Below, piece by piece: positions 1 to 64,000 of a DNA stretch of 64,000 nucleotides. Each line of letters begins with the position of its first letter. Positions within the stretch are counted from its first letter, which is position 1. The position numbers and the translations under genes are program-made. The notes beneath the pieces were generated by a model. It saw nothing but the letters and a program-made list of their open reading frames with translations. It ran no database searches and had not been told where the DNA came from. This DNA is from Chitinophagaceae bacterium (GTDB taxonomy: Bacteria > Bacteroidota > Bacteroidia > Chitinophagales > Chitinophagaceae), in the NCBI GenBank assembly GCA_947476485.1, contig CANJQU010000002.1, positions 2,149 to 66,148 of the forward strand, written 5' to 3'.

Positions 1-20
1 GGACGATGCAGACTAACGAA

Positions 21-155
21 GTGAGCAACAAGTGAGCAACTTTTGAGCAAGAAAGTGAGCAACTTTTCAAGCCGTTTTGTGGTTAATTAACTGATTATCA
101 ATACCAAGTTGAGCAATAAAGCTGAGCAACAAAAAAACGAAGAATAGTGAGCAAC
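21..155 (+). repeat. Seven same-orientation copies of a 9-nt motif NTGAGCAAN (four exact GTGAGCAAC)
   Basis: GTGAGCAAC at 21-29, 32-40, 55-63 and 147-155. Variants at 43-51, 109-117 and 122-130. No ORF covers them. The array is cut by the window edge. Confidence 0.8.
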
Positions 156-188
156 TTTAAACACATGTATTTTGCCCCAGTCGTGGCG

Positions 189-287
189 TGTGATACTTTT
201 GTGATATAAATGTGATATTTTTAGACCCTAAAGCATTGATCTTCAACAAAAACCTGTGCAATCTTTTTTTCTTGCGATCTGTGATAT
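189..287 (+). repeat. Four direct copies of TGTGATAY
   Basis: TGTGATAC at 189-196 and TGTGATAT at 200-207, 211-218 and 280-287. The region is non-coding and lies upstream of rpsO. Confidence 0.75.
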
Positions 288-395
288 TTCGGTCTAAAGA
301 AATAATCGAATTCGGGATTTAGCCCGGTATGAAGGGAGATGCATAACAACAATCCAAATTTCAAATTCCTAGCGACAAATTCCACAATATTTCCC

Positions 396-403
396 TATCT
401 TTG
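396..403 (+). promoter_or_regulatory. Candidate Bacteroidota -7 promoter box (TATCTTTG) for rpsO
   Basis: Matches the TAnnTTTG consensus about 60 nt upstream of the rpsO ATG. Confidence 0.45.
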
Positions 404-428
404 CACTCGCTAAAAATAAATTATAAAC

Positions 429-447
429 ATTCCGCATGGGGCGGAAT
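429..447 (+). promoter_or_regulatory. 5' UTR hairpin, candidate S15 autoregulatory leader
   Basis: ATTCCGC (429-435) pairs with GCGGAAT (441-447), 17 nt before the rpsO start. S15 autoregulates through leader structures in many phyla. Confidence 0.35.
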
Positions 448-463
448 AAAAAAATTGATGCAA

Positions 464-736
464 ATGTCACATTTTACAGCTGAAAAGAAAGCAAACATCT
501 TCAAAACATTCGGTGGCAACGAAACCAATACCGGATCTATCGAATCACAGATCGCAATGCTCACAGAGCGTATCAACCATATCTCCGGCCACCTGAAGAC
601 CAACAAAAAGGACTTCTCTACAAACCGTGGATTGATGTCAATGGTAGGCCGTCGTAAACGCCTGCTTACTTATCTAAGCAACAACAACCTCGAATCATAT
701 CGCGGCCTGATAGAAAAGCTTGGATTACGCAAATAA
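464..736 (+). CDS. rpsO: 30S ribosomal protein S15
   Basis: MSHFTAEKKANIF...GLIEKLGLRK aligns along its whole length with E. coli S15. The ATG at 464 is preferred over the TTG at 401 used in the ORF track. Confidence 0.95.
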   Translation: MSHFTAEKKANIFKTFGGNETNTGSIESQIAMLTERINHISGHLKTNKKDFSTNRGLMSMVGRRKRLLTYLSNNNLESYRGLIEKLGLRK

Positions 737-753
737 GCGCAACCTCTTATAAC

Positions 754-787
754 ATTCCCAACTGTTTCGGTTGGGAATTGTTTTTTA
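754..787 (+). terminator. Rho-independent terminator or attenuator after rpsO
   Basis: ATTCCCAAC (754-762) pairs with GTTGGGAAT (770-778) and is followed by TGTTTTTT. Confidence 0.8.
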
Positions 788-1013
788 CTTATGACCGTGA
801 AGTCTGAAAAGTGAGTATTCTCAATGAGCGCTGTGTTCTTTGTGAAACTCCTTGTGCATTTTGTGGTTAAGCGTAATCTTACAATTCCCACTGGCAGCAA
901 ACTACCTTGCAGCATCATCGAATCTGCAATCTCCAAAAAACATTGATGAACCCCTATGAGTTGCGGGGACGTAAAGCAACTATATTTTAACGCTGATTAA
1001 ATAACATGATGTT

Positions 1014-3389
1014 ATGATTCCAAATCCAATTTCCGCCTCGCTTAAATTAGCTGATGGCCGCGAAATAACCATCGAAACGGGCAAGATGGCCCGCCAGGCC
1101 GATGGTTCAGTAGTTGTCCGTATGGGCGACTGTATGATACTCGCTACAGTAGTAGCTACAAACGAGCCCAAGCCAGGGCAGTCTTTCTTTCCATTGAGTG
1201 TTGATTACCAGGAAAAATTCGCTTCCGCAGGCCGCATTCCGGGCTCGTTCTTCAAGCGCGAAGCACGCCTTAATGATTACGAAATACTTACCTCACGTCT
1301 TATAGACCGTGCACTCCGTCCACTGTTCCCTGATGATTACCTGTGCGAAGTACAGGTGCTGGTTTCTCTTATTTCATCTGATGCAGAGGTTATGCCCGAC
1401 TCGCTTGCGTGTCTCGCAGCATCTGCAGCACTTGCTGTAAGCGACATTCCGATCCAGGAAGTGATCTCTGAAGTTCGCGTTTGCCGCATCAACGGTGAAT
1501 ACGTTGTAAACCCGGGCCGCACACAGATAAAGGATGCCGACATTAATATTATAGTCGCCTCTACCGACAAGAACATCATGATGGTAGAAGGTGAAGGCAA
1601 GGAGTTTGAGGAAGCAGGACTGATCAAGGCGATCGAAGTTGGCCACGAGGCCATCCGCGCACAGATCAAGCTGCAGCACGAACTGCGTGAGAAAGCCGGT
1701 GTGACCACAAAACGTGAATACACCAAGCCTTACACCAACCCTGCATTTGAAGCAACCATCGCAGAATTCGGCACTAAGCGTATCTACGATATTGCTAAGG
1801 GCGCTCTTGCCAAGCATGATCGCAGCGATGCTTTCAAAAAGGTAAAAGAAGACTTCAAGGCACAGTTTCAGAGTTCACAGGTAACAGAACCCAACTACCT
1901 GGAACCAGCAGACGCAGCCCTCATAGGCACTTACTTCCACGACCTGGAAAAGAAAGTGATCCGTGAAATGATGCTGAACGAAAAAGTACGCCTTGATGGC
2001 CGCGCACTGGAAACAGTTCGCCCGCTGACCATGGAAGTAAATCCGCTTCCTGCTCCGCACGGTTCTTCACTGTTTACCCGTGGCGAAACACAGTCGCTCA
2101 CTTCAGTAACCTTCGGTACATCGGAAGATGAGCTGCTGGCTGAGACTGCTGCAACATCTGATTATGTTTCTTTCTTCCTGCATTACAACTTCCCGCCATT
2201 CTCTACCGGCGAGGTGAAGATGATGCGCGGCCAGAGCCGTCGCGAAGTAGGCCATGGTAACCTGGCTATGCGTTCGCTGAAGCAAATGATGCCGGCTGAA
2301 TATCCTTACACAGTGCGTGTAGTATCTGATATCCTGGAGAGCAATGGTTCTTCATCGATGGCTACAGTGTGCGCAGGCTCACTGGCGCTTATGGATGCTG
2401 GTGTTCCGATACCAAAGCACGTAAGTGGTGTGGCAATGGGCCTTATAGCTGATCATGGCAAGTTTGCCGTGCTCACAGACATCCTTGGTGATGAAGATCA
2501 CCTGGGTGATATGGACTTTAAAGTAACGGGTACCCGTGATGGTATCTGCGGTATCCAGATGGATATCAAGTGTGATGGTCTGAGCATGGAGATCATGTTC
2601 CAGGCGCTGGAGCAGGCTAAACGCGGTCGTTTGCACATCCTTGATGCAATGTACACTTGTATCCCTGAAGCACGTGCAGAACTGAAACCACAGGCACCAC
2701 GCATCGAGCAGTTGAATATAGATCGTGAATTCATCGGTGCGGTAATCGGGCCAGGTGGTAAGATCATACAGGAAATACAAAGGGAGACCGGCGCCAAGAT
2801 CAACATCGAGGAAGTTGGCGACCAGGGTGTGATAAAGATATTCTCTGCAAACAAGGAGAGCATCGATAAGGCGCTCGGATGGATCCGCAGTATAGTAGCG
2901 ATACCTGAGATAGGCGCTACCTACGAAGGTACCGTGAAGAGCATCATGCCTTTCGGCGCATTTATTGAGTTCATGCCGGGCAAGCAAGGTTTGCTGCATA
3001 TCTCTGAAGTAAGCTGGAAGCGCCTTGATACACTTGATGGTGTGCTGAAAGAAGGCGACAAGGTGAAGATCCAGTTGGTAGGCACAGATCCTAAGACTGG
3101 TAAGCTGCGCCTGAGCCGCAAGGTACTTATGCCAAAACCAGAAGGCTACACAGAACCAGCCCCACGCGAAGGTGGCGACCGCGGAGACCGTGGTGATCGT
3201 GGCGACCGCCGTGGTGGTGGTGACCGTGATCGTAACCGTGGTGGTGGCGACCGCAACCGTGGTGGCAACGACCGTGGCCCACGCGAAGACCGTCCACGCC
3301 GCGAAAACAATAACGAAAACAAACCACAGGCAACCGAGCAGTCCGCTCCGCAGGTTAGCGAAAGCGACGATGCTGATATGGCACTGTAA
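1014..3389 (+). CDS. pnp: Polyribonucleotide nucleotidyltransferase (PNPase) with an R/G/D-rich C-terminal tail
   Basis: 791 aa with two RNase PH-like halves, KH ([10 protein letters not shown]) and S1 ([15 protein letters not shown]) signatures, and the conserved rpsO-pnp synteny. Confidence 0.97.
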
Positions 3390-3404
3390 AAACCTCTCCC
3401 CCAG

Positions 3405-3476
3405 CCCTCTCCGAAGGAGAGGGAGGTGTTGAGTAAGTATTATTTGACAGCCCATCTGAAAGGATGGGCTGTTTTA
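3405..3476 (+). terminator. Two hairpins downstream of pnp, the second a canonical intrinsic terminator
   Basis: CCCTCTCC pairs with GGAGAGGG (3405-3423). CAGCCCATC pairs with GATGGGCTG (3448-3471) and is followed by TTTT. Confidence 0.75.
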
Positions 3477-3525
3477 ATTCAGCCAACACTATCTTTATCT
3501 TGGTTCAACCAACATCAAACAGCAA

Positions 3526-3912
3526 ATGAATCTAAAAGCCCTCCATCACATTGCCATCATCTGCTCAGATTATGAGCGGTCGAAGAAGTTTTATACCGAA
3601 GTGCTGGGATTTGAAGTGCTCAATGAAGTATATCGCAAGGAGCGCGATTCCTACAAGCTCGACCTGTCTTTGAATGGCCAATATCTAATAGAGTTATTCT
3701 CATTTCCAAATACCCCACCGCGGCCCACTCAGCCCGAGGCATGCGGACTCAGACACATAGCTTTTGCAGTTACAGATATAGGCGCCACAGTAAAGGAACT
3801 CGCTGACAAAGGAGTAATTGCCGAACCAATAAGAACCGACGAATTCACGCATAAGAGGTTCACTTTCCTTCGCGACCCCGATGATCAGCCTATTGAATTG
3901 TATGAGCAGTAA
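3526..3912 (+). CDS. VOC (glyoxalase/bleomycin-resistance fold) family protein
   Basis: 128 aa. HHIAIICSDYERSKKFYTEVLGF and the C-terminal DPDDQPIELYE are typical of small VOC proteins. Confidence 0.85.
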   Translation: MNLKALHHIAIICSDYERSKKFYTEVLGFEVLNEVYRKERDSYKLDLSLNGQYLIELFSFPNTPPRPTQPEACGLRHIAFAVTDIGATVKELADKGVIAEPIRTDEFTHKRFTFLRDPDDQPIELYEQ

Positions 3913-4012
3913 GCTGCGTTTCAATTGAGGAGTAGATTACAGCGATAAGCATTTGAACGGACTGGCTTTTTGTACAGTTCATTTTTTCGTACATTTGTAT
4001 AAAGCATTTGAT

Positions 4013-4228
4013 ATGTATAGGCAGATCCTAATTCCTACAGAGAAGGCGCATACGGTGGAGCTTCCTAAAGAGTATTATGGGGTGAAAATGGAAGTTATCG
4101 CATTCCCATTTGAAGAAGAGAATTCACGGGTTAGTATACCAGAAGGTAATATTGATGCTTTTTATGACGCAATAAGACTTGATTTTTCAGGCTATAAGTT
4201 TAACAGGGATGAAGCCAATGAGAGATAA
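4013..4228 (+). CDS. Putative antitoxin of the downstream PIN toxin (family not recognised)
   Basis: 71-aa acidic ORF whose stop overlaps the PIN gene start. A TACATTTG box lies at 3990-3997. Confidence 0.5.
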   Translation: MYRQILIPTEKAHTVELPKEYYGVKMEVIAFPFEEENSRVSIPEGNIDAFYDAIRLDFSGYKFNRDEANER

Positions 4229-4622
4229 AGTTTTTGTTGATAGCAATGTCCTGTTATACCTATTAGGCAATGATGAGCGGAAGAAAGATATTGCCAAAAT
4301 AATTCTCAAAGCAAGGCCATCGATCAGCGCACAAGTAGTATCAGAAAACGTAAATGTTTTACTAAAAAAATTTACGGAGTTGACATTGAAAGATATTAGC
4401 GGACATGCCAAAATGCTCTCACTTTACTGCACGATAAACACTTTGAATGTATCAACAATAGAAAAGGCCTTTGAAATAAGAGAAAAATATCATTTTCAAT
4501 GGTATGACTGCACTATATTATCTGCGGCCATTTTGGATGGATGCACTATAATTTATTCCGAAGATATGCAGCACGGTCAATTGATAGAAAATACGCTAGC
4601 TATCGTAAATCCCTTCTTGTAG
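4209..4622 (+). CDS. PIN-domain ribonuclease, VapC-like toxin
   Basis: KVFVDSNVLLYLL carries the first acidic PIN residue. Size is about 135 aa. The start could be ATG 4209 or 4218, and both overlap the upstream ORF. Confidence 0.75.
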   Translation: MKPMRDKVFVDSNVLLYLLGNDERKKDIAKIILKARPSISAQVVSENVNVLLKKFTELTLKDISGHAKMLSLYCTINTLNVSTIEKAFEIREKYHFQWYDCTILSAAILDGCTIIYSEDMQHGQLIENTLAIVNPFL

Positions 4623-4649
4623 AAACAAATTCCTGTTCTACGACATTTA

Positions 4650-5348
4650 CTAGAATATCTTCATCAACTCTTCCAGGTGTTTCACCTCATAAGTAGGCTT
4701 GCGGTTGTGCGGCACATCGTGAGGATTGTAGTAGGCAGTATCCCAACCGGCATTTATGGCGCCCAGTATATCAATGTCAATCGCATCGCCGATCATAATA
4801 CTATGCTCGGCTTCGGCTTTTGATATGTTCAGCGCGAAATCAAAGATATCGCGGTGGGGCTTCATGCTGTTGCTCTTCTCTGAAGTAATGAGGTGGGTGA
4901 AGTAGCGTGATATGCCGGAATATTGCAGCTTAAGGCGTTGAGTAGTTTCGAAGCCATTAGTGATGAGGTGCATCTCATAACGCCCCTTGCAGTGATCCAG
5001 TATCTCTTTGGCATGGGGCACCAGCAGTGTTTGCGTAGGCAGTATTTCCAGGTAGGCGGTACTTATCTCATGTGCCAGTGATGTGTCTGCCACTTTAAAA
5101 TCGAGCAACATATGCCACATCCTCTTCCAGCGCAGTTCTTCACGTTTTATGAAGCCATTGCGGTAACGGTCCCAAAGCCGGTCGTTGTGCACCACATAGA
5201 CCTTGTACATCGCATCAAAATCCGGAATCCCGCGCTTGTCCAGCTCATACTCCCTATAAAGCTGCTTCATAGTGGCCTCTGAGTTCTTGTCAAAATCCCA
5301 AAGCGTATGGTCGAGGTCGAAGAAAAGATGTTTGTATGGCTTACTCAT
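4650..5348 (-). CDS. HAD-superfamily hydrolase (YjjG-like nucleotidase type)
   Basis: FFDLDHTLWDF is the DxDxT motif I. ITNG and GDAIDIDILGA match the later HAD motifs. Confidence 0.85.
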   Translation of the reverse strand: MSKPYKHLFFDLDHTLWDFDKNSEATMKQLYREYELDKRGIPDFDAMYKVYVVHNDRLWDRYRNGFIKREELRWKRMWHMLLDFKVADTSLAHEISTAYLEILPTQTLLVPHAKEILDHCKGRYEMHLITNGFETTQRLKLQYSGISRYFTHLITSEKSNSMKPHRDIFDFALNISKAEAEHSIMIGDAIDIDILGAINAGWDTAYYNPHDVPHNRKPTYEVKHLEELMKIF

Positions 5349-5426
5349 TGGTATGCAAGTTAAGTCAAAAGTTAAAAGGCAAAACCAAAAAAGTAGCGAT
5401 ACATTTCCAGATGCATCTTTTAACTC

Positions 5427-6116
5427 CTACCTTTTCTTACTGAAAAAATCTTTTAGCTCGCGGCTCATTTGCTCGCCACGGCGTTTCAGGTCCTGGAGTT
5501 CTGTCTCCACATTGCGGCTGAAGTCGTGAAAACTGATAGGATTGCCATTGTTCATATTGAACAGTTCCTCGCGGCTGCGCGCAGCCGGTATCACGATCCA
5601 CGCTATGAGATAGGCGATGAATCCTACACCAAACGTAAAGAACAACGCCACCATCACGATGCGAATGATCACCGGATCTATATCAAAGTAGTGCCCAACG
5701 CCGCTGCACACGCCACCTATTACTTTATCATACGGATCGCGCAGCAACCTGTCGTGAGTATACGGGTACGGGCGCGAAGGGCCGGTTTTTGTATTGTAAG
5801 CATAAGATGATCCGGTATTTGCCTGGCTTCGACCTGTTGCTGAACTATTTGCGGGGCCATCGTGCAAATCTGCAGCCGAACCAAGTGTGTCGATCACTTT
5901 TTGCACGTCAGCACGGTCTATGGCTGGTACCCCGCCCTGCAGCCTTATACTGAATAACTCCGCAATACGGTTTTCTATATCTTCAATGATCTCCTTACCT
6001 TCTTCGCCGGTGAACTGGCGACCGAGGGTATTGATGTATTCCTTTAAAATAATGTAGGCATCCTCTTCTATCGGCAGAATGCGACCGGCTATGTTTATCT
6101 GAATGATACGTTGCAT
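5427..6116 (-). CDS. PspC domain-containing membrane protein
   Basis: LLRDPYDKVIGGVCSGVGHYFDIDPVIIRIVMVALFF is a PspC signature. The internal ATG at 6116 is preferred because the longer ORF runs through padR. Confidence 0.8.
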   Translation of the reverse strand: MQRIIQINIAGRILPIEEDAYIILKEYINTLGRQFTGEEGKEIIEDIENRIAELFSIRLQGGVPAIDRADVQKVIDTLGSAADLHDGPANSSATGRSQANTGSSYAYNTKTGPSRPYPYTHDRLLRDPYDKVIGGVCSGVGHYFDIDPVIIRIVMVALFFTFGVGFIAYLIAWIVIPAARSREELFNMNNGNPISFHDFSRNVETELQDLKRRGEQMSRELKDFFSKKR

Positions 6117-6127
6117 ACAGGTGGTTT

Positions 6128-6460
6128 TTATATAGATACTGTTAAGTTGTTTACGGCATTGCTTAGTTCGTCCCAGGTTTTGCGGAGCTGCTCGTAAAAT
6201 TTCACTCCTTCTTCCGTGAGACAATAATACTTCCTCGGTGGTCCCGATTGCGACTCCTCCCAGCGGTAACTCAGGAAGCCTCCGTTCTTCAGCCTCGTTA
6301 GCAAAGGATACAATGTGCCTTCCAGCACCACCAGCTTCGACCCCTTCAGCTGCTCCAGTATATCGCTCGGATATGCTTCTTTCTGCCTTTGTATGATCCC
6401 CAGGATACATAGCTCCAGCAACCCTTTCCTCATCTGTGATTCTGTGTTATCTACTGACAT
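6128..6460 (-). CDS. PadR family transcriptional regulator
   Basis: 110 aa. LELCILGII...YPSDILEQL...EGTLYPLLTRLKNGGFL is the PadR winged-helix signature. Confidence 0.9.
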   Translation of the reverse strand: MSVDNTESQMRKGLLELCILGIIQRQKEAYPSDILEQLKGSKLVVLEGTLYPLLTRLKNGGFLSYRWEESQSGPPRKYYCLTEEGVKFYEQLRKTWDELSNAVNNLTVSI

Positions 6461-6496
6461 CTGATCCTATTTTCAATACAAAGGTAGGTAAAAAAA

Positions 6497-6519
6497 GGTA
6501 TTATGCATTGCATAGTACC
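6497..6519. promoter_or_regulatory. Near-perfect palindrome, candidate PadR operator
   Basis: GGTATTATGCATTGCATAGTACC, with the core TATGCA-T-TGCATA at 6502-6514, lies about 40 nt upstream of padR. Confidence 0.45.
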
Positions 6520-6570
6520 TTGTTAAAGAAAAACAAAAAAAGCCCAACATCGAATGAAGGGCCAGGTTGA

Positions 6571-6641
6571 GGGTTATAGGTGCGGGTTTAGAGGAACAGG
6601 TCTATAGGTACTTTGGGTTATAGGTTTTATGGGGTTATAGG
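6571..6641 (+). repeat. Five phased copies of GGGTTATAGG-like decamers (13-17 bp period)
   Basis: GGGTTATAGG at 6571, 6615 and 6632. Degenerate copies at 6584 (GGGTTTAGAGG) and 6599 (GGTCTATAGG). Confidence 0.7.
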
Positions 6642-6655
6642 AGTCTTAAGATTTT

Positions 6656-7690
6656 TTATAAGTTATCGAGCTGAGACCGGATATATGCCAGGCTCACTAA
6701 TGACATCTGGGCATACAGGAACATGCGGCTCTCTGTGGTTACACTGTTCTCGCCAAAATAGTAGTAGCTGCCATTTTTATTAGTTGCCACGACTATATCT
6801 ACGTGCATACCCACAGGTATATAAGCGCCTTGTGCCAGGTGGAAAGTATGTGTTGCTGCATCATACTTTGTCATGTGTGCAGCAGCATTGATAGTGGGGA
6901 ACACAATAAAAACCTCTGTGTTTGACTGGTTAAAACTTGTATCAGGCATCATTACCCGCATATCAGTAAGCTCGGCCAGTGAGTCATGAAAATAATCACA
7001 GTTTATCCAGCGAAAGCTGGCACAGCTATCAAACTGGTAATAGGTCATTAATGCACTGTGTGTGGTGATCGTATAAGTTCCGGAACTGGTAACGACAACA
7101 ACCAGGTTTGTATCTGATGTGGTAATCGTCCCGTTAACAAATGTTCCGGTCTGCGATGCAACAGGTGCGCCCCACACAACAACAGAGTCATCGCTGCCTG
7201 CACCGCCATAAAACAATGACATAGGCTGCTGCTTAGCAGTATGCTGCCTGAAACCTATACCGTATTTATTAGCAAAAACCTCTTCCCCGTTCATGGTAGC
7301 CGCTATCTGCACCTGCCCGCCACTTGTCAGTAATTTGCCACCAGACGTGGTTGCTACCCGGTTAGCGATCATGTCGCCAGGTGTGTATATCTCTGTGACC
7401 TGCAGGTTTACAATGCCCTTGACAAGCGTATTTCCCTCCTTGTCCATGAATGAATTTGGATAAAAAGTGAGCTTGGTACCATTGAGACAATAAACCGTCT
7501 GGCTGGCACCGGCAGTAACTGAAATATTCTGCGGTGCCGTGCGCAGGCCGGCAAAAAGCTGGTTCAGCCGGGACTCATCTGTGTTAACTGATACTACCCC
7601 GTAGTTACTGCTACCACTCTTTTTGCAAGAGGTAGCGAATAGCGCTGCTAAGCTACAAAAGGCCAGTAAACAGGTATAAACACGTTTCAT
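6656..7690 (-). CDS. Hypothetical lipoprotein
   Basis: 344 aa with a signal peptide and lipobox (LFATSC). No recognisable catalytic motifs. Confidence 0.7.
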   Translation of the reverse strand: MKRVYTCLLAFCSLAALFATSCKKSGSSNYGVVSVNTDESRLNQLFAGLRTAPQNISVTAGASQTVYCLNGTKLTFYPNSFMDKEGNTLVKGIVNLQVTEIYTPGDMIANRVATTSGGKLLTSGGQVQIAATMNGEEVFANKYGIGFRQHTAKQQPMSLFYGGAGSDDSVVVWGAPVASQTGTFVNGTITTSDTNLVVVVTSSGTYTITTHSALMTYYQFDSCASFRWINCDYFHDSLAELTDMRVMMPDTSFNQSNTEVFIVFPTINAAAHMTKYDAATHTFHLAQGAYIPVGMHVDIVVATNKNGSYYYFGENSVTTESRMFLYAQMSLVSLAYIRSQLDNL

Positions 7691-7862
7691 AAAAAAGTAT
7701 CCTTATCTACATAGACGTTCAATAAGGAGAAAGTGTTAGACATATTGATAATAAATATGTCAACCATTTTAGGGAAAGGGTGCGGACACTTCTTTTTAAT
7801 TGACTTTGGTACCAAAAAACTGGATGGCATAACGTTATATTTGTAGTCATTAATATCAGGAG

Positions 7863-9404
7863 ATGCTAGTAAAAGTTTTTGGCAGCGCGGTGTATGGAGT
7901 AGAAGCCCTCACCATCACTATGGAAGTAGACCTTGCCCAGGGTACAACCGGCTATTTTATCGTGGGGCTTCCTGATAATGCAGTGAAAGAAAGCATAGAG
8001 CGAATATTATCCGCCATTAAGAATACTGGTTTTGAGCGTCCTCGCACCAAGGTGGTGGTGAACATGGCTCCTGCGGACATCAAGAAAGCAGGCAGCGCCT
8101 ATGATCTACCAATCGCTATCGGGATGCTGGCTGCCACAGGACAAGTACCTGCCGAGGAACTGGGGCAATACATAATAATGGGCGAACTGTCGCTGGATGG
8201 AAGCGTGCAGCCTATAAAGGGCGCGCTGCCGATAGCCATACAGGCGCGGAAGGAAAAGTACAAAGGCCTCATACTACCTAAGGCCAACGCCCGCGAAGCC
8301 GGCATGGTGAATAACCTGGATGTGTATGGCGTAGAGAACATATCGGAGGTGATTGGTTTCTTTAATAAAACACAGGAGCTCAAGCCCACCGTAGTAAACA
8401 CCCGCGAAGAGTTTTACGACGCCCAAAGCAATTTTGATATAGACTTCAACGATGTAAAAGGGCAGGAAAATGTGAAACGTGCACTGGAGATAGCCGCTGC
8501 CGGCGGACACAACGCCATACTTATAGGCCCGCCCGGTGCGGGCAAGACCATGCTGGCCAAGCGGTTGCCTACCATACTGCCGCCGCTGACACTGCATGAA
8601 GCCCTTGAAACCACCAAGATACACTCAGTGGCAGGCAAGCTGGCTGCCAATACATCGCTTATTGCACAGCGGCCATTCAGAAGCCCCCACCACACGATCT
8701 CGGATGCAGCGCTGGTAGGAGGCGGAGGTGTGCCGCAACCCGGAGAAATATCACTGGCACACAATGGTGTACTATTTCTTGATGAGTTGCCGGAGTTCAA
8801 GCGCAGTGCACTGGAAGTGATGCGCCAGCCCATGGAAGAACGCAAAGTATGCATATCTCGAGCCAAGATGAGCATAGATTTTCCGGCGAGCTTTCAATTG
8901 ATAGCTTCTATGAATCCCTGCCCCTGTGGCTATTTTAACCATCCCGAAAAAGAATGTACTTGCTCACCCATAATGGTGCAGAAGTACCTAAACAAAATAA
9001 GCGGTCCCCTGCTGGATCGTATAGACCTGCACGTAGAAGTAACACCCGTACCCTTCAGCGAACTCTCCAGCACCAAGATGTCTGAACACAGCGGCGATGT
9101 GCGCGAACGCGTAATGAAAGCCCGCGAGATACAGGCCAAGCGATTTGAAGGAAACGAAGGTGTATACTGCAATGCACAAATGAGCAGCAAGAAACTAAAA
9201 GAGATCTGCGTTATCAGCAGCGTAGGACAGAACCTTTTGAAGACCGCCATGGACCGCCTGAATTTATCCGCCCGCGCTTATGACCGCATTCTCAAAGTGT
9301 CCCGCACCATTGCCGACCTTGCCGGTAGTGATGATATACGCCCTGAGCATCTTGCTGAGGCTATACAGTATCGGAGTCTGGATAGAGAGGGATGGGCTGG
9401 GTGA
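7863..9404 (+). CDS. YifB/ComM family Mg-chelatase-like AAA+ ATPase
   Basis: 513 aa with a Lon-like N-terminal domain, Walker A GPPGAGKT, VLFLDELPEF and a C-terminal ChlI-like region. Confidence 0.93.
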   Translation: MLVKVFGSAVYGVEALTITMEVDLAQGTTGYFIVGLPDNAVKESIERILSAIKNTGFERPRTKVVVNMAPADIKKAGSAYDLPIAIGMLAATGQVPAEELGQYIIMGELSLDGSVQPIKGALPIAIQARKEKYKGLILPKANAREAGMVNNLDVYGVENISEVIGFFNKTQELKPTVVNTREEFYDAQSNFDIDFNDVKGQENVKRALEIAAAGGHNAILIGPPGAGKTMLAKRLPTILPPLTLHEALETTKIHSVAGKLAANTSLIAQRPFRSPHHTISDAALVGGGGVPQPGEISLAHNGVLFLDELPEFKRSALEVMRQPMEERKVCISRAKMSIDFPASFQLIASMNPCPCGYFNHPEKECTCSPIMVQKYLNKISGPLLDRIDLHVEVTPVPFSELSSTKMSEHSGDVRERVMKAREIQAKRFEGNEGVYCNAQMSSKKLKEICVISSVGQNLLKTAMDRLNLSARAYDRILKVSRTIADLAGSDDIRPEHLAEAIQYRSLDREGWAG

Positions 9405-9466
9405 TTTGTGTTGATAAGTGATAAGTTGATTGGTTACAACAAAATCGGTCTCAACTCCTTGGATAT

Positions 9467-10297
9467 ATGAACGATCAAAACATTGTCATTTCAGGGCTTA
9501 ATTGTTTCCCTGTGAAATCCTGCCGGGGTATCGCACTTACTTCGGCGGTGATCGGCAATATGGGTATACAGTACGACAGGCAATGGATGGTGGTGAACGA
9601 ACACAATGTATTTGTAGCACAGCGTGGAGACAAGCATCATGGCGCAGTGGGCATTAAGACGATGTGCCTCATTGAGCCTACCCTGAGCGAAGAACATCTT
9701 GTGCTCAGCGCCCCGGGCATGGAGTCTCTCAGGCTACCGCTTGCAGGCCATACAGGAAATCAGCGAACAGTGCGTGTTTGGGACAGCCTGTCCATAGGCA
9801 TAGACCAGGGAGACGAGGCAGCGGGATGGTTTACCGAATACCTTTCGCGCGAACGGCCCGGCCATTACCGGATGGTGCGCATGCCGGATAAAGGCACAAG
9901 GAATACAGCCCGTGGTGACAGCAAAGTGTCATTTGCAGATGCCTATCCTTTCCTGCTCACATCAGATCAGACACTCGCCAGCCTGAATGAACAGATGGCC
10001 GGATCTGTGCCGATGAACAGGTTCCGCGCAAATATCGTCATCAGTGGCGGAACCACACTAATGGAAGACAAGATCAGCAGTTTTAAAATAAATGACATAA
10101 TGTTCAACCCGATCAAGCGGTGTGCACGTTGCCCCATCACCACCATAGATCAGCTCACTGCAATAGCCGGAAAGGAACCGTTAAAGACACTGGCCACATT
10201 CAACCGGGATGACAACAACGTTTATTTTGGCATGTACCTCGTACATATCGGCACAGGTACGATCAGTGTTGGTGATACTTTAGAGTTTTCATCCTAG
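9467..10297 (+). CDS. MOSC domain-containing protein
   Basis: 276 aa with the N-terminal beta-barrel (CFPVKSCRG), RFRANIVI and the conserved Cys in KRCARCPITT. Confidence 0.88.
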   Translation: MNDQNIVISGLNCFPVKSCRGIALTSAVIGNMGIQYDRQWMVVNEHNVFVAQRGDKHHGAVGIKTMCLIEPTLSEEHLVLSAPGMESLRLPLAGHTGNQRTVRVWDSLSIGIDQGDEAAGWFTEYLSRERPGHYRMVRMPDKGTRNTARGDSKVSFADAYPFLLTSDQTLASLNEQMAGSVPMNRFRANIVISGGTTLMEDKISSFKINDIMFNPIKRCARCPITTIDQLTAIAGKEPLKTLATFNRDDNNVYFGMYLVHIGTGTISVGDTLEFSS

Positions 10298-10360
10298 CTA
10301 ATGTTCGCAGGAATGAGTTGATATAGAGCCAGTTTCCTCTCACAGATTGTCTTACGCCGG

Positions 10361-10678
10361 CTATTTTTCTGAGCGTACCGGATCGGAAGAGATCTCTTTT
10401 AGATCCTGTGACATGGCGGTTATCTTTTCATGCAGCCGGAAAGTGTCCTGGTCAATCAACTGAAATATTTTTTCGTGAACTGCTTTGTCGAAATCGTTAT
10501 TACGGAAAGAGAGAATAGCCGTGTCGTTAACTTCTGCCCGGTATTTATCATTGTGTCTTCGCAAAAAATCCCCGGCAGAATCGGGCGTTCTCTCATCCGG
10601 ATGTTCGTCAACGTACATCTTCATGTATTTATCAAACACCTTGTTTACGTCCTCCTGATATTTTTCTACTTCTCCCAA
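10361..10678 (-). CDS. Hypothetical small helical protein
   Basis: 105-aa ORF. The track start is a TTG; the first ATG is at 10624. No family recognised. Confidence 0.45.
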   Translation of the reverse strand: MGEVEKYQEDVNKVFDKYMKMYVDEHPDERTPDSAGDFLRRHNDKYRAEVNDTAILSFRNNDFDKAVHEKIFQLIDQDTFRLHEKITAMSQDLKEISSDPVRSEK

Positions 10679-10732
10679 GACAGAATTTTATGGGGAGCAA
10701 ATTAATAAAAAATACTGAGTATCTGCTGCGAC

Positions 10733-10969
10733 CTAATTTGTGCCGCCTTCCACTACCCCTTTCAGTATAGCATTGCAAAGCTCGTCCAGCTTTGAATCGT
10801 CTCCAAGCTCCTTCATCTGAACCTCGTTGTTTATATCGCCCAATTCTATGAGCATGGCGGGCATTAAACTTTTCCTTAAAACGTAAGGGCTCTCTATTGA
10901 AATTTTAGTTTCATCAAAATTCTTACAATAGATGCGGCATGATTTTTTAAAGGGGTTTATCTCACTAAC
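10733..10969 (-). pseudogene. C-terminal remnant of an N-acetylmuramoyl-L-alanine amidase (Amidase_3-like)
   Basis: My own translation gives ...SPYVLRKSLMPAMLIELGDINNEVQMKEL...LCNAILKGV. This matches the VLR..MPAvLvElGF.sN...ia.ai motif. There is no N-terminal part, and it abuts the next gene. Confidence 0.45.
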
Positions 10970-10982
10970 TTAAACTGCTAAA

Positions 10983-11441
10983 ATGAAGAAAATCTGCATT
11001 AAAATTTCGGCCATTATGCTTGTTGTGGGCACACTCAATAGTTGTGCAACTGTAAGTAAAACTATGAGAGAACCTTATTCGAGAGTTGACTTCACGAAGA
11101 ATGATTTCACGTTGTCGGAACAAGTAACGGGACAAGGCAAATCATCTAAGGTATTAGGCATTGATTTTTACCGATGGTTTCACAGTTCGGATATGGGAGC
11201 AGTAACATCGCAGGAAGCGGGTGGTAAGCTTAGCGTTTCACTCATACCGGTGGTTGGGGGTTATTTATCCGATCATAGTGCATCATATGCCTTATATGAC
11301 CTTATGACTAAAAACCCTGGCTATGATGTAGTTTTCTATCCACAATTTGAAACGCATGTACAAAAGCCGATCCTTGGTATCGGTTTGCTGTACAAAAAAA
11401 TCACAGTTAAAACGACTGCAAGGCTCGGGAAATTAAAATAA
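10983..11441 (+). CDS. Hypothetical lipoprotein
   Basis: 152 aa with a signal peptide and lipobox (GTLNSC). Confidence 0.7.
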   Translation: MKKICIKISAIMLVVGTLNSCATVSKTMREPYSRVDFTKNDFTLSEQVTGQGKSSKVLGIDFYRWFHSSDMGAVTSQEAGGKLSVSLIPVVGGYLSDHSASYALYDLMTKNPGYDVVFYPQFETHVQKPILGIGLLYKKITVKTTARLGKLK

Positions 11442-11465
11442 TAAGCTCCTCCTACTTCATATGAA

Positions 11466-11500
11466 CAAGAGGCTGTCACGGTGATCCGGACAGCCTCTTG
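11466..11500. terminator. Bidirectional terminator hairpin between convergent genes
   Basis: CAAGAGGCTGTC (11466-11477) pairs with GACAGCCTCTTG (11489-11500), a 12-bp perfect stem. Confidence 0.75.
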
Positions 11501-11546
11501 TGGTTGATAAATGAAGGCTGGCTCCAAAAATCCTAATGCCGGGTCA

Positions 11547-12053
11547 CTACTTCGTGATACCGGCGGCACCTTTTTCGTAGCCATTGTCAATGGGCTCCCA
11601 AAGCTCTATTTTGTTCTGCTCCATATCCATAATGTGTATGAACGCGCCATAGTCATAGCGGGCTATTGTATCAACAATTGCAACACCGTCTTTGCGCAGT
11701 TGGGCCACCAGCGCATCAAGGTTCACCACACGGTAGTTGATCATAAATTCCTTGGCAGATGGCTCAAAGTATTTGGTTTTCTCTGAAAATGGACTCCATT
11801 GCGTATATCCTTTTTTGGTACTGTCGGTCGCCAGCCTGAATTCAAACGAGGTGCCATACTGGTCGGTCTTGAGCCCCAGGTTCTTTGCATACCATTCCCT
11901 CATTTTCTTTGGATCTTTACATTTAAAGAACACCCCGCCAAGGCCTGTTACTCGTCCGGGCTGAGCGTCATTACCACCGGATGTTATTTTGCTAAAGGCA
12001 TAACCCATGCCGAAGGACACCACCAGCGCAGTCAGCAATAATAGCTTTTTCAT
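11547..12053 (-). CDS. Secreted VOC/glyoxalase-fold protein
   Basis: Signal peptide MKKLLLLTALV. VFFKCKDPKKMREWYAKNLGL and a C-terminal NKIELWEP motif are present. ATG at 12053. Confidence 0.8.
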   Translation of the reverse strand: MKKLLLLTALVVSFGMGYAFSKITSGGNDAQPGRVTGLGGVFFKCKDPKKMREWYAKNLGLKTDQYGTSFEFRLATDSTKKGYTQWSPFSEKTKYFEPSAKEFMINYRVVNLDALVAQLRKDGVAIVDTIARYDYGAFIHIMDMEQNKIELWEPIDNGYEKGAAGITK

Positions 12054-12191
12054 GCAGATCAATATTTGAAAATAAAAATTTATGCGCTAGTACGATGAAT
12101 AAAAAAAAGCGCTTCATTTTCCGATAGATTTTTTTTATCGGAGTAAAGATAATAGAATATTCATCTGTTATCGGCTCACAATTACACATCC

Positions 12192-12698
12192 TCAATGTGC
12201 ATAATGGTAGAACCCGAAAAAGCCGTTGAGTATCTCTAACAGATAGTATAGCGCTGCCACACAGGTTCCGAAAGCGATGAGTGCATTGATATTATATTGC
12301 CGGTGCGCCATCCGGTTGGCATCCAGTTCCAGTTCGCTCACACGGCGCGCCTCATTGGTTATGTATCGCTCGTCTTCCAGTAATTTTCCGTAACTGCCCT
12401 GTTTTTGCAAGTCCTGCCCACGCACCCCGGTTAGCTCCAGGTTGTCACCATTTTTCTTTGCAAGATCGTTTTCGACCATGAAGTTTGACAACGACTTCGA
12501 CATATCTACATCCCGCCATACATTTTCAAATTCCGGATTTCCTGCAAATAGTTTGTCGTACTCATCCGGCCGGATGTCTTTTATTAATTTCTGTAAATTA
12601 AAGTCTCCCTTTACCGGGATCTTGTTTTTCTGCAACAGGAAATTCAGCAGTTTTATACGCCTGTCGTCTAAAATATTTGTCTTATTCGCCTCCTCCAT
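12192..12698 (-). CDS. Hypothetical protein with a C-terminal transmembrane helix
   Basis: Charged helical N-terminal region followed by INALIAFGTCVAALYYLLEILNGFFGF. ATG at 12698; the track start at 12743 is a TTG. Confidence 0.55.
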   Translation of the reverse strand: MEEANKTNILDDRRIKLLNFLLQKNKIPVKGDFNLQKLIKDIRPDEYDKLFAGNPEFENVWRDVDMSKSLSNFMVENDLAKKNGDNLELTGVRGQDLQKQGSYGKLLEDERYITNEARRVSELELDANRMAHRQYNINALIAFGTCVAALYYLLEILNGFFGFYHYAH

Positions 12699-12726
12699 TG
12701 GGAAATTTTTTGTTAGAATCTTCAAT

Positions 12727-13017
12727 TCATTTTTCGAGAGCAAAGAACCGGAAGAGCTCTCGCGTTATGATCCTGCAATTCTCGGTATACTGGTTCAGCG
12801 TGCAGCTGATACTTTTCAATCGCTCGGGTAAGGTGTGCTCTTGTTTCTTTTCTAGATCTATGCGAATGAATGCATCATCCTCAGAAGTAAGGTCTCCTTT
12901 AAGCTGGTCAAAAACGCTGTGAGCAAACGCTGTATCCGTGCCTGGAAAAAAGTTACCGATTTCCAGCATGCCCTGTAATGTCCTGATGCTGATAACAATG
13001 TTATATGCGGTGTCCAT
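12727..13017 (-). CDS. Hypothetical protein (96 aa), upstream partner of 12192-12698
   Basis: ATG-initiated ORF on the same strand, 28 nt from the next ATG. No family recognised. Confidence 0.5.
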   Translation of the reverse strand: MDTAYNIVISIRTLQGMLEIGNFFPGTDTAFAHSVFDQLKGDLTSEDDAFIRIDLEKKQEHTLPERLKSISCTLNQYTENCRIITRELFRFFALEK

Positions 13018-13038
13018 ATTATTGACTTTATCCCGGGT

Positions 13039-13509
13039 TTACGATTTGGGTTTTGTGACGATATCAGGTTCGCCAAAAAAAGAATTACCAATGGAATCCA
13101 GCGTGTGCATCATTTCTTCCATATCGGAATAACTGTTGTCCAGTCTATTCAGGAGATAACCCGGTTCCATAAAGCCTTGATAAAATGAGCTATCGCTCCA
13201 TGCATCGGTGAAACCATGCCCAAAAAATGATGGGAAACCTTGTCCAAAGTGCTTTTTAAAAGAGTTCATAATACTGTCCGCCGCGGGACTTTCTGCTCCC
13301 CATTTCCCGGAATAGGACCAGGAATAGGTAGAGTCATACCGGACAAGGTTTCCCTTATCGTCATATTGTTTGTTCACTTTCCAGTCCACTTTGGGTTTAT
13401 TTTCGTCTTCTCTTTCCATGGCTTTTGCATCTTTCCTGCTTGGCTCATCTTGTGCGCGGCATCCCATGATGGTGCCTAACAGCAGCAAGACCAAAAATGT
13501 CTTTTTCAT
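13039..13509 (-). CDS. Hypothetical lipoprotein
   Basis: 156 aa with signal peptide and lipobox (GTIMGC). Charged and rich in Trp and Tyr. Confidence 0.65.
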   Translation of the reverse strand: MKKTFLVLLLLGTIMGCRAQDEPSRKDAKAMEREDENKPKVDWKVNKQYDDKGNLVRYDSTYSWSYSGKWGAESPAADSIMNSFKKHFGQGFPSFFGHGFTDAWSDSSFYQGFMEPGYLLNRLDNSYSDMEEMMHTLDSIGNSFFGEPDIVTKPKS

Positions 13510-13609
13510 AACAGCTCTTTTTATTGTTTACAACTACCCGACCGAACAGAAACAGGCGGCGTACTGATACACCGCCTGTATAATTGCTTTTAAAGAATCG
13601 GGCTTGCAA

Positions 13610-14086
13610 TTATTTTATCTCCACAATCCGCGACACTGTTTGAGCACCGTCTTTTTTGGCCATACTCAAATGCAGGATACCATCGGTGTAATGAGCATCG
13701 ATCTTGTTGGCATCGATCGACTCATCAAGGGTGAATGTCCGGGTGAACGACCGCTTCTGGTATTCCCTGCGCAGCCAGCCATCTTTTCTGCTTTCCTGGT
13801 TTTTTTCTTCCTGGTGCTCAAAGCTAACTGTGAGCAGATCGCAATGCACATTGATCTTAAAGTCTTCTTTTTTAAGACCGGGAGCCACCAGTTCCAGTTC
13901 GTAACTTTTGTCAGTTTCCATCACATTTACCGGAACACTGACATTCGGGGATACATTGCTTAAGCCCCAAAAATCATCATCAAATACGCGGTTTACGTTG
14001 TTCTGGAAGATTTTATCGACCAGACCGCTGAAAGTTGTCGTTGGCGTGTTGCCATTGCCATTTGTTCTTTTCAATAGCGTGTTCAT
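13610..14086 (-). CDS. Hsp20/alpha-crystallin family small heat-shock protein
   Basis: 158 aa. PVNVMETDKSYELELVAPGLKKEDFKI...DGILHLSMAK is a classic alpha-crystallin domain. Confidence 0.92.
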   Translation of the reverse strand: MNTLLKRTNGNGNTPTTTFSGLVDKIFQNNVNRVFDDDFWGLSNVSPNVSVPVNVMETDKSYELELVAPGLKKEDFKINVHCDLLTVSFEHQEEKNQESRKDGWLRREYQKRSFTRTFTLDESIDANKIDAHYTDGILHLSMAKKDGAQTVSRIVEIK

Positions 14087-14339
14087 ATGTCCTCCTTTTT
14101 TCTAGAGAAACATCAAACCAAATGCCATTGCCGGAAAATGAAAATCTGTCGCAAAAGTTTGAAAAAATTTCAGTTTCTGTGCGACAAATTGGAATATAGC
14201 ATGACACTTAACAATATTTTAAATGCTAGCTTGAGTGCCGAATATCAGTCATGGGATAACAACTATAGAAAAGACACAGCTAAATCAGCCTTGAAATGAC
14301 TGCCTGGGAAATGCCATCATAATAAATATTTTTACTTTT

Positions 14340-15014
14340 TTAATGTTTAATAGCGAGGACATTTTCGCCAGCAGTTGGGTGATGGCCTTTGAACCGGAAT
14401 AATATAATCAGCAAGAAGACCACAACGGAAACCAATAGCCCAATGTCCTCCTTAATACCAAGAGAAAGTGCAGCAGAAAATCCAACCGCAGCCCAGAGAA
14501 TCGGGATGATAACGATCGCCAATGGATTCTTCCTTGTTGTCCAAAGCAGCAAACCAAATGTATAAATTGTTGTTGGACAAGGCAAACCGAATGTCGGCGC
14601 GGAGGGGTAAATATGTCCCTGCAAGTATCCGAGTATCGGGTACACTACAAGGGCATAGCTCAATAACGCGGCACCTGTTATGCCTGAAACCCAGGTTTGA
14701 AAACCAAAGGAAATTTTCTGCTTTATGACGCCAAAGTAAAAAAATAACAGCCCTTCAAGAATAAACACGCCGCCGAAAACGAAAGCAGCTTTATTGATGG
14801 CTGTAAAAAACAAGAGATGATACACAATGCCCATCCACAGCCATAAAAACGAGAGAACAAATGAAATAATTCTATCTGAATACTGATTCTTTTTCAGGCA
14901 TAAAAAAATCGTAGCTATGGCAAATATGTAAAAAACCAATTGCGTTGGCCAGATTGCTGTATTATAATTTTTGAATACATCTAAAAATTGCTCGGTTGTA
15001 AAAGGCATCTTCAT
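14340..15014 (-). CDS. Polytopic membrane protein (resembles DUF6064-type proteins)
   Basis: 224 aa with about 6 hydrophobic segments and an N-terminal FTTEQFLDVFKNYNTAIWP. The family name is from memory only. Confidence 0.7.
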   Translation of the reverse strand: MKMPFTTEQFLDVFKNYNTAIWPTQLVFYIFAIATIFLCLKKNQYSDRIISFVLSFLWLWMGIVYHLLFFTAINKAAFVFGGVFILEGLLFFYFGVIKQKISFGFQTWVSGITGAALLSYALVVYPILGYLQGHIYPSAPTFGLPCPTTIYTFGLLLWTTRKNPLAIVIIPILWAAVGFSAALSLGIKEDIGLLVSVVVFLLIILFRFKGHHPTAGENVLAIKH

Positions 15015-15151
15015 GTAGCGTACATTTTAGACTTCAAAAGTAGTTTACATAATATGTATTTTAATTGACAAGTGTCAGCGCAGCAAGTGATTCTGGTCAT
15101 TTAACTTAATCCCGGGTTTGGATTTCCTGAAATCTTAGCATTAACAAAATG

Positions 15152-15187
15152 ATAAAGGAGCTTCAACTCCCGCTGAAACTCCTTTAT
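15152..15187 (-). terminator. Hairpin downstream of the 706-aa gene
   Basis: ATAAAGGAG (15152-15160) pairs with CTCCTTTAT (15179-15187). It is U-rich after the stem on the minus strand. Confidence 0.5.
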
Positions 15188-15212
15188 TTAAAGGGCGATA
15201 TCTGGTTTATCA

Positions 15213-17306
15213 TTATCTGGTAAATTGAATTCGGTTAACATTAGTTATTTCCCACGGTATGTACGAACGCACTCCTTTTTTGCCAATGTATAGCGGCCTT
15301 GGTCCGCGCATAGCACCCGCAAGAGCAGAGTTGTAGACAAGCTGACCGGTAATACTTACAAAAACAGGGCGTTGCATTACGTTACCACTGCGGGTGGGCG
15401 TTTTGCCGCTCAGTAACTGCTCCCGTACAAACAGCCGTGCATTCTCGGTGAGCTTTTTCCGGGCATCGCCTGCAAACTGGTCGGCGGTAATACGTATGTT
15501 CAGGCAGGAATCTTTCCGGTAGGGGTTGGCCACCAGTTGTATGTAATAGGTCTCATTCTTCGTGCCGGAATCTTCTATAGCTATCAGGCTTATATATCCA
15601 TGCGTAGTGATCATATCCCCTTCCTTAAATCCGGAATACGCATCGGTGGGTACATGGTTAGTGGTGCGCAGTTGGTTGTCATATGACCGCTCAAGAAGCG
15701 GGAACTGCAAAATATAACCCAGGCTTACTCTCTTGTTCTTTTTGGTTACCATGCCCGAAGCGACTGCAACCGATATAGACGACCCCCTTGACTTTGCCAT
15801 TCTTCCGGTGAGGGATCTGTTTTCGGTAGCACGCGCGGCGCGGCGCCTTGGGGCCGTGATTACGATTGCCTCCATATCTGCAGGTGGTGTCTTAACATGC
15901 ATTGGCGATGATATAGTGGCCTGCGGTTTTACAGGGGTATTCACAGCAGGTATTTTAGCATTAGTGGTCATTTTCGCCGGTGCTTGTACTTTCACCACGG
16001 CATTTACCGGTGCAGTCTTAGGTGCAGCTATTAGTGATACTTGTGGTTTTGCCACTGTTTTCACTTCAGGCTTAGCGGCGATAGTGGCCGAAAGTGGATT
16101 GGCGGGCAGGTTCAGGTGGTTTGGTGTTTTTGTCACAGCACTGGCCAACGGCATTTTTGGCTCTGTTGCCGGAGCTATTGTTTTTGCTTGTGGCCTTGCA
16201 ACCGTAAATGCCGGTAATGTATTTGCATACTGGCGGCCGGGCCGGGGGTTGCTGTTCATCGTACCAAACATTGGCATCTTTGACCCTGTTACCTGAGTTA
16301 TTCGTTTTGGCAACTGTGACTTTGTGTTGGTATTTGCAGCGAGTACTTTATGGATCGCTGCGGGTTTTGCGGGTACAACTATAGCTTTTACCACTTCCAC
16401 TTTTGGAGAGGCTGACTTTGCCTGTAGCGTCTTTGGCTTTATAGAGGTATTTGCAGCCAATGTCCGTGTCGCCGCAGATGATTTAGCCGGGCCATATGGT
16501 ATTGCCTCTTTTTCAGACGAATTTAAAGAGCGATGTAAGAAACACATATGCGGGCCTGCCACCACTTTCGAATGACCTGAAGGCACAGACGTACGTTTTG
16601 AAGCTACACTTGTATGATCTATTTGCTGTTTTTCAACTTTTGCAGGCGCTGCGGCTACAACAACAGGTGTTGCTGTACTGGCATTTGTGCGGATATTTTT
16701 TGCCGGCTCCATGATGGGTGTTATTGGTTTGTGACTCACCGGCAACGGGCTGACGCTTGCCAGCAGTGGCTGTTGCTTTACAACTGTTTCCGGTAGAATC
16801 ATGGGTATGATCGTCTCTGGCGCTACATCTGAAAAGACTGGCGTGCGAAGCGCGGGCTTTTCCGCCACTGCCACAGACGACCGGTAGCGTTGGTCCAAGG
16901 TTTGCTGAGCCGCCAGTGAACCGGTAAGTTTATATCCCGACTGTAGCAAAGCCCGCATCATTTCCGTGTTTTCTTTCAACGCCCTTGTGTTCTCGTCAAG
17001 CGCCCTAGTATTGTCCTCCAATGCTTTGGTGTTGGCCCATAGTGCTTTCAACTCCTGCGAGGTAACCTCCCCCGTGCCGGAAGGCCTCGATTTTAGTCGC
17101 ACCGGTACCGTAGCAGGTGCTTCGGTTTTTGTTAGCGAGCTAAACGGGTCAACATCCGCCATAGCTAACCTGTTAATCAATGTGTTTGGGCGCTCCGTAG
17201 ACGCACATATCGAATTTCCATGAGCATACTCTTCCAGTTTAACGGACTGGCAATAAGCATCTTGCGAGAGTATCCATAACGTCAGAACAATCATTCCCTG
17301 TTTCAT
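15213..17306 (-). CDS. Secreted protein with an NTRAL heptad repeat, a long P/A/K/V/T-rich low-complexity region and an unassigned ~170-aa C-terminal domain
   Basis: Signal peptide MKQGMIVLTLWILSQDAYC. NTKALEDNTRALDENTRALKENT is encoded by three 21-bp tandem repeats near 16970-17040. ATG at 17306. Confidence 0.75.
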   Translation of the reverse strand: MKQGMIVLTLWILSQDAYCQSVKLEEYAHGNSICASTERPNTLINRLAMADVDPFSSLTKTEAPATVPVRLKSRPSGTGEVTSQELKALWANTKALEDNTRALDENTRALKENTEMMRALLQSGYKLTGSLAAQQTLDQRYRSSVAVAEKPALRTPVFSDVAPETIIPMILPETVVKQQPLLASVSPLPVSHKPITPIMEPAKNIRTNASTATPVVVAAAPAKVEKQQIDHTSVASKRTSVPSGHSKVVAGPHMCFLHRSLNSSEKEAIPYGPAKSSAATRTLAANTSIKPKTLQAKSASPKVEVVKAIVVPAKPAAIHKVLAANTNTKSQLPKRITQVTGSKMPMFGTMNSNPRPGRQYANTLPAFTVARPQAKTIAPATEPKMPLASAVTKTPNHLNLPANPLSATIAAKPEVKTVAKPQVSLIAAPKTAPVNAVVKVQAPAKMTTNAKIPAVNTPVKPQATISSPMHVKTPPADMEAIVITAPRRRAARATENRSLTGRMAKSRGSSISVAVASGMVTKKNKRVSLGYILQFPLLERSYDNQLRTTNHVPTDAYSGFKEGDMITTHGYISLIAIEDSGTKNETYYIQLVANPYRKDSCLNIRITADQFAGDARKKLTENARLFVREQLLSGKTPTRSGNVMQRPVFVSITGQLVYNSALAGAMRGPRPLYIGKKGVRSYIPWEITNVNRIQFTR

Positions 17307-17729
17307 ATAGCTAGATTTTAAAAGCGTAAACAATGAATTTATGCATTAACTTTTGTTTGTTAATCTATTGTAAATACATCAATAATCTTGCCAAATAGAA
17401 AGGTGATTTTCGTTTTTCATTTTCTTTAACATTTTTATGAAACACTGTCATACCAACACATTCAGCGTATATTTCACGACATATAAAATTCATTTTAATT
17501 ATTACTGTTCATATTTGTTAATTCGTATCGTATTTTTAAATATTAATTTTATTTAAAAAATTGAATGTATTTGAAAATAAACAAAATAACTCGAAAGAAA
17601 ACCAGAAACATGAATTTTTCCAGTGTCCAGACCTATAATAGTATCGCTGTAGTTAGCATTCAGAAATTTTGGACAAATAATTTTCGTAATAAACAAAAAT
17701 GTTTACACATATTTGTTTATTTTTGCATC

Positions 17730-18188
17730 GTGAAGGACCTCTTCATATTAAAAGGGCTACATCCCGGAATCGTGTTGGAACGGGAGCTTAAAAAAAGAAA
17801 GCTCTCAAAAGGACGTTTTGCGCTTTCTATAAATGAATTCCCACAGACACTGAGCGCAATTTCTGCAGGCAAAAGAAGTATGAATACACCCCTTGCATTG
17901 CGTATAGAAAAAGCATTAAAAATAGAAGAAGGGTACTTTATGACGCTGCAAATATTCCACGAAATAAGAGAAGAGAAGAGAAAATTGGGTAAGAACTACC
18001 ACCCCGACCTCTCAAAACTGAGAAAAGTATTGTTTTGGGACACCAAATTGGAAAAAATTGACTGGCAACAACACCAGGCCTCTATAATAAAAAGGGTATA
18101 CGAGCGGGGAAATGATGCGGAGCGGGATGAGATCGTACGTTTCTATGGCAGTGCGAATGTGAAAGAAGTCCTGGCACACAAAAGCTAA
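17730..18188 (+). CDS. XRE/HigA-type HTH protein with a C-terminal DUF6922-like domain, putative antitoxin
   Basis: HPGIVLERELKKRKLSKGRFALSINEFPQTLSAISAGKRSM is a HigA-like HTH. A GTG start at 17730 lies just after a TATTTTTG box. The gene ends 5 nt before the NTase gene. Confidence 0.7.
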   Translation: MKDLFILKGLHPGIVLERELKKRKLSKGRFALSINEFPQTLSAISAGKRSMNTPLALRIEKALKIEEGYFMTLQIFHEIREEKRKLGKNYHPDLSKLRKVLFWDTKLEKIDWQQHQASIIKRVYERGNDAERDEIVRFYGSANVKEVLAHKS

Positions 18189-18193
18189 CCCAC

Positions 18194-18850
18194 ATGTCAA
18201 AAAAATTACACTGGAATACCGTAAGCCCACTGCTAAGGTCAGTGCTTGATGAGTTGATGGCCAGCCATTTGTTCCACCCATTCAGGTTGGGCGGTGGCAC
18301 TGCGCTAGGCCTGCAGCTTGGCCATCGCAGATCCGCTGCTATCGACCTGTATACGGATGCCGCATTTGGTATCATAGACTTTGCCGCCCTGAATACATAC
18401 TTAAGAAAAATATGTGCCTATGTGGATGAACATGGGCCGGCGGGTACAGGTGCATCTTATTTTATAGGTGACAGTGCAATTGAGTGTATAAAACTCGATC
18501 TGTTTTATACCGATCCGTTCATTCAGCCTGCGGTTGAAATAGAAGGTGTGCGGTTGGCAACGATAGCCGACATAGCGGCCATGAAGACAGACGCGATACA
18601 AAGGCGTGGGCGCAAAAAGGACTTCTGGGATATATCGGAACTACTTAACAAATTTTCCTTGTCCGAAATGCTGGCACTGCATAAGAAACGCTTTCCCTAT
18701 GATCACGATGAGCAACTTGTGTTGTCTAATTTCAGCGATTTCTCAATAGCTGATACCGATTTTGAGCCTGACTGCCTGAGAGAAAAGCAATGGGAATTAA
18801 TAAAGCTTGATATCATGGAAGCGACCGGGCAAGAATCAAACACAATCTGA
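18194..18850 (+). CDS. Nucleotidyltransferase, AbiEii/AbiGii toxin family
   Basis: FRLGGGTALGLQLGHRRSAAIDLY matches the GGTAL...R.S.DxD NTase core of AbiEii proteins. 218 aa. Confidence 0.75.
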   Translation: MSKKLHWNTVSPLLRSVLDELMASHLFHPFRLGGGTALGLQLGHRRSAAIDLYTDAAFGIIDFAALNTYLRKICAYVDEHGPAGTGASYFIGDSAIECIKLDLFYTDPFIQPAVEIEGVRLATIADIAAMKTDAIQRRGRKKDFWDISELLNKFSLSEMLALHKKRFPYDHDEQLVLSNFSDFSIADTDFEPDCLREKQWELIKLDIMEATGQESNTI

Positions 18851-18940
18851 AGAATGAATGATTGTTGTGCAGCTATTCATCGGAGACTGTTTACAACCGA
18901 AGTCCCTTTTTCCTATTTTTATACCTGAACAAATTCACAT

Positions 18941-20122
18941 ATGCCCGACTATAACCACCTCAAATCTCAATTCCTGCTTCGGCCGGGTATTACCTACCTG
19001 AACTTTGCATCATTTGGTGCATGCCCCCGGCCCATCTTCAAAAACTACCAGGACTGGCAATTGCTGCTGGAAAGCGAACCGGTACAATATATAGCTGTGG
19101 ATAGCACTGCCCGCCTCAGAACATCGCGTGAGGCACTGGCCGGATATATTAACTGCGATGCGGACGACCTGGTATATGTAACCAACCCTACCTATGGCAT
19201 TAATATCATAGCCAAAAGTCTTGACCTGCGGGAAGGAGATGAGATATTATCTACCGATCTGGAGTATGGCGCACTGGACCGCACCTGGAATTATTACTGC
19301 AAACAAAAGAAAGCAACCTACGTTCGCCAGCCCATCAGCCTGCCCGTGACCTCAAAAGAGGCGATCATTGAGCAATTCTGGAAAGGATATTCTCCGAAGA
19401 CGAAGGCCATATTTATCTCGCACATCACCAGTAGTACTGCACTGCGGTTACCCGTAGAGGAAATATGCGAGATGGCAAAGGCAAAGGGGCTGCTTACTAT
19501 CGTAGATGGCGCCCATGTGCCCGGTCATATTCCGCTCGATCTCTCTAAGCTGAAAGCAGATATATATACAGGCGCCTGCCACAAATGGATGATGACGCCG
19601 AAGGGAAACACCTTCCTGTATGTGAAGAAGGAATTCCAGGACCGGTTTGACCCGGTGATCGTGAGCTGGGGATATGAAAGTGCGGCACCATCGCACTCCC
19701 GCTTTCTCGACTACCACCAGATGACGGGCACCCGCGACTTTTCCGCCTTTTTTACGACCGCCGCCGCATTGGCTTTTATGAAAGAAAACAACTGGGACCT
19801 GATAGCCCGTCGCTGCCGCGAACTGGTACAAGCTAATTACCAACGCTTCTGCGACCTGGTGGGCAGCGCGCCGGTATGCCCGATAAGCGATGACTTCCTG
19901 GGCCAGATGTGCAGCATACCTATCCGTACACAGCATCCGCAGCAGTTGCAGCGCTACCTGTTTGAACACTACAAAATAGAAGTACCTGTGATGGTGCACG
20001 GGCCTCACATTTTCCTTCGGTATTCTATACAGGCTTTTAATGACCAGGCCGACCTGGATAAATTATATGGTGCAGTGGGGGAAATTTTGGCGGAAGGGAA
20101 GCTGTTAGTAAAATGGAATTAG
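18941..20122 (+). CDS. Class V aminotransferase-fold PLP enzyme (isopenicillin-N epimerase / cysteine desulfurase-like)
   Basis: 393 aa. TIVDGAHVPGHIPLD and the PLP-lysine context YTGACHKWMM are present. Confidence 0.88.
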   Translation: MPDYNHLKSQFLLRPGITYLNFASFGACPRPIFKNYQDWQLLLESEPVQYIAVDSTARLRTSREALAGYINCDADDLVYVTNPTYGINIIAKSLDLREGDEILSTDLEYGALDRTWNYYCKQKKATYVRQPISLPVTSKEAIIEQFWKGYSPKTKAIFISHITSSTALRLPVEEICEMAKAKGLLTIVDGAHVPGHIPLDLSKLKADIYTGACHKWMMTPKGNTFLYVKKEFQDRFDPVIVSWGYESAAPSHSRFLDYHQMTGTRDFSAFFTTAAALAFMKENNWDLIARRCRELVQANYQRFCDLVGSAPVCPISDDFLGQMCSIPIRTQHPQQLQRYLFEHYKIEVPVMVHGPHIFLRYSIQAFNDQADLDKLYGAVGEILAEGKLLVKWN

Positions 20123-20263
20123 GAATTGGTTATTGGGAACCCGCCTACCGGCAGGCAGGTTAGGATTATTTTGACGGACGGCAGATGAACGATGAAGACC
20201 AAAAACGAATAAGTGAATTTATTGTCAAACAAAAGAATGCAAAGCAAAAGCGTTGTGTGGATT

Positions 20264-20701
20264 TTACAACCCCCTCAGGTTTTCAGTGGTCAATGGTTTA
20301 ACAATAAACCGCTGAACTATCTGATAGGACCGTGCCTGCCGCTTGTCCTTTTCCGAAACCGAGGACGTCATGACGACCAGTTTGCAGTTTTCCCGCGCCG
20401 TGGCAGAAAATGCTGAGTACCGTTCCAGAAATTCGTAGCCCCTGGTCTCCACCATGTAGATATTGAGGAATATCAATTTAGGAAAACTCAAACCATCTCT
20501 TTCGCGGGAAGACAGATAGGCCAACGCATCTTTAGTGGATGGAACAGAAAGCAGTTCACCAACGGGCAGGTTTTTCTTTATCAGCTTTTCAGCAACGAAT
20601 AGGTCGAGGCAGGAGTTTTCAACTATCATGGCGAGATCGCTGTATGCGCAGTTCAATTGTTTATGATCGAATGCATATGTTGCCGGGCTTTGTGCTATCA
20701 T
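20264..20701 (-). CDS. Stand-alone receiver-like protein lacking the phospho-acceptor Asp (pseudo-receiver)
   Basis: CheY-like layout, with conserved T in VVMTSS and K in FIVKPL. The acidic pocket reads VENS and the acceptor position reads IFLNIYM (N instead of D). Confidence 0.65.
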   Translation of the reverse strand: MIAQSPATYAFDHKQLNCAYSDLAMIVENSCLDLFVAEKLIKKNLPVGELLSVPSTKDALAYLSSRERDGLSFPKLIFLNIYMVETRGYEFLERYSAFSATARENCKLVVMTSSVSEKDKRQARSYQIVQRFIVKPLTTENLRGL

Positions 20702-20918
20702 GGTTGTAGTTTTTGTTTTCACTGTACTTCTTGCTCATTACAAACGTAGGCACAACAAGCCTCTCCAAAATGGGTGTTTTTCCCATTTTTTTATTTGCCG
20801 GATATTTCGTATATGGATTTAGAGGGATGGATCGGGCGGTAGGATAGCAGATAATATCAGCTCGGCGAAAAGAGCAGCCTAGCGTATCATTCCTTTATTT
20901 CCAAGGGAGATAAGAGAA

Positions 20919-21665
20919 TTATTTTTTTTCCGCAGTTTCAGACTGAGGAGTTGCGGAATCACTGCGGGATTCTGCGGGAGCAGGAACAGCTAATGAGGTG
21001 ATGTCTCTTATTTCTTGCTGCGCGGTATAGTGGATGGCAGGTATAGCATATTTTGTTTCGGGTCCGACTTTCTTGTCTAAGGCACAATCGGGAAAGGTGC
21101 AACGGTCTGGGTGCAGGCACTTTGACTTGTCAAAACAAAGCTTAGGCATCGTATAATCTGTATCATTTTCGGCTGGTTCATCATAGAACGGAGATATGGG
21201 GGACACACCATATTCCATCTCGTAAGGCACATATCCGTTAAGACTTTGCGCTTTGAGGAATTGCCTTGAATAATCTGCAAACTTTCCTGTAAACTCTTTG
21301 TCGAGGGGACGGAGAAAATTCCGGAGAGTTTCTATCATTTGCATGTTCTGGGCGAGCGATGTGTTTTTCTTCAGCTTGTCGAGCGCTGCAACAAGTTTGC
21401 GCATTATGTCTGCTTCCTCCGATGTTGGGTACCTTTTACCCGGTTCACGGGCCGCGATGGCGTTCTGAAGTTCTACAAGCTGTGAGCTGAGGTTATCGGC
21501 AATGGTGGCGGGTGCCTGCATAGCGGCAAGGCGGAGCTTGTTCCATGAGAAGCGGTGTATCCAGGTATGGATGGTACGCTCGCTGACACCAACTGCATCT
21601 GCTATTTCTTTTTGTGATCTTGTGCCGCTCATGAAGAGGCGGAGGGCTTGTTCTTTCTTTTCCAT
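20919..21665 (-). CDS. HTH DNA-binding protein resembling phage terminase small-subunit / element-borne regulators
   Basis: N-terminal LFMSGTRSQKEIADAVGVSERTIHTWIHRFSW is an HTH. The rest is unassigned apart from a Cys/His cluster (CLHPDRCTFPDC). Confidence 0.6.
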   Translation of the reverse strand: MEKKEQALRLFMSGTRSQKEIADAVGVSERTIHTWIHRFSWNKLRLAAMQAPATIADNLSSQLVELQNAIAAREPGKRYPTSEEADIMRKLVAALDKLKKNTSLAQNMQMIETLRNFLRPLDKEFTGKFADYSRQFLKAQSLNGYVPYEMEYGVSPISPFYDEPAENDTDYTMPKLCFDKSKCLHPDRCTFPDCALDKKVGPETKYAIPAIHYTAQQEIRDITSLAVPAPAESRSDSATPQSETAEKK

Positions 21666-22266
21666 AATAGGGTTTATTTGTGTGGTAGTCACTGATGATT
21701 AGTAACACTTATTATCTGTCACTCATTACCTTACTTTTTCTTTGCTTCGCCAAAGAAAAAGTAACAAAAAGAAAGGCGACTTTGGCCGAATCGCTCCGCG
21801 CGGCCAAAGAGAGCTCTACTCTGTTATCGCGGTTCGCTAATCAACTGCATGGCGCTGGTTTTGACTCTCTACACTACTACTATTAAACATCGTCAATCGT
21901 ATCAGCTTATTCTCACGATCCGGCCACTCAATCGTATCACGCCAAAAAGGCGCCATCATATCCTGAGCTACAACTCCCCTATCATCATTAAGGCAAAAAA
22001 ATCATGCGCACTTCAGCCGATCTGAGATTCAAATGGTGCAATCCAGCACAAAGGTGAGGTGAAGAAACGGGATGGGCAAAAGAAGAAAACATGATGTGCG
22101 CTATACGGTATATCATATACTGCATACGGTATATGATGTAAATTTCTTTGCGCGCCAGGCGAGGGTTTGGGGCGAAAAATGGCTTCGATTTTGCCGACTT
22201 TTGCGAATGTGGATAAGTGGCTGCTGGCTGTGTTAAATATTCGCCTGGATTTTATTTGTATCAACG

Positions 22267-22318
22267 CATGGTACATCGCCATTGAGCGGCAATAGTAAGT
22301 GTCGCCGAAATTTTCCTG
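22267..22318 (-). pseudogene. About 50-bp fragment duplicating the 3' coding end of gene 26869-27843
   Basis: ACATCGCCATTGAGCGG-CAATAGTAAGTGTCGCCGAAATTTTCCTGC matches 26904-26957 with one indel and one mismatch. Flanks do not match and the upstream frame has a stop. Confidence 0.6.
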
Positions 22319-22386
22319 CTACCCGAACCAATTGTCGCTAGACCGGGAACCTCGCGAATGAAAAAAGACCGCTGCCGGGTCTCCGA

Positions 22387-25300
22387 TCATTTCCGAATCA
22401 CAAAGTGATAAGCACTGTATGCTGTATCTGTATACACATTCAGCAGGTAGAACCCATTTGCAAGGTTGCTGCCCAGCGTTAGCTGTTCATTGATGGCACC
22501 GGCTTTCGCAGTTGATATGCCGGAATACACCACCTGGCCGAGCATATTGGTTACTACCAGGCTAAGGGCAGCATCGTTGGCTGAGCCGGTTGTACCCGAT
22601 ATAGTAAATACACCACGATTAGGATTCGGTGATACTGTTACCGCTAACGACGCAGCCTCAGCGATTAAACCTGTAACTGATTCCGTTGCCGATCCACCAC
22701 CATGGCCATGCGGCGCCGGGCTGGCACTGATCACTTTTGTAGCGAAGTTGCTGCAGCTAAAACCATTGATAACAATGTAGTTTATATTCGCACTGCCGGC
22801 TGATGCGATCGCTGTTACATGTCCGGTGGCGCTACCCACCGTCAGTATGGCAATATTACTACTTGTCCATACACCTCCGCCGGTGAGGTCAGATAAGTTA
22901 ATGCCACTGCCGCCGTGAGACACTGATGAAGGGCCAAGTATGGCTGTGACTGCCGGGGTAGGATTTACTGTTACTATTGCCGTTGCTGTGCAGGCATTTG
23001 CCAGCGTATAGGTGATAAGCGAGGTACCGGTTGCCACGCCTGTTACTGCCCCCGAAGCCGTAACTGTCGCTACAGCAGTTGAGCTGCTTGTCCACGACAG
23101 GCCGGGAGTAACTGCATCACTTAAAAATGTTTTAAGCCCTGTGCAAACGGTGAGTGCCCCGCTTATTGGTGCAGCCCCCTGGTTTACTGTTATAGTGGAT
23201 ACCTTGAAGCATCCTGTAGCTGACGTGTAGGTTACGCGCACCGATCCGGCCGCTACTCCATTTACAATTCCCGTTGAACCTACTATCGCATAGCTATTTG
23301 TGCCGCTCCATATGCCTCCCGCCGTTGCATCGCTCAGTATGATAGATGCGCCGGTACACACTTTGACCGGTCCTGTAATGGCCGCGGGATTCGCGTTTAT
23401 CGTCACGATCAATGATGCACGGCAGCCCGTACCCGATATTTTATAGTAAACCGGAACAGTACCTACATTAATTGCAGAGACCACTCCACCGGTACCTACT
23501 GTTGCGGTAGCCGGAATACCGCTGCTCCATACACCGCCAGGCGTAGCATCTGTCAGCGCAGTAGTGGAGCCCTGGCACACTGTGCCGGTGCCTGTAATTA
23601 CAGCAGGTAACGGATAAACGGTAACCACTGCAGTTGCATAAGAGGTCCCCACTGTGTAACTAAGGAGGGCCGTACCGGCACTCAGGCCGGCAACAACACC
23701 GGTAGCCGAAACCGAAGCTACTCCCGCAGATGCAGGACTGACACTCCATGCACCACCGGTTGTAGCATCAAAGTAGGGCGCCGTAGCACCTGAGCATAAG
23801 TAAAAGTAATAACCGGTAATTGGCGCTACCGTTACGGTTGAGGTGCCCACCGTAACCAATTTTGTTGCAGATGCCGTACCGCAACCGTCAGTAACCGTAT
23901 ATGAAACCGACACAGTGCCTGCCGATACCCCGTGAACGAGGCCTGCAGTGACCGTTGCATTTCCATTACTTGCACTCCACGTACCACCACTGGCAGCGTC
24001 CGTCAGGGTGATATTTGCCCCGACAACCACCGTTGATGGTCCTGTTATAGTACCCACCGGTGTGGCGTTTACGGATACACTCACTGCTGTTGTTGCCATC
24101 GCTACCCCGTCACTTACTTTTATGACAAATGCATCTACCCCCGAAAAGCCTGCTGCCGGGGTATACGTCAGCCCTGCGGGTGTGATGGTACTGCTTCCGG
24201 AACTTGCTGTGGCACTAAACCCATTCAGTGTGCCGTGAGCAGGAGCAGAAAGAACTGTCCATGTTTCGGTTTGCCCAGCGCTCGTATCAGAAACCGTCAG
24301 TAACCCGGAGATATTAAATGCAGGCGCATCATGGCAAATACTGAATCCCTGGCTTGATCCGTTACTGAATACCGGGACGGTATTGGGCGTAACAAACCGC
24401 CCCACCGAGATCGCATAAGCATGGCTATCTAAAGTATCAAAATGAAAGGTACTGCCTGTCGAGTTGGAAGAATCAAAAATATAACCTTCAGGGGCGTCAT
24501 CAGCTTTGCTGGTCATTATCAGCAGCATGCCGTGCCCGATACCGCTCACACGCGCCCGGCTATCGCGGTAGTGCGCCTGTTGACCTGAGCAATCGTATAC
24601 CGGCACACAATAAATATTGTGGTTTACCAAAATACTGTTTGCCAGTGGAAGCTTGGCCGGTGAGAAATACCCAGGCAGGCTGTCAGTAGTAAGAAACCTG
24701 GGACTGGCTTCCATCACCATTACATGTCCGTTGGAACTGGAAGCCGGCGAGTAGCCGAACGCCAGTATGTCGCCGGGCTTTGCCAAGCCGAAGCCGCCCT
24801 TGCGCACCCCATTATAGGTGTCAAGTGTAGCACGCAAGGTATGATTATAGGTGTCGATAACGGCAGCTTGCACATTCCCCGCGACATATATCCAGCCGGA
24901 GTCTGCGGCAACCGGCATTGTAGGAAATGCAACAGCAAACGAATAGGCAGTAGCTACAAACCCCCGGAAAGCAAAGGGAACTTTGTTTGAATCGTGCGTT
25001 GTTTTAATGATATTCAGGTAAGCGTTGTGGCCATACGTGGTATCGCCAATAGCTGATAACAGCCTGGTCAGGTAGCCGACGCAATCGGAATTTGCGGTGA
25101 ACGAAGTATCTGCGTCCTTGAACAATATGTGGGGAATCCGAGTGGGCCACATGTAGCTAAAGCCGGTAATACCATAGCTCAAATACTCGCTTGAACTGAC
25201 GTAGTAAGAAGGCTCAGGATTAACGTACACCTGGTGGATATTGTGTCTGATTCCGGCATACGTAAGTGAAGAATCTGCAACCGTCACGCCGGCCATGGTG

Positions 25301-25521
25301 CCATAACCCTGCGTAAGCAAAAATGGTCTTGCAATACCTGTTGCTGCGCTAAGCACGGACCCATAGAACGTGCCGTTGTAACCTGGCAAAAAACCACCAG
25401 CCTGCCCGAAGGAAGAAGGACCTGATGACATGAAAACAACAATTGCGAACAGTAATTTTCTGACCACATTACTTGCATTTACATTATTGGCAAAACGTAT
25501 TCTGAAGCCTGTTAGTGACAT
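22387..25521 (-). CDS. T9SS-secreted surface protein with a papain-like (NlpC/P60- or CHAP-like) N-terminal region, about 8 Ig-like (Big_2-type) repeats and a type A sorting domain
   Basis: 1044 aa. There are repeated ...TGPSTVCVG..ITLSDATAGGTWSS... units. The C-terminal end NGFYLLNVYTDTAYSAYHFVIRK is Por-tail-like. The N-terminal region has SDCVGYL and GDILAF...GHVMVM. Confidence 0.85.
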   Translation of the reverse strand: MSLTGFRIRFANNVNASNVVRKLLFAIVVFMSSGPSSFGQAGGFLPGYNGTFYGSVLSAATGIARPFLLTQGYGTMAGVTVADSSLTYAGIRHNIHQVYVNPEPSYYVSSSEYLSYGITGFSYMWPTRIPHILFKDADTSFTANSDCVGYLTRLLSAIGDTTYGHNAYLNIIKTTHDSNKVPFAFRGFVATAYSFAVAFPTMPVAADSGWIYVAGNVQAAVIDTYNHTLRATLDTYNGVRKGGFGLAKPGDILAFGYSPASSSNGHVMVMEASPRFLTTDSLPGYFSPAKLPLANSILVNHNIYCVPVYDCSGQQAHYRDSRARVSGIGHGMLLIMTSKADDAPEGYIFDSSNSTGSTFHFDTLDSHAYAISVGRFVTPNTVPVFSNGSSQGFSICHDAPAFNISGLLTVSDTSAGQTETWTVLSAPAHGTLNGFSATASSGSSTITPAGLTYTPAAGFSGVDAFVIKVSDGVAMATTAVSVSVNATPVGTITGPSTVVVGANITLTDAASGGTWSASNGNATVTAGLVHGVSAGTVSVSYTVTDGCGTASATKLVTVGTSTVTVAPITGYYFYLCSGATAPYFDATTGGAWSVSPASAGVASVSATGVVAGLSAGTALLSYTVGTSYATAVVTVYPLPAVITGTGTVCQGSTTALTDATPGGVWSSGIPATATVGTGGVVSAINVGTVPVYYKISGTGCRASLIVTINANPAAITGPVKVCTGASIILSDATAGGIWSGTNSYAIVGSTGIVNGVAAGSVRVTYTSATGCFKVSTITVNQGAAPISGALTVCTGLKTFLSDAVTPGLSWTSSSTAVATVTASGAVTGVATGTSLITYTLANACTATAIVTVNPTPAVTAILGPSSVSHGGSGINLSDLTGGGVWTSSNIAILTVGSATGHVTAIASAGSANINYIVINGFSCSNFATKVISASPAPHGHGGGSATESVTGLIAEAASLAVTVSPNPNRGVFTISGTTGSANDAALSLVVTNMLGQVVYSGISTAKAGAINEQLTLGSNLANGFYLLNVYTDTAYSAYHFVIRK

Positions 25522-25636
25522 ACATCAGTATTTTATACTGATTTAAATTTACGGTGTAATAAGTGTTTGCGAAAAAAAACTTTGTCAATTACAGAAACAT
25601 ATGGGTGTAAATTGCCGATGCGCGGAGAACTGCGCC

Positions 25637-26602
25637 TCATGATGCTATTCTTATTACTACATTACCTGTTTTCTGACCGGTCTCTACATACCGGTATGCT
25701 TCCACGATCTGCTCCAGTGGATATTGCCGGTCGATCACGGGCCGGTACCTGCCCTGCTCTACCAGTTCTTTTAGAAAAATGACATCAGCTTTGCTGATGG
25801 TTGGCATAGGGAAAAGTAACTTCTTATTGCCTAGTAACGGTGTGAAGAGCGCAAGAAAAACATTCACGGCATTCTTTCCCAATTCTGTTGATATGTAAAT
25901 TCCCTTCCCGGTAAGCAATGGTTTGCATCGCTTAAATGAGCTTTTGCCGACAGCATCAAAAATAAAATCAAATTTCTGAGCGGTTTTAGTGAAGTCCTGC
26001 TGCTGGTAATCCACTACAATATCTGCACCGAGAGATCTTACCAGTTCAACATTTTTGGTGTTGCTTACCGCCGTGACATTTGCGCCGAAGTATTTCAATA
26101 ACTGTACAGCAGCGGACCCAATACCCCCTGATGCTCCATATACTAAAACGTTTTGCCCGCTCCGGATATTAGCCGCTCTTATATCGCACAACGCATAGTG
26201 AGCGCCTTCCACGATTGGCGCGGCCTCGTAAAAGTCTAAGTTGTCGGGCATTTTTGCGATTGGGTCATTCTCACCAGTAATCAGATACTCCCCATGCCCT
26301 CCGAACGTTTTGTCGTTATAGCCGAAAACTTTATCGCCTTTTTTCAACGACAGCACATTTTTACCGGCCTCTTCAATTTCACCGGCAAACTCACAGCCTA
26401 ATATCTTGTTTTTAGGTCTGACCAAACCACTCCAAAACCTTGAAATAAAATACTCAGCGCTGCGAAAACCACTATCTGTCCTGTTGACAGTGGAAGCAAT
26501 AACTTTTACTAAAACCTCATTGTCTCCAGGAACAGGTCTCTCTACCTCCGTTACGGTAACTATCTCGGGTGGACCGTATTTTACATTTATTGCCGCTCTC
26601 AT
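25637..26602 (-). CDS. Medium-chain NAD(P)-dependent dehydrogenase / quinone oxidoreductase family
   Basis: 321 aa. GDKVFGY and the Rossmann motif VYGASGGIGSAAVQL are present. Confidence 0.88.
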   Translation of the reverse strand: MRAAINVKYGPPEIVTVTEVERPVPGDNEVLVKVIASTVNRTDSGFRSAEYFISRFWSGLVRPKNKILGCEFAGEIEEAGKNVLSLKKGDKVFGYNDKTFGGHGEYLITGENDPIAKMPDNLDFYEAAPIVEGAHYALCDIRAANIRSGQNVLVYGASGGIGSAAVQLLKYFGANVTAVSNTKNVELVRSLGADIVVDYQQQDFTKTAQKFDFIFDAVGKSSFKRCKPLLTGKGIYISTELGKNAVNVFLALFTPLLGNKKLLFPMPTISKADVIFLKELVEQGRYRPVIDRQYPLEQIVEAYRYVETGQKTGNVVIRIAS

Positions 26603-26628
26603 TTATATTGAGGTTAAAATTTGGTACG

Positions 26629-26847
26629 CTACTTAGATCTCTTTATGAAACCGAAGTAAAAGGTGATCAGAAAAAGAATGAAGTGAATGCAACCGCGTAT
26701 ACCGAGAAATTCAGGAGACATCTCGGAATGACCGAAGAAGTGAAAAGGAACAGCAACACGAATCCGCCAAAAATACCAGCTTGCACCGGCTGTGACAAAG
26801 AACGCACCTGATAAGAACTTACAAACTTCCCTCCAGTTAATTCTCAT
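26629..26847 (-). CDS. Possible small two-helix membrane protein
   Basis: 72-aa ATG ORF with two hydrophobic segments, 26 nt upstream of the dehydrogenase gene. No family recognised. Confidence 0.35.
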   Translation of the reverse strand: MRINWREVCKFLSGAFFVTAGASWYFWRIRVAVPFHFFGHSEMSPEFLGIRGCIHFILFLITFYFGFIKRSK

Positions 26848-26868
26848 ACAGTAGATTATACAAGCTTC

Positions 26869-27843
26869 TTATTGGATGATCGGTATCAATCCCCTCAGCC
26901 CCATGTCGGTAACGACATCGCCATTGAGCGGGCAATAGTAAGTGTCGCCGGAATTTTCCTGCCACTCAAAGCTGTTGTTGATGGACATAGATACAACAAC
27001 GGTGATGTCAGCGGTTTCTGTGCCGGTGATAACGAGGTTCTGCGCAGCGTTTGATGTGTTCCTGAACTGGCCGGTGACCAGGCAGGACCCTTGTGGTATG
27101 GGCGAGCTGGCGAAGATGGGGTTCACAACTGTAGTAGCCCCGGCAGGCGCCTGGCCTTGTGTAGGGGTGGTCGTATAAGTGGTGCCTGCATAAATAAATG
27201 GCGACTCAAAACCCCAGTAGCCCTGCATCTTGGGGCCATTTACAGCTACAGATTGTGTCTTCAGGGCATAAGAATTAATGTAGGTCTGGAAACCAACGAA
27301 CGAAGCCAGTGTACCGGTGCCGAAATAATCGCCCGGGAATGTATAGCTGTTCACGGTGGTGCCGGCTTTTATCACATAACTCACATCATAGTTCTGGTAC
27401 GCCACCGACATGCGGTACCACTTGTAGCTGCCGGGTTTCACCTGCGAGATAGGAACGGAGAATATTTCGCCGCCGCTGTTCTTGAGGATCAGCGAGTCGA
27501 AGTCAATCGCATTGGTAAATGTACTGCTACCAACCGTAACCGCCGCAGTGGGAACCGTATGGGTCACATACAGCACCGTGCCTGCGCCTACGCCGGTGAG
27601 ATCGTTAGGGGCCAGCTCTATGTAGTGTGCACCAAAACTGTTGAACTTCGGCGATTGCGCCCGGTGATTAGACGGCATGATCGCCGGGTTGCCAAACGCA
27701 TCCAGCCGGGCCTGCGTTGAGTCCAGCTTCAGCACGAACCGAAGGCGCGGGCCTGTGTTGTTATTATTGTTGTTGGTTGCCGGCTTCACACATGCCGCCA
27801 TGGTGATGGCCAGGATAAGGGGGATAAACAAGTACTTGCCCAT
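26869..27843 (-). CDS. Hypothetical lipoprotein
   Basis: 324 aa with a lipobox (TMAAC) followed by a poly-Asn linker. Its 3' end is duplicated at 22267-22318. Confidence 0.7.
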   Translation of the reverse strand: MGKYLFIPLILAITMAACVKPATNNNNNNTGPRLRFVLKLDSTQARLDAFGNPAIMPSNHRAQSPKFNSFGAHYIELAPNDLTGVGAGTVLYVTHTVPTAAVTVGSSTFTNAIDFDSLILKNSGGEIFSVPISQVKPGSYKWYRMSVAYQNYDVSYVIKAGTTVNSYTFPGDYFGTGTLASFVGFQTYINSYALKTQSVAVNGPKMQGYWGFESPFIYAGTTYTTTPTQGQAPAGATTVVNPIFASSPIPQGSCLVTGQFRNTSNAAQNLVITGTETADITVVVSMSINNSFEWQENSGDTYYCPLNGDVVTDMGLRGLIPIIQ

Positions 27844-28066
27844 AAAATAATGATTATTTACAAATATACAATAATGAATAAACTATTGGCACGCAAGATC
27901 GTAAGGGTGCAATTCCAATCTTCGCGAATTGGGCAGCCCCTAAGGGGCTACGTACCTAATTTAAATTATCAGGGCTACAAAGCGGTAGCTCCTAACGGAG
28001 CAGTCCATTTTATATATCCGAGTATTTTGAAGCGAAGATTTAAAACTCATCCAACCCTAAAGGGTA

Positions 28067-28987
28067 CTATATCGCACGCTTCTTTATCATTCCGCCTTTA
28101 GTGTCCCTGATACTGCTCATCACGACAAATGCGTTAGGATCTATCTTGTCTATCTCCGCTTTCAGCTTGTTTAGCTCCAGCCGGGTAATAACCGTATAGA
28201 CAATGTCAATTTCGGCAGCCTCGCCGGTTTTACCATAGCCACTTTTGCCACTGTATATGGTTACGCCGCGGCCCATCGTGCCAATGATCATTTTGCGGAT
28301 GTCTTCTGTGCGCGGGGAGATGATGGTGACACCGGTATACTCTTCTATTCCTTCAATTATAAAGTCCAGCGTCTTGGAGGCAGACAGGTAGGTGATCATT
28401 GAGTATAGCGCTATCTCGATGGAAAGGAAGTAGGCGGCAGCAGAAAAAATAAGCACATTGATAATGATGATAACGTCGCCAATTGTTGTACCTAGTTTTT
28501 TACTAAGGTAGATGGCGAGTATCTCGGTTCCGTCGAGCACGGCACCGCCGCGCATGGAGAGGCCTATACCGGTGCCCAGGAAAAAACCGCCAAAGACCGC
28601 GACCAGCAGATTATCGTTTGTGACATCCGGAAACTTGACGGTGGCAACTACAAGGGCAAGGCCACAAATGGCGAGCGCTGTCTTTATTGCAAATGTTTTG
28701 CCAACGATGTTGTAACCCAGGATCACGAAAGGAATGTTGACGCCGATAAGCAGGATATAGAGCGGCACACCGGTAAGAGAGGATATAAGCAGGGATATAC
28801 CAGTGGCGCCACCATCTATAAAATGATTGGTGAGCAGAAAACCCTTGAAGCCAAAAGCGGCTGAAAAAATGCCAGCGATAATGAGTACAAGGTCTTTAGT
28901 AAACCGCCAGACAGGTTTCTTGAATTTGGATGCCCCCGGTTCGGGTGCTTCGGCATGCGTACTTTTGGTATGTTCGTTATCGATCAT
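28067..28987 (-). CDS. YitT family membrane protein (with DUF2179-type C-terminal domain)
   Basis: Multi-pass N-terminal part (IDGGATGISLL) and a soluble C-terminal part (GVTIYSGKSGYG...AFVVMSSIRDTKGG). The internal ATG at 28987 is preferred. Confidence 0.85.
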   Translation of the reverse strand: MIDNEHTKSTHAEAPEPGASKFKKPVWRFTKDLVLIIAGIFSAAFGFKGFLLTNHFIDGGATGISLLISSLTGVPLYILLIGVNIPFVILGYNIVGKTFAIKTALAICGLALVVATVKFPDVTNDNLLVAVFGGFFLGTGIGLSMRGGAVLDGTEILAIYLSKKLGTTIGDVIIIINVLIFSAAAYFLSIEIALYSMITYLSASKTLDFIIEGIEEYTGVTIISPRTEDIRKMIIGTMGRGVTIYSGKSGYGKTGEAAEIDIVYTVITRLELNKLKAEIDKIDPNAFVVMSSIRDTKGGMIKKRAI

Positions 28988-29091
28988 AGGGATGAGTGCT
29001 TCATCTAAAATTACGGCAATTGCAGCAAGCCACACTCTTCTTCCCGTTTTAAAAGATTCCGGCAGCCGCGCATACAATTTTTTTGTTTGCT

Positions 29092-29550
29092 ATGCGTTTA
29101 ATAAATTTACATATGGTTGCTACACTCTTAGTTAGTATCGTTCTGCTGGCTGCATCATTTGCCGCAAGCGCGTCTGTGCGCTCATTCCTGGTATCTTTCG
29201 GCACCGCATTTGCGCTGGGCATGCTGGTGTGCCTGCTCGACAGCAAGACGAAGGGAGTAGGTGATCTTTTCAAACCGGGCATGCTGGTTGTTTCGTTATT
29301 CTTCGCTGTGGTGTTTCACGGATTGGTATCAATGGTACGGCTTGTGCGAATGGGCACTGCATACCGGTATGCGATATTGCTGGTATGTGCGGTCGTGTTC
29401 CCGATCCTGATGTTTCTCAAAATGGGTAAGGAAATAGAGACGGCGAATCTCATTTTTAATGCTGTTGTTTTCTCGATGATGATAGCTATCGTTTATTTTG
29501 TAAGCAGCAGGATTCAAATCAGCAAGAGCAGCAATACCGCGACCAACTAA
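29092..29550 (+). CDS. Hypothetical membrane protein (about 4 TM segments)
   Basis: Hydrophobic 152-aa ORF from the ATG at 29092 (the track start at 29083 is a TTG). It is divergent from the YitT gene. Confidence 0.55.
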   Translation: MRLINLHMVATLLVSIVLLAASFAASASVRSFLVSFGTAFALGMLVCLLDSKTKGVGDLFKPGMLVVSLFFAVVFHGLVSMVRLVRMGTAYRYAILLVCAVVFPILMFLKMGKEIETANLIFNAVVFSMMIAIVYFVSSRIQISKSSNTATN

Positions 29551-29556
29551 AACCGC

Positions 29557-30531
29557 CTACTTTTTTACAAATCTGTCGTCGGTAAGTGTGAGCAGGAAAT
29601 TCTCGAGGTCTTGCTTTTCTCTCGTTGTGAGATGCAATGGTTTTTTGGATAAGCTATCTGCGTTCACCGGCTTTGCTACTATTTTATAAGGATCATTGTA
29701 GTATTCGATCACTTCCTTCAGGGTTTTGAACATGCCGTTGTGCATATAGGGAGCCGTGACCGCAACATTGCGCAGGCCCGGCACTTTGAACTTTCCTTTG
29801 TCGGCATTGTTGTGTGTGATATCAAAACGCCCGGCATCCTTGAACTTCACCCCATCATACAAACCAATATTGCGGAACTCATCGCCGGTGAAATCGGGTG
29901 AGAAATGGCAATCAAAACATTTAGCTTTCTTTCCCATAAAGATCTCGCGGCCACGTATAGCAGATGCGGATATGGCCATTGAGTCGCCGGCCATGTAGCG
30001 GTCGAAAGGCGTGTGCGAAGTTTCGAGGGTACGCTCAAATGCAGCTATCGCTTCCTTAAGATTTTGCTCTGTAGGTCCACTTCCGAATAGCTGCGTGAAG
30101 GATTGCACATAGTCTTTATCAGCCTGCAGGCGCTTTACAGCCTCCGCTATGGGCAAGCCCATTTCCAGCGTATCCTCGATGGGGAATTTTACCTGCTCTT
30201 CCAGCGTGGCGGCCCTGCCATCGTAGAAAAAGTAGGGTCTGCTGCCCAGGTTGGTGCAAGATGGCGCGTTGCGCTTACCTTTATGGCCGTGTACGCCTTT
30301 GCTGAACGCCAGCGTATCTGCAAATCCATGGGCGGGTATGTGGCATGATGCACAACTCAGGGTGCGGGTAGCAGAAAGCTTTTTCTCGAAGAACAACTTT
30401 TCGCCAAGCTGCTCACGCGTTGTGGGGCTGCCTTTGAACGAGAGCTCATTAGCGGGTATCCTCATAGCAGTGAATGAATGGCATATTGCTATCGCAATTA
30501 TCCACATCACCATTGCTACTACCTTCTTCAT
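29557..30531 (-). CDS. Di-haem cytochrome c peroxidase (CCP/MauG family)
   Basis: Two CxxCH motifs (CASCH, CFDCH), the PGLRNVAVTAPYMHNG signature and a signal peptide. Confidence 0.92.
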   Translation of the reverse strand: MKKVVAMVMWIIAIAICHSFTAMRIPANELSFKGSPTTREQLGEKLFFEKKLSATRTLSCASCHIPAHGFADTLAFSKGVHGHKGKRNAPSCTNLGSRPYFFYDGRAATLEEQVKFPIEDTLEMGLPIAEAVKRLQADKDYVQSFTQLFGSGPTEQNLKEAIAAFERTLETSHTPFDRYMAGDSMAISASAIRGREIFMGKKAKCFDCHFSPDFTGDEFRNIGLYDGVKFKDAGRFDITHNNADKGKFKVPGLRNVAVTAPYMHNGMFKTLKEVIEYYNDPYKIVAKPVNADSLSKKPLHLTTREKQDLENFLLTLTDDRFVKK

Positions 30532-30596
30532 GAGTGCAAAATTAGCACAGTCGAACGACTCTACGAAAAAGGGGGATGATTGTCCCCGAGGCTTAC

Positions 30597-31640
30597 TTAT
30601 CCTTTGTCTCCCTCATTTTTATGCTTCACATTGATACTTTTGCCGGATGCTATCTTTAATCCCATGCATAATGAGATATAGGTGCCATTATTGAGAAAGG
30701 ATCTGCCCAGCATAGGTCCCGGCTTCTGCCCAAAATCTACCGAGAATTCAAAACCTACCGCCCTGGAACTATGAGATATGAAGCCAGCCCGCCAGCCTAT
30801 CCGCTTTATAGCGCCGGATTGGGGAACAATCTTCCATTCCTGGCCACTATTGTCGACTACATTGGAAATAGAGACTACAGGGGCAGTCATTATATCGGCA
30901 AACAAGTCAAGGATACGGGTGTTGGAACGCTTACGACCGCCTGTGCGGATAATGGTATTGGTGACCTTTCGGAAGTGCAGCCCACCGTAAAAATCCATGA
31001 TATGGGCCATGGGCAACGGCTTGTAATATTCCCCGGTAGGGCCGACAGATCCTCCCTGGCCTACATTTTCAATGGGGACCTCGATCTGCCCATTCAAGCT
31101 CTTGTAGTGATAAAAGGGATGTGCGCTTTCGTCCATTTCCAGCACGCGACGGTTGTTATATATTCCTCCTCTTACACCAAACATTCGCTTTACCTCGCTG
31201 GGTATCATTACATAGTGTGTAGAGGTCCTTGTCCAGCGCCCTGAACTGCTAGTAGAGGAACTGAGCACCACTTTTACATTCTTCTTCCTGTTCTTATTGA
31301 CAAAAAAGAACGCACCACCAAAATCAGTGACCAGTTGCTTTTTGATACCTCCTACAGCAGTGGGATAACCGGATACCACGTGATGAGTTGCAGCATCGAG
31401 CCATGAGGGGCGAACTTCTACCCAGGGCATGATCCGGTCAGCGATAACCGTTTCCAGTTTGAAGATGCCGCCAACACTCATTCCGTTGTAGGTATCAAAA
31501 TTAAGCAGACCGAGGTGTAAGGCAGTGCGCTTGTATAGATCGGGGTCGGATTCGACCAGGCTATAAGATACAGATTGCGCCTTAGCAATAATACCTGTCA
31601 GCAGCATGCCGATACACAGAATGTATTTTGTCGTTTTCAT
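30597..31640 (-). CDS. Hypothetical outer-membrane / secreted protein
   Basis: 347 aa with signal peptide (IIAKAQS) and beta-rich alternating patterns. No family recognised. Confidence 0.65.
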   Translation of the reverse strand: MKTTKYILCIGMLLTGIIAKAQSVSYSLVESDPDLYKRTALHLGLLNFDTYNGMSVGGIFKLETVIADRIMPWVEVRPSWLDAATHHVVSGYPTAVGGIKKQLVTDFGGAFFFVNKNRKKNVKVVLSSSTSSSGRWTRTSTHYVMIPSEVKRMFGVRGGIYNNRRVLEMDESAHPFYHYKSLNGQIEVPIENVGQGGSVGPTGEYYKPLPMAHIMDFYGGLHFRKVTNTIIRTGGRKRSNTRILDLFADIMTAPVVSISNVVDNSGQEWKIVPQSGAIKRIGWRAGFISHSSRAVGFEFSVDFGQKPGPMLGRSFLNNGTYISLCMGLKIASGKSINVKHKNEGDKG

Positions 31641-31868
31641 AACGGTGTTTTTAGCCTATTAATGATACACAAATGTCTATCAATCCGTAGTCTCGTGCAA
31701 TACGAGGAAATACGTATTTTTTGGAGGGGTTTTCTTACAATGACAGAGGTATGTTGTATGCTTCTGAATTCTGCAATTTTTTAAAGTTGTCGAATCCGGG
31801 TATTGCGAACAGCAATTCCAATAACTCGTTGCAAGCCTGTTATCCAGGTTTATAAACTTACTCATCAA

Positions 31869-32513
31869 TCAGGAGAAACGGTTTTTCGAAACTTTCCTGA
31901 TGGCCTCGATCTTGTTGCTCACCTGCAGTTTGCTGTAGATATTCTGCAGATGGGTACGCACGGTTCCCGGGCTGATGAATAGCTTACCGGCGATCATTTC
32001 ATAACTAAGACCGCTCTTTAAGTGCTCAAGGATCTCTATCTCCCGTGCTGTAAGGCCATAGTGCGCAGGGATACCAGCTTTGATATTTTGAGGGTTCCGT
32101 ATCAGGTTGAGCGCTTTGAAAGCAATGCCGGGAGACATTGCTGCGCCACCTTCCATTGTTTCCAGTATAGAGCGGTGCAGGTATTCGGCGCTCTCTTCTT
32201 TAAGCAGGTAACCGGAAGCTCCGGCCATTATTGCGTCAAATATTTTATCATCATCATCAAAAGTCGTCAGCATCAGTATTTTGATATCCGGGTATTTTTT
32301 CTTCACCTCTTCGGTGCATTGTATACCGTTCATAGTTGGCATCATTATGTCCATGAGTATGATGTCTATAGGGTGCCAGGGCAATTTTTTTAACAGCTCT
32401 TCGCCATTGAATGCTACAAGATCGACCCTCATATCATTATAGCCACCCAGTTTGTCCTGCACGCTTTTGAGTGCAAAACTGTTGTCTTCGGCTATGGCGA
32501 TGGAACGGATCAT
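31869..32513 (-). CDS. LuxR/NarL-family response regulator
   Basis: Receiver with the acceptor context IILMDIMMP and a C-terminal LuxR HTH (LTAREIEILEHLKSGLSYEMIAGKLFISPGTVRTH). Confidence 0.93.
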   Translation of the reverse strand: MIRSIAIAEDNSFALKSVQDKLGGYNDMRVDLVAFNGEELLKKLPWHPIDIILMDIMMPTMNGIQCTEEVKKKYPDIKILMLTTFDDDDKIFDAIMAGASGYLLKEESAEYLHRSILETMEGGAAMSPGIAFKALNLIRNPQNIKAGIPAHYGLTAREIEILEHLKSGLSYEMIAGKLFISPGTVRTHLQNIYSKLQVSNKIEAIRKVSKNRFS

Positions 32514-32588
32514 ATATCTGGTATGTACTACAAAGGTGTACCTATTACTACATAATAAAAATACGAGGAAAGTACTATTTTGTCGCTT

Positions 32589-34628
32589 TTATGAAAGCGG
32601 CATACTTACATGAATTGAAGTACCCTTATTTTTCGCCGACTCAATATTGCATGTGCCATTCAGTTTATTTACACGTACCATTATATTCTTCAATCCGAAT
32701 CCGGTCTGCTGTTCCGTGTGTTCAAAGCCACCGCCATCGTCGCATACGGTGATATTAAGTACACCGGGCGTTGTATTGTCGATGTCAACAGTAATGAGGT
32801 TACATTGTGCATACTTGAGCGCGTTGCTGATAGCCTCCTGTATGATACGGAAAAGGTTGGTGGCCGTAGTTGCGCTCAGTAGCAGATCACCGCTGTCGCC
32901 CGCTACATTTACATTAATAACCGGTTTTAAAGAATGCAGTTGGGCGGCATACTCCTTTACCTTAAGCACAAATTCACCTAACTGAAACTCATTCTTATTG
33001 ATGAGCCATACCGTCCTTCGCAGCTCGCGCATAGTGTTGAGGGTCATTTTTTGCATCTCCTCCAGTACTATGTGCGGTTGCCTGGAATCAGCATGAGAAA
33101 GAGAAGAATGAATAAATGCGAGCTGTGAGCCTATATTGTCGTGTAGCTCGCCGGATATGCGTAGTTTCTCGTCCTGCAACTGATTATGGGCCTCTATGCT
33201 GGCTATCTGCAAGCTCAGATCAGCTTCTTTTTGCAAACGGGCACGTTGCAGGCGTGCATTGCGGAAAACGAGCACAAGTACTATGACGAGCATGCCCGCC
33301 ATACTTACTGAGATGATCAGCAGCCCGCTTCTCCGCTGCAGAATCAATGCGTTCTGTGCGTTTGTTGCCCTCGCTTCTGCGAGCTCTGTTTCCTTTCGCT
33401 CAGTTTCGTATTTTGTTTGCAGCGCTGCTATTTTTTCATTCCGTTCCACAGACATCATACTGTCCTTAAGCCTGGTGGCCAGTGCCTTATATTCGTAGGC
33501 CTTTTTAAAATTTCCCTGTCCGGCATAAAGCGCATCGAACAGCGTGTATATTTCCTGGAAAAGATCTGTTTCGTTCTCTCTGTTGGCGATGGCCAATGCC
33601 TTACTTAAGTATTGTTCGCTCTCCTTGTAGTTTTTTGCCCTGAAGTATGCTTCGGCAAGTCCTTTGTAGCTATAGGCGAGATTTACATTGTCTTCTGTCT
33701 CTATGCTCAACGCTATGGCCTTCTTGCTTACGTCTATAGCCTCGCTGTATGCCTTTGTGTTGTTAAGCGAGGCAACGATATTTGTAAGCACAATTATCAT
33801 GCTGCGCTTATTATTCCGCTTTTTTTGCAGGTCATACGCCTTGCGCAGGTATACCAGCGCCTTGTTATCCTGTGACAAGTTCACATAGCATGCCCCGATA
33901 TTTTCGTATGCCTTTGCTATAAACGTGGTATCCGCTGCCTGTATTGACAGTGCCAACATTTTCTCGAACTGTGGTAAAGCCAGCGCATCATTTCTCATAC
34001 GCAGGTATATGACACCTATATTGTTGTAGGCGCGGGCCACGCCGAGATAGTTGTTTTTGCGCTGGTAGTAGTTGAGCGAAAGCAGATGGTATCGTATGGC
34101 GGTGTCAAACTGGTCGAGGTTTTTAAAATTGTTGCCTATGTTGGTGTATATGACCGCCATCCGGTCGGAATCGTTAAGCAATACATATGTGGCCAGCGCA
34201 CTATCGTTATACCGCAATGATCCTTTAGGGTCACCGAGATCGCGAAGCACCAGCGAATAGTGATGATAGCCTGTAGACAATTCTCTTACCAGATGTGCCG
34301 CTTTCGCAAGTCTTAATCCTTCGAGATAGTATTGCCCGGCCCGTTTATACGATGCATGGAAGTCGTAAAGGTCTGCAAGATCGTATAGCGCGTTAATTTT
34401 TCCCTTTACGTATCCCGTCCTTTCCGCAAGGGCGATCGCCCTGTTCGCATACTGCAAGGCCTGGAGCGAATCAATTTCAATAGTTGCCCTGCTTAGTTCA
34501 TTATAAATATTAACCCGGTCTGTATCCGTCTTTGAAAGTTCAAGTACCCGTAATAAACTATCTATGCGGGCTACTTTCGCATTTACGGCGGCCGGCAGCA
34601 TAAACAGGAATAGGAGTGCTTTCTTCAT
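32589..34628 (-). CDS. TPR-repeat sensor histidine kinase (HisKA_3 / HATPase_c)
   Basis: 679 aa with a signal peptide, many TPR-like repeats, one TM segment, the H-box ISGELHDNIGSQL and a G-box DDGGGF...GFGLKN. Confidence 0.9.
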   Translation of the reverse strand: MKKALLFLFMLPAAVNAKVARIDSLLRVLELSKTDTDRVNIYNELSRATIEIDSLQALQYANRAIALAERTGYVKGKINALYDLADLYDFHASYKRAGQYYLEGLRLAKAAHLVRELSTGYHHYSLVLRDLGDPKGSLRYNDSALATYVLLNDSDRMAVIYTNIGNNFKNLDQFDTAIRYHLLSLNYYQRKNNYLGVARAYNNIGVIYLRMRNDALALPQFEKMLALSIQAADTTFIAKAYENIGACYVNLSQDNKALVYLRKAYDLQKKRNNKRSMIIVLTNIVASLNNTKAYSEAIDVSKKAIALSIETEDNVNLAYSYKGLAEAYFRAKNYKESEQYLSKALAIANRENETDLFQEIYTLFDALYAGQGNFKKAYEYKALATRLKDSMMSVERNEKIAALQTKYETERKETELAEARATNAQNALILQRRSGLLIISVSMAGMLVIVLVLVFRNARLQRARLQKEADLSLQIASIEAHNQLQDEKLRISGELHDNIGSQLAFIHSSLSHADSRQPHIVLEEMQKMTLNTMRELRRTVWLINKNEFQLGEFVLKVKEYAAQLHSLKPVINVNVAGDSGDLLLSATTATNLFRIIQEAISNALKYAQCNLITVDIDNTTPGVLNITVCDDGGGFEHTEQQTGFGLKNIMVRVNKLNGTCNIESAKNKGTSIHVSMPLS

Positions 34629-34845
34629 AAACTACTACGAATTTAACCAATGATCAGGTGATTCATAGTATGGGCTCCTGGTTGTACAGAAGTACATTAT
34701 TATTTTGTAGTTTTGTACAATCCATTATAATGCGGAATATTTGGATGACTTGAAAAGGCGCTTTTTTGTTTCACTTCCCCTTTTCGAAGCAGAGTAATTT
34801 ATTTTGAATGACGTTTTATATTTTTAGCTTTTAAATAATGAACTT

Positions 34846-35343
34846 ATGTGCGTTAAGCGCTCAAATTTATTGATATTGTTGGTAGCCTTGATGCTGCCGA
34901 TAGCTGCATTTAGTCAGCGGGAAGCTAATGTTGTATATTTGAAAAATTCCCCCGTTATAAATGGATATACATTGGTTGATGCCCGCTCGGCTGGCAACAA
35001 ACGGATTGTAGAACTACCCGATCCGACAGTGAGCATTTATTCTGAGCAGCCTGACGTCTTGTCAATAACAGGCGGAACTGTGGCAGGCACTTTTTCAGTT
35101 TCCGAAAGTTATACAATTATGATACAGGCTAATGATAGCTTTTTTGTTTATCAAAACCTTAAGTCGGCACTTGTAAAAAAAGGCGATGCCGTATCAAAGG
35201 GAATGAAAATTGGTCTATTGCCGGCCGGCCCTGCTGATGTTGTATATAAACTTGGTTTTCAGATCTGGACAAAGTCTGAAAATAAGTCGACAAAAATAGA
35301 ACCTGAGAATATCATAGACTACCTGGCCCAGGCAGGAAAATAG
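34846..35343 (+). CDS. Secreted protein with a degenerate LytM/M23-like C-terminal region
   Basis: Signal peptide and VKKGDAVSKGMKIGLL, which resembles the M23 beta-barrel. The metal-binding His motifs are absent. Confidence 0.55.
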   Translation: MCVKRSNLLILLVALMLPIAAFSQREANVVYLKNSPVINGYTLVDARSAGNKRIVELPDPTVSIYSEQPDVLSITGGTVAGTFSVSESYTIMIQANDSFFVYQNLKSALVKKGDAVSKGMKIGLLPAGPADVVYKLGFQIWTKSENKSTKIEPENIIDYLAQAGK

Positions 35344-35442
35344 CATCTCCAGAATAGCCTGTAGGATATCTGAAAATAATTCTGCACTGAGTATTGTGCA
35401 GATACAGTGTATTTTTGATGCGTACTCATTTCATACATCTAA

Positions 35443-36594
35443 ATGACAGGCGCACTTCCTTTACCCATTGTAAAACGCTCACCTATTGTAAAATGGGCCG
35501 GGGGAAAAGCACAGGAGCTAAAATATATCCTTCCGAATGTGCCGGCATTAATTGAGAACTATTACGAACCATTTGTTGGTGGCGGCGCAGTTTACATGGC
35601 CGTTACGGCAAATAGCTATTTTATCAACGACAGGTCTGAGGAACTGATCGGGTTGTATAGGAGCATAGGTGATGATAACCGGATCCTATTTTTTAAGACT
35701 GTCGATGAGATAGTTCACAACTGGCAACTGCTTACTGATATGATTGCGCACAATGACACGGTTCTTGTAAAGATCTATAAGGCCTACTCTAAAGGGAACA
35801 TTACCGAAGATGTTCTCCGGCAAAAGTTATCAGATTTTGTATCCGCCAATTCAGTAAAGTTCAATGGGATGTTTTCAGGATCACTCAATTTTAACAACAC
35901 CTACTTTTTAAAAGAACTACAGCTTAATCTATTCCGGAAGATGAAACGGATGAAGCAACTGGAGGAAAGAAAAAGTTTGTTGCCTGACAAAGACATTGCA
36001 GATAACATAGAAACAGCATTAAAGAGTGCATGTTACATGCATTTCCGGCATATCTACAATAACCTTTCAAAATACGAGGTGAGTTCTCCTGTTGCATCCG
36101 CTATTTTTCTCTTTATCCGAAACTTCGCATACAGCGGGATGTTCAGGTATAACGCTTCCGGCCAGTTTAATGTTCCTTATGGTGGTATTGGATATAACGG
36201 TAAGAACCTGAAGAAAAAAGTGAACTATTTAAAATCCGAGCCACTGCAAGCGCGGATCAATGCGACGACCATCGAGAACCTGGATTTTGAGAAATTTCTT
36301 AAAAAGCACTGCCCCGGAGACAGTGACTTTATTTTCCTTGATCCGCCCTATGATAGTGAATTCAGCACTTACTCGCAAAATGAATTTACCAAAAAAGACC
36401 AGGTGCGGCTTTCTGAATTTCTTATAAATGAATGCAGCGCAAAATGGATGTTGCTGATAAAGAGTACCTCATTAATGAAGCAGCTTTATTTCGATCAGGG
36501 TCTTAATATCAGGACATTTGATAAAACCTATCTCGTAAGCTTCATGAACAGGAATAATAAATATGCCGAGCACCTTTTGATTACCAATTATTAG
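35443..36594 (+). CDS. D12-class N6-adenine DNA methyltransferase (Dam family) with an enlarged central region
   Basis: [13 protein letters not shown] motif [10 protein letters not shown] and catalytic FLDPPY. 383 aa, against about 280 for E. coli Dam. Confidence 0.88.
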
Positions 36595-36694
36595 CCTGCC
36601 GGTAATATTAAAGTGAATTCAGCCTTTCGGACGCACAAACTCCGTTTGTTTTCATTATATTTATACCCCACCATTTTTAGCTAAACTGGAAAAT

Positions 36695-37912
36695 ATGAAA
36701 AAGGCATTGTTTTTTATCGCAGGTTTTGCCGCTATGATTAGTTGCAAGAACGAGGGAAGCAAGATCTATGAGATAAACGGAACCGAAAAGTATAACCACC
36801 AAAACTATAAAGGCGCTATTGCTGACTATACTGAAGCAATAAAAATAGAAGCGAACGATACCGTAGCATACTATGGTCGTGCTAATGCAAAATTTGAGCT
36901 GCATGACTACAAAGGAGCAATTGCCGACTATACCAAAGTGCTTGATATGGACGCAAAATATGCTCCTGCCTACGAAAGAAGAGGCGATGCAAAGGCTGCA
37001 CTTGACGATGATTCGAACGCTATAATAGATTATAGCCTGGCTATACAAATGAACCCAAAAGCTGCGGATGCGTATGTGAAAATGGGGAACGTAGTGGCTA
37101 AACAACAAAACGATACCGGCGCCATCAGCAATTATAGTAAAGCCATAGATATTGACGCAAAGAACAATGGCGCCTATTATGCCAGGGGTGTAGCCAGGTA
37201 CCGGCTTGAAGACTACAAAGGAGCGATTGCCGATTATACAAAAGCAATAGACCTGAACCCGAAAAATGCTGATGCATATTATCATCGCGGGCTGGCAAGA
37301 TTTGATGCCCAGGACTATGGTGCGGCAGTAGGTGACTATTCAAAGGCAATAGAACTGAACCCCGATAACGCCAATGCTTATCTGAACCGGGGCCTGGCCA
37401 GAGCCAGGAGCAAAGATTTTAAGGGTGCATATGAAGACTACAGTAAAGCCATAAGCATGGACCCGAAGAATGACGGCGCCTATACAAGCCGTGGCAACGC
37501 AAAGCTGGCGGCAGGCGACAACCAGGGTGCGATAGCCGATTATTCACAATCAATAGCAATATCACCGAAACACGCACAGGTATACTATAGCAGGGGTGTG
37601 GCAAAAAGCAGGCTGGGCGACAACAATGGGGCCATAGCGGACTATGAAAGAGCAGTAAGGGTGAACCCAAGGCTAGTGGCTGCATATTACGAAAGTGCAC
37701 GGCTGAGAGTGGCTGTGGAAGACTATAAGGGCGCTATTGAAGACTATACGCGTATAATAGCCGTGCGGCCAAATGACGCTGATGCTTATTATAACCGGGC
37801 TATGGAAAATTATTTACTGGGGCATCGTGCAGAAGTATGCGATGACCTGAGACGTGCAAAGGAATTGGGTAGCATGAGCGCCTTTAAGAAAATAAAAGAC
37901 CTTTGCCAGTAA
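36695..37912 (+). CDS. TPR-repeat lipoprotein (about 11 tandem 34-aa repeats)
   Basis: Lipobox (AMISC). The unit YKGAIADYTKAI(E/D)LNPKNADAYYxRG is reiterated through the protein. Confidence 0.88.
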   Translation: MKKALFFIAGFAAMISCKNEGSKIYEINGTEKYNHQNYKGAIADYTEAIKIEANDTVAYYGRANAKFELHDYKGAIADYTKVLDMDAKYAPAYERRGDAKAALDDDSNAIIDYSLAIQMNPKAADAYVKMGNVVAKQQNDTGAISNYSKAIDIDAKNNGAYYARGVARYRLEDYKGAIADYTKAIDLNPKNADAYYHRGLARFDAQDYGAAVGDYSKAIELNPDNANAYLNRGLARARSKDFKGAYEDYSKAISMDPKNDGAYTSRGNAKLAAGDNQGAIADYSQSIAISPKHAQVYYSRGVAKSRLGDNNGAIADYERAVRVNPRLVAAYYESARLRVAVEDYKGAIEDYTRIIAVRPNDADAYYNRAMENYLLGHRAEVCDDLRRAKELGSMSAFKKIKDLCQ

Positions 37913-37971
37913 TAGCAATTAACCAAAGAGAAAAATCCAAATTCCATTCTGCCAAAAAGGGGACACCTTGC

Positions 37972-38556
37972 CTATTCATCGCTCAGGGCAAGCTCTATTG
38001 CCTTGCTGGGAATAAGCCACATTACCGACACGCTGACAAATAATATTGCTGACACAGCCGGATGTATGAATAAGGCACATGGAATTGCTGCCGCATACAA
38101 AACTGTAGACCATATTGCTTTGACATTGCTTTTTGCAAGCGCTCTCGTTAGGGGCGTTTGTTCCTTGTAGGTGCGGCAGATCTCATTGCTCAGTATGGTG
38201 AATGCAATGCCACTAAAAATCGCAATACAGCCGTAAGCAGCAACCGGAACTTTATCAAAGCTGTTAACACCCATCCAGCCGGTACCAAATGGGATAAGCG
38301 ACAGCCAGAAAAGCAGGTGAATGTTGGCCCACATTATACGTGAATTTACCCTCTTTATAGTATGCATAAGGTGGTGGTGATTTACCCAGTATATGGCCAC
38401 AAATACAAAACTGAGTATATAGCTCCCGAATACCGGCAACAATGGTTTAACCACTACCCATTCAGTGCCTTCCGGAACCTTGAGCTCCAGTACCATAATA
38501 GTAATGATGATGGCAAATACACCATCGCTGAATGCTTCAAGTCTTGATTTATTCAT
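37972..38556 (-). CDS. TMEM175/DUF1211 family membrane protein (putative K+ channel)
   Basis: RLEAFSDGVFAIIITIMVLEL signature and about 6 TM segments. ATG at 38556 is preferred. Confidence 0.85.
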   Translation of the reverse strand: MNKSRLEAFSDGVFAIIITIMVLELKVPEGTEWVVVKPLLPVFGSYILSFVFVAIYWVNHHHLMHTIKRVNSRIMWANIHLLFWLSLIPFGTGWMGVNSFDKVPVAAYGCIAIFSGIAFTILSNEICRTYKEQTPLTRALAKSNVKAIWSTVLYAAAIPCALFIHPAVSAILFVSVSVMWLIPSKAIELALSDE

Positions 38557-38633
38557 GAGCCAATTCAAATTAGTGCATAACAAACTTAATGTTTCCACAT
38601 CACATTCGCTATTTTTGCGGCTCATCACTGTTT

Positions 38634-39194
38634 ATGCACTCACTCATAATTTTCGCATCAGGGGCCGGCAGCAATGCGGCTGCTATCATCACCTACTTCA
38701 AGCAAAACGGCAAGGCAAAGGTGTCGCTGATAGTAAGCAATAAAGCGGATGCAGGAGTGCTGGATATCGCAAAGAGAGAGGAGATACCCTTTCTCATTAT
38801 TAACAAGCAAACACTGAACGGGACCCTGCTCATTGAGCAAATGAACGACTATAAGCCTTCGCTGATAGTACTGGCGGGTTTTATGTGGAAGGTACCTGCA
38901 TCAATTGTACTTGCATTCCATGGCAAGATCATCAACATACATCCGGCATTGCTGCCGGGCTACGGTGGCAAGGGTATGTATGGCCACCATGTTCATAATG
39001 CCGTTGTATCTGCAAAAGAAAAAGAGTCGGGAATAACCATACACTATGTAAATGAAGTGTATGATGATGGCAACATTATATTGCAGGCACGCTGCCCTGT
39101 ACAGGCAAAAGATACTCCCGATGAATTAGCAACACGTATTCACAGGCTGGAGCATTTTTATTATCCGAGGGCAATTGAATTTTTGCTGAGTTAA
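38634..39194 (+). CDS. purN: Phosphoribosylglycinamide formyltransferase
   Basis: IIFASGAGSNAAAII, INIHPALLP and ESGITIHYV motifs. A TATTTTTG box lies at 38610-38617. ATG at 38634. Confidence 0.92.
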   Translation: MHSLIIFASGAGSNAAAIITYFKQNGKAKVSLIVSNKADAGVLDIAKREEIPFLIINKQTLNGTLLIEQMNDYKPSLIVLAGFMWKVPASIVLAFHGKIINIHPALLPGYGGKGMYGHHVHNAVVSAKEKESGITIHYVNEVYDDGNIILQARCPVQAKDTPDELATRIHRLEHFYYPRAIEFLLS

Positions 39195-39208
39195 TACTAT
39201 AGTGCTCC

Positions 39209-40345
39209 CTAGTCCGTTACCCACTCCAGATAATTGTCCTGATCCAATACCGTGAAATCAGCATCGGGATATGCTTTTGCAAAGGCCATGGGCGTTTTGG
39301 TTTTCCCTTTCTGCCACTTGCACTCTATAGCCTGCAACTGCTGCCGGCTATTTACTTCCAGCAGGTCTATCTCCTGCCCATCGTAGGTGCGCCAGAAAAA
39401 GTATTGCGGGTGGTAGCCTTTATAACTATTGTACTTCAGCCTTTCGCTCATCACATACTGCTCCCATAGCTGGCCTATGTCGTTGCGTGCATGCAATGGG
39501 CTGAAATTATTGATCAGCGCATTGCGTATGCCGTTATCATGGAAGTACCATTTTTTACTTTTTGTTACTTCCTTGCGCAGGTTGCCGCTATAACCCGATA
39601 GCGGATAAATGATAAATACCTTAGTGAGCAGATCCAGGTAGCGTTCCACCGTCTTTTTATTCATTTGCAGACTATTGCCCAGCTCCACAGTGCTTACCTG
39701 GCTGCCTACCTGCCATGCAAGCATTTGCAGTAACTTATACAGCACTTCAGCGCCTTTTACGTTTTCTATGATCAGCAGGTCTTTAAGCAGATAGCTGTTC
39801 ACCAATTGTTTTAAATAGTCTCTTTGCTCATCTGCATTTTCCAGGTGCCATAACTCAGGGTAGCTACCATATATCAGTCGCTGCTCCAGGTTACCTTTAG
39901 TGGAAATGAAGTCCTCCGTTTTTGCCAGTTCGCACTGTGCGACCGGGTATAGCTGATAAACGATATTGCGACCAACTAACGGCTCACCGGTCTTATATAC
40001 CAGGTCAAAACTACTGCTTCCGGTAACTATGATAGTGATCCCTTTCACATTATCTATCATCAGTTTCAGAATTTTACCAATCTCGGGAATAGCCTGCGCC
40101 TCATCAATGATAATTATTTTCTTCCCGGTCGTCAGCTTACGATAATTAGCGATCGTTCTCTTCTGCAATAGCTCTGCCACCTGCATGTCTTCACCTTGCA
40201 GCATCAATACATCATTACCATGCTGTGCAGCTATGTTTTCTATAATAGTTGTCTTGCCTATCCGGCGCGTGCCGTATAGCATGATCACTTTTTGCTTACC
40301 TATTTGCTTCTCAATCTGATGCTGAAGCAGCCGATGAATATCCAT
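39209..40345 (-). CDS. AAA-type ATPase with a DUF4143-like C-terminal region
   Basis: Walker A GTRRIGKTT and Walker B IIIIDEAQ. The C-terminal region has WRTYDGQEIDLLE, typical of this family. Confidence 0.85.
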   Translation of the reverse strand: MDIHRLLQHQIEKQIGKQKVIMLYGTRRIGKTTIIENIAAQHGNDVLMLQGEDMQVAELLQKRTIANYRKLTTGKKIIIIDEAQAIPEIGKILKLMIDNVKGITIIVTGSSSFDLVYKTGEPLVGRNIVYQLYPVAQCELAKTEDFISTKGNLEQRLIYGSYPELWHLENADEQRDYLKQLVNSYLLKDLLIIENVKGAEVLYKLLQMLAWQVGSQVSTVELGNSLQMNKKTVERYLDLLTKVFIIYPLSGYSGNLRKEVTKSKKWYFHDNGIRNALINNFSPLHARNDIGQLWEQYVMSERLKYNSYKGYHPQYFFWRTYDGQEIDLLEVNSRQQLQAIECKWQKGKTKTPMAFAKAYPDADFTVLDQDNYLEWVTD

Positions 40346-40351
40346 AAAGTG

Positions 40352-40494
40352 TTAATTAGGGCAGCCTAGTGCCGCAATTTATATTAATTAGGGCAGTCTG
40401 GTATCCTAATTTACAAAAATAGGAATAAAATGATAATTAAGGTAGATGACTGCCCTAATTTGTATTAATTAGGGCAGTCGAGTGCCCTAATTAA
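40352..40494. repeat. Array of four ~30-bp palindromes (TTAATTAGGGCAG-N4-GTGCCCTAATTAA type)
   Basis: The copy at 40465-40494 is perfect (ATTAGGGCA GTCGAG TGCCCTAAT). Degenerate copies start near 40352, 40384 and 40436. The array lies between the nuoN stop and the ATPase start. Confidence 0.85.
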
Positions 40495-40529
40495 CAAAAA
40501 CGAAGGTTTGCGTGGATATTTTTAAAAAG

Positions 40530-41918
40530 CTAAGCAATAATCCTGTTCAGGAGCAATTGCGGCAAAATACCTATGAGTAAAACCAGGATGCAGGTGATAA
40601 CGAGCATCACTTTGTCGCCCATAGTTACTGGTGAGGTGAACTCGGGCGTGCCTGTTTTAAAATACATGGCAATAATAACGCGGAAGTAGTAATACACACT
40701 AATGGCAGCCATCAGCAAACCAAAGATTACCAGCCACAGTAAATGGCCCTGTTGCACCACAGCAAGCAACACATAGTACTTAGCCATAAACCCACCGGTA
40801 AGAGGAATGCCCGCCAGCGAGAAGAGGAAAATAGACGCGGTAAAAGCAAGTAAGGGCTCCTTCTTAGCCAGGCCATTAAAGCCGTCATAGGTATAATCCT
40901 TCAGCTTTACCAGCACAGAGAATATGCCTATTGTAGCCACGGAATACGCAACTGCATAAATAATAATACCCTGCCAGGCAAACTTGTTAATAGCAAGAAC
41001 TGCAAAAAGCATAAAACCTGCCTGTGCAATGGACGAATAAGCAAGCATGCGCTTTACGCTCTGCTGGAAAACAGCGGTGACATTACCTACCAGCAATGTA
41101 GCGGCTGTGATAATGGCAAGTATTAAAGTCCAATGGTCGCTAAGGCTATTAAAAGACACCTGGAACAAACGGATAAAGGCAAAAAACGCAGATGCCTTAA
41201 CTATTGTGGCCATGTAAGCAGTGAACGGTGTTGGCGCTCCGTCATACACATCCGGTGTCCACATGTGCATAGGCGCTGCAGAAACCTTGAAGCTCATGGC
41301 AATCATAATGAACATGATACCCGCAAGTGCGAGCGGGTTAAGTGCATCGCTATGCAAAACACTAACCATATCCATTATGTTGAATGTACGGGCTGCACCA
41401 TAAAGCAATGCAATGCCCATCAGCAGTATACCGGTAGAGAATGCACCCATCAGGAAGTACTTGAGTGATGCCTCACTACTCTTAAGATTGCGCTTGTCGC
41501 TGCCAGCAAGTATGTATTGAGGTATGGATAGTATCTCGATGCCGATGAACAGCATGAGCAGATTATTGTATGTAGAAAGAATGTAGAGCCCGCAAAGGAT
41601 AAAGAAGATAAGTGCAAAATATTCGGCAACGTGCGAACCCACTTTTTGTATCTCCTTGCCCATCAATAACACATAGAGGACCGAACAACCCGTCATCAGC
41701 GTGTTGAACCAAAGTGAGTAGTGCTCCACACGCAACATATTGCTGAACAGCAATTGCGGTGCATTGGAAGATATAGTTGCAAGGTCCCAGATGTTCACGC
41801 CAAGCAAAGCAATAAAGAGCAGGGTGGCAATTGTAACCACGCTTTTCTTATTGTTCACCATAAGACCGGCAAACATCATGACAATACCAAAAACAGTTGT
41901 AGCAATAATTGCCTTCAT
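40530..41918 (-). CDS. nuoN: NADH-quinone oxidoreductase subunit N
   Basis: Polytopic antiporter-like subunit, last gene of the nuo cluster. ATG at 41918; the track TTG at 41927 reads into the repeat element. Confidence 0.92.
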   Translation of the reverse strand: MKAIIATTVFGIVMMFAGLMVNNKKSVVTIATLLFIALLGVNIWDLATISSNAPQLLFSNMLRVEHYSLWFNTLMTGCSVLYVLLMGKEIQKVGSHVAEYFALIFFILCGLYILSTYNNLLMLFIGIEILSIPQYILAGSDKRNLKSSEASLKYFLMGAFSTGILLMGIALLYGAARTFNIMDMVSVLHSDALNPLALAGIMFIMIAMSFKVSAAPMHMWTPDVYDGAPTPFTAYMATIVKASAFFAFIRLFQVSFNSLSDHWTLILAIITAATLLVGNVTAVFQQSVKRMLAYSSIAQAGFMLFAVLAINKFAWQGIIIYAVAYSVATIGIFSVLVKLKDYTYDGFNGLAKKEPLLAFTASIFLFSLAGIPLTGGFMAKYYVLLAVVQQGHLLWLVIFGLLMAAISVYYYFRVIIAMYFKTGTPEFTSPVTMGDKVMLVITCILVLLIGILPQLLLNRIIA

Positions 41919-41920
41919 AT

Positions 41921-42115
41921 ACCCCAAACCCCTAAAGGGGCTTCCCCATGTTTTTTATTAATAAAAAATAAACCCCAAACCCCTAAAGGGGCTTTCTCTT
42001 ATTTAAATTATTTCTTCACTACATTTCAACTAACCACTTCCCAATTATTAACCAACTGTCCATGACCTTGATCAAAGCACTCCCCTTTCTGTCCCGATGG
42101 CTATCGGGAGGGGGG
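41921..42115 (-). repeat. nuoM-nuoN intercistronic element: a stop-proximal C-rich hairpin plus two copies of the start-proximal arm
   Basis: ACCCCAAACCCCTAAAGGGGCTT at 41921-41948 and 41972-41994. CTCCCGAT..ATCGGGAG hairpin within 42080-42115, directly after the nuoM stop. Confidence 0.8.
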
Positions 42116-43564
42116 TTAATGACCCGGCACGATCATACCCGCAATATTATAGGTCAGATCCAAAAGTGGTTTTGGATATACACCAAGGAATATGATCAGT
42201 ATGATAACGATAGCCAGTCCCACATACTCATTCATACTCAGATCTTTGGCGATCACCATTTTCACAGTTGAGCCATAAGCAGTTTTCTGTATCATGTTCA
42301 GGGTATACACCGCACCAAGGATGATGCCCAGGCCAGCAACAACCATTACTACAATATGGTTTGACTCGGTACCCGAGAACAGCCCATTGAACAACATGAA
42401 CTCACCAACAAAACCATTGGTAAGCGGCAGTGCAACGCTGGCCAGAGAAATGATAACAAATGCAATTGCCATATTAGGTGCAGAAGTTGCCATGCCGCCA
42501 AGCTTTGTCATATCGCGGGTACCCCAGCGATTCTCCACCATGCTTACAATAAGCCACATTCCGGTGATGTTGATGCCGTGGTTGAACATCTGCACCATTA
42601 TACCGTGCATACCGATATTGCTATGAGAGAACGCTACGGCAGCCATCAGTCCCATATGCGCAATAGACGAATAAGCCACAAGTCGCTTCATGTCTGTTTG
42701 CACAATGGCGATGCATGACGCGTAGATGATGCCGATCACAGAAAGCACCACCACAGTATCTGACCAATAAGCTACACCGGCAGGCAATACGGGTAATAAC
42801 CAGCGGAGTACTGCGTAGAGTCCCATCTTCACCATAAGCGCGCTCAGAATAATGGTAACCGGGGTAGGAGACTGCTCGTATGTATCGGGCTGCCACGTAT
42901 GAAATGGAAAGATCGGCATCTTGATAGCGAAGGCTATGAAAATGAGCCAGAAAAGCCATTGCTGTGTAGCAGGAGGCAATGCAGCCCCGGCACGTGTAAT
43001 ATCTGCCCATGAATAACTGCTCAGGCCCTGGGTCTGCATAGACAGGAAAATTAGCCCTGCCAACATCATAAGGCTACCTACAAATGTGTAAATGAAAAAC
43101 TTGAAAGTGACGGCGATGCGCTTTTCGCCACCCCAACGTGAACATAGGAAGTAAACCGGTATGAGCGCAAGTTCCCAGAACACGTAAAAAACCAGGGCAT
43201 CAGAAGCAAGAAAAACACCCATCAGCCCCGCCTGCGAAAGCAAAAGGAAACCATAAAATGCCCCGGGGCTTTCTACTTCTTTATTTACATTGGATATCAT
43301 TACCACCATCACTACGATGCCGGTAAGCAGGCAGAGCATGCTACTCATACCGTCTGCAGCCAGGCTGAATTGGGTGCCAAGTATGGAGATCCAGTCATGG
43401 TTGTAGGTAATAGGCGCAGAATAGTTGGCCCCGCTGATATAAGCTGAAACTCCCAGCGTGAGAATAGAACTTAATAACGCAAGCGCCTTTGCCCCTTCGC
43501 CTTTTACAGCAAAGGACATAATGCCTGTGATCAACGGAATGAGTATAAGAAATAATAAAACCAT
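42116..43564 (-). CDS. nuoM: NADH-quinone oxidoreductase subunit M
   Basis: 482 aa, NuoM/ND4-like (FHTWQPDTYEQSPTPVTIILSALMVKMG). Confidence 0.95.
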   Translation of the reverse strand: MVLLFLILIPLITGIMSFAVKGEGAKALALLSSILTLGVSAYISGANYSAPITYNHDWISILGTQFSLAADGMSSMLCLLTGIVVMVVMISNVNKEVESPGAFYGFLLLSQAGLMGVFLASDALVFYVFWELALIPVYFLCSRWGGEKRIAVTFKFFIYTFVGSLMMLAGLIFLSMQTQGLSSYSWADITRAGAALPPATQQWLFWLIFIAFAIKMPIFPFHTWQPDTYEQSPTPVTIILSALMVKMGLYAVLRWLLPVLPAGVAYWSDTVVVLSVIGIIYASCIAIVQTDMKRLVAYSSIAHMGLMAAVAFSHSNIGMHGIMVQMFNHGINITGMWLIVSMVENRWGTRDMTKLGGMATSAPNMAIAFVIISLASVALPLTNGFVGEFMLFNGLFSGTESNHIVVMVVAGLGIILGAVYTLNMIQKTAYGSTVKMVIAKDLSMNEYVGLAIVIILIIFLGVYPKPLLDLTYNIAGMIVPGH

Positions 43565-43580
43565 GTTCCTAATTTAAAAA

Positions 43581-43683
43581 CCCCAAACCCCTGAAGGGGC
43601 TTCCCCATTTTTATAAATACAATTTCAATTATCAACTAACCGTTCAATTTCCTTGACCCTGCACCCCCTTTAGGGGCAGGGGG
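43581..43683 (-). repeat. nuoL-nuoM intercistronic element (both arms)
   Basis: Start-proximal arm CCCCAAACCCCTGAAGGGGCTTCCCCA at 43581-43607. Stop-proximal arm CCCTGCACCCCCTTTAGGGGCAGGGGG at 43657-43683. Confidence 0.8.
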
Positions 43684-43684
43684 T

Positions 43685-45589
43685 TTATTTTATCCAAAAA
43701 AAGCTTAGTGTAAACAACATCACAATGCCAAGCACCATAATAAAAATGTAAAAACCAACCTGGCCACTCTGCAGCAATCGCAGGCGATCACCACCCCATT
43801 TCACGGTTTTTCCAACGCCGTTAACAATTCCGTCAATACCCTTCTTCTCAGCAAATTTGTCCAGTACATTCGACATTGCTTCCATCGGCCTTACTATAGT
43901 AGCGTCATAGATTTCGTCTACATACCATTTGTTAGCAAGTACCTTCCTAAAGCCAGTGTAGTTGCCATCAAACTGTTTAACAGCGAAGGCTTTGCGGGTA
44001 CCGATAAATATAATGAGCAGTCCAACGACTGTAGCGCCGAAGAGGGTCATCTCCTTCATTGCCGTCGATGCGTCCTCGTGAACAAACGCGGGTATTTTCG
44101 CACCGGCCAAAAATTCATTCAGGAAATCGTGTCCTCCAAACAAATGTGGCAATTGTACAAATCCACCTACCAGCGAGAAAATAGCCAGAACAATAAGCGG
44201 GAACGTAATAGCAGCAGGAGATTCGTGCAAATGATGTTCCTGGTCTTCAGTGCCCCTGAAGCCACCCATAAACACCAACATCAGTAAACGGAACATATAT
44301 ACTGCAGTCAGTATTGCGGCAAAAGCGGCCAGGTAGAAGTAAAGTTTGTTATGCTCATACACCGCCATTAGTATCTCGTCTTTAGATACAAAGCCGGAAG
44401 TGAATGGGAAACCTGAAATTGCCAATACACCGATCAAAAAGGTAAAATAAGTTATTGGAAGTTTTTTCCTCAGACCGCCCATGCGGGTAATATCCTGCTC
44501 ACCACCCATAGCATGTATCACAGAGCCGGCGCCGAGGAATAACAGCGCCTTAAAAAATGCATGGGTCATAACGTGGAAAACGCCGGTGGTATAAGCGCCA
44601 ACGCCCAAAGCCAAAAACATAAAACCAAGCTGGCTTACCGTGGAATATGCAAGTACCTTCTTAATGTCGTTCTGATACAATGCCATTGTTGCTGCAAGTA
44701 ATGCCGTGATCAAACCGACAGTAGCAACGAGGTTAAGCGCCATTGGAGCCAGATCGTATAGTGCATTGCTACGAACGATCATGTAAATGCCAGCAGTAAC
44801 CATGGTTGCTGCATGTATCAGCGCCGATACCGGAGTTGGACCTGCCATCGCATCAGGCAGCCAGGTATACAGCGGCACCTGGGCGCTCTTACCCATAGCG
44901 CCGATAAACAGGCAAATAGCTATCCAGTTATATGTACTGGTTGGCACTACCGACTGGGGGCTATGCAGTTTATCGAAAAATTCGTGATAAGAGAGGGTGT
45001 GGAAATTAAACAGTATTAGCAGCAGACCAACCAGGAAACCGAGGTCACCAATACGGTTCATGATAAATGCCTTCTTGCCTGCATTCGTATAATCCCTGTT
45101 CTTAAACCAGAAACCAATGAGCAGGTATGAGCAAAGACCAACACCTTCCCAACCAATGAACATGATCACATAATTAGCGCCAAGCACCAGCAGTAACATG
45201 AAGAACACGAACAGGTTCAGGTAAGCAAAGTACTTTACCATGCCCTCATCGTGGTGCATATAAGAGGTAGAGTAAACGTGTATCAGGAAACCAATGCCGG
45301 TAATAATGAGCAGGAATAGAGAAGAAAGCGCATCTACCTGGAAAGCAAATGGTATGTAGAAGTCCCCCGACCTGATAAAATCAAACAGAATTTTAGGCTC
45401 ATCATGATATGCCGGGCTTTTTACCTCAAGAAATATTCCTAATGAAATAACAAAGGAAATAAGTATTGCAACGCAGCCAATGATACCACCCAGGTTTTTA
45501 GGCATTCTTTTCCAAAACAAACCGTTGATCAAAAAACCGATCAGCGGAAACAATGGCACTAAGTAGACGAGTTGAGAAAGATTCCCCAT
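43685..45589 (-). CDS. nuoL: NADH-quinone oxidoreductase subunit L
   Basis: 634 aa, NuoL/ND5-like (LYTWLPDAMAGPTPVSALIHAATMVTAG). Confidence 0.95.
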   Translation of the reverse strand: MGNLSQLVYLVPLFPLIGFLINGLFWKRMPKNLGGIIGCVAILISFVISLGIFLEVKSPAYHDEPKILFDFIRSGDFYIPFAFQVDALSSLFLLIITGIGFLIHVYSTSYMHHDEGMVKYFAYLNLFVFFMLLLVLGANYVIMFIGWEGVGLCSYLLIGFWFKNRDYTNAGKKAFIMNRIGDLGFLVGLLLILFNFHTLSYHEFFDKLHSPQSVVPTSTYNWIAICLFIGAMGKSAQVPLYTWLPDAMAGPTPVSALIHAATMVTAGIYMIVRSNALYDLAPMALNLVATVGLITALLAATMALYQNDIKKVLAYSTVSQLGFMFLALGVGAYTTGVFHVMTHAFFKALLFLGAGSVIHAMGGEQDITRMGGLRKKLPITYFTFLIGVLAISGFPFTSGFVSKDEILMAVYEHNKLYFYLAAFAAILTAVYMFRLLMLVFMGGFRGTEDQEHHLHESPAAITFPLIVLAIFSLVGGFVQLPHLFGGHDFLNEFLAGAKIPAFVHEDASTAMKEMTLFGATVVGLLIIFIGTRKAFAVKQFDGNYTGFRKVLANKWYVDEIYDATIVRPMEAMSNVLDKFAEKKGIDGIVNGVGKTVKWGGDRLRLLQSGQVGFYIFIMVLGIVMLFTLSFFWIK

Positions 45590-45607
45590 TTTAAAATTAA
45601 AATTATT

Positions 45608-45913
45608 TTAGTGTTTCAGTCTGTTCAAAATATTAATATCCACTGAATGTACTTTACGATACATCATAACAATGATCGCCAGCCCCACCGCTACTTCAGC
45701 CGCCGCTACTACCATTATAAAAAATACAAACAACTGGGCATCCGCATCGCCATATATTTTTGAAAATGCTACCAATAATAAATTCACGGCATTGAGCATA
45801 AGCTCTATACACATGAAGATAATGATGGCATTACGGCGCATAAGCGCACCCATTATTCCGATGGAAAATAACAGGAGGCTTAAGAACAAATAATGTGTTG
45901 AATTTACCGGCAT
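45608..45913 (-). CDS. nuoK: NADH-quinone oxidoreductase subunit K
   Basis: 101 aa with 3 TM segments and the conserved Glu in [11 protein letters not shown]. Confidence 0.93.
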
Positions 45914-45939
45914 CTGATCAGTTATAGTAGTGATTAGTA

Positions 45940-46485
45940 TTATAAAAATTGTTTCATTTCCGATTCGTCTTCTTTAGAGACGGATTTCGTCTCTTCTTTC
46001 TTACCTATCACTACCGCACCGATCATTGCACTAAGAAAGAGAACACTGCTAATTTCAAAAGGCAGCACATACCTTGTAAACAATACCTTACCGAGATCGG
46101 CTATCAGGCCAATATCTGTAGAGGTCTTATCTATCGATTCTGTCTTCGCAGTTTTTATGGAAGCAAGTATCACAAGGAACAAAACACCACCCGAGATCAC
46201 GCCGGCCAGCTGCACCAACTGTCCTTTTTGCGGTTCCACATCTGCGTTCAGGTTCATTAACATGATAACGAAGAGAAACAATACCATTATTGCACCTGCG
46301 TATACGATAATATTCACAATAGCCAGGAACTGTGCATTCATTAATATATAATGACCCGATATTGCGAAAAAAGTGCCGATCAGGAACATCACACTGTTCA
46401 CCGGGTTACGGCTGAGGATAACCCCAAGCGCACAACCAACAGCGAACGCAGACAAAATCCAAAATAATATATCGTAGATGTCCAT
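45940..46485 (-). CDS. nuoJ: NADH-quinone oxidoreductase subunit J
   Basis: 181 aa, NuoJ-like ([10 protein letters not shown]...[17 protein letters not shown]). Confidence 0.92.
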
Positions 46486-46487
46486 AC

Positions 46488-46997
46488 TTATTTGCTATCC
46501 TGTTTTTTAGGGTTAGGAATGAGCAGGTCTTCTTTTTTATAAATGAAACTTGCGCGCGTATAATTTGCAGGCATTATCGTCTCAGTAAGGTAAATAGCGT
46601 CTTTAGGGCAGGCTTCCTCGCAGTAACCGCAGAATATGCAACGAAGCATATTTATCTCGTATTTAGCTGCGTACTTCTCTTCACGGTAAAGCATCTCTTC
46701 GCCGGCTTTACGCTCGGCGGCCTCCATAGTGATGGCCTCTGCGGGACAAGCGAGTGCACAAAGGCCACAGGCCGTGCAACGCTCAGCGCCATTCTCATCA
46801 CGGTTCAATATGTGCAGGCCACGAAATACCGGGCTGAACGGACGTTTCTCTTCCGGATAGCTGGTAGTAGCTTTCTTTTTAAATATATGCCCCAGCGTAA
46901 TGCCCAGGCCCTTTGCCAGTGAGGGCAGGTAAACACGCTCCCCGAAGGTCATCGGGCTACGGTCTATCTGTACTGCTCTGTTAGTTAGTTTTTGCAT
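46488..46997 (-). CDS. nuoI: NADH-quinone oxidoreductase subunit I
   Basis: Two 4Fe-4S motifs (CTACGLCALACP, CIFCGYCEEACP). Its start overlaps the end of the upstream HEPN gene by 17 nt. Confidence 0.93.
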   Translation of the reverse strand: MQKLTNRAVQIDRSPMTFGERVYLPSLAKGLGITLGHIFKKKATTSYPEEKRPFSPVFRGLHILNRDENGAERCTACGLCALACPAEAITMEAAERKAGEEMLYREEKYAAKYEINMLRCIFCGYCEEACPKDAIYLTETIMPANYTRASFIYKKEDLLIPNPKKQDSK

Positions 46998-47358
46998 TAT
47001 TTTCTTTTTCCAAGATCACAATAATTCGTTCAATTTTAGGCTTCAATGCTGGTATTTCCTGTTCAATGACTTCCCAAACCTTTCTCCAATCAACTCCCCG
47101 ATAAACGTGCGCGTAATAATTTCTTGCTGCTTTGATTAACTGCCACTGTATTTCTGTAAATCTATCCTTTAATTTATCATCGACTTGCGCAGAGTATTCT
47201 CCTAAAACCAACAGCTTCATCATCGAAGCATTTTTTACTAAATCATTTCTAAGAAACAACTCTTCGTCAAATCCTTTTGTAAAAGCAATAATAGCATCAA
47301 GCTGTTCAATCAAATAAGTTAATATCTCTATTTCCCTAATCAAATCCATATCAGACAT
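46981..47358 (-). CDS. HEPN/DUF86 family protein (HepT-like toxin), copy 1
   Basis: The RNYYAH motif (Rx4H) lies in ...IKAARNYYAHVYRGVDW. The start at 47358 overlaps the NTase stop by 8 nt (ATGTCTGA). Confidence 0.78.
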   Translation of the reverse strand: MSDMDLIREIEILTYLIEQLDAIIAFTKGFDEELFLRNDLVKNASMMKLLVLGEYSAQVDDKLKDRFTEIQWQLIKAARNYYAHVYRGVDWRKVWEVIEQEIPALKPKIERIIVILEKENNAKTN

Positions 47359-47644
47359 GGTAAATTTCCATTTTGTCTTTTTCAAAATTTCTTTTTACCC
47401 AGCTATGCATCAACTTGATTTCGATCAAATCAATTTTTTTGTCAAGAGCGTTTTCGAGACCTAAAGCCATTCCTGCATACTGCCACAGACTCATTCTTGT
47501 TTCTTCCATTTCAATGCCCAAATCTACATCGCTGTCTTCATTTGCATCTCCCCTTGCATACGATCCAAATAAATATACACTCTTCACCGGCTTATCTTTA
47601 AAATAGTCGGTAACTGTATCTTTTATCTGTTGCACACTAAGCAT
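47351..47644 (-). CDS. Minimal nucleotidyltransferase (MntA-like antitoxin), copy 1
   Basis: 97 aa. The LFGSYARGDANEDSDVDL motif (GSx10DxD) is present. Confidence 0.85.
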   Translation of the reverse strand: MLSVQQIKDTVTDYFKDKPVKSVYLFGSYARGDANEDSDVDLGIEMEETRMSLWQYAGMALGLENALDKKIDLIEIKLMHSWVKRNFEKDKMEIYHV

Positions 47645-47649
47645 TACTC

Positions 47650-48729
47650 CTACTTTTTAAATACCCACAATATCAGCACCCCGGTTATCAACATATTTAC
47701 CAAAGCCAAAGGTATCAGTGAGCGCCATCCCAGTTTCATTAGCTGATCATAGCGGAAGCGAGGAAGCGTCCACCTGACAAACATGAAAAACAGGATCATA
47801 CATACCACCTTGGTCAAAAGAACCATGACACAAATAAGAACAAACAAAATAGGGTACGCTGCGGTTGCTTGCTGCACACTGTCCATGAACGGGAAGTTAT
47901 AACCGCCAAAGAACAGGGTGACAATGATAGCGGAGCTGACAAACATGTTGATGTACTCTGCAAACAGGTAGAAACCTAGCTTCATAGAAGAATACTCCTG
48001 GTGATAACCCATGTTCAACTCACTCTCGCACTCCGGAAGATCGAAAGGTGCACGGTTAAGCTCTGCGAAAGCGCAGGTAAGGAAAATAACAAACCCAACA
48101 GGCTGCTTAAAAAAGTTCCATGAAAAATAACCATCGTTCCAGAAACCATGCTGCTGTGCAACGATCTCCCTAAGGCTAAGGGTACCGGTAAGCATTAAAA
48201 GTGCGATAAGGCTAATACCCATTGCCAGTTCATAAGAGATCGCTTGCGATGCCGCTCGAATACTACTTAGTAACGAGAATTTATTGTTTGACGCCCAGCC
48301 GCCCAGCATTACTCCGTACACACCAAGGCTCACAACGCCAAAAACAAATAAGATACCAATGCTAATATCAGCTACCTGGAAAGATATGACACGGCCACTA
48401 TCGGTAACGAGGTCAGGTCCCCAGGGTACAATGGCACTGGTCATCAACGCGGTGAGCATTGCGAGGCAAGGACCGAGAATGAAAATAAACCTTGTGGAAC
48501 GGTCTGGAATGATCTCCTCTTTGAAAAACAGTTTCAAACCGTCAGCAAGGGGTTGTAACAAACCAAACGGACCGGCACGGTTCGGACCGATACGGTCCTG
48601 CATTACCGCAGCTACCTTACGCTCACCCCAGGTGGCATACATAGCTATGCCTAACGACCCCATCAGTATTACCGAAATGAGGATGACTTTTTCTATAATA
48701 AGCGCTGTATCAATTTGAAGTAACAGCAT
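47650..48729 (-). CDS. nuoH: NADH-quinone oxidoreductase subunit H
   Basis: 359 aa, NuoH/ND1-like (GERKVAAVMQDRIGPNRAGPFGLLQPLADG). Confidence 0.95.
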   Translation of the reverse strand: MLLLQIDTALIIEKVILISVILMGSLGIAMYATWGERKVAAVMQDRIGPNRAGPFGLLQPLADGLKLFFKEEIIPDRSTRFIFILGPCLAMLTALMTSAIVPWGPDLVTDSGRVISFQVADISIGILFVFGVVSLGVYGVMLGGWASNNKFSLLSSIRAASQAISYELAMGISLIALLMLTGTLSLREIVAQQHGFWNDGYFSWNFFKQPVGFVIFLTCAFAELNRAPFDLPECESELNMGYHQEYSSMKLGFYLFAEYINMFVSSAIIVTLFFGGYNFPFMDSVQQATAAYPILFVLICVMVLLTKVVCMILFFMFVRWTLPRFRYDQLMKLGWRSLIPLALVNMLITGVLILWVFKK

Positions 48730-48747
48730 AGTGGCGCAAAAGTAGTT

Positions 48748-49113
48748 TTAGTTAGTTAAAAATTTATCGTCTGAATCAAGTTTTATTGTGCTTATCTCTT
48801 TTTTCAATTGTGACAGAAAGATCGTCGCAGCGTCCCAAATTATACCGAAGTCGATCCGGAAATATTCGTGTACCACAATGTTCCTCAAACCTATTATTTT
48901 ATGCCATTCTACGCCCGGATAGTTATTCCTCGTCTCATTTGTAATATTATTCGCCGCCTCTCCAATAATCTCTAACCATTTTACAACCGCGATCCGAAGG
49001 ACATGATTATCACAAAATGCCTCGTAATTGACCCCCATAATCGCCGTTTCAATTTCATTTATGTATTCAATAACATGGGCAATTCGTGCATCATCGCCGA
49101 TCTTATCTCTCAT
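48748..49113 (-). CDS. HEPN/DUF86 family protein (HepT-like toxin), copy 2
   Basis: GLRNIVVHEY is the RNx3H HEPN motif. The start at 49113 overlaps the NTase stop by 11 nt. Confidence 0.8.
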   Translation of the reverse strand: MRDKIGDDARIAHVIEYINEIETAIMGVNYEAFCDNHVLRIAVVKWLEIIGEAANNITNETRNNYPGVEWHKIIGLRNIVVHEYFRIDFGIIWDAATIFLSQLKKEISTIKLDSDDKFLTN

Positions 49114-49399
49114 AAATAACAAATTTATCTCTGTCGATAAACGGTTTTATATATTTACTTTCCCATCCGGCGCTCACAATATCCACCTTCTTATTTAGTT
49201 TTTCCGCAAGTTCACTACGCCAAAAAATATAGTCTGTTGCAATACCTGGTACATACTCAATATCAACTAATACATCTACGTCACTACTCTCATCTGCCTC
49301 TCCGCGAGCATAGGAACCGAATAACCATACTTTCTTAACCGGCTTTTTCAGAAAAAAATCGGAAATAACTTGTTTGATATGTTCAGTACTTAAAACCAT
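49103..49399 (-). CDS. Minimal nucleotidyltransferase (MntA-like antitoxin), copy 2
   Basis: 98 aa with LFGSYARGEADESSDVDV. It is paralogous to copy 1. Confidence 0.85.
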   Translation of the reverse strand: MVLSTEHIKQVISDFFLKKPVKKVWLFGSYARGEADESSDVDVLVDIEYVPGIATDYIFWRSELAEKLNKKVDIVSAGWESKYIKPFIDRDKFVIYER

Positions 49400-49409
49400 T
49401 TTTTTTCAA

Positions 49410-50507
49410 TCAGACTCCTTTACTACCAGAAGTCTTAAAATCATCTGAATGTGCGGGCCCCTCTATCTCTGATAAATGAACCTCGGGTCTGTTCACATCA
49501 CTTACATCATGAATGTCTAATAAGAATTTAGGCTGCTTGCCAATCACCTTATCTATCAACACCGGTGGTTTCATTGTCCCAACATAATGGCCTTGCGCGA
49601 TAACACTGCTGCGCTCGATCGCGGATGGGCCTTCTATTACCCAGTCTTTTGTTTCCTTTTTATGGAAGCGGCATTCGTTGCAGATAAATTCTTCCACTTC
49701 CCCCCACTTGTCCTTGCGGGCTGTAACTCGGAATACCTCTTCGCCACGCATCCACAGACGAACCTTACCCGTACAGGTTGGGCAGTCGCGATGTGCGTCC
49801 ACAGGCTTCGTAAACCATACGCGGTTCTTAAATCGGAATGTTTTATCGGTAAGCGCACCGACAGGGCATACATCTATCACATTGCCAATAAAGTCATGAT
49901 CCAGCGACTTGTTCAGCATGGTGCTGATCTGCGCATGGTCACCTCTCTCCAGTATGCCATGCTCACGCTTGTCTGTAAGCTGGTCGGCAGTATACACGCA
50001 ACGGAAACACATGATGCAACGCGTCATGTGCAGGGATATGTATGGACCTATATCTTCTTTCTCAAAAGTGCGACGCTTGAATTCGTAGCGTGTAGCCTCA
50101 TTACCATGCTCGTAACTCAGGTTCTGAAGATCACACTCACCTGCCTGGTCACAAACCGGGCAGTCCAGCGGATGATTGAGCAATAAGAATTCAACAACAC
50201 CTTTGCGCGCATCCAGTACTTTAGGTGAGGTGATATTTTTCACTTCCATGCCGTCCATTACCGTAGTACGGCAACTGGCCACCAGCTTGGGCATAGGGCG
50301 CGGGTCTTTCTCTGACCCTTTGCTTACCTCTACCAGGCAGGTGCGGCATTTGCCACCGCTGTCCTTCAGTTTGCTGTAGTAGCACATGGCCGGCGGTGTA
50401 ACCTCTCCACCTATCATACGCGCGGCATTCAAAATAGTAGTACCGGCTGGTACTTCTATAGTGATGTTATCAATGGTTACTTTAAATTTTGGTGTTTGGT
50501 CACTCAT
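49410..50507 (-). CDS. nuoG: NADH-quinone oxidoreductase subunit G (short Fe-S form)
   Basis: The N-terminal 2Fe-2S and 4Fe-4S cysteine clusters are present (CYYSKL..CRTCLVEV, HPLDCPVCDQAGEC, CIMCFRC). ATG at 50507 is preferred over the overlapping longer ORF. Confidence 0.9.
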   Translation of the reverse strand: MSDQTPKFKVTIDNITIEVPAGTTILNAARMIGGEVTPPAMCYYSKLKDSGGKCRTCLVEVSKGSEKDPRPMPKLVASCRTTVMDGMEVKNITSPKVLDARKGVVEFLLLNHPLDCPVCDQAGECDLQNLSYEHGNEATRYEFKRRTFEKEDIGPYISLHMTRCIMCFRCVYTADQLTDKREHGILERGDHAQISTMLNKSLDHDFIGNVIDVCPVGALTDKTFRFKNRVWFTKPVDAHRDCPTCTGKVRLWMRGEEVFRVTARKDKWGEVEEFICNECRFHKKETKDWVIEGPSAIERSSVIAQGHYVGTMKPPVLIDKVIGKQPKFLLDIHDVSDVNRPEVHLSEIEGPAHSDDFKTSGSKGV

Positions 50508-50520
50508 TGTTCTTTCTCTT

Positions 50521-50901
50521 TTATTTAACCTTACCCCTTGCAATATTCGGAGATTCAGGGTTTACGCTCAATTTGAAAAGCCGTGGAATAACTACCAAAT
50601 CCATATCTTCCATTGGTATCGCTCCTAACAGACATTCATCTCCTAAAACCATTGCACCAACAAAACATACCCGGTTTTCAAACTCTACCTTTATCGGTCC
50701 CACGTAAGGCATTAGCTTTGATGTGCCGTCAGCCAGCAGGGCTTCTTTCTGATACAATTCATTTACACCTAACTGATTGGCAACATGTTGAGTAATGCAT
50801 AAGAATGTAGACCCACTATCAACCAAACTTTTTACCTCAACAGGTGATTGTTCGGATTTTACCGGGTTCGATAATCTAATATTTGCGTAGACCAGTCCCA
50901 T
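50521..50901 (-). CDS. Retropepsin-like (clan AA) aspartic protease
   Basis: 126 aa. VDSGST is the active-site-type motif and GAIPMEDMDLVV the C-terminal motif, as in small bacterial and archaeal clan AA proteases. Confidence 0.75.
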   Translation of the reverse strand: MGLVYANIRLSNPVKSEQSPVEVKSLVDSGSTFLCITQHVANQLGVNELYQKEALLADGTSKLMPYVGPIKVEFENRVCFVGAMVLGDECLLGAIPMEDMDLVVIPRLFKLSVNPESPNIARGKVK

Positions 50902-50911
50902 ATATTTATTT

Positions 50912-52267
50912 TTACGCTGTTGTAGCTACGTGAATAGGATCGGCATAGTGTGCCAGTCCATAATTACGGCGCTGCGATTCATCGGGGTTCAAAACATGCC
51001 ACTCAAATTCATCACGGAAATGACGGATGGCAGCAGCTATAGGCCATGCAGCGGCATCGCCAAGTGGGCATATCGTATTGCCCTCTATCTTGCGCTGAAT
51101 ATCCCAAAGCAGATCTATATCGCTCATCTTACCTTTTCCGTATTCAATATTCTTCAGTATCTTATACATCCAGCCAGTGCCTTCGCGGCATGGGCTGCAC
51201 TGTCCGCAACTTTCATGATTGTAGAACCGGGCAAGTGTCATGGTATGGCGTACAACACACTGGTCTTCGTCCAACACGATAAAACCACCCGAGCCCATCA
51301 TACTGCCAGATACAAATCCGCCGTCAGAAAGGCTTTCGTAGTTCATGTAACGGGTTTCGCCTTTTGCCGTTTTAAGCAGCAGGTTAGCCGGTATTATTGG
51401 AACAGATGATCCTCCCGGAATACAAGCCTTCAGTTTCTTACCGTTTGGTATTCCACCGCAATACTCGTCACTGTAGATGAACTCTTCTACAGAAATGGTC
51501 ATGTCTATTTCGTAAACACCTTGATTCTTTACATTGCCACACACAGAGAGCAGCTTGGTACCGGTAGATTTACCCACACCGATCTTTGCATACTCATCAC
51601 CACCCATGTTTATGATCGGCACTACAGCCGCTATTGTCTCCACATTGTTCACCACAGTCGGGCGCATCCATACACCCTGTATCGCAGGGAATGGCGGCTT
51701 CATGCGGGGGTTACCACGCTTGCCTTCCAGTGATTCTATAAGCGCAGTCTCCTCACCACATATATAAGCGCCCGCACCGCGGTGCACATAAATCTCGCAA
51801 TCAAATCCTGAACCAAGTATATTCTTCCCGAGCCAGCCATTGTTTTTTGCCTCAACTATTGCCTGCTCCAGTATTTCCGGTATCCAGGCGTACTCGCCAC
51901 GTATATAAACATATGTTGCATTGCTGCCAAGCGCAAAACTGCTTATCAGTAATCCTTCTATAAACAGATGCGGATGAAACTCCATCAGGTAGCGGTCCTT
52001 GAACGTACCCGGCTCCGATTCGTCGGCATTACATACCAGGTGACGTGGCACACCTTCCGGCTTAGCCAGGAAGCTCCACTTCATACCTGTAGGAAAGCCC
52101 GCTCCACCACGGCCACGCAGGCCGCTTTTCTTCACCTCTTCCACTATATCAGCCGGAGACATCTTAAATGCCTTCTCAGCCGCACGGTAGCCACCATGCT
52201 TGCGGTAGGCATCGTAATAACGAATGCCTTCTACCTTATCGTGTTCTAATAATAGTTTTACGCCCAT
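50912..52267 (-). CDS. nuoF: NADH-quinone oxidoreductase subunit F
   Basis: 451 aa with the FMN/NADH site GRGGAGFPTG and the 4Fe-4S motif ESCGQCSPCREG. Confidence 0.96.
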   Translation of the reverse strand: MGVKLLLEHDKVEGIRYYDAYRKHGGYRAAEKAFKMSPADIVEEVKKSGLRGRGGAGFPTGMKWSFLAKPEGVPRHLVCNADESEPGTFKDRYLMEFHPHLFIEGLLISSFALGSNATYVYIRGEYAWIPEILEQAIVEAKNNGWLGKNILGSGFDCEIYVHRGAGAYICGEETALIESLEGKRGNPRMKPPFPAIQGVWMRPTVVNNVETIAAVVPIINMGGDEYAKIGVGKSTGTKLLSVCGNVKNQGVYEIDMTISVEEFIYSDEYCGGIPNGKKLKACIPGGSSVPIIPANLLLKTAKGETRYMNYESLSDGGFVSGSMMGSGGFIVLDEDQCVVRHTMTLARFYNHESCGQCSPCREGTGWMYKILKNIEYGKGKMSDIDLLWDIQRKIEGNTICPLGDAAAWPIAAAIRHFRDEFEWHVLNPDESQRRNYGLAHYADPIHVATTA

Positions 52268-52290
52268 ACCCCAAACCCCTAAAGGGGCTT
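52268..52290 (-). repeat. Solo start-proximal arm of the nuo intercistronic element, abutting the nuoF ATG
   Basis: ACCCCAAACCCCTAAAGGGGCTT begins at the base next to the nuoF start codon. Confidence 0.8.
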
Positions 52291-52310
52291 TAATGTTTCT
52301 TATTAAGTTT

Positions 52311-52732
52311 TTAGATCTTCACACTCTGTCTCGCAAATAATTCCCAATGTTTGTTCTTCCACTGCCATACTTCCAATACTTTCAGTTTCAATTCCAGTGG
52401 CTTGCCCTCCATCAGTATTTTCACTTGCATTTCGGTTCTCACAATTCCTGTTTCACCATTAACCTGCAACATATCTGCACCGGTATTGATCTCCTGGTAA
52501 GTAAACTTCCCATTATACAGATCACCGATCACTTCTTTTTCGACTGTATCCACCCGTTCGAATGACCGTAAGTCAGCTCATCCAGAAGTAAATTTCTCAA
52601 TTTCACAGAGTCTTTATCAACCAGCGCTTTGTGAAATATTACTGCCGTTTCGCCCAGGTTCTTTTGTCCGGGTTTTTGTGCAAATACACCAACACTTACA
52701 AAGAGCAACAATATCGTTAATAAATATCTCAT
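52311..52732 (-). pseudogene. Frameshifted NTF2-like (SnoaL/DUF4440-type) secreted protein gene
   Basis: ORF 52529-52732 (signal peptide ...LTYGHSNGW) and ORF 52311-52553 (VDTVEKEVIGDLYNGKF...) read as one protein after a 1-nt shift near 52540-52553. Confidence 0.6.
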
Positions 52733-52750
52733 TTTGTTCCTATTCCTATT

Positions 52751-52996
52751 CTACCTCAAACCCAACACTAATTTTTCAAATTCCTCCATTTCCAGCTGTA
52801 AATCTTCCCTTACTATTTTCCTCAGTAAGCCTTTCGGCAGATCTTCGTTTTTATGAACAGGCACCGTTGTTACTCTGCCATCATCATGTTTCAGCCTGTG
52901 GTGCGAACCGTTAACCCGTACAAGCTTAAATCCCAGTTTTTCCAGAAGCTTCATCAGTTCCTTACCGGTTACTACGACCTGCTTATTACTCATCAC
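52751..52996 (-). CDS. hicA: HicA-family mRNA interferase toxin
   Basis: 81 aa. LEKLGFKLVRVNGSHHRLKHDDGRVTTVPVH is the HicA signature. There is a 4-nt overlap with hicB. Confidence 0.85.
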   Translation of the reverse strand: MMSNKQVVVTGKELMKLLEKLGFKLVRVNGSHHRLKHDDGRVTTVPVHKNEDLPKGLLRKIVREDLQLEMEEFEKLVLGLR

Positions 52997-53220
52997 ACGG
53001 CAATTTGCATTTCGATCTCTCTAAACCCAATAAAATGATTCAACGTGTCTGGTTTTTCTTCCAGTAAGCACATTTCAATGACCTCATGAATGTTCTTCAT
53101 CGCCTCATCTACTGTTTTTCCGTATGAATGGCACCCTTTGAAAACAGGGCACGACACGATATAGACCGCGTCTTCATCCTGTTCAATCAAAATCGGAAAA
53201 TGTACCTTTTGCGTTTCCAT
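52993..53220 (-). CDS. hicB: HicB-family antitoxin (short, UPF0150-like)
   Basis: 75 aa. FPILIEQDEDAVYIVSCPVFKGCHSYGKTVDEAMKNIHEVIE is present. Confidence 0.82.
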   Translation of the reverse strand: METQKVHFPILIEQDEDAVYIVSCPVFKGCHSYGKTVDEAMKNIHEVIEMCLLEEKPDTLNHFIGFREIEMQIAV

Positions 53221-53258
53221 TTCTCTTTTACTTTCAAATAGTCACCTTTTAGACGATC

Positions 53259-53663
53259 CTAGCTTTTATCAATGATCAAAATATAATCTTCCATCGGGTC
53301 GAAAAAGAAATCTGTCCAGCCTGCTTTGTGGCTTTTCATTTCATCTTCGTTCGGGAAACCTGTATGGTGAAGTATCACCTTCGTACCTGCTTCATCTTCT
53401 TTCAATAAATAATGAACTTCAGTTGGTTTTGTCTCTTCCGGCCAATCACTCGTTTTCCACGTGTATGCCAATTCATTTTTACCTGTCTTCAGCACTGTTC
53501 CCGTCACCCACCCATCAAACATCTCAAATCTGCCGCCCTCTTTATTTTCCAGCACTGCTTCTCCGCCACTCCACTTCCTTATCAGTACCGGGTCTGTGAG
53601 CAGTTGCATCACCCTTGCAGGCTTCCCGGATAATATAAATTCAAGCGCGAGGTCGTAAGCCAT
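53259..53663 (-). CDS. SRPBCC superfamily protein (AHSA1/START-like)
   Basis: 134 aa. LTDPVLIRKWSGGEAV...GGRFEMFDGWVTG...GTKVILHHTGFP is present. It starts 4 nt after the nuoE stop. Confidence 0.8.
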   Translation of the reverse strand: MAYDLALEFILSGKPARVMQLLTDPVLIRKWSGGEAVLENKEGGRFEMFDGWVTGTVLKTGKNELAYTWKTSDWPEETKPTEVHYLLKEDEAGTKVILHHTGFPNEDEMKSHKAGWTDFFFDPMEDYILIIDKS

Positions 53664-53667
53664 AACT

Positions 53668-54162
53668 TTAGTTTTTGGCTTGCCCCCTCAATTCTTCTAT
53701 TAATTTATCTACTTTTTCTTCTGTCAGATGTTCGCGATATGTTTTGCCAAGCTGCATCATCGGTGCGTATCCGCATGCGCCCAGACACTCCGCAGGCTTC
53801 AAAGTAAATAAGCCATCAGTGGTAGTTTCCCCTTCACTGATGCCCAGCTTTTCTTTTATATAGTCTATTATCTGATCACTTCCATTGAGCATACATGGAC
53901 CGGTGCGGCATACCTCAAGCAGATATTTACCAACCGGCTTTGTATTGAACATACTGTAGAAAGTAGCCACTTCATACACTTCAATAGGTAGTATGTTCAG
54001 TATCCCTGCCACATAATCCATCGCAGGCGCATCCAGCCATCCGCCATTTTCATCCTGCGCCATATGCAGCAACGGTATCAAAGCACTCTTCTCTTTCCCT
54101 TCCGGGTAGTGGGAGATCAGCTCTTTTACCTCTTTCAATTTTTCCTCTGAAAATTTTATCAT
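53668..54162 (-). CDS. nuoE: NADH-quinone oxidoreductase subunit E
   Basis: 164 aa with 2Fe-2S ligands (VCRTGPC ... CLGACGYAPMM). Confidence 0.94.
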   Translation of the reverse strand: MIKFSEEKLKEVKELISHYPEGKEKSALIPLLHMAQDENGGWLDAPAMDYVAGILNILPIEVYEVATFYSMFNTKPVGKYLLEVCRTGPCMLNGSDQIIDYIKEKLGISEGETTTDGLFTLKPAECLGACGYAPMMQLGKTYREHLTEEKVDKLIEELRGQAKN

Positions 54163-54181
54163 TTAAATCCGCTGATTAATA

Positions 54182-55432
54182 TTAAGCATCCAGTTCTCCT
54201 GCTATTACATTCAAACTACTGAGTGTTATGATCGCATCACTAAGCAGACCGCCTTCCACCATTTCAGGATATGCCTGGTAATAGATGAAGCATGGTCTGC
54301 GGAAATGCAGGCGATAAGGAGAACGTCCACCATCACTTATCAAATAGTATCCTACTTCACCATTACCACCTTCTACCGAGTGGTAAACCTCACCTGCCGG
54401 TGCGTCTATCTCTCCCATTATTATCTTAAAATGCCAGATGAGCGCTTCCATTTTTGTATACACATCTTCCTTTGCAGGGATGTGAAAATGGTCAGCTTCC
54501 TTTGCATAAAATATTTCTTTCTGCTCCGGGAACTCCCTCTCTATTTTGTCTATCTTTTCCAGCGCCTGGTGTATGATGCTAACGCTCTCCCATATCTCAC
54601 CATTACGCACCATGAAACGGTCATACACATCACCCACCGTACCTATCGGAATTTTAAAATCAAAGTCTTCGTAAGAAGAATACGGCATTGCCACCCGAAC
54701 ATCATAATCCACACCTGCGGCACGAAGATTAGGTCCGGTAAAGCCATAGTTCAACGCACGCTCCGCACTGATAGGACCAGCGCCAATGCAACGATCCATG
54801 AATACACGGTTACGATTAAGCAGCGATTCGAACTCCTTCATCACCTTCGGGAAGGTCTTCAAAAAGTCATTCAGCTTGCTGAAAGATGCGGGTGTAAAAT
54901 TGCGCTCGAACCCACCTACACGGCCAATATTAGTTGTCAACCTCGAGCCACATATCTCTTCAAATATTTCGTAGATCTTTTCGCGATACTGGAATACATA
55001 GGTAAAAGGCGTAAGGGCACCGGTATCTACTGCGATAACCGAATTACAAACCAGGTGATCTGCAATTCTCGCCAGCTCCATTATTATAACGCGCAGGTAT
55101 TCTACACGTTTAGGCAACTTAAGGCCCAACAGCTTTTCGATGGTCATATGCCATCCCATATTGTTGATGGGCGATGAGCAATAGTTTAGCCTGTCGGTAA
55201 GCGGTGTTATCTGGTAGTAAGGCCGGCGCTCTGCGATCTTCTCAAAAGCACGGTGTATATAACCAATGGTAGGCACGGTTTCCAGCACGCGCTCACCATC
55301 TATTTCCATTATATTCTGGAACACACCATGCGTTGCCGGGTGCGTTGGACCGAGGTTGAGCGTAGTGGTCTGCTTCTGAAGCGACTCTTCAGAAAGCTTT
55401 ATATGATGTTGTTGTTGTGGTTGTATTTCCAT
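54182..55432 (-). CDS. nuoD: NADH-quinone oxidoreductase subunit D
   Basis: 416 aa. LNLGPTHPATHGV and the C-terminal ...VIAGELDA are present. Confidence 0.96.
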   Translation of the reverse strand: MEIQPQQQHHIKLSEESLQKQTTTLNLGPTHPATHGVFQNIMEIDGERVLETVPTIGYIHRAFEKIAERRPYYQITPLTDRLNYCSSPINNMGWHMTIEKLLGLKLPKRVEYLRVIIMELARIADHLVCNSVIAVDTGALTPFTYVFQYREKIYEIFEEICGSRLTTNIGRVGGFERNFTPASFSKLNDFLKTFPKVMKEFESLLNRNRVFMDRCIGAGPISAERALNYGFTGPNLRAAGVDYDVRVAMPYSSYEDFDFKIPIGTVGDVYDRFMVRNGEIWESVSIIHQALEKIDKIEREFPEQKEIFYAKEADHFHIPAKEDVYTKMEALIWHFKIIMGEIDAPAGEVYHSVEGGNGEVGYYLISDGGRSPYRLHFRRPCFIYYQAYPEMVEGGLLSDAIITLSSLNVIAGELDA

Positions 55433-55553
55433 ACCCCAAACCCCTGAAGGGGCTTCCCCCTGTTTTTTAAAATTTGTTTAAAATGCACATCGCTCAATTA
55501 CTTTACTATAGCCCCATGGCCTCTACCATGTACCCCTTTAGGGGCCGGGGGTA
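55433..55553 (-). repeat. nuoC-nuoD intercistronic element (both arms)
   Basis: ACCCCAAACCCCTGAAGGGGCTTCCCCC at 55433-55460 abuts the nuoD ATG. GTACCCCTTTAGGGGCCGGGGGTA at 55530-55553 abuts the nuoC stop. Confidence 0.8.
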
Positions 55554-55554
55554 T

Positions 55555-56052
55555 TTACCTTCCGAACATTTCATCGTCCTTATCTCTTCTTGTCGGATCT
55601 TCCATTTCATATTCTTTGCGCATGGGGAAGTAGTCCATTTCGTCTACATTCAATATCCGTATCAGGTTTGGATGACCGATAAAGTTGACGCCGAAGAAAT
55701 CATAGGTCTCGCGCTCCATCCAGTTTGCAGCAGAAAATAGCTGCGATGCCGTATATACATCTGGCTTCTCAACGGGTACATACACCTTCAAACGAAGACG
55801 AACATTGTTCGTGAGGCTATGCAGGTGATAAACCACACACAATTCCTCTCCTTTCCTGTTGGGATAATGAACTGCGGTAAGGTCTGTCATAAACCGAAAC
55901 TGCAATGCGTCATCATCAAACAGGAACTGCATCACTTTCAGGTTCATATCAGCAGCAGCCCTGAATGTGAGCAGGCCATATTGCTCTTCCCACTCGGTAA
56001 GCGATTCGCCAAACTTCGCAGTAAGACTCTGTTTTATTATTTCGTTTGTCAT
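55555..56052 (-). CDS. nuoC: NADH-quinone oxidoreductase subunit C
   Basis: NuoC signature ANWMERETYDFFG. ATG at 56052 is preferred because the first 11 codons of the track ORF translate the repeat element. Confidence 0.92.
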   Translation of the reverse strand: MTNEIIKQSLTAKFGESLTEWEEQYGLLTFRAAADMNLKVMQFLFDDDALQFRFMTDLTAVHYPNRKGEELCVVYHLHSLTNNVRLRLKVYVPVEKPDVYTASQLFSAANWMERETYDFFGVNFIGHPNLIRILNVDEMDYFPMRKEYEMEDPTRRDKDDEMFGR

Positions 56053-56056
56053 AGAC

Positions 56057-56198
56057 ACCCCAAACCCCGAAAGGGGCTTCTCCATGTTATTTTTTATGTT
56101 GTTCTATAAACACTCTCAATTCTCTGTTTTCAGCTCAATTTAATAACCACAGCTCAATGCACTTGAACCGGCACTCCCCCTTCAGGGGGCCGGGGGGG
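56057..56198 (-). repeat. nuoB-nuoC intercistronic element (both arms)
   Basis: ACCCCAAACCCCGAAAGGGGCTTCTCCA at 56057-56084. CCGGCACTCCCCCTTCAGGGGGCCGGGGGGG at 56168-56198 abuts the nuoB stop. Confidence 0.8.
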
Positions 56199-56762
56199 TT
56201 ACTGTATCGCGTAACTCTCCATCAGTGCTTTATACTGATCGCTGCCACGCCTGCGCAAACTCTCATTATGCACGAGGTCCTGCAATTTCAGGATCCCGTC
56301 CAGTATTCCTTCGGGCCGCGGCGGGCAACCCGGCACATAAACGTCCACGGGTATTACCTGGTCAATTCCCTGCAGCACAGGATAAGAGTCGAAAATACCA
56401 CCGGTACAGGCACAAGCACCTATGGCCACAACCCAGCGGGGTTCTGCCATCTGCAAATATACCTGCCGAAGTATCGGACCCATTTTTTTAGCAATTGTTC
56501 CTGCCACTAACAACATGTCGCACTGACGAGGTGTAAAGCCCATTCGCTCTGCACCGAAACGGCCAAGATCGTAGTTGGAACCCATCGTGGCCATGAATTC
56601 AATACCGCAGCATGAAGTTGCAAAAGGCAACGGCCACAGAGAATTAGCGCGGGCAAGTCCCACTACTTTATCAAACGATGTAGCATGAAAACCAGGACCG
56701 GAGTACCCATCTGGTATCTCCACCATCTTTATCTTCGTATTATACTGAACCGGACGAGGCAT
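56199..56762 (-). CDS. nuoB: NADH-quinone oxidoreductase subunit B
   Basis: 187 aa with N2 cluster ligands (SCCGIE ... GACACTGG ... GCPP). AAGGAGGG lies 8 nt upstream of the ATG. Confidence 0.95.
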   Translation of the reverse strand: MPRPVQYNTKIKMVEIPDGYSGPGFHATSFDKVVGLARANSLWPLPFATSCCGIEFMATMGSNYDLGRFGAERMGFTPRQCDMLLVAGTIAKKMGPILRQVYLQMAEPRWVVAIGACACTGGIFDSYPVLQGIDQVIPVDVYVPGCPPRPEGILDGILKLQDLVHNESLRRRGSDQYKALMESYAIQ

Positions 56763-56847
56763 AATGTAACCCTCCTTCTCCCTACAGGGAGTAATTTTTT
56801 GAAATTAAAACAATGAACATCACATCCGTGGCCGATCAGGCCAAGGC

Positions 56848-57240
56848 TTAATCTTCCCAATCTAACGCACCTTTCTTTACTATGTAAATAAACCCACACA
56901 AAAAGAATGCAACAAACAACACTACTTCCAGGAAGCCATCTTTACCCAAATACCGGAAATTTACTGCATATGGATAAAAGAAGATCACCTCCACATCAAA
57001 CAGCACAAAAAGGATGGCAACAAGGAAATATTTTATACCCATCGGCTGACGGGCATTACCCACCGATGGTATACCGCTCTCGAAATTAATAAGCTTGTCC
57101 TGTGTCTTTCTTTTAGGACCAAGCAGGTGTGTTACACCCATCATCACAACAATAAATCCAATTGCTATAACCAGTTGAAGGGCTATCGGGAAATAATTAA
57201 ATGGCGTGTTGTGTTCCACTGCCAGCAATAAAAGATTCAT
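56848..57240 (-). CDS. nuoA: NADH-quinone oxidoreductase subunit A
   Basis: 130 aa with 3 TM segments and FLVAILFVLFDVEVIFFYP. It is the first gene of the cluster. Confidence 0.93.
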   Translation of the reverse strand: MNLLLLAVEHNTPFNYFPIALQLVIAIGFIVVMMGVTHLLGPKRKTQDKLINFESGIPSVGNARQPMGIKYFLVAILFVLFDVEVIFFYPYAVNFRYLGKDGFLEVVLFVAFFLCGFIYIVKKGALDWED

Positions 57241-57280
57241 ATATGGTCCCTCTTAATTAGAAAGCTTATAATAGAATATA

Positions 57281-57311
57281 CAAAGTTACAGTTATGCGGT
57301 GAATTTGCAAA
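57281..57311 (-). promoter_or_regulatory. Candidate Bacteroidota promoter of the nuo operon
   Basis: On the minus strand there is a TTTG (57308-57311), 19 nt of spacer, then TAACTTTG (57281-57288), about 40 nt upstream of the nuoA ATG. Confidence 0.5.
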
Positions 57312-57342
57312 CGCTAATTAACTTATTATTAAGGAGCGCCTC

Positions 57343-57400
57343 AAAAACCGTGAAATTATTTACCACATATATTAAGAGGACTAACAAGTCAATTTCACGG
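57343..57400 (-). terminator. Terminator hairpin after the upstream lipoprotein gene
   Basis: CCGTGAAATT (57348-57357) pairs with AATTTCACGG (57391-57400). It starts 2 nt after the stop and is followed by TTTTT on the minus strand. Confidence 0.6.
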
Positions 57401-57402
57401 AG

Positions 57403-58278
57403 CTAGTTTTGTTTATATGATAACCCAAATTGTTTCCAGGTTTTTGTGTTGTCGTACAGGTGCTGCAATGGGTTTTCCGGAGCCCGGGTACCACCAGCTC
57501 CACGGTTTGCACCGCGCCCATTGAGGTTTGCACCTGTACCCCCGGTATTATTGCTTATGCCGTTGCCACTATTGTCATTGTTCTTTGATGCCGGGTTCTT
57601 AAATCCCTTTATCGCAAAACAAACACTGATCGGCTTGCCGGCATCCTTGCTGTCAATCATAATTTTACCGTAAATTGCTTTAAAGGGTACTACTGCCTCC
57701 CATACCAATTGTTTGTATTCATCGATCCGTGTGATCACTTTAATACCACAAGGTATGGTCTGTGACACCATATATCCACCTGTACAATTGTAAAAGCCGT
57801 CCAGTGAAAATTGGTTAGCATCTTTTGCGCTTTTGGAGAGTTTTACATCCAGTTGCTTATTTAAATGCAGGTTCTCGCCATCTTTTACATGTACACTTTG
57901 AGGCAGGTCTATGGGATCCAGGTCGTTTGGCATGGGAAAATTGATATGAAAGCTCGCCTCTTTGCCACCTGAGGTATCAATAGATACCCTCATACCCTGC
58001 TTCAAAATCTTTAGCTGCGTCAATTCATCACCCGCTTGCATTGTTATATAAAGATTTTCTTTGTCGTTGGATGTCGCGTATGCGATCATTGCCTTGGCGT
58101 CAAAATTTGGATAGGGTGACGGCCAGTCCTTACTATCGCCATCGATCATTATAGGTTGGTCTTGCCAGGTTCCGGGCATACCTTCTGCTTTGCGGGAATG
58201 TTTTGAGCTACCGCACGAAAGAAAAAATATCAATAATAATGCACTTCCGGCACCGACCTTCCAGGATTTCAATAGCAT
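57403..58278 (-). CDS. Hypothetical lipoprotein
   Basis: 291 aa with lipobox (FFLSC) and a G/N-rich C-terminal segment. Confidence 0.7.
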   Translation of the reverse strand: MLLKSWKVGAGSALLLIFFLSCGSSKHSRKAEGMPGTWQDQPIMIDGDSKDWPSPYPNFDAKAMIAYATSNDKENLYITMQAGDELTQLKILKQGMRVSIDTSGGKEASFHINFPMPNDLDPIDLPQSVHVKDGENLHLNKQLDVKLSKSAKDANQFSLDGFYNCTGGYMVSQTIPCGIKVITRIDEYKQLVWEAVVPFKAIYGKIMIDSKDAGKPISVCFAIKGFKNPASKNNDNSGNGISNNTGGTGANLNGRGANRGAGGTRAPENPLQHLYDNTKTWKQFGLSYKQN

Positions 58279-58480
58279 TTTCCCATGTTTGGATGCAAAT
58301 TAAGGAAGTATCCACGCATCAATTTGGCATTTGGAAAATAAATATGCTGAAAATGAGCGTTTTCATCAACCAATTTATTTTTATGTCTGTCTATTAAGAA
58401 CGGATACTATTAGAATTCAAAAAAAAGTTTAATCTTTATAGTTACCCCTAATTGATATTTCTGAATTTTAATTGACTATC

Positions 58481-61150
58481 ATGAAAAAAATTTATGCTCT
58501 CTACACAATATTAGTACTATCGGTCATTTTGCCCATAACGTCATCGGCACAGATGACCGTAGTGCCTGGTGTAACTGCAGCTGTAATGGCTAATAAGCTT
58601 GCTGGACCGGGAGTTGTTATTTTAAACCCGGTACTTACCTGTATTTCGAATGCTTACGGCACTTTTTCCGGGAGTTCTACCTTAAATTTTGACAGTGGGA
58701 TCGTACTTACAAGCGGACAGGCAAATACTTCGGGCTTTTCAACAGGTGTTAATGGATCTTCAACTTTATTTGCCAGTACCGGTAACGGCACCGGAGGTGA
58801 CGCGCAGCTCTCCGGCCTGATCGGTGGTCTTGCCACACATGATGCCTGTATTTTGCAATTTGACTTTCGCCCGATAGGCGATACGGTAAAATTTGATTAT
58901 GTATTCGGGTCGGAGGAATATACAAGTTTCACCTGTTCTGACTTTAATGACGTATTCGGGTTTTTCATTTCCGGCCCGGGATATGGAGCACCGGTCAACC
59001 TGGCTATAATACCTGGTACCAGTATACCTGTGTGTATCAATAGTGTAAACTGCGGCCCCACAGGTGGCTATCCTATGTCTACCTGTACTGCAATGGGACC
59101 GGGATCACCGTTTTGCGCTTACTATGTAGACAACACCGGCGCAACTCTTACTTATGACGGACTAACTAAAACACTGACAGCTATTGCACATGTGACGCCA
59201 TGTGACACTTATCATTTGAAACTCGGAGTCGCCGATGCGTTTGACGATATCCTTGATTCAGGTGTATTCTTAAAAGCGGGCAGCCTCACCTCCCTCAGCT
59301 ATAATGCGACTTCTCATGGTATAGATCCTGCCGATACAAGTTTTGGCTCACAATTTTGCATCCGCGGATGTTATCCGGGTATGTTCGTTTTTACAAATAC
59401 CGGTTCTTTATCAGATTCCATTATCATACATTTCAATATAGGTGGCACTGCTGTAAATGGCGTTGACTATACTACAATTGCGGATAGTGTCATTATCCCT
59501 GCTCATGACTCTACTGACACCGTGTTTATTCACGGGCTCACGAGTGCAACAGGCACAAAGACAGTTATGCTGTACATTCTTTCTGCCTATTCATGTGGCG
59601 GCGCACCAGTAGTTATTGACAGCGTTGCCCTCACGATCTATGATTCCCTGAGTGTGCACATCATCACTCCCGATACCACCATCTGTATCGGTCAGAACGT
59701 GCTGATAAATACCACCGGTGGCCCCGGTCTCGTTTATACCTGGGCGCCAGCGGGTACACTTAACAGCAGTACGCTATTAAGTCCCACGGCGACGCCTACG
59801 GTGACGACCTCATACACCGTTACTGCAGTATTTCCGCTATCAGGGTGTCCGCCATCTTCTGAATCAATGACCATATCGGTCGTTACGCCCGCGACGATCA
59901 ATGTAGGTCCTCCAATTCAGACCACCTGTGTTGGCGTGCCCTTGCAACTCGGTGTGATCGCGACACCGGCAGGTACGTATGAGTACAACTGGACACCTTC
60001 CGGCTATCTGAATAGCGCCACTATTCCTAATCCGATCGTCACTCCCCTGTTGCAGGGCGACTTTGAGTACGTTGTTAGCGTTACCTATCCGGGTGGCGGA
60101 TGCGGCGTTACCGATTCTTTCCTGCTGCATGTGCTCCCGGATAGTTTCACACTTGTAAATCCGGATACCGGCATTTGCTATCCTGTTGGTATCTACCAGA
60201 TCGTGGCTTTTGGTGACACTGAGTTCACATACGTCTGGACTCCTGCTGCTGGTGTTTCGGATCCGAATATTCTTACACCGACCATAACACCTCCCGGTAC
60301 CACCAGCTATACGGTTACAGCCTCCTATCCTGGTTGTCCCGATCTGCACCACAGTATCACCTACACAGTGCAAAGCGCCAAGGCGAACATAATACCGTAT
60401 GATACGACATTCTGTATCAGTTGGCCCGTACCCATTCAGGTGATCCCTATCGACACACCATTTACCCTGACATGGTCACCATCGGCTGGACTGTCGGACC
60501 CAACGTTGCTGCAACCAAACTTCTTTAGCCCTGTTCCCGGCGTCTTTACCTATGTACTTACAGTAACAAGTTCTATCGGTTGTGTTGGTACCGATACTGT
60601 AACGTTCCGCCCTCAGCCACCTATTGCGATAGCGCTTACTCCTGGCAACACGACTATTCCATATGGAAGCAGCCTGCAATTACAGGCTTCCGATCTGTCT
60701 CCAAATCCGTTGTTCTATTATTGGGTACCAGACAATGGCACACTTAGCAATCCGAACATAAACAACCCAATTGTTACTCCGGTCGATTCTGTTACAACTT
60801 ACACAGTATATGGTATGGACCATTATGGTTGCAAAGACTCTGCTACTGTGACCATATACGTTGACTACCCGGACAACTGCATACCCAGCGCCTTTACGCC
60901 AAACGGAGACGGGCTAAATGATGTCTTCAGGCTATGCAACAAGCTGCGGTTCGAAAGACTTGTTGATTTCCGCGTTTTCAATCGTTGGGGACAACTGATT
61001 TACGAAAACACCAATGACGGGCAAAAAGGGTGGGATGGTACGCTTAACGGTGTAGTACAGGACATGGGTGTATACAACTACATGATCATTATAGCCCGTC
61101 CGGATGGAACGAACAGAATTTTCAAAGGCGAAGTGACATTGATAAAATAA
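58481..61150 (+). CDS. T9SS type B cargo: choice-of-anchor-L-like N-terminal domain, repeated Ig-like modules and a gliding-motility-associated C-terminal domain
   Basis: Signal peptide and the repeated W(T/S)P..GLSDP motif. C-terminal IPSAFTPNGDGLNDVF...GVYNYMI...GEVTLIK. ATG at 58481. Confidence 0.88.
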   Translation: MKKIYALYTILVLSVILPITSSAQMTVVPGVTAAVMANKLAGPGVVILNPVLTCISNAYGTFSGSSTLNFDSGIVLTSGQANTSGFSTGVNGSSTLFASTGNGTGGDAQLSGLIGGLATHDACILQFDFRPIGDTVKFDYVFGSEEYTSFTCSDFNDVFGFFISGPGYGAPVNLAIIPGTSIPVCINSVNCGPTGGYPMSTCTAMGPGSPFCAYYVDNTGATLTYDGLTKTLTAIAHVTPCDTYHLKLGVADAFDDILDSGVFLKAGSLTSLSYNATSHGIDPADTSFGSQFCIRGCYPGMFVFTNTGSLSDSIIIHFNIGGTAVNGVDYTTIADSVIIPAHDSTDTVFIHGLTSATGTKTVMLYILSAYSCGGAPVVIDSVALTIYDSLSVHIITPDTTICIGQNVLINTTGGPGLVYTWAPAGTLNSSTLLSPTATPTVTTSYTVTAVFPLSGCPPSSESMTISVVTPATINVGPPIQTTCVGVPLQLGVIATPAGTYEYNWTPSGYLNSATIPNPIVTPLLQGDFEYVVSVTYPGGGCGVTDSFLLHVLPDSFTLVNPDTGICYPVGIYQIVAFGDTEFTYVWTPAAGVSDPNILTPTITPPGTTSYTVTASYPGCPDLHHSITYTVQSAKANIIPYDTTFCISWPVPIQVIPIDTPFTLTWSPSAGLSDPTLLQPNFFSPVPGVFTYVLTVTSSIGCVGTDTVTFRPQPPIAIALTPGNTTIPYGSSLQLQASDLSPNPLFYYWVPDNGTLSNPNINNPIVTPVDSVTTYTVYGMDHYGCKDSATVTIYVDYPDNCIPSAFTPNGDGLNDVFRLCNKLRFERLVDFRVFNRWGQLIYENTNDGQKGWDGTLNGVVQDMGVYNYMIIIARPDGTNRIFKGEVTLIK

Positions 61151-61174
61151 GTCGGTTTACCATTTTTACTGAAA

Positions 61175-61206
61175 CGGCCCCTGTACTTCGGGGCTGTTTT
61201 ATTTTT
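61175..61206 (+). terminator. Rho-independent terminator
   Basis: CGGCCCC (61175-61181) pairs with GGGGCTG (61090+100 region, 61190-61196) and is followed by a T-run. Confidence 0.8.
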
Positions 61207-61225
61207 ACCAGGAGTATTATACTTT

Positions 61226-61891
61226 ATGTCCGCAAACAAACATATCCTTTTCCTTGTATCTGCTATTCTTTTACTGTCGTGTGGCCGCTACGAGCCTCCT
61301 GTCACGTTTGATGAGGCTCAACCTGCGAACACCAATGCGATCTCCGCATTTCCGGGCAGCGTATGCGGCGAGTACGCTGCTGTTGACGGAGCATCAATAC
61401 TTACGGTCTCTGGCAACATAGTAACACGAACACATGATTACGAAGTAAAAACAGTGAAGGACAGCATAGTGCCGCCGCTATACCTGAAAAGTGACACCAT
61501 TTTTATCAGCGGGTATCCGGATTCTGTATTTGCAGCGAACGTAAAAATTTATGGTGATTCACTGGTGATCAATGTTCATTACATGGATACCTTATTTATG
61601 CTAACCGATTCAAGTGCCCTTAAAAAATTCAAAGGGTATTACTTCCTCAACGAGCGGTACGCCATTGACAATAGTAAATACACCTGGGGCGTGAGAAAGC
61701 TCTCGGTTATAAAAGGAGTGTTGACGCTCACCCAGATCGGGTCACAAAAAGACCTGAATGATCTAAGGGAAATAACTGAAACCGATGACACAACTGTTTC
61801 CAGCTTCGCGCCAACACGCCGGCAGTTCAAACAATTCCTCAGATACCAGGATGACGAAATGACTGAGCAATTCACCCGTATCAAGCGTTAA
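61226..61891 (+). CDS. Hypothetical lipoprotein
   Basis: 221 aa with lipobox (ILLLSC). Confidence 0.65.
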   Translation: MSANKHILFLVSAILLLSCGRYEPPVTFDEAQPANTNAISAFPGSVCGEYAAVDGASILTVSGNIVTRTHDYEVKTVKDSIVPPLYLKSDTIFISGYPDSVFAANVKIYGDSLVINVHYMDTLFMLTDSSALKKFKGYYFLNERYAIDNSKYTWGVRKLSVIKGVLTLTQIGSQKDLNDLREITETDDTTVSSFAPTRRQFKQFLRYQDDEMTEQFTRIKR

Positions 61892-61896
61892 CTGAG

Positions 61897-63627
61897 TCAG
61901 TTAACGCCCATATCCTTAAGTACCGGCGTCACAAAATCCCTAAGTTCCTTTATGTATGCCGGTGAGAAATCAAACTTAATTCCTGCTGTTGTATAGAGTT
62001 CTTTGAGCGTTTTTGTGTACCCCAGGCTTAGTGCCTTCATGTAGTTCTCTAATGCCTGCTCCTTATTCAGCCGGTACTGCCGCCACATGGCTATTGCACC
62101 CAGCTGCGCTATACCGTATTCTATATAATAGAACGGCACTTCAAATAAATGCAGTTGTTTCTGCCAGAAGTTGGTACGATACTCCTCGAAACCGCTCCAG
62201 TCTGTAATGCCTGTGGAGAACTCATTGAGGATCATCATCCAGTTTTCCTCACGTTCCTTTACCGTATGACCGGGATGGGTATATAACCAGTGCTGGTACT
62301 TATCTATTGTTGCTATCCAAGGTAATACCGTGATCACCCTCTCCATCTCTTCGAGCTGCGCACGCTTCAACTCCTTTTCATCTTTAAAGAATACATCCCA
62401 ATGTTCCATTGAGAACAGCTCCATGCTCATGCTGGCCAGTTCGGCTATTTCCATCGGGTACTCCTTGAACGCCGAAAGCTGCAGCGGATCGGCCAGGAAC
62501 GAATGCACCGCATGACCGCCTTCATGCATCATGGTGATAACATCACCCATTGTTCCGGCAGCATTCATAAATATGAATGGCACTCCTGTCTCAGCAAGGG
62601 GACAATTATATCCACCGGGCGCCTTCCCTTTACGGCTGTCCAGGTCCAGCCGTTGCATTTGCTGCATCGTCTTTAAACATCCGCTGAAATATGGACCAAG
62701 GTTATTAAATACAGTCACAGCTTTCTCGCTCAGCTCTTTTCCATCGGTGAACGGATGCAGCGGTTCCACTCCTTCCGGTTCAGCATCGCCATCCCAGGGG
62801 CGCATCACATCAAGCCCCAACCTCTGCTGCCTGTTTTTTATGAGCATTACCTGTAGTGGAATAATATGTTCGCGCACAGCATCATGAAAGGCAAAACAAT
62901 CTGCAACCGAATAATCGAAACGGCCCAGCTCGCGGAATTTATAATCCCTGTAATTTTCAAAACCAGCATTCACCGCAATCTTCTGACGCACTGCAAGCAG
63001 TTTATCAAAAAGCTCATTCAGCTTATCTTTGTCTTGCAGGCGGCGGGCAGCTATTTTATTAAAGACCGTTTCGCGCAAGCTGCGATTGGGGCTCTGCAGC
63101 ATTTTTGCTGCCTGCTGCAAAGTATATTCCTTACCATCTACTTCCACACTCATGGCTGCTGAGATTACACCATACTGCTGCGCAAGCAAGCTCACCTCAG
63201 CTTGCAATGGCACATTTTCATCCCTGTACAATTTTGCTGCATTATCTACATTGCGCAGGTAAGGGAAGAATAAATTATTATCCAGCTCCTTGGTAAACGG
63301 ACATGCCAGTAACTTCTTATTCAGCTCAAAACTATAGGGCTTCATCTTGGGTTCTATCTCCATGCAGAAATACGTGAAGGCCTCTTCAAATTCATTGTTA
63401 GTAGTATCGCATGTCATGTTTATTTGTCGCCAGCATGCGTCTTCGCTAACCACCGCTTCGAGTTCACTCACATCACTCAACCATTTTTCAAGTTGCGCTT
63501 TGTTATCTATACTCCTGTTCTTTAACTCTTCAAAATATGGTAGCAATGCTTCCCAATCCGTCACCTTAAAATCGGCCGGTAAAAATTGTCTGTGCTTCTC
63601 TTTCAATGGAACAAATGCTCGGTTCAT
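61897..63627 (-). CDS. M3 family oligoendopeptidase (PepF-like)
   Basis: 576 aa with the zinc motif MMHEGGHAVH and a downstream Glu in EIAELASMSME. Confidence 0.92.
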   Translation of the reverse strand: MNRAFVPLKEKHRQFLPADFKVTDWEALLPYFEELKNRSIDNKAQLEKWLSDVSELEAVVSEDACWRQINMTCDTTNNEFEEAFTYFCMEIEPKMKPYSFELNKKLLACPFTKELDNNLFFPYLRNVDNAAKLYRDENVPLQAEVSLLAQQYGVISAAMSVEVDGKEYTLQQAAKMLQSPNRSLRETVFNKIAARRLQDKDKLNELFDKLLAVRQKIAVNAGFENYRDYKFRELGRFDYSVADCFAFHDAVREHIIPLQVMLIKNRQQRLGLDVMRPWDGDAEPEGVEPLHPFTDGKELSEKAVTVFNNLGPYFSGCLKTMQQMQRLDLDSRKGKAPGGYNCPLAETGVPFIFMNAAGTMGDVITMMHEGGHAVHSFLADPLQLSAFKEYPMEIAELASMSMELFSMEHWDVFFKDEKELKRAQLEEMERVITVLPWIATIDKYQHWLYTHPGHTVKEREENWMMILNEFSTGITDWSGFEEYRTNFWQKQLHLFEVPFYYIEYGIAQLGAIAMWRQYRLNKEQALENYMKALSLGYTKTLKELYTTAGIKFDFSPAYIKELRDFVTPVLKDMGVN

Positions 63628-63642
63628 GTAGTGGCTGTTTTT

Positions 63643-63900
63643 CTAACTGCAAAGTACGGTTTGAAACCAAATAGGAAAAACCCTTTTTACATTGATAAAT
63701 TCAGCATGTTTACATCTTGTTGTAAACAGCTTGTTAATAACAATAAAATGTGATTTACTCGTAATGTTATCGAATCGAGAAAATAGATGCTTTTTTGACA
63801 GATTTAACTCGGGAAATTCCGTTTTTTCTGCCACAACTTCCGATGGGATATTATTTATCATTATATCTATAAAAGTGATTGCCTGCCTGCATAATTCCAT
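63643..63900 (-). CDS. Possible small hypothetical protein
   Basis: 85-aa AT-rich ORF directly upstream of the peptidase gene. No family recognised. Confidence 0.25.
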   Translation of the reverse strand: MELCRQAITFIDIMINNIPSEVVAEKTEFPELNLSKKHLFSRFDNITSKSHFIVINKLFTTRCKHAEFINVKRVFPIWFQTVLCS

Positions 63901-64000
63901 TTTTTTCCTACCGTTAGCCGCACTACATTTGTATCAAGTTGTGAATTTAATGGGTTAGTAAGTAAGAGCTGCCGGATTCCTCCAGCGGCTCTTTTTCTTT

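Follow-up and report, generated by a model that had tools for sequence, protein, structure and literature searches.

Why do toxin-antitoxin (TA) genes lie among the genes for respiratory complex I, and for how long have they been there? The window, a stretch of 64,000 nt from a freshwater, uncultured Flavipsychrobacter-like Chitinophagaceae bacterium, contains a 14-gene complex I (NDH-1) operon with accessory cassettes at four junctions. NCBIfam identified all 14 subunits, nuoA to nuoN, in canonical order on the minus strand, and ten non-nuo ORFs, all ten on the nuo strand, fill the E/F, F/G, G/H and H/I junctions (Table 1). These inserts comprise three TA pairs and four other small genes. Because the same locus was recovered from several independent ENA, Logan and NCBI assemblies, an assembly artefact can be ruled out. 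The original prediction had described this arrangement, with the gene order, the strand and the positions that we confirmed, and the families that it assigned (three TA pairs, a protease, SRPBCC and a frameshifted NTF2-like gene) were all matched in Pfam and NCBIfam profile searches. Our recount of the junctions likewise gave the same spacings: 4 nt for nuoE/SRPBCC, 43 nt for NTF2/nuoF, 10 nt for nuoF/protease, 13 nt for protease/nuoG (counted from the nuoG ATG at 50507), 10 nt for nuoG/mntA, 18 nt for hepT/nuoH, 5 nt for nuoH/mntA and, between hepT and nuoI, an overlap of 17 nt. For nuoC (56052), nuoG (50507), nuoN (41918) and the hepT genes at G/H (49113) and H/I (47358), translation likely begins downstream of the longest-ORF start, at the position in brackets.

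Table 1. Genes and candidate signals of the complex I operon, in order of transcription (positions in the window).
Feature	Position	Strand	Basis and remarks
Candidate main promoter, Bacteroidetes type, TTTG-N19-TAACTTTG	57281-57311	-	41 nt upstream of nuoA ATG
nuoA	56848-57240	-	NCBIfam
nuoB	56199-56762	-	NCBIfam
nuoC	55555-56052	-	NCBIfam; longest ORF extends to 56085
nuoD	54182-55432	-	NCBIfam
nuoE	53668-54162	-	NCBIfam
SRPBCC/AHSA1-family gene, 134 aa	53259-53663	-	PF08327, 67.9 bits; 4 nt past nuoE
hicB-like antitoxin, 75 aa	52993-53220	-	PF15919, 43.7 bits
hicA toxin, 80-81 aa	52751-52996	-	PF07927, 76.6 bits; 4-nt overlap with hicB stop
NTF2-like (DUF4440) gene, two pieces, signal peptide	52311-52732	-	Disrupted by frameshift
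nuoF	50912-52267	-	TIGR01959, 576 bits
Clan AA (retropepsin-like) aspartic protease, 126 aa	50521-50901	-	TIGR03698, 65.5 bits (cut-off 57.35)
nuoG	49410-50507	-	Short Bacteroidota type; longest ORF extends to 50543
mntA, G/H lineage, nucleotidyltransferase antitoxin, 98 aa	49103-49399	-	PF01909, 49.2 bits; GSX10DXD
hepT, G/H lineage, HEPN RNase toxin, 121 aa	48748-49113	-	PF01934, 81.6 bits; RX4HXY
Putative -7-like box TACTTTTG (TAnnTTTG)	48737-48744	-	8 nt upstream of nuoH ATG
nuoH	47650-48729	-	NCBIfam
mntA, H/I lineage, 97 aa	47351-47644	-	PF01909, 60.1 bits; GSX10DXD; 5 nt past nuoH
hepT, H/I lineage, 125 aa	46981-47358	-	PF01934, 62.5 bits; RX4HXY
nuoI	46488-46997	-	NCBIfam
nuoJ	45940-46485	-	NCBIfam
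nuoK	45608-45913	-	NCBIfam
nuoL	43685-45589	-	NCBIfam
nuoM	42116-43564	-	NCBIfam
nuoN	40530-41918	-	NCBIfam
Hairpin motif GCCCCTTYAGGGGTTTGGGGT, six copies	41921-41941, 41972-41992, 43580-43600, 52268-52288, 55433-55453, 56057-56077	-	Motif search

The two MntA/HepT pairs belong to distinct lineages, each bound to a single junction and apparently passed on together with the operon. The copies clustered by junction rather than by genome: those at G/H are 64–90% identical to one another and those at H/I 44–62%, compared with 37–50% between the two junctions (within the window, 38% for MntA and 23% for HepT). Only nine database genomic contexts were sampled for MntA homologues, and in all nine, down to 52–53% identity, the gene shared the junction and had a HepT partner: it lay between nuoG and nuoH in 4 of 4 homologues of the G/H copy (53–72% identity) and between nuoH and nuoI in 5 of 5 homologues of the H/I copy (52–100%). 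An overlap of hepT with nuoI (17–20 nt) recurs in most H/I contexts (L089, L090, L093/L094 and L099), the two genes abut with zero overlap in L091, and the HepT C-terminus ...KTN, which spans the nuoI start in the window, is shared by L002 and L011. At G/H, the last four codons and the stop of hepT fall within a conserved leader before nuoH. With a pN of 0.11–0.39 compared with a pS of 0.62–0.90, both toxin and antitoxin appear to be under purifying selection. Furthermore, MntA identity followed that of the flanking Nuo proteins (Spearman 0.65 at G/H and 0.51 at H/I). This correlation is loose, as flank identity above 90% goes with MntA identity of just 53–62% in some pairs, and so allelic replacement by recombination, a form of horizontal spread via the conserved flanks, may have contributed.

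GSX10DXD and RX4HXY, the defining motifs of HepT/MntA systems (PMC7641770), are invariant in all nine aligned pairs. As in SO_3166/SO_3165 of Shewanella oneidensis, a class I HepT/MntA (HEPN/MNT) type VII example (PMC7641770), a PF01909 gene lies directly upstream of, and overlaps, a PF01934 HEPN gene, the motifs are intact and the proteins are 97–125 aa long. Unlike the Shewanella pair, both predicted pairs of the window are wedged between respiratory genes of an essential type and have no intergenic space to themselves, apparently as junction-bound lineages that descend with the operon, and neither MntA nor HepT reaches its NCBIfam equivalog cut-off.

The E/F insert appears to be layered. 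SRPBCC orthologues occupy this junction in seven relatives (dN/dS of 0.03 against L001) and intact NTF2-like homologues of ~146 aa do so in 18, and the two genes appear to be ancestral E/F content of the Flavipsychrobacter clade, between which hicBA would have nested later. The frameshift in the NTF2-like gene is genuine: it is a 1-nt deletion within the A-run at 52536-52540, one added A restores ...GWIQSKKEVIGDLYNGK... and thereby the match to the intact homologues, and the exact truncated product of 67 aa was found on eight independently assembled contigs. HicB covers only positions 1–45 of the 123 of the PF15919 model, and thus consists of the N-terminal neutralising domain without a DNA-binding domain; the exact protein was found on 13 contigs, and among the places returned for the HicB query, the SRPBCC-HicB-HicA-DUF4440 layout was repeated at locus L095 and at a sibling place (the latter without DNA). 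The F/G protease has its catalytic residues D28-S29-G30. Its homologues at 76% and 69% identity also lie between nuoF and nuoG and one at 68% stands alone elsewhere, which suggests a larger family of lower position fidelity. The inserts had been called foreign-looking and possibly parked in the operon, a description that suits neither the seemingly old MntA/HepT lineages nor the SRPBCC and NTF2-like genes.

Have the relatives without these cassettes never acquired them, or have they lost them? In L001, whose Nuo proteins are 96% identical, 34 nt stand in place of 637 nt and 15 nt in place of 640 nt. The G/H site of this genome retains the last 47 nt of hepT, and its H/I site retains 16 nt of hepT upstream of the nuoI ATG plus the 17 nt shared with nuoI. 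Similarly, L007 retains a truncated mntA 5' end. Because of these remnants, the empty sites read as deletions and not as pre-insertion states. Truncated HepT proteins occur in L011 (H/I copy) and L093/L094, and sister genomes appear to shed the cassettes by near-precise deletion or by truncation of the toxin. Such clean deletions speak against the lock-in implied by the idea of an operon that cannot be silenced.

The comparison of related nuo loci that had been proposed showed the inserts to be widespread and variable. Among 80 related Chitinophagaceae species, 49 carry inserts in the nuo operon, 35 have inserts of TA or defence type, and 51% have an enlarged E/F junction. In these relatives, the inserts concentrate at E/F, F/G, H/I and G/H, with none at B/C, I/J or M/N, and the TA and defence families found at the same junctions include RelE, PIN, HicAB, DUF4160/DUF2442, an AbiL/Gabija-like ATPase, 4-helix-bundle and GxxExxY. 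Over all loci, window included, 160 of 188 junction ORFs are co-oriented with nuo. As many relatives lack the cassettes or have lost them, these are apparently accessory genes and not parts of complex I.

How might the cassettes be transcribed? The full Bacteroidetes promoter consensus matched six times in the 64 kb, compared with 1.57 expected, and the candidate upstream of nuoA is the sole match in or near the operon. No convincing intrinsic terminators were found in the nuo junctions. The GCCCCTTYAGGGGTTTGGGGT hairpin has six matches against 0 expected, all within the operon and on its strand, each preceding the nuoN, nuoM, nuoF, nuoD or nuoC start by 0–60 nt, and inverted partners of the motif occur after the stop codons of nuoB, nuoC and nuoL. 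Given the tight packing and the lack of convincing terminators, co-transcription with nuo would be the most economical reading. The original prediction had seen hardly any room for promoters or terminators; this holds for the packing and the terminators but was overstated for promoters, because these can sit within upstream coding sequence, and a TAnnTTTG box lies just before nuoH. It is therefore conceivable that the region consists of several transcription units, in which each cassette would be read from a promoter within the 3' end of the nuo gene before it, and transcription of the nuo genes after it would restart at internal promoters, so that toxin expression would be independent of complex I. 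The TACTTTTG box, a possible internal promoter, lies in a leader that the clade has conserved, even in genomes that lack the cassette; lone TAnnTTTG boxes occur 63 nt ahead of the H/I mntA and within mntA/hepT; and insert-prone junctions that are few and never B/C, I/J or M/N are what sub-operon boundaries would predict. On the other hand, the operon strand shows no excess of -7 boxes (8 in 17 kb, compared with 0.35 per kb per strand on average over the window), none of those in the operon has a -33 TTTG partner, and the junctions that would separate such units are the same ones without convincing terminators. Gaps of 0–25 nt and overlaps at both cassette ends also recur in divergent genomes, and hepT runs into nuoI. 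Insulated units of this kind seem improbable.

A recent arrival of selfish, mobile TA cassettes in an unsilenceable operon would agree with the typical mobility of TA families, with junction contents that vary even among 96%-identical relatives, and with the lower GC and GC3 of the MntA, HepT and protease genes relative to their neighbours; the GC3 of MntA and HepT (0.29–0.41, against ~0.50 for nuo and other genes) is unexpected in very old residents unless selected for. However, genomes with Nuo proteins as little as 65–80% identical still have orthologous cassettes at a shared junction, synonymous sites are saturated, and the differences between close relatives look like deletion remnants, not insertions. 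Neither transposase, integrase nor flanking direct repeats were found, and close homologues are absent from plasmids (the best are merely 36–41% identical) and from phages, which gave no match. Recent insertion is thus highly improbable as a general account; it is largely refuted for the MntA/HepT, SRPBCC and NTF2 genes and might still hold only for hicBA or the protease. Could the embedded modules instead have been domesticated to regulate respiration? AMPylation of HepT by MntA requires ATP; at low energy charge or nuo imbalance, newly made HepT would stay unmodified, and this RNase would arrest growth or process nuo mRNA. Conservation at one junction down to 52–53% identity, with intact motifs and apparent purifying selection on both partners, is consistent with such coupling, as are the tight linkage or overlap of hepT with nuoI, the lack of further paralogues in the 47 kb surrounding the operon and the ATP-dependent neutralisation in a model system (PMC7641770). 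The spread, however, is patchy: among the 80 species, an enlarged junction (at least 250 nt) was seen at G/H in six loci and at H/I in 11, and the pair is present in four and three of these, respectively. Moreover, the 96%-identical relative has apparently deleted both pairs cleanly, the toxin is truncated in several lineages, and the many unrelated TA and defence families at the same junctions resemble a permissive site more than a specific partnership. We regard functional coupling as possible but unlikely.

Our literature search turned up no report of TA modules nested among nuo genes, in line with the original prediction, which knew of no example. Passenger genes in such operons are not new per se, as the alphaproteobacterial unidentified reading frames (URFs) show, and the nqo cluster of Paracoccus denitrificans contains URFs. 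The nuo operon of Rhodobacter capsulatus also contains URFs, such as urf7, and the URF described there encodes a SAM-methyltransferase-like protein with a proposed role in complex I assembly (PMC9036352). Given the inserts in 49 of the 80 relatives, the premise that nuo operons are normally compact fails for the Chitinophagaceae, and R. capsulatus offers a further example. As in the alphaproteobacteria, co-oriented non-nuo ORFs are interspersed here in a 14-gene complex I operon; unlike the R. capsulatus URF, the passengers are TA modules, a protease, SRPBCC and NTF2 genes in Bacteroidota, with demonstrated gain, loss and decay. In Escherichia coli relA-mazEF, a TA module lies downstream of, and is co-transcribed with, a housekeeping gene. 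The modules of the window would likewise share the transcription unit of a core physiological gene, but mazEF stands at the end of its unit with its own autoregulated promoter, whereas here each module sits in the interior, with subunit genes of one enzyme on either side, and its antitoxin has no DNA-binding domain. The four-helix-bundle (TIGR02436/PF05635) and GxxExxY (TIGR04256/PF13366) families, which from their names we take to be 23S rRNA intervening sequence proteins, offer a further parallel, small HEPN-clan or PD-(D/E)XK genes inside a highly expressed, indispensable transcription unit; both families occupy F/G, K/L, A/B and D/E junctions in relatives, and neither is in this window. 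Bacterial pangenomes also have hotspots of defence and TA genes between core genes. As in those, variable cargo (HEPN/MNT, HicAB, RelE, PIN and an AbiL/Gabija-like ATPase pair) is found at fixed positions between conserved genes; unlike in those, the positions lie within one operon, the cargo is strictly co-oriented and has no regulatory space of its own, and the lineages appear to persist very long.

We consequently favour, with a probability of about 0.6, the explanation that the cassettes are long-term residents, mainly vertically inherited and probably without promoters of their own. Each MntA/HepT lineage would have entered its junction long ago and then descended mainly vertically with the flanking nuo genes. 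The lack of room for terminators, the antitoxins without DNA-binding or autoregulatory domains and the hepT-nuoI overlap suggest that the cassettes are transcribed within the nuo polycistronic mRNA by read-through from the promoter upstream of nuoA. Their persistence may reflect that they act as ordinary TA, stress or defence modules, for which the operon would serve as an expression platform, and also that removal sparing complex I would need both deletion endpoints inside spacers of a few nucleotides.

The fourteen complex I genes were all identified with NCBIfam models (14/14) and run in canonical order, and four junctions, named after the flanking nuo genes (E/F, F/G, G/H and H/I), are filled by ten further same-strand ORFs. 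These ORFs lie where the original prediction had placed them, and recomputing the spacings returned its values of 4, 43, 10, 13, 10, 18 and 5 nt plus a 17-nt hepT/nuoI overlap. Its observation is confirmed; its interpretation, selfish toxin-antitoxin (TA) genes or functional coupling within nuo, is partly supported. The locus matches metagenome scaffold ENA ERZ28612979 scaffold_2472 (85.8 kb) and is also present in other assemblies; an assembly artefact was rejected because identical proteins occur in the same layout across several independent assemblies. The longest-ORF starts of nuoC, nuoG and nuoN (56053-56085, 50508-50543 and 41919-41927) extend into upstream spacer or repeat sequence. Homologue alignments point to the downstream ATG at 50507 as the probable nuoG start, and the position of a hairpin repeat relative to the in-frame ATGs points to 56052 for nuoC and 41918 for nuoN; the choice of start affects how the junction gaps are measured.

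Coordinates of genes, leader and repeats in and next to the nuo operon of the window
Feature	Location	Coordinates	Strand	Match or remark
nuoA to nuoN		57240-40530	minus	
SRPBCC/AHSA1	E/F	53663-53259	minus	PF08327, 67.9 bits (gathering score 22.1)
Short HicB	E/F	53220-52993	minus	PF15919, 43.7 bits
HicA	E/F	52996-52751	minus	PF07927, 76.6 bits
DUF4440/NTF2-like, two pieces	E/F	52732-52311	minus	PF14534, C-terminal piece only
A-run with 1-nt loss	NTF2-like gene	52536-52540		splits the gene
Clan AA aspartic protease	F/G	50901-50521	minus	TIGR03698, 65.5 bits (cut-off 57.35); D28-S29-G30
MntA-like and HepT-like	G/H	49399-48748	minus	PF01909 and PF01934
MntA-like and HepT-like	H/I	47644-46981	minus	PF01909 and PF01934
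nuoH leader AACTAAnnTACTTTTGCGCC	directly before nuoH ATG	48730-48760		contains TAnnTTTG
Hairpin motif GCCCCTTYAGGGGTTTGGGGT, six copies	each just upstream of nuoC, D, F, M or N start	41921-41941, 41972-41992, 43580-43600, 52268-52288, 55433-55453, 56057-56077	minus	
Inverted partner copies ACCCCCnGCCCCTAAAGGGG	after nuoL, nuoC and nuoB stops	about 43665-43684, 55533-55552, 56177-56196		
Two tandem 81-nt units	spacer, nuoN stop to next gene	40346-40529		about four palindromic hairpins TTAATTAGGGCA-N6-TGCCCTAATTAA

The F/G protease passes the curated TIGR03698 cut-off and carries the catalytic D-[ST]-G motif in its translation. Class I HepT/MntA systems are defined by PF01909 upstream of PF01934, GSX10DXD in MntA and RX4HXY in HepT, and in them HepT is a toxic RNase that is neutralised by MntA-catalysed AMPylation (PMC7641770). 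Both window pairs agree with this definition in gene order and in both motifs: they score above the Pfam gathering thresholds, the MNT gene lies upstream, the ORFs overlap, and the motifs read from the two copies are GSYARGDANEDSDVD and GSYARGEADESSDVD in MntA and RNYYAHVY and RNIVVHEY in HepT. The NCBIfam equivalog thresholds of 60 bits each (NF047752 for MntA, NF047751 for HepT) are not reached (MntA 55.5 and 47.7 bits, HepT 18.9 and 34.6 bits), and the window proteins are therefore divergent members. From their sequences, the HepT proteins are putative RNase toxins and the MntA proteins putative AMPylating antitoxins. PADLOC, run on the window inserts, matched MntA to candidate family PDC-S09 only and gave no match for HepT, HicA, HicB, the protease or SRPBCC.

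The hicA and hicB genes of the window are adjacent and overlap by 4 nt. HicB, of the short UPF0150 type, has 75 aa and matches only positions 1-45 of the 123 in the PF15919 model, so the canonical C-terminal DNA-binding domain of long HicB is absent by this profile match; MntA is an enzyme and likewise lacks one. How any of the three antitoxins could regulate its own promoter is thus not obvious, which fits cassettes (the extra gene sets at nuo junctions) without promoters of their own.

What does the sequence suggest about transcription of the cassettes? The full Bacteroidetes consensus TTTG-N19-TAnnTTTG has one match in the operon and its vicinity, which precedes nuoA by 41 nt, and the consensus scan found none inside the operon; lone -7-like boxes (TAnnTTTG) are not enriched on the operon strand. 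One box, TACTTTTG (48744-48737), stands 8 nt before the nuoH ATG, and another TAnnTTTG box lies at 47714-47707, 63 nt ahead of the H/I mntA. The nuoH leader has its TAnnTTTG at the same position in related loci L001-L015, is conserved across the Flavipsychrobacter clade, cassette-less genomes included, and contains the last four codons of the G/H hepT; it could be an internal promoter, from which nuoH mRNA would start almost without a leader, or an element for initiating translation. A sigma-70-type scan, which models the wrong promoter type for Bacteroidota, gave 38 matches against 41.9 expected. The terminator scan found no convincing terminators inside the cassettes, only weak hairpins, and the strong hairpins are spacer repeats. 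Furthermore, cassette edges are tight in divergent genomes (0-25 nt upstream; 0-41 nt or overlap downstream), and in most of the H/I contexts examined hepT shares 17-20 nt with the start of nuoI. Because of the single consensus match before nuoA, the lack of convincing terminators, the tight edges and this overlap, the most economical reading is that the cassettes would be co-transcribed with nuo, with translational coupling at hepT/nuoI.

The spacer repeats are a feature of the operon itself. All six copies of GCCCCTTYAGGGGTTTGGGGT in the window, where none is expected, lie in the nuo operon on the operon strand, and the motif is absent from the other 47 kb of the window and from 78 of 80 relatives. 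The B/C, C/D and L/M spacers, of about 113-122 nt each, resemble MITE/REP-like elements in which pairing of the two ends encloses the entire spacer (RNA fold z-scores -1.4 to -2.6), and the 188-nt M/N spacer holds two copies of the motif. Rfam has no match at gathering threshold in the whole window, so the repeats are not a known RNA family; they may stabilise or process mRNA between cistrons. The repeat in the spacer after nuoN is confined to that spacer within the window; it may terminate the operon or belong to a further repeat family.

How long have the two MntA/HepT pairs been in place? Each window MntA has more than 280 database homologues, and in all nine genomic contexts inspected (100% down to 52% identity) the homologue stood at the expected junction with a HepT partner: database homologues P0037, P0046, P0059 and P0120 at G/H, and P0121, P0170, P0180, P0185 and P0219 at H/I. 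Across genomes, the G/H copies of MntA are 64-90% identical to one another and the H/I copies 44-62%, and G/H and H/I copies share 37-50%, even inside one genome; the two window copies share 38% (MntA) and 23% (HepT). Duplication within the operon is unsupported, as this is no more than MntA shares with its best plasmid homologues (36-41%), which come from archaea and cyanobacteria; the database search gave no phage match. The orthologues of both proteins have pN of 0.11-0.39 against saturated pS of 0.62-0.90, with both catalytic motifs invariant, and MntA identity climbs with flanking Nuo identity (Spearman 0.65 at G/H and 0.51 at H/I; the pairs are non-independent and p-values indicative only). 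Taken together, the clustering by junction, the nine contexts, pN below pS, the Nuo correlation and the distant plasmid homologues point to two independent ancient acquisitions, probably followed by mainly vertical descent. The looseness of the correlation leaves room for occasional allelic replacement via recombination in the conserved flanks.

Deletion remnants and HepT truncations in relatives indicate that cassettes can be lost. In the closest relative (L001), whose Nuo proteins are 96% identical to those of the window, the G/H and H/I sites are 'empty'. At G/H, 34 nt replace 637 nt of window sequence, namely the last 22 nt of nuoG, the whole of mntA and most of hepT, the final 47 nt of which are kept; at H/I, 15 nt replace 640 nt, with endpoints 4 nt upstream of the nuoH stop and 16 nt upstream of the nuoI ATG. 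The truncated 5' end of mntA is kept at H/I in L007. Truncated HepT is found in the H/I copy of L011 (Flavipsychrobacter stenotrophus, NZ_PPSL01000003.1), which has cassettes at G/H as well as H/I, and in L093 and L094. The endpoints of the resolved losses fall within a few nucleotides of nuo genes, which supports the view that the location itself slows cassette deletion.

Scanning species-representative genomes with NuoG yielded 80 loci, every one of which belongs to Flavipsychrobacter, Taibaiella or other Chitinophagaceae/Chitinophagales; all nuo genes were mapped in each, and the ORFs in junctions enlarged by at least 250 nt were clustered and classified. Such enlargement was found in 51% of loci at E/F, 32% at F/G, 15% at H/I, 11% at C/D, 10% at D/E, 9% at K/L, 8% at G/H and 0% at B/C, I/J and M/N. 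Recognisable inserts are present in 49 of the 80 loci and TA- or defence-type genes in 35, and of the 188 junction ORFs, those of the window among them, 160 point in the same direction as nuo. Only the window, among 71 loci, has all four central junctions occupied; compact nuo operons also exist within the family, in a Sediminibacterium-like clade. A protease homologue of 76% identity (at L095, and at a sibling place that has no DNA) sits in a near-replica of the window layout, AHSA1-HicB-HicA-DUF4440-protease-nuoF-protease-nuoG-MntA-HepT-nuoH; L095 itself has a truncated HicB and lacks a called hicA. A few loci showed large negative 'gaps' at L/M and M/N; these come from tblastn cross-hits among paralogous nuoL, nuoM and nuoN at contig ends and were ignored. 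Fragmented nuoD, nuoF, nuoH, nuoL or nuoM ORFs, which mimic inserts in the automated gap scan, occur in metagenome-assembled relatives (L020 and L027 at L/M, L027 at D/E and H/I, L047 at E/F) and could be frameshifts or assembly errors.

The content of the E/F junction is almost exclusively accessory: NTF2/DUF4440, SRPBCC, VOC/YjdN-like, NlpE-N lipoprotein, DNA-alkylation repair and aspartic protease genes. In the window (52311-53663) and 38 of 74 relatives, 46 E/F ORFs are accessory and 2 TA-type, and the NTF2/DUF4440 proteins there are secreted. SRPBCC proteins, such as Coq10, can bind quinones, and a link of the E/F SRPBCC genes to respiration or quinone handling is conceivable by analogy. 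Adding one A to the split NTF2-like gene restores a frame that aligns end to end with intact homologues of ~146 aa bearing a signal peptide; its C-terminal piece scores 22.5 bits against the PF14534 gathering cut-off of 25.2, and an intact orthologue 49 bits. The alignment shows this single frameshift, and it is a real mutation: an identical truncated product recurs on 8 contigs assembled independently, which makes a sequencing error unlikely.

At F/G, G/H, H/I, D/E, K/L and A/B we found the TA and defence families MntA/HepT, HicAB, RelE, PIN and DUF4160/DUF2442, together with a DUF6036 nucleotidyltransferase pair, HEPN, Uma2, DUF559, four-helix-bundle '23S rRNA IVS' and GxxExxY PD-(D/E)XK proteins, and an AbiL/Gabija/AriA-like ATPase with a partner. 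This AAA_15/AAA_21 ATPase of ~355 aa lies at F/G in at least six genomes (L001 8399-10002; L002, L013, L048, L077, L091), matches PADLOC families PDC-M38A, AbiLi, GajA and AriA (E-values 1e-15 to 1e-17) and is paired with a conserved ~178-aa protein matching no family; the two are a candidate two-gene defence system inside the complex I operon. The four-helix-bundle (TIGR02436/PF05635; 16 ORFs) and GxxExxY (TIGR04256/PF13366; 9 ORFs) proteins occur at F/G, K/L, A/B and D/E of relatives (e.g., L030 6734-7114, L056 4183-4572, L084 1539-1889). Going by their names, both families are known from rRNA operon inserts, and both may represent small genes adapted to settling in core transcription units with high expression; a search of the open-access literature on the two gave nothing relevant. 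A HicA (86 aa)-HicB (69 aa, UPF0150) pair, opposite in order to the window's hicB-hicA at E/F, stands at G/H in L089, L090, L093, L094, L099, L100 and L020, genomes that also carry the H/I MntA/HepT, and could represent a third junction-bound TA lineage.

We consider it probable, at about 60%, that the cassettes are long-term operon residents, probably promoterless, co-transcribed with nuo and kept by TA/defence selection together with a hard-to-delete location. Recent selfish insertion is very improbable, since no mobile-element ORFs or repeats flank the cassettes (neither integrase, transposase, flanking direct repeats nor target-site duplications were found beside them in the window), plasmid relatives are distant and phage relatives were not matched. 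GC3 is ~0.50 in the nuo genes and other long window ORFs, 0.29-0.41 in MntA/HepT, 0.35 in the protease and 0.43-0.48 in the E/F genes; given the evidence for long residence, these low values are not a sign of recent arrival, and selection for low translation, or sporadic exchange of alleles, may explain them. Transcriptional insulation of the cassettes by internal promoters, for which the nuoH leader could be cited, is quite improbable beside the consensus and terminator scans.

Could the toxins instead serve respiration? Functional coupling of the TA cassettes to respiration is a possible, if unlikely, explanation. It is distinctly unlikely that the junction-tied MntA/HepT pairs, with the HicAB that recurs at G/H, have been domesticated into the control of respiration; if they had been, an ATP-dependent antitoxin and an RNase toxin, both translated from nuo mRNA, would form an energy-state checkpoint able to adjust or cut the complex I mRNA, or to stop growth on respiratory failure. 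They would then be the first case of TA modules acting as a functional part of a core bioenergetic operon.

The Paracoccus denitrificans nqo cluster has six URFs, and in relA-mazEF a TA module shares one transcription unit with a housekeeping gene. The Rhodobacter capsulatus nuo cluster carries urf7, and extra ORFs in nuo operons are thus known (PMC9036352). We found no description in the open-access literature of TA modules within a nuo operon or of junction-tied TA lineages. The families themselves are ordinary, and the novelty lies in their arrangement and in its stability over evolution. Chromosomal TA modules are usually seen as highly mobile, positionally poorly conserved and unclear in function. 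Here, two type VII pairs, apparently without promoters and terminators of their own, have remained at exactly the same two complex I junctions across deep Chitinophagaceae divergence, with toxin and antitoxin both under purifying selection. This is a natural system with cultured relatives in which to ask whether a hard-to-delete location alone can sustain TA modules, whether a strongly expressed essential operon is exploited as an expression platform and whether growth arrest or defence is coupled to respiratory gene expression. Our analysis shows that TA, defence and small selfish genes have hotspots at particular nuo junctions in Chitinophagaceae, a finding that bears on genome annotation and on the interpretation of operon structure.

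Follow-up and report, generated by a model that had tools for sequence, protein, structure and literature searches.

In Paracoccus denitrificans and Rhodobacter capsulatus, the literature of the 1990s described extra, unidentified reading frames (URFs) among the genes of the nqo/nuo clusters; we know of no report of presence/absence turnover, site-specific lineages or gene overlap for those URFs. MntA/HepT is one of the toxin-antitoxin (TA) families found in greatest abundance, and little is understood of its role in physiology and of how it is regulated. Class I HepT/MntA modules have been defined by adjoining genes coding for a PF01909 (MNT) and a PF01934 or PF08780 (HEPN) protein, which include the motifs GSX10DXD and RX4HXY, respectively. 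The tyrosine of the HepT motif is the AMP acceptor, and in the Shewanella prototype the chemistry of MntA is ATP-dependent (Yao et al. 2020, PMC7641770). The locus described here combines known proteins of this kind with an unusual and apparently undescribed context. Literature searches did not retrieve any account of TA modules within nuo operons, and nothing relevant on intervening-sequence-type hitch-hikers in Bacteroidota.

The window, i.e., the whole 64-kb stretch of DNA that was analysed, comes from a Flavipsychrobacter-like bacterium (Flavipsychrobacter/Nemorincola group, Chitinophagales) and includes on its minus strand the only operon for respiratory complex I in that organism. Two MntA/HepT pairs are found in this operon, one on each side of nuoH, which is single-copy in this genome (G000, one match). 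The initial annotation had described two such modules flanking nuoH, and all of their coordinates and features were confirmed, the catalytic motifs being intact. The features of the region are the following.

49410..50507, minus strand, nuoG, short form, matched by all of PF22117, PF10588 and PF13510; its stop is located 10 nt upstream of mntA-2
49103..49399, minus strand, mntA-2, putative minimal nucleotidyltransferase antitoxin of 98 aa with GSX10DXD (PF01909, E 7e-13)
48748..49113, minus strand, hepT-2, predicted HEPN RNase toxin of 121 aa with RNIVVHEY (PF01934, E 4.8e-23)
48730..48765, minus strand, conserved nuoH leader TTTTTAACTAACTAAAACTACTTTTGCGCCACT, within which lies the hepT-2 stop and where each of the three frames is interrupted by a stop
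47650..48729, minus strand, nuoH, complex I membrane subunit (PF00146, E 2e-115)
47351..47644, minus strand, mntA-1, putative minimal nucleotidyltransferase antitoxin of 97 aa with GSX10DXD (PF01909, E 2.8e-16)
46981..47358, minus strand, hepT-1, predicted HEPN RNase toxin of 125 aa from the conserved ATG, with RNYYAHVY (PF01934, E 3.9e-17)
46998..47013, minus strand, A-rich nuoI translation-initiation leader TTGGAAAAAGAAAATA, which also codes for the hepT-1 residues LEKEN
46981..46997, minus strand, overlap of 17 nt between the hepT-1 3' end and the nuoI 5' end, in different frames, read from the sequence
46488..46997, minus strand, nuoI, 2x[4Fe-4S] subunit, which begins MQKLTNRAVQIDRSP (TIGR01971)
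57281..57311, minus strand, Bacteroidota-type promoter motif TTTG-N-TAnnTTTG upstream of nuoA, found by pattern search

Besides the 10 nt between nuoG and mntA-2, the spacers are 18 nt between hepT-2 and nuoH and 5 nt between nuoH and mntA-1. As had been proposed, each hepT overlaps the stop of the mntA that precedes it; direct reading of the DNA gives overlaps of 8 nt in pair 1 (ATGTCTGA) and 11 nt in pair 2. The genome includes only about four MNT/HEPN pairs, and the presence of two of them within a 17-kb operon, which represents about 0.4% of the genome, indicates that their placement in nuo exceeds chance. One of the other pairs has miaB and a sigma-54 regulator gene as its two neighbours and follows immediately after the miaB stop, and the remaining one is found at a contig start, with a co-directional serA-like gene 177 nt downstream of it.

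The motifs of MntA-1 (GS-YARGDANEDS-DVD) and MntA-2 (GS-YARGEADESS-DVD) both fit GSX10DXD, which is conserved in all site-mates of these proteins, and those of the two HepT proteins both fit RX4HXY, a motif found in 15 of 17 species loci. The PF01934 match of HepT-1 spans profile positions 2 to 120 of 120, the domain being complete by residue 112, and alignment A1 shows no variation at residues R79, N80, H84 and Y86; the HEPN catalytic residues, on which the initial annotation had made its identification of the toxins depend, are thus conserved. Both pairs show the features of Class I, namely adjacent and overlapping PF01909 and PF01934 genes, GSX10DXD, and RX4HXY with its tyrosine. MntA-1 matches the sequence of the solved Shewanella MntA (5YEP_A, E 5e-6), HepT-2 shows a weak match to the Shewanella HepT (5YEP_B) across the RX4HXY helix, and HepT-1 has no significant sequence match in the PDB. 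MntA-1 and MntA-2 score 55.5 and 47.7 bits with the NCBIfam model NF047752 (MntA_antitoxin), and the HepT proteins 18.9 and 34.6 bits with NF047751 (HepT_toxin), all below the 60-bit cut-offs. Judged from their sequences, these proteins belong to the Pfam families, albeit as divergent members, and fall outside the curated NCBIfam set of equivalogs, and both inserts are Class I MntA/HepT (type VII) TA modules, with toxicity and AMPylation predicted from the motifs.

The initial annotation had also located the hepT-1 stop inside nuoI. This TAA (46981-46983) is indeed 17 nt within the gene, the ATG of which is at nucleotides 46995-46997, and the final ~10 codons of hepT-1 correspond to the nuoI leader and the first 17 nt of nuoI. 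NuoI scores 136.3 bits with TIGR01971 (cut-off 113), and its orthologues, from at least 22 members of the genus and at least 4 other families, all align from residue 1. Conservation of the first 15 codons extends over several families, and it is mostly the third position that varies; the minor-allele fractions for codons 2-15 are 0.15, 0.04 and 0.26 at codon positions 1, 2 and 3, respectively. Since NuoI residue 16 is Leu in two species (L048 and L053), the downstream Met cannot be the general nuoI start, and this candidate was ruled out by the conserved residues 1-15 together with that Leu. An in-frame TGA is found 21 nt upstream of the ATG. The upstream Met, originally taken as the start, was therefore retained.

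On the other hand, to describe the module as fused into the nuoI start was an overstatement. The hepT-1 gene, which has no stop of its own, just runs through the native A-rich leader (GGAAAAAGAAAATA-ATG) to the first out-of-frame TAA, which is in nuoI, and this leader is retained in relatives that lost the module. Per-site variation is low at positions -12 to -1 of nuoI. Because leader and start are the same when the module is missing, nuoI initiation is not dependent on hepT. A hepT/nuoI overlap of 17-20 nt is present in 12 of the 17 species loci and also in G379. These comparisons indicate that nuoI keeps its ancestral start and leader, and translational coupling between hepT-1 and nuoI is plausible, although it would be unneeded for nuoI initiation. 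The nuoH leader TTTTTAACTAACTAAAACTACTTTTGCGCCACT is kept in every member of the genus, whatever cargo occupies the site. Out-of-frame stops are frequent in all of the AT-rich nuo leaders.

A set of about 60 related loci was compared, and a module tree was generated from MntA and HepT (47 rows, quick SH-aLRT version). The 22 modules at the nuoH-nuoI site form a single clade (SH-aLRT 95), which includes a Hanamia locus and another MAG with NuoH proteins just 63-64% identical to that of the window, and the five modules at the nuoG-nuoH site form another (SH-aLRT 100). The MntA copies cluster according to site, mntA-2 being found in the nuoG-nuoH-site clade. This latter clade groups (SH-aLRT 88) with four modules found outside nuo in other genera, with the nuoH-nuoI lineage as sister to them. 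Such a grouping rules out a local duplication and implies separate acquisitions, and the original description of paralogous modules bracketing nuoH, understood as one event, had to be abandoned. That description had also considered the copies only moderately similar and not recently duplicated, and in this it was right: pair 1 and pair 2 share 39% identity in MntA and 23% in HepT and no DNA-level repeat, which, with the two site lineages separated by non-nuo modules, discards a recent tandem duplication over nuoH. When 185,579 species genomes were scanned with the nuoH-nuoI-type HepT profile, 18 loci matched, and 17 of these are exactly between nuoH and nuoI. The old age proposed for the nuoH-nuoI insertion is in agreement with saturated dS and with the existence of one clade across genera. 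On this phylogenetic evidence both modules entered the operon separately and long ago.

The history of the nuoH-nuoI lineage within the genus is more complex. L037 and L040 are sister species, yet the module tree pairs L037 with L044 and L040 with the window; the module is absent in the nearest relatives of the window (G006, G004, G001 and G018), and complete modules at nuoH-nuoI are dispersed among three clades of the nuo tree. As a consequence of this conflict between trees and of the nearest relatives lacking the module, strict vertical descent with loss is insufficient, and members of the genus are likely to have exchanged alleles. A G010-like donor was considered as the source from which recombination could have brought the nuoH-nuoI module into the window, and this was rejected because the flanks in nuoH and nuoI, compared by sliding-window identity, revealed no imported tract, although a short tract is possible. 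Around the modules no recombinase genes and no flanking direct or inverted repeats were found.

The dN/dS values were 0.03-0.37 where computable, with dS saturated and in many pairs beyond estimation; hepT-2 showed 0.07 with respect to its L034 orthologue, and mntA-1 showed 0.08 with respect to L040. Such ratios indicate purifying selection on the intact copies. The majority of species lost or broke the modules, usually the toxin first, with conservation of the 3' stub that doubles as nuoI leader. In L031, L038, L039 and L042 mntA is retained beside a frameshifted, truncated or deleted hepT, in L060 and L064 hepT has premature stops, and the "empty" sites hold remnants of 16-218 nt that derive from either the 3' end of hepT or the 5' end of mntA. 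The retention of mntA in several relatives with early decay of the toxin gene is an indirect indication that HepT would be a toxin neutralised by MntA. In most members of the genus the module is lost or inactivated and the nuo operon is intact.

These modules are not the only cargo of the nuo operons. Spacer lengths vary at nearly every nuo junction in the genus, and almost every nuo spacer includes a small selfish-type gene, among them Uma2, 23S_rRNA_IVP, HicAB, PDDEXK_3, DUF559, AAA_15/21 and a clan AA protease. HicAB fills the nuoG-nuoH slot in other species, and a third, unrelated MNT/HEPN pair is located between nuoJ and nuoK in another family. PF05635 genes are found in the nuoA-B, nuoD-E and nuoL-M spacers of relatives, and in the nuoH-nuoI spacer in another family.

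Consensus scans, which internal promoters could escape, detected no promoter or terminator signal above shuffles inside nucleotides 45500-51000, and the motif upstream of nuoA is the only full Bacteroidota-type match on the operon strand in or beside the operon. The co-orientation, the packing of 5-18 nt, and the lack of a detectable promoter or terminator of their own make co-transcription with nuo the most likely situation. As the spacing suggests, the promoter located upstream of nuoA would drive transcription of the modules within the nuo mRNA, and the mntA/hepT overlaps would couple translation in such a way that MntA is made ahead of HepT. If these proteins act like the Shewanella prototype, the RX4HXY Tyr of HepT would be oligo-AMPylated by MntA at the expense of ATP, and the RNase would in this way be kept silent. 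Purifying selection would hold the intact modules, while repeated losses across the genus, usually of the toxin first, would leave an orphan mntA or a short 3' stub still serving as nuoI leader. The modules may be selfish or addictive passengers that benefit from free transcription and from the shelter against large deletions that a location between essential genes could provide. We consider the modules to be probably (with a probability of about 0.7) promoter-less passenger cassettes in an essential operon, separate old residents that relatives have often lost, and we read them as not being a part of complex I. The passenger reading matches the habit of this clade, in which nearly every nuo spacer includes a small TA-type or nuclease-type gene.

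The near-exclusive location of a HepT lineage between nuoH and nuoI, under purifying selection across genera, could instead reflect co-option and not pure hitch-hiking. The nuo-embedded lineage, that at nuoH-nuoI above all, would have been domesticated as a complex I-linked regulator, either as an energy checkpoint, in which ATP or respiratory failure ends HepT AMPylation and releases the RNase, or through translation of hepT over the nuoI start, which would tune NuoI synthesis. The confinement of 17 of 18 loci to one junction, the monophyly across genera, the selection on this lineage, and the overlap with nuoI conserved in 12 of the 17 species are compatible with such a role, as is the ATP requirement of the prototype MntA chemistry (PMC7641770). 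However, most members of the genus dispense with an active module while their nuo operon is intact, the nuoI leader and start are identical with and without it, unrelated HicAB cargo occupies the nuoG-nuoH slot of other species, and it is the toxin that decays first, which is what a TA pair that can be dispensed with should show; co-option is therefore unlikely. Equally doubtful is its most elaborate form, in which the nuoH-nuoI MntA/HepT would be a long-standing built-in respiratory checkpoint produced in fixed proportion to complex I mRNA, its ATP-dependent antitoxin reporting the energy state and the end of the toxin ORF modulating NuoI translation, and complex I operons would be preferred, possibly selected, homes for promoter-less TA cassettes in several phyla.

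The lack of the nuoH-nuoI module in the closest relatives of the window and the disagreement between the module and nuo trees could also be expected if the modules were not old residents but recent mobile cassettes homing repeatedly into nuo spacers, perhaps via the short target AACTAACTAA, since this exact 10-mer occurs just twice in the 64-kb window, each time at a hepT stop. Striking as the two exact copies are, the sequence was rejected as an insertion target and left as a curiosity: its count with one mismatch is that expected by chance, one of the copies belongs to the native coding sequence of nuoI and is conserved in species that lack the module, and the AT-rich leaders are rich in out-of-frame stops. 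The missing recombinase and repeats, the remnants in "empty" sites, which are deletion scars and not virgin targets, the deep divergence of the site-mates with saturated dS, and the nuoH and nuoI flanks free of an imported tract all make recent mobility quite improbable. The remaining explanation, that these HEPN/MNT pairs are abortive-infection systems against phages and the nuo spacers merely tolerated parking places, takes into account that defence contexts repeatedly include HEPN RNases and MNT partners, that MntA-1 has weak NCBIfam matches to the Hailong HalB nucleotidyltransferase and a weak PDB match to Cmr1-MntA, that an AAA_15/AAA_21 ATPase pair is among the other nuo cargo, and that a high turnover is combined with diverse alleles. 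The region includes no defence island and the neighbours are core respiratory genes, and a lineage fixed to one site is unlike the typical shuffling of defence islands; this explanation is the least probable of the three.

In this case the module lineages probably live only as promoter-less inserts in an essential respiratory operon, one of them is tied to a single gene junction across genera, and the last codons of its toxin gene are common to the leader and start of the essential nuoI. This natural system could be used to ask how TA cassettes that lack regulation of their own are able to persist, whether essential operons are deletion-proof refuges, and whether overlapping translation affects the host gene. 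These questions are testable because cultured carriers exist (Nemorincola caseinilytica JCM 32105 and Flavipsychrobacter stenotrophus RB1R16). In the former the module at nuoH-nuoI is intact and shows the overlap of 17 nt; the latter includes a nuoG-nuoH module that can be aligned over the full length and, at nuoH-nuoI, a module with a broken hepT.

The URFs of P. denitrificans and R. capsulatus resemble the inserts of the window in being extra co-oriented small ORFs between canonical complex I genes in a single operon, but they are not known TA modules. The 23S rRNA intervening-sequence proteins (PF05635) are also encoded by small selfish-looking genes within essential, highly transcribed units; they belong to another protein family without toxin-antitoxin logic, while the cargo of the window is MntA/HepT. 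Similarity is also found with Shewanella oneidensis SO_3166/SO_3165 (PMC7641770; PDB 5YEP), where a PF01909 gene is directly upstream of an overlapping PF01934 gene, both proteins are small, and GSX10DXD in MntA and RX4HXY with the acceptor Tyr in HepT are shared. The MntA proteins of the window are minimal, 97-98 aa compared to 139 aa in the prototype, and both proteins fall under the cut-offs for curated NCBIfam equivalogs. As known from their sequence, the window modules also differ from the prototype in that they are without an evident promoter of their own and co-directional inside a complex I operon, and in that the hepT-1 stop falls inside nuoI.

The window carries a complete nuoA-N (complex I) operon on the minus strand, and its nuoH, the sole copy in this 4.58-Mb, 99%-complete genome, stands between two predicted toxin-antitoxin pairs, each made up of a MntA nucleotidyltransferase (MNT) antitoxin and a HepT (HEPN RNase) toxin. 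The genes of this segment are:

49410-50507, minus strand, nuoG
49103-49399, minus strand, mntA-2 (nuoG-nuoH site), NTP_transf_2 (Pfam), E 7e-13
48748-49113, minus strand, hepT-2 (nuoG-nuoH site), HepT-like, ex-DUF86 (Pfam), full-length profile match, E 4.8e-23
47650-48729, minus strand, nuoH
47351-47644, minus strand, mntA-1 (nuoH-nuoI site), NTP_transf_2 (Pfam), E 2.8e-16
46981-47358, minus strand, hepT-1 (nuoH-nuoI site), HepT-like, ex-DUF86 (Pfam), full-length profile match, E 3.9e-17
46488-46997, minus strand, nuoI

The mntA and hepT genes share 8 nt in pair 1 and 11 nt in pair 2, the spacers flanking the pairs are 10, 18 and 5 nt long, and the TAA of hepT-1 lies 17 nt within nuoI. The initial annotation had described two MntA/HepT pairs around nuoH, and every detail of that description holds. 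Within the nuoH leader, TAACTAACTAA provides stops in all three frames.

The upstream Met had also been proposed as the nuoI start, and this assignment stands. The comparison comprised 24 congeneric genomes and 16 from other families, 20-kb operon stretches being taken from 20 of them. The tblastn alignments of NuoI begin at residue 1 in all genus members and also in other families, and the first 15 residues of the protein, M(Q/E)(K/A)LTN(R/K)...R.P, are kept throughout these alignments; two species have Leu at residue 16. Within the genus group codons 2-15 vary chiefly at the third position (minor-allele fractions 0.15, 0.04 and 0.26 for positions 1, 2 and 3), and a TGA is found in frame 21 nt upstream of the ATG. 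Since nuoI orthologues do not begin at the downstream Met, the overlap with hepT-1 is real. The Pfam domain of HepT-1 ends by residue 112 of 125, and the remaining codons (...ILEKENNAKTN and the stop) are the A-rich nuoI leader and nuoI codons 1-6 in a different frame. An overlap of 17-20 nt is present in 12 of 17 species loci, synonymous nuoI changes that abolish the TAA making hepT one codon longer and the overlap 20 nt; the other loci end 3-65 nt upstream or are broken. One of the two module lineages has sequence in common with the nuoI leader and start. The leader is the same before nuoI in genomes that lack the module, so hepT is not required for nuoI initiation. Two exact copies of the 10-mer AACTAACTAA, and no more, are present in the 64 kb (46981-46990 and 48748-48757, minus strand), each at the end of a hepT ORF; this is probably a coincidence in combination with AT-rich leaders.

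No sigma-70-like promoter or terminator scoring above shuffled sequences was detected in 45500-51000. Near the operon, its strand has a single full match to the Bacteroidota-type promoter consensus:

57281-57311, minus strand, TTTG-N23-TAACTTTG (TTTG...TAnnTTTG), about 40 nt upstream of nuoA

Because no internal signal was detected and a single promoter motif precedes nuoA, the most economical inference is that the modules would be co-transcribed with nuo. Four nuo start codons in the window have a G/C hairpin-like repeat, GGGGAAGCCCCTTyAGGGGTTTGGGGT, immediately upstream, at a distance of 0-16 nt: it abuts nuoD (55433, minus strand) and nuoF (52268, minus strand), overlaps the listed nuoN start, and is found 16 nt before nuoM.

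Full modules at the nuoH-nuoI site were found in the window, in five compared genomes (G010, G016, G017, G023 and G379) and in several more species, and G020 has at least mntA there, its contig ending at this point. The carriers are spread over three clades of the concatenated Nuo tree. In the nearest relatives of the window (G006, G004, G001 and G018) the spacer measures just 28-36 nt and ends in TTGGAAAAAGAAAATA-ATG, TTGGAAAAAGAAAATA being the last 16 nt of hepT-1. The 147-218-nt scars kept by other "empty" species contain the 3′ end of hepT, some 80 nt from the start of mntA, or both, and a clean spacer of 6-10 nt is limited to the two deepest-branching species. Premature stops interrupt hepT at this site in F. 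stenotrophus RB1R16 and in a Hanamia sp. MAG (locus L064, ~3001-3318); in the latter the stop takes the exact place of the Tyr codon in the RX4HXY motif (...RNYYVHV, stop), with similarity going on past it. Two uncultured Bacteroidetes MAGs (loci L066 and L067) have two tandem modules between nuoH and nuoI; at their nuoG-nuoH site L067 has a full pair and L066 at least mntA, giving three cassettes around one gene.

At the nuoG-nuoH site the pair is intact in the window and G018. A frameshifted or truncated hepT accompanies mntA in G004, G024 and apparently G006, mntA is an orphan in G022 and G008, HicAB replaces MntA/HepT in G020, G015 and G008, and remnants were also seen. Such toxin-first decay, evident also in the premature hepT stops at the nuoH-nuoI site, is expected of a real but dispensable toxin-antitoxin pair. 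For intact genes, dN/dS was 0.03-0.37 in the pairs where it was computable, with dS saturated and often beyond estimation. At both nuo sites the modules are old, site-specific and often lost.

Scanning 185,579 species genomes with short exact peptide patterns, which favours close relatives, contributed 18 loci, and 20 order-level loci were added. Among species-representative genomes, 17 of 18 loci matching the nuoH-nuoI-type HepT profile are exactly between nuoH and nuoI. MntA copies group by site. In a quick tree of concatenated MntA and HepT (47 pairs) the 22 modules of the nuoH-nuoI site all fall into a single clade (SH-aLRT 95), including the tandem second copies of two MAGs and loci whose NuoH is just 63-64% identical to that of the window. 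The five nuoG-nuoH-site modules form a separate clade (SH-aLRT 100) that joins four non-nuo modules of other genera (SH-aLRT 88), pointing to two lineages rather than a single duplication. A nuoJ-nuoK pair from another Chitinophagales family (L071, G063) is unrelated to both, so that this tree suggests that modules entered nuo operons independently at least three times. The nuoH-nuoI clade contains deep allelic types, in which the MntA N-terminal half and the HepT catalytic helix are conserved and the interface regions divergent. Its tree conflicts with the species tree, which points to probable exchange of alleles among members of the genus as well as to loss; comparison by sliding window revealed no imported tract in the flanks of the window.

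Both lineages are old, apparently promoter-less, site-faithful residents of the complex I operon. The best-supported reading (probability about 0.7) is that they are passengers, selfish or addictive, that take advantage of an essential operon. That they were instead co-opted as an energy-linked checkpoint is much less probable.

Length varies at nearly every nuo junction in the genus (loci L031-L050), with co-oriented small genes as cargo. Those of the window are:

50521-50901, minus strand, clan AA aspartic protease (126 aa), nuoF-nuoG, TIGR03698 65.5 bits, above cut-off
52311-53663, minus strand, SRPBCC-like gene, HicB/HicA and DUF4440-like gene split in two frames, nuoE-nuoF

The protease gene is 10 and 13 nt from its nuoF and nuoG neighbours, and occupies the nuoF-nuoG site in three relatives and the nuoE-nuoF site in one. 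The HicB/HicA pair matches PF15919 (E 4e-11) and PF07927 (E 2e-21); at nuoE-nuoF nearly all genus members have the SRPBCC and DUF4440-like genes and a few have HicAB. Elsewhere in the genus the spacers contain a Uma2 endonuclease (nuoC-D), 23S_rRNA_IVP four-helix-bundle proteins (nuoA-B, nuoD-E, nuoL-M), HicAB (nuoE-F, nuoG-H), an AAA_15/AAA_21 ATPase with a 178-aa partner without Pfam match (nuoF-G), PDDEXK_3 of the GxxExxY type (nuoF-G) and DUF559 (nuoJ-K). In another family, locus L028 (G027) has a 133-aa four-helix-bundle (IVS-type) gene between nuoH and nuoI. Two further MNT/HEPN pairs of this genome lie outside nuo. One (contig C15, 40363-41017, minus strand) directly follows a miaB-like stop and precedes a sigma-54-dependent regulator gene, an apparently promoter-less wedge arrangement like that of the nuo pairs; the other, at a contig start, is followed 177 nt downstream by a serA-like gene in the same direction.

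No description of toxin-antitoxin modules within nuo operons was found in the literature searched. All four proteins score below the stricter NCBIfam equivalog cut-offs and are therefore considered divergent family members. Class I HepT/MntA systems are defined by the motifs GSX10DXD in MntA and RX4HXY in HepT (Yao et al. 2020, PMC7641770). The former is present in both MntA proteins and the latter in both HepT proteins (RNYYAHVY and RNIVVHEY), and MntA-1 matches the Shewanella MntA of solved structure at E 5e-6. As judged from these motifs and matches, both pairs are predicted to be Class I MntA/HepT proteins of the ordinary kind, and it is their context that is unusual.
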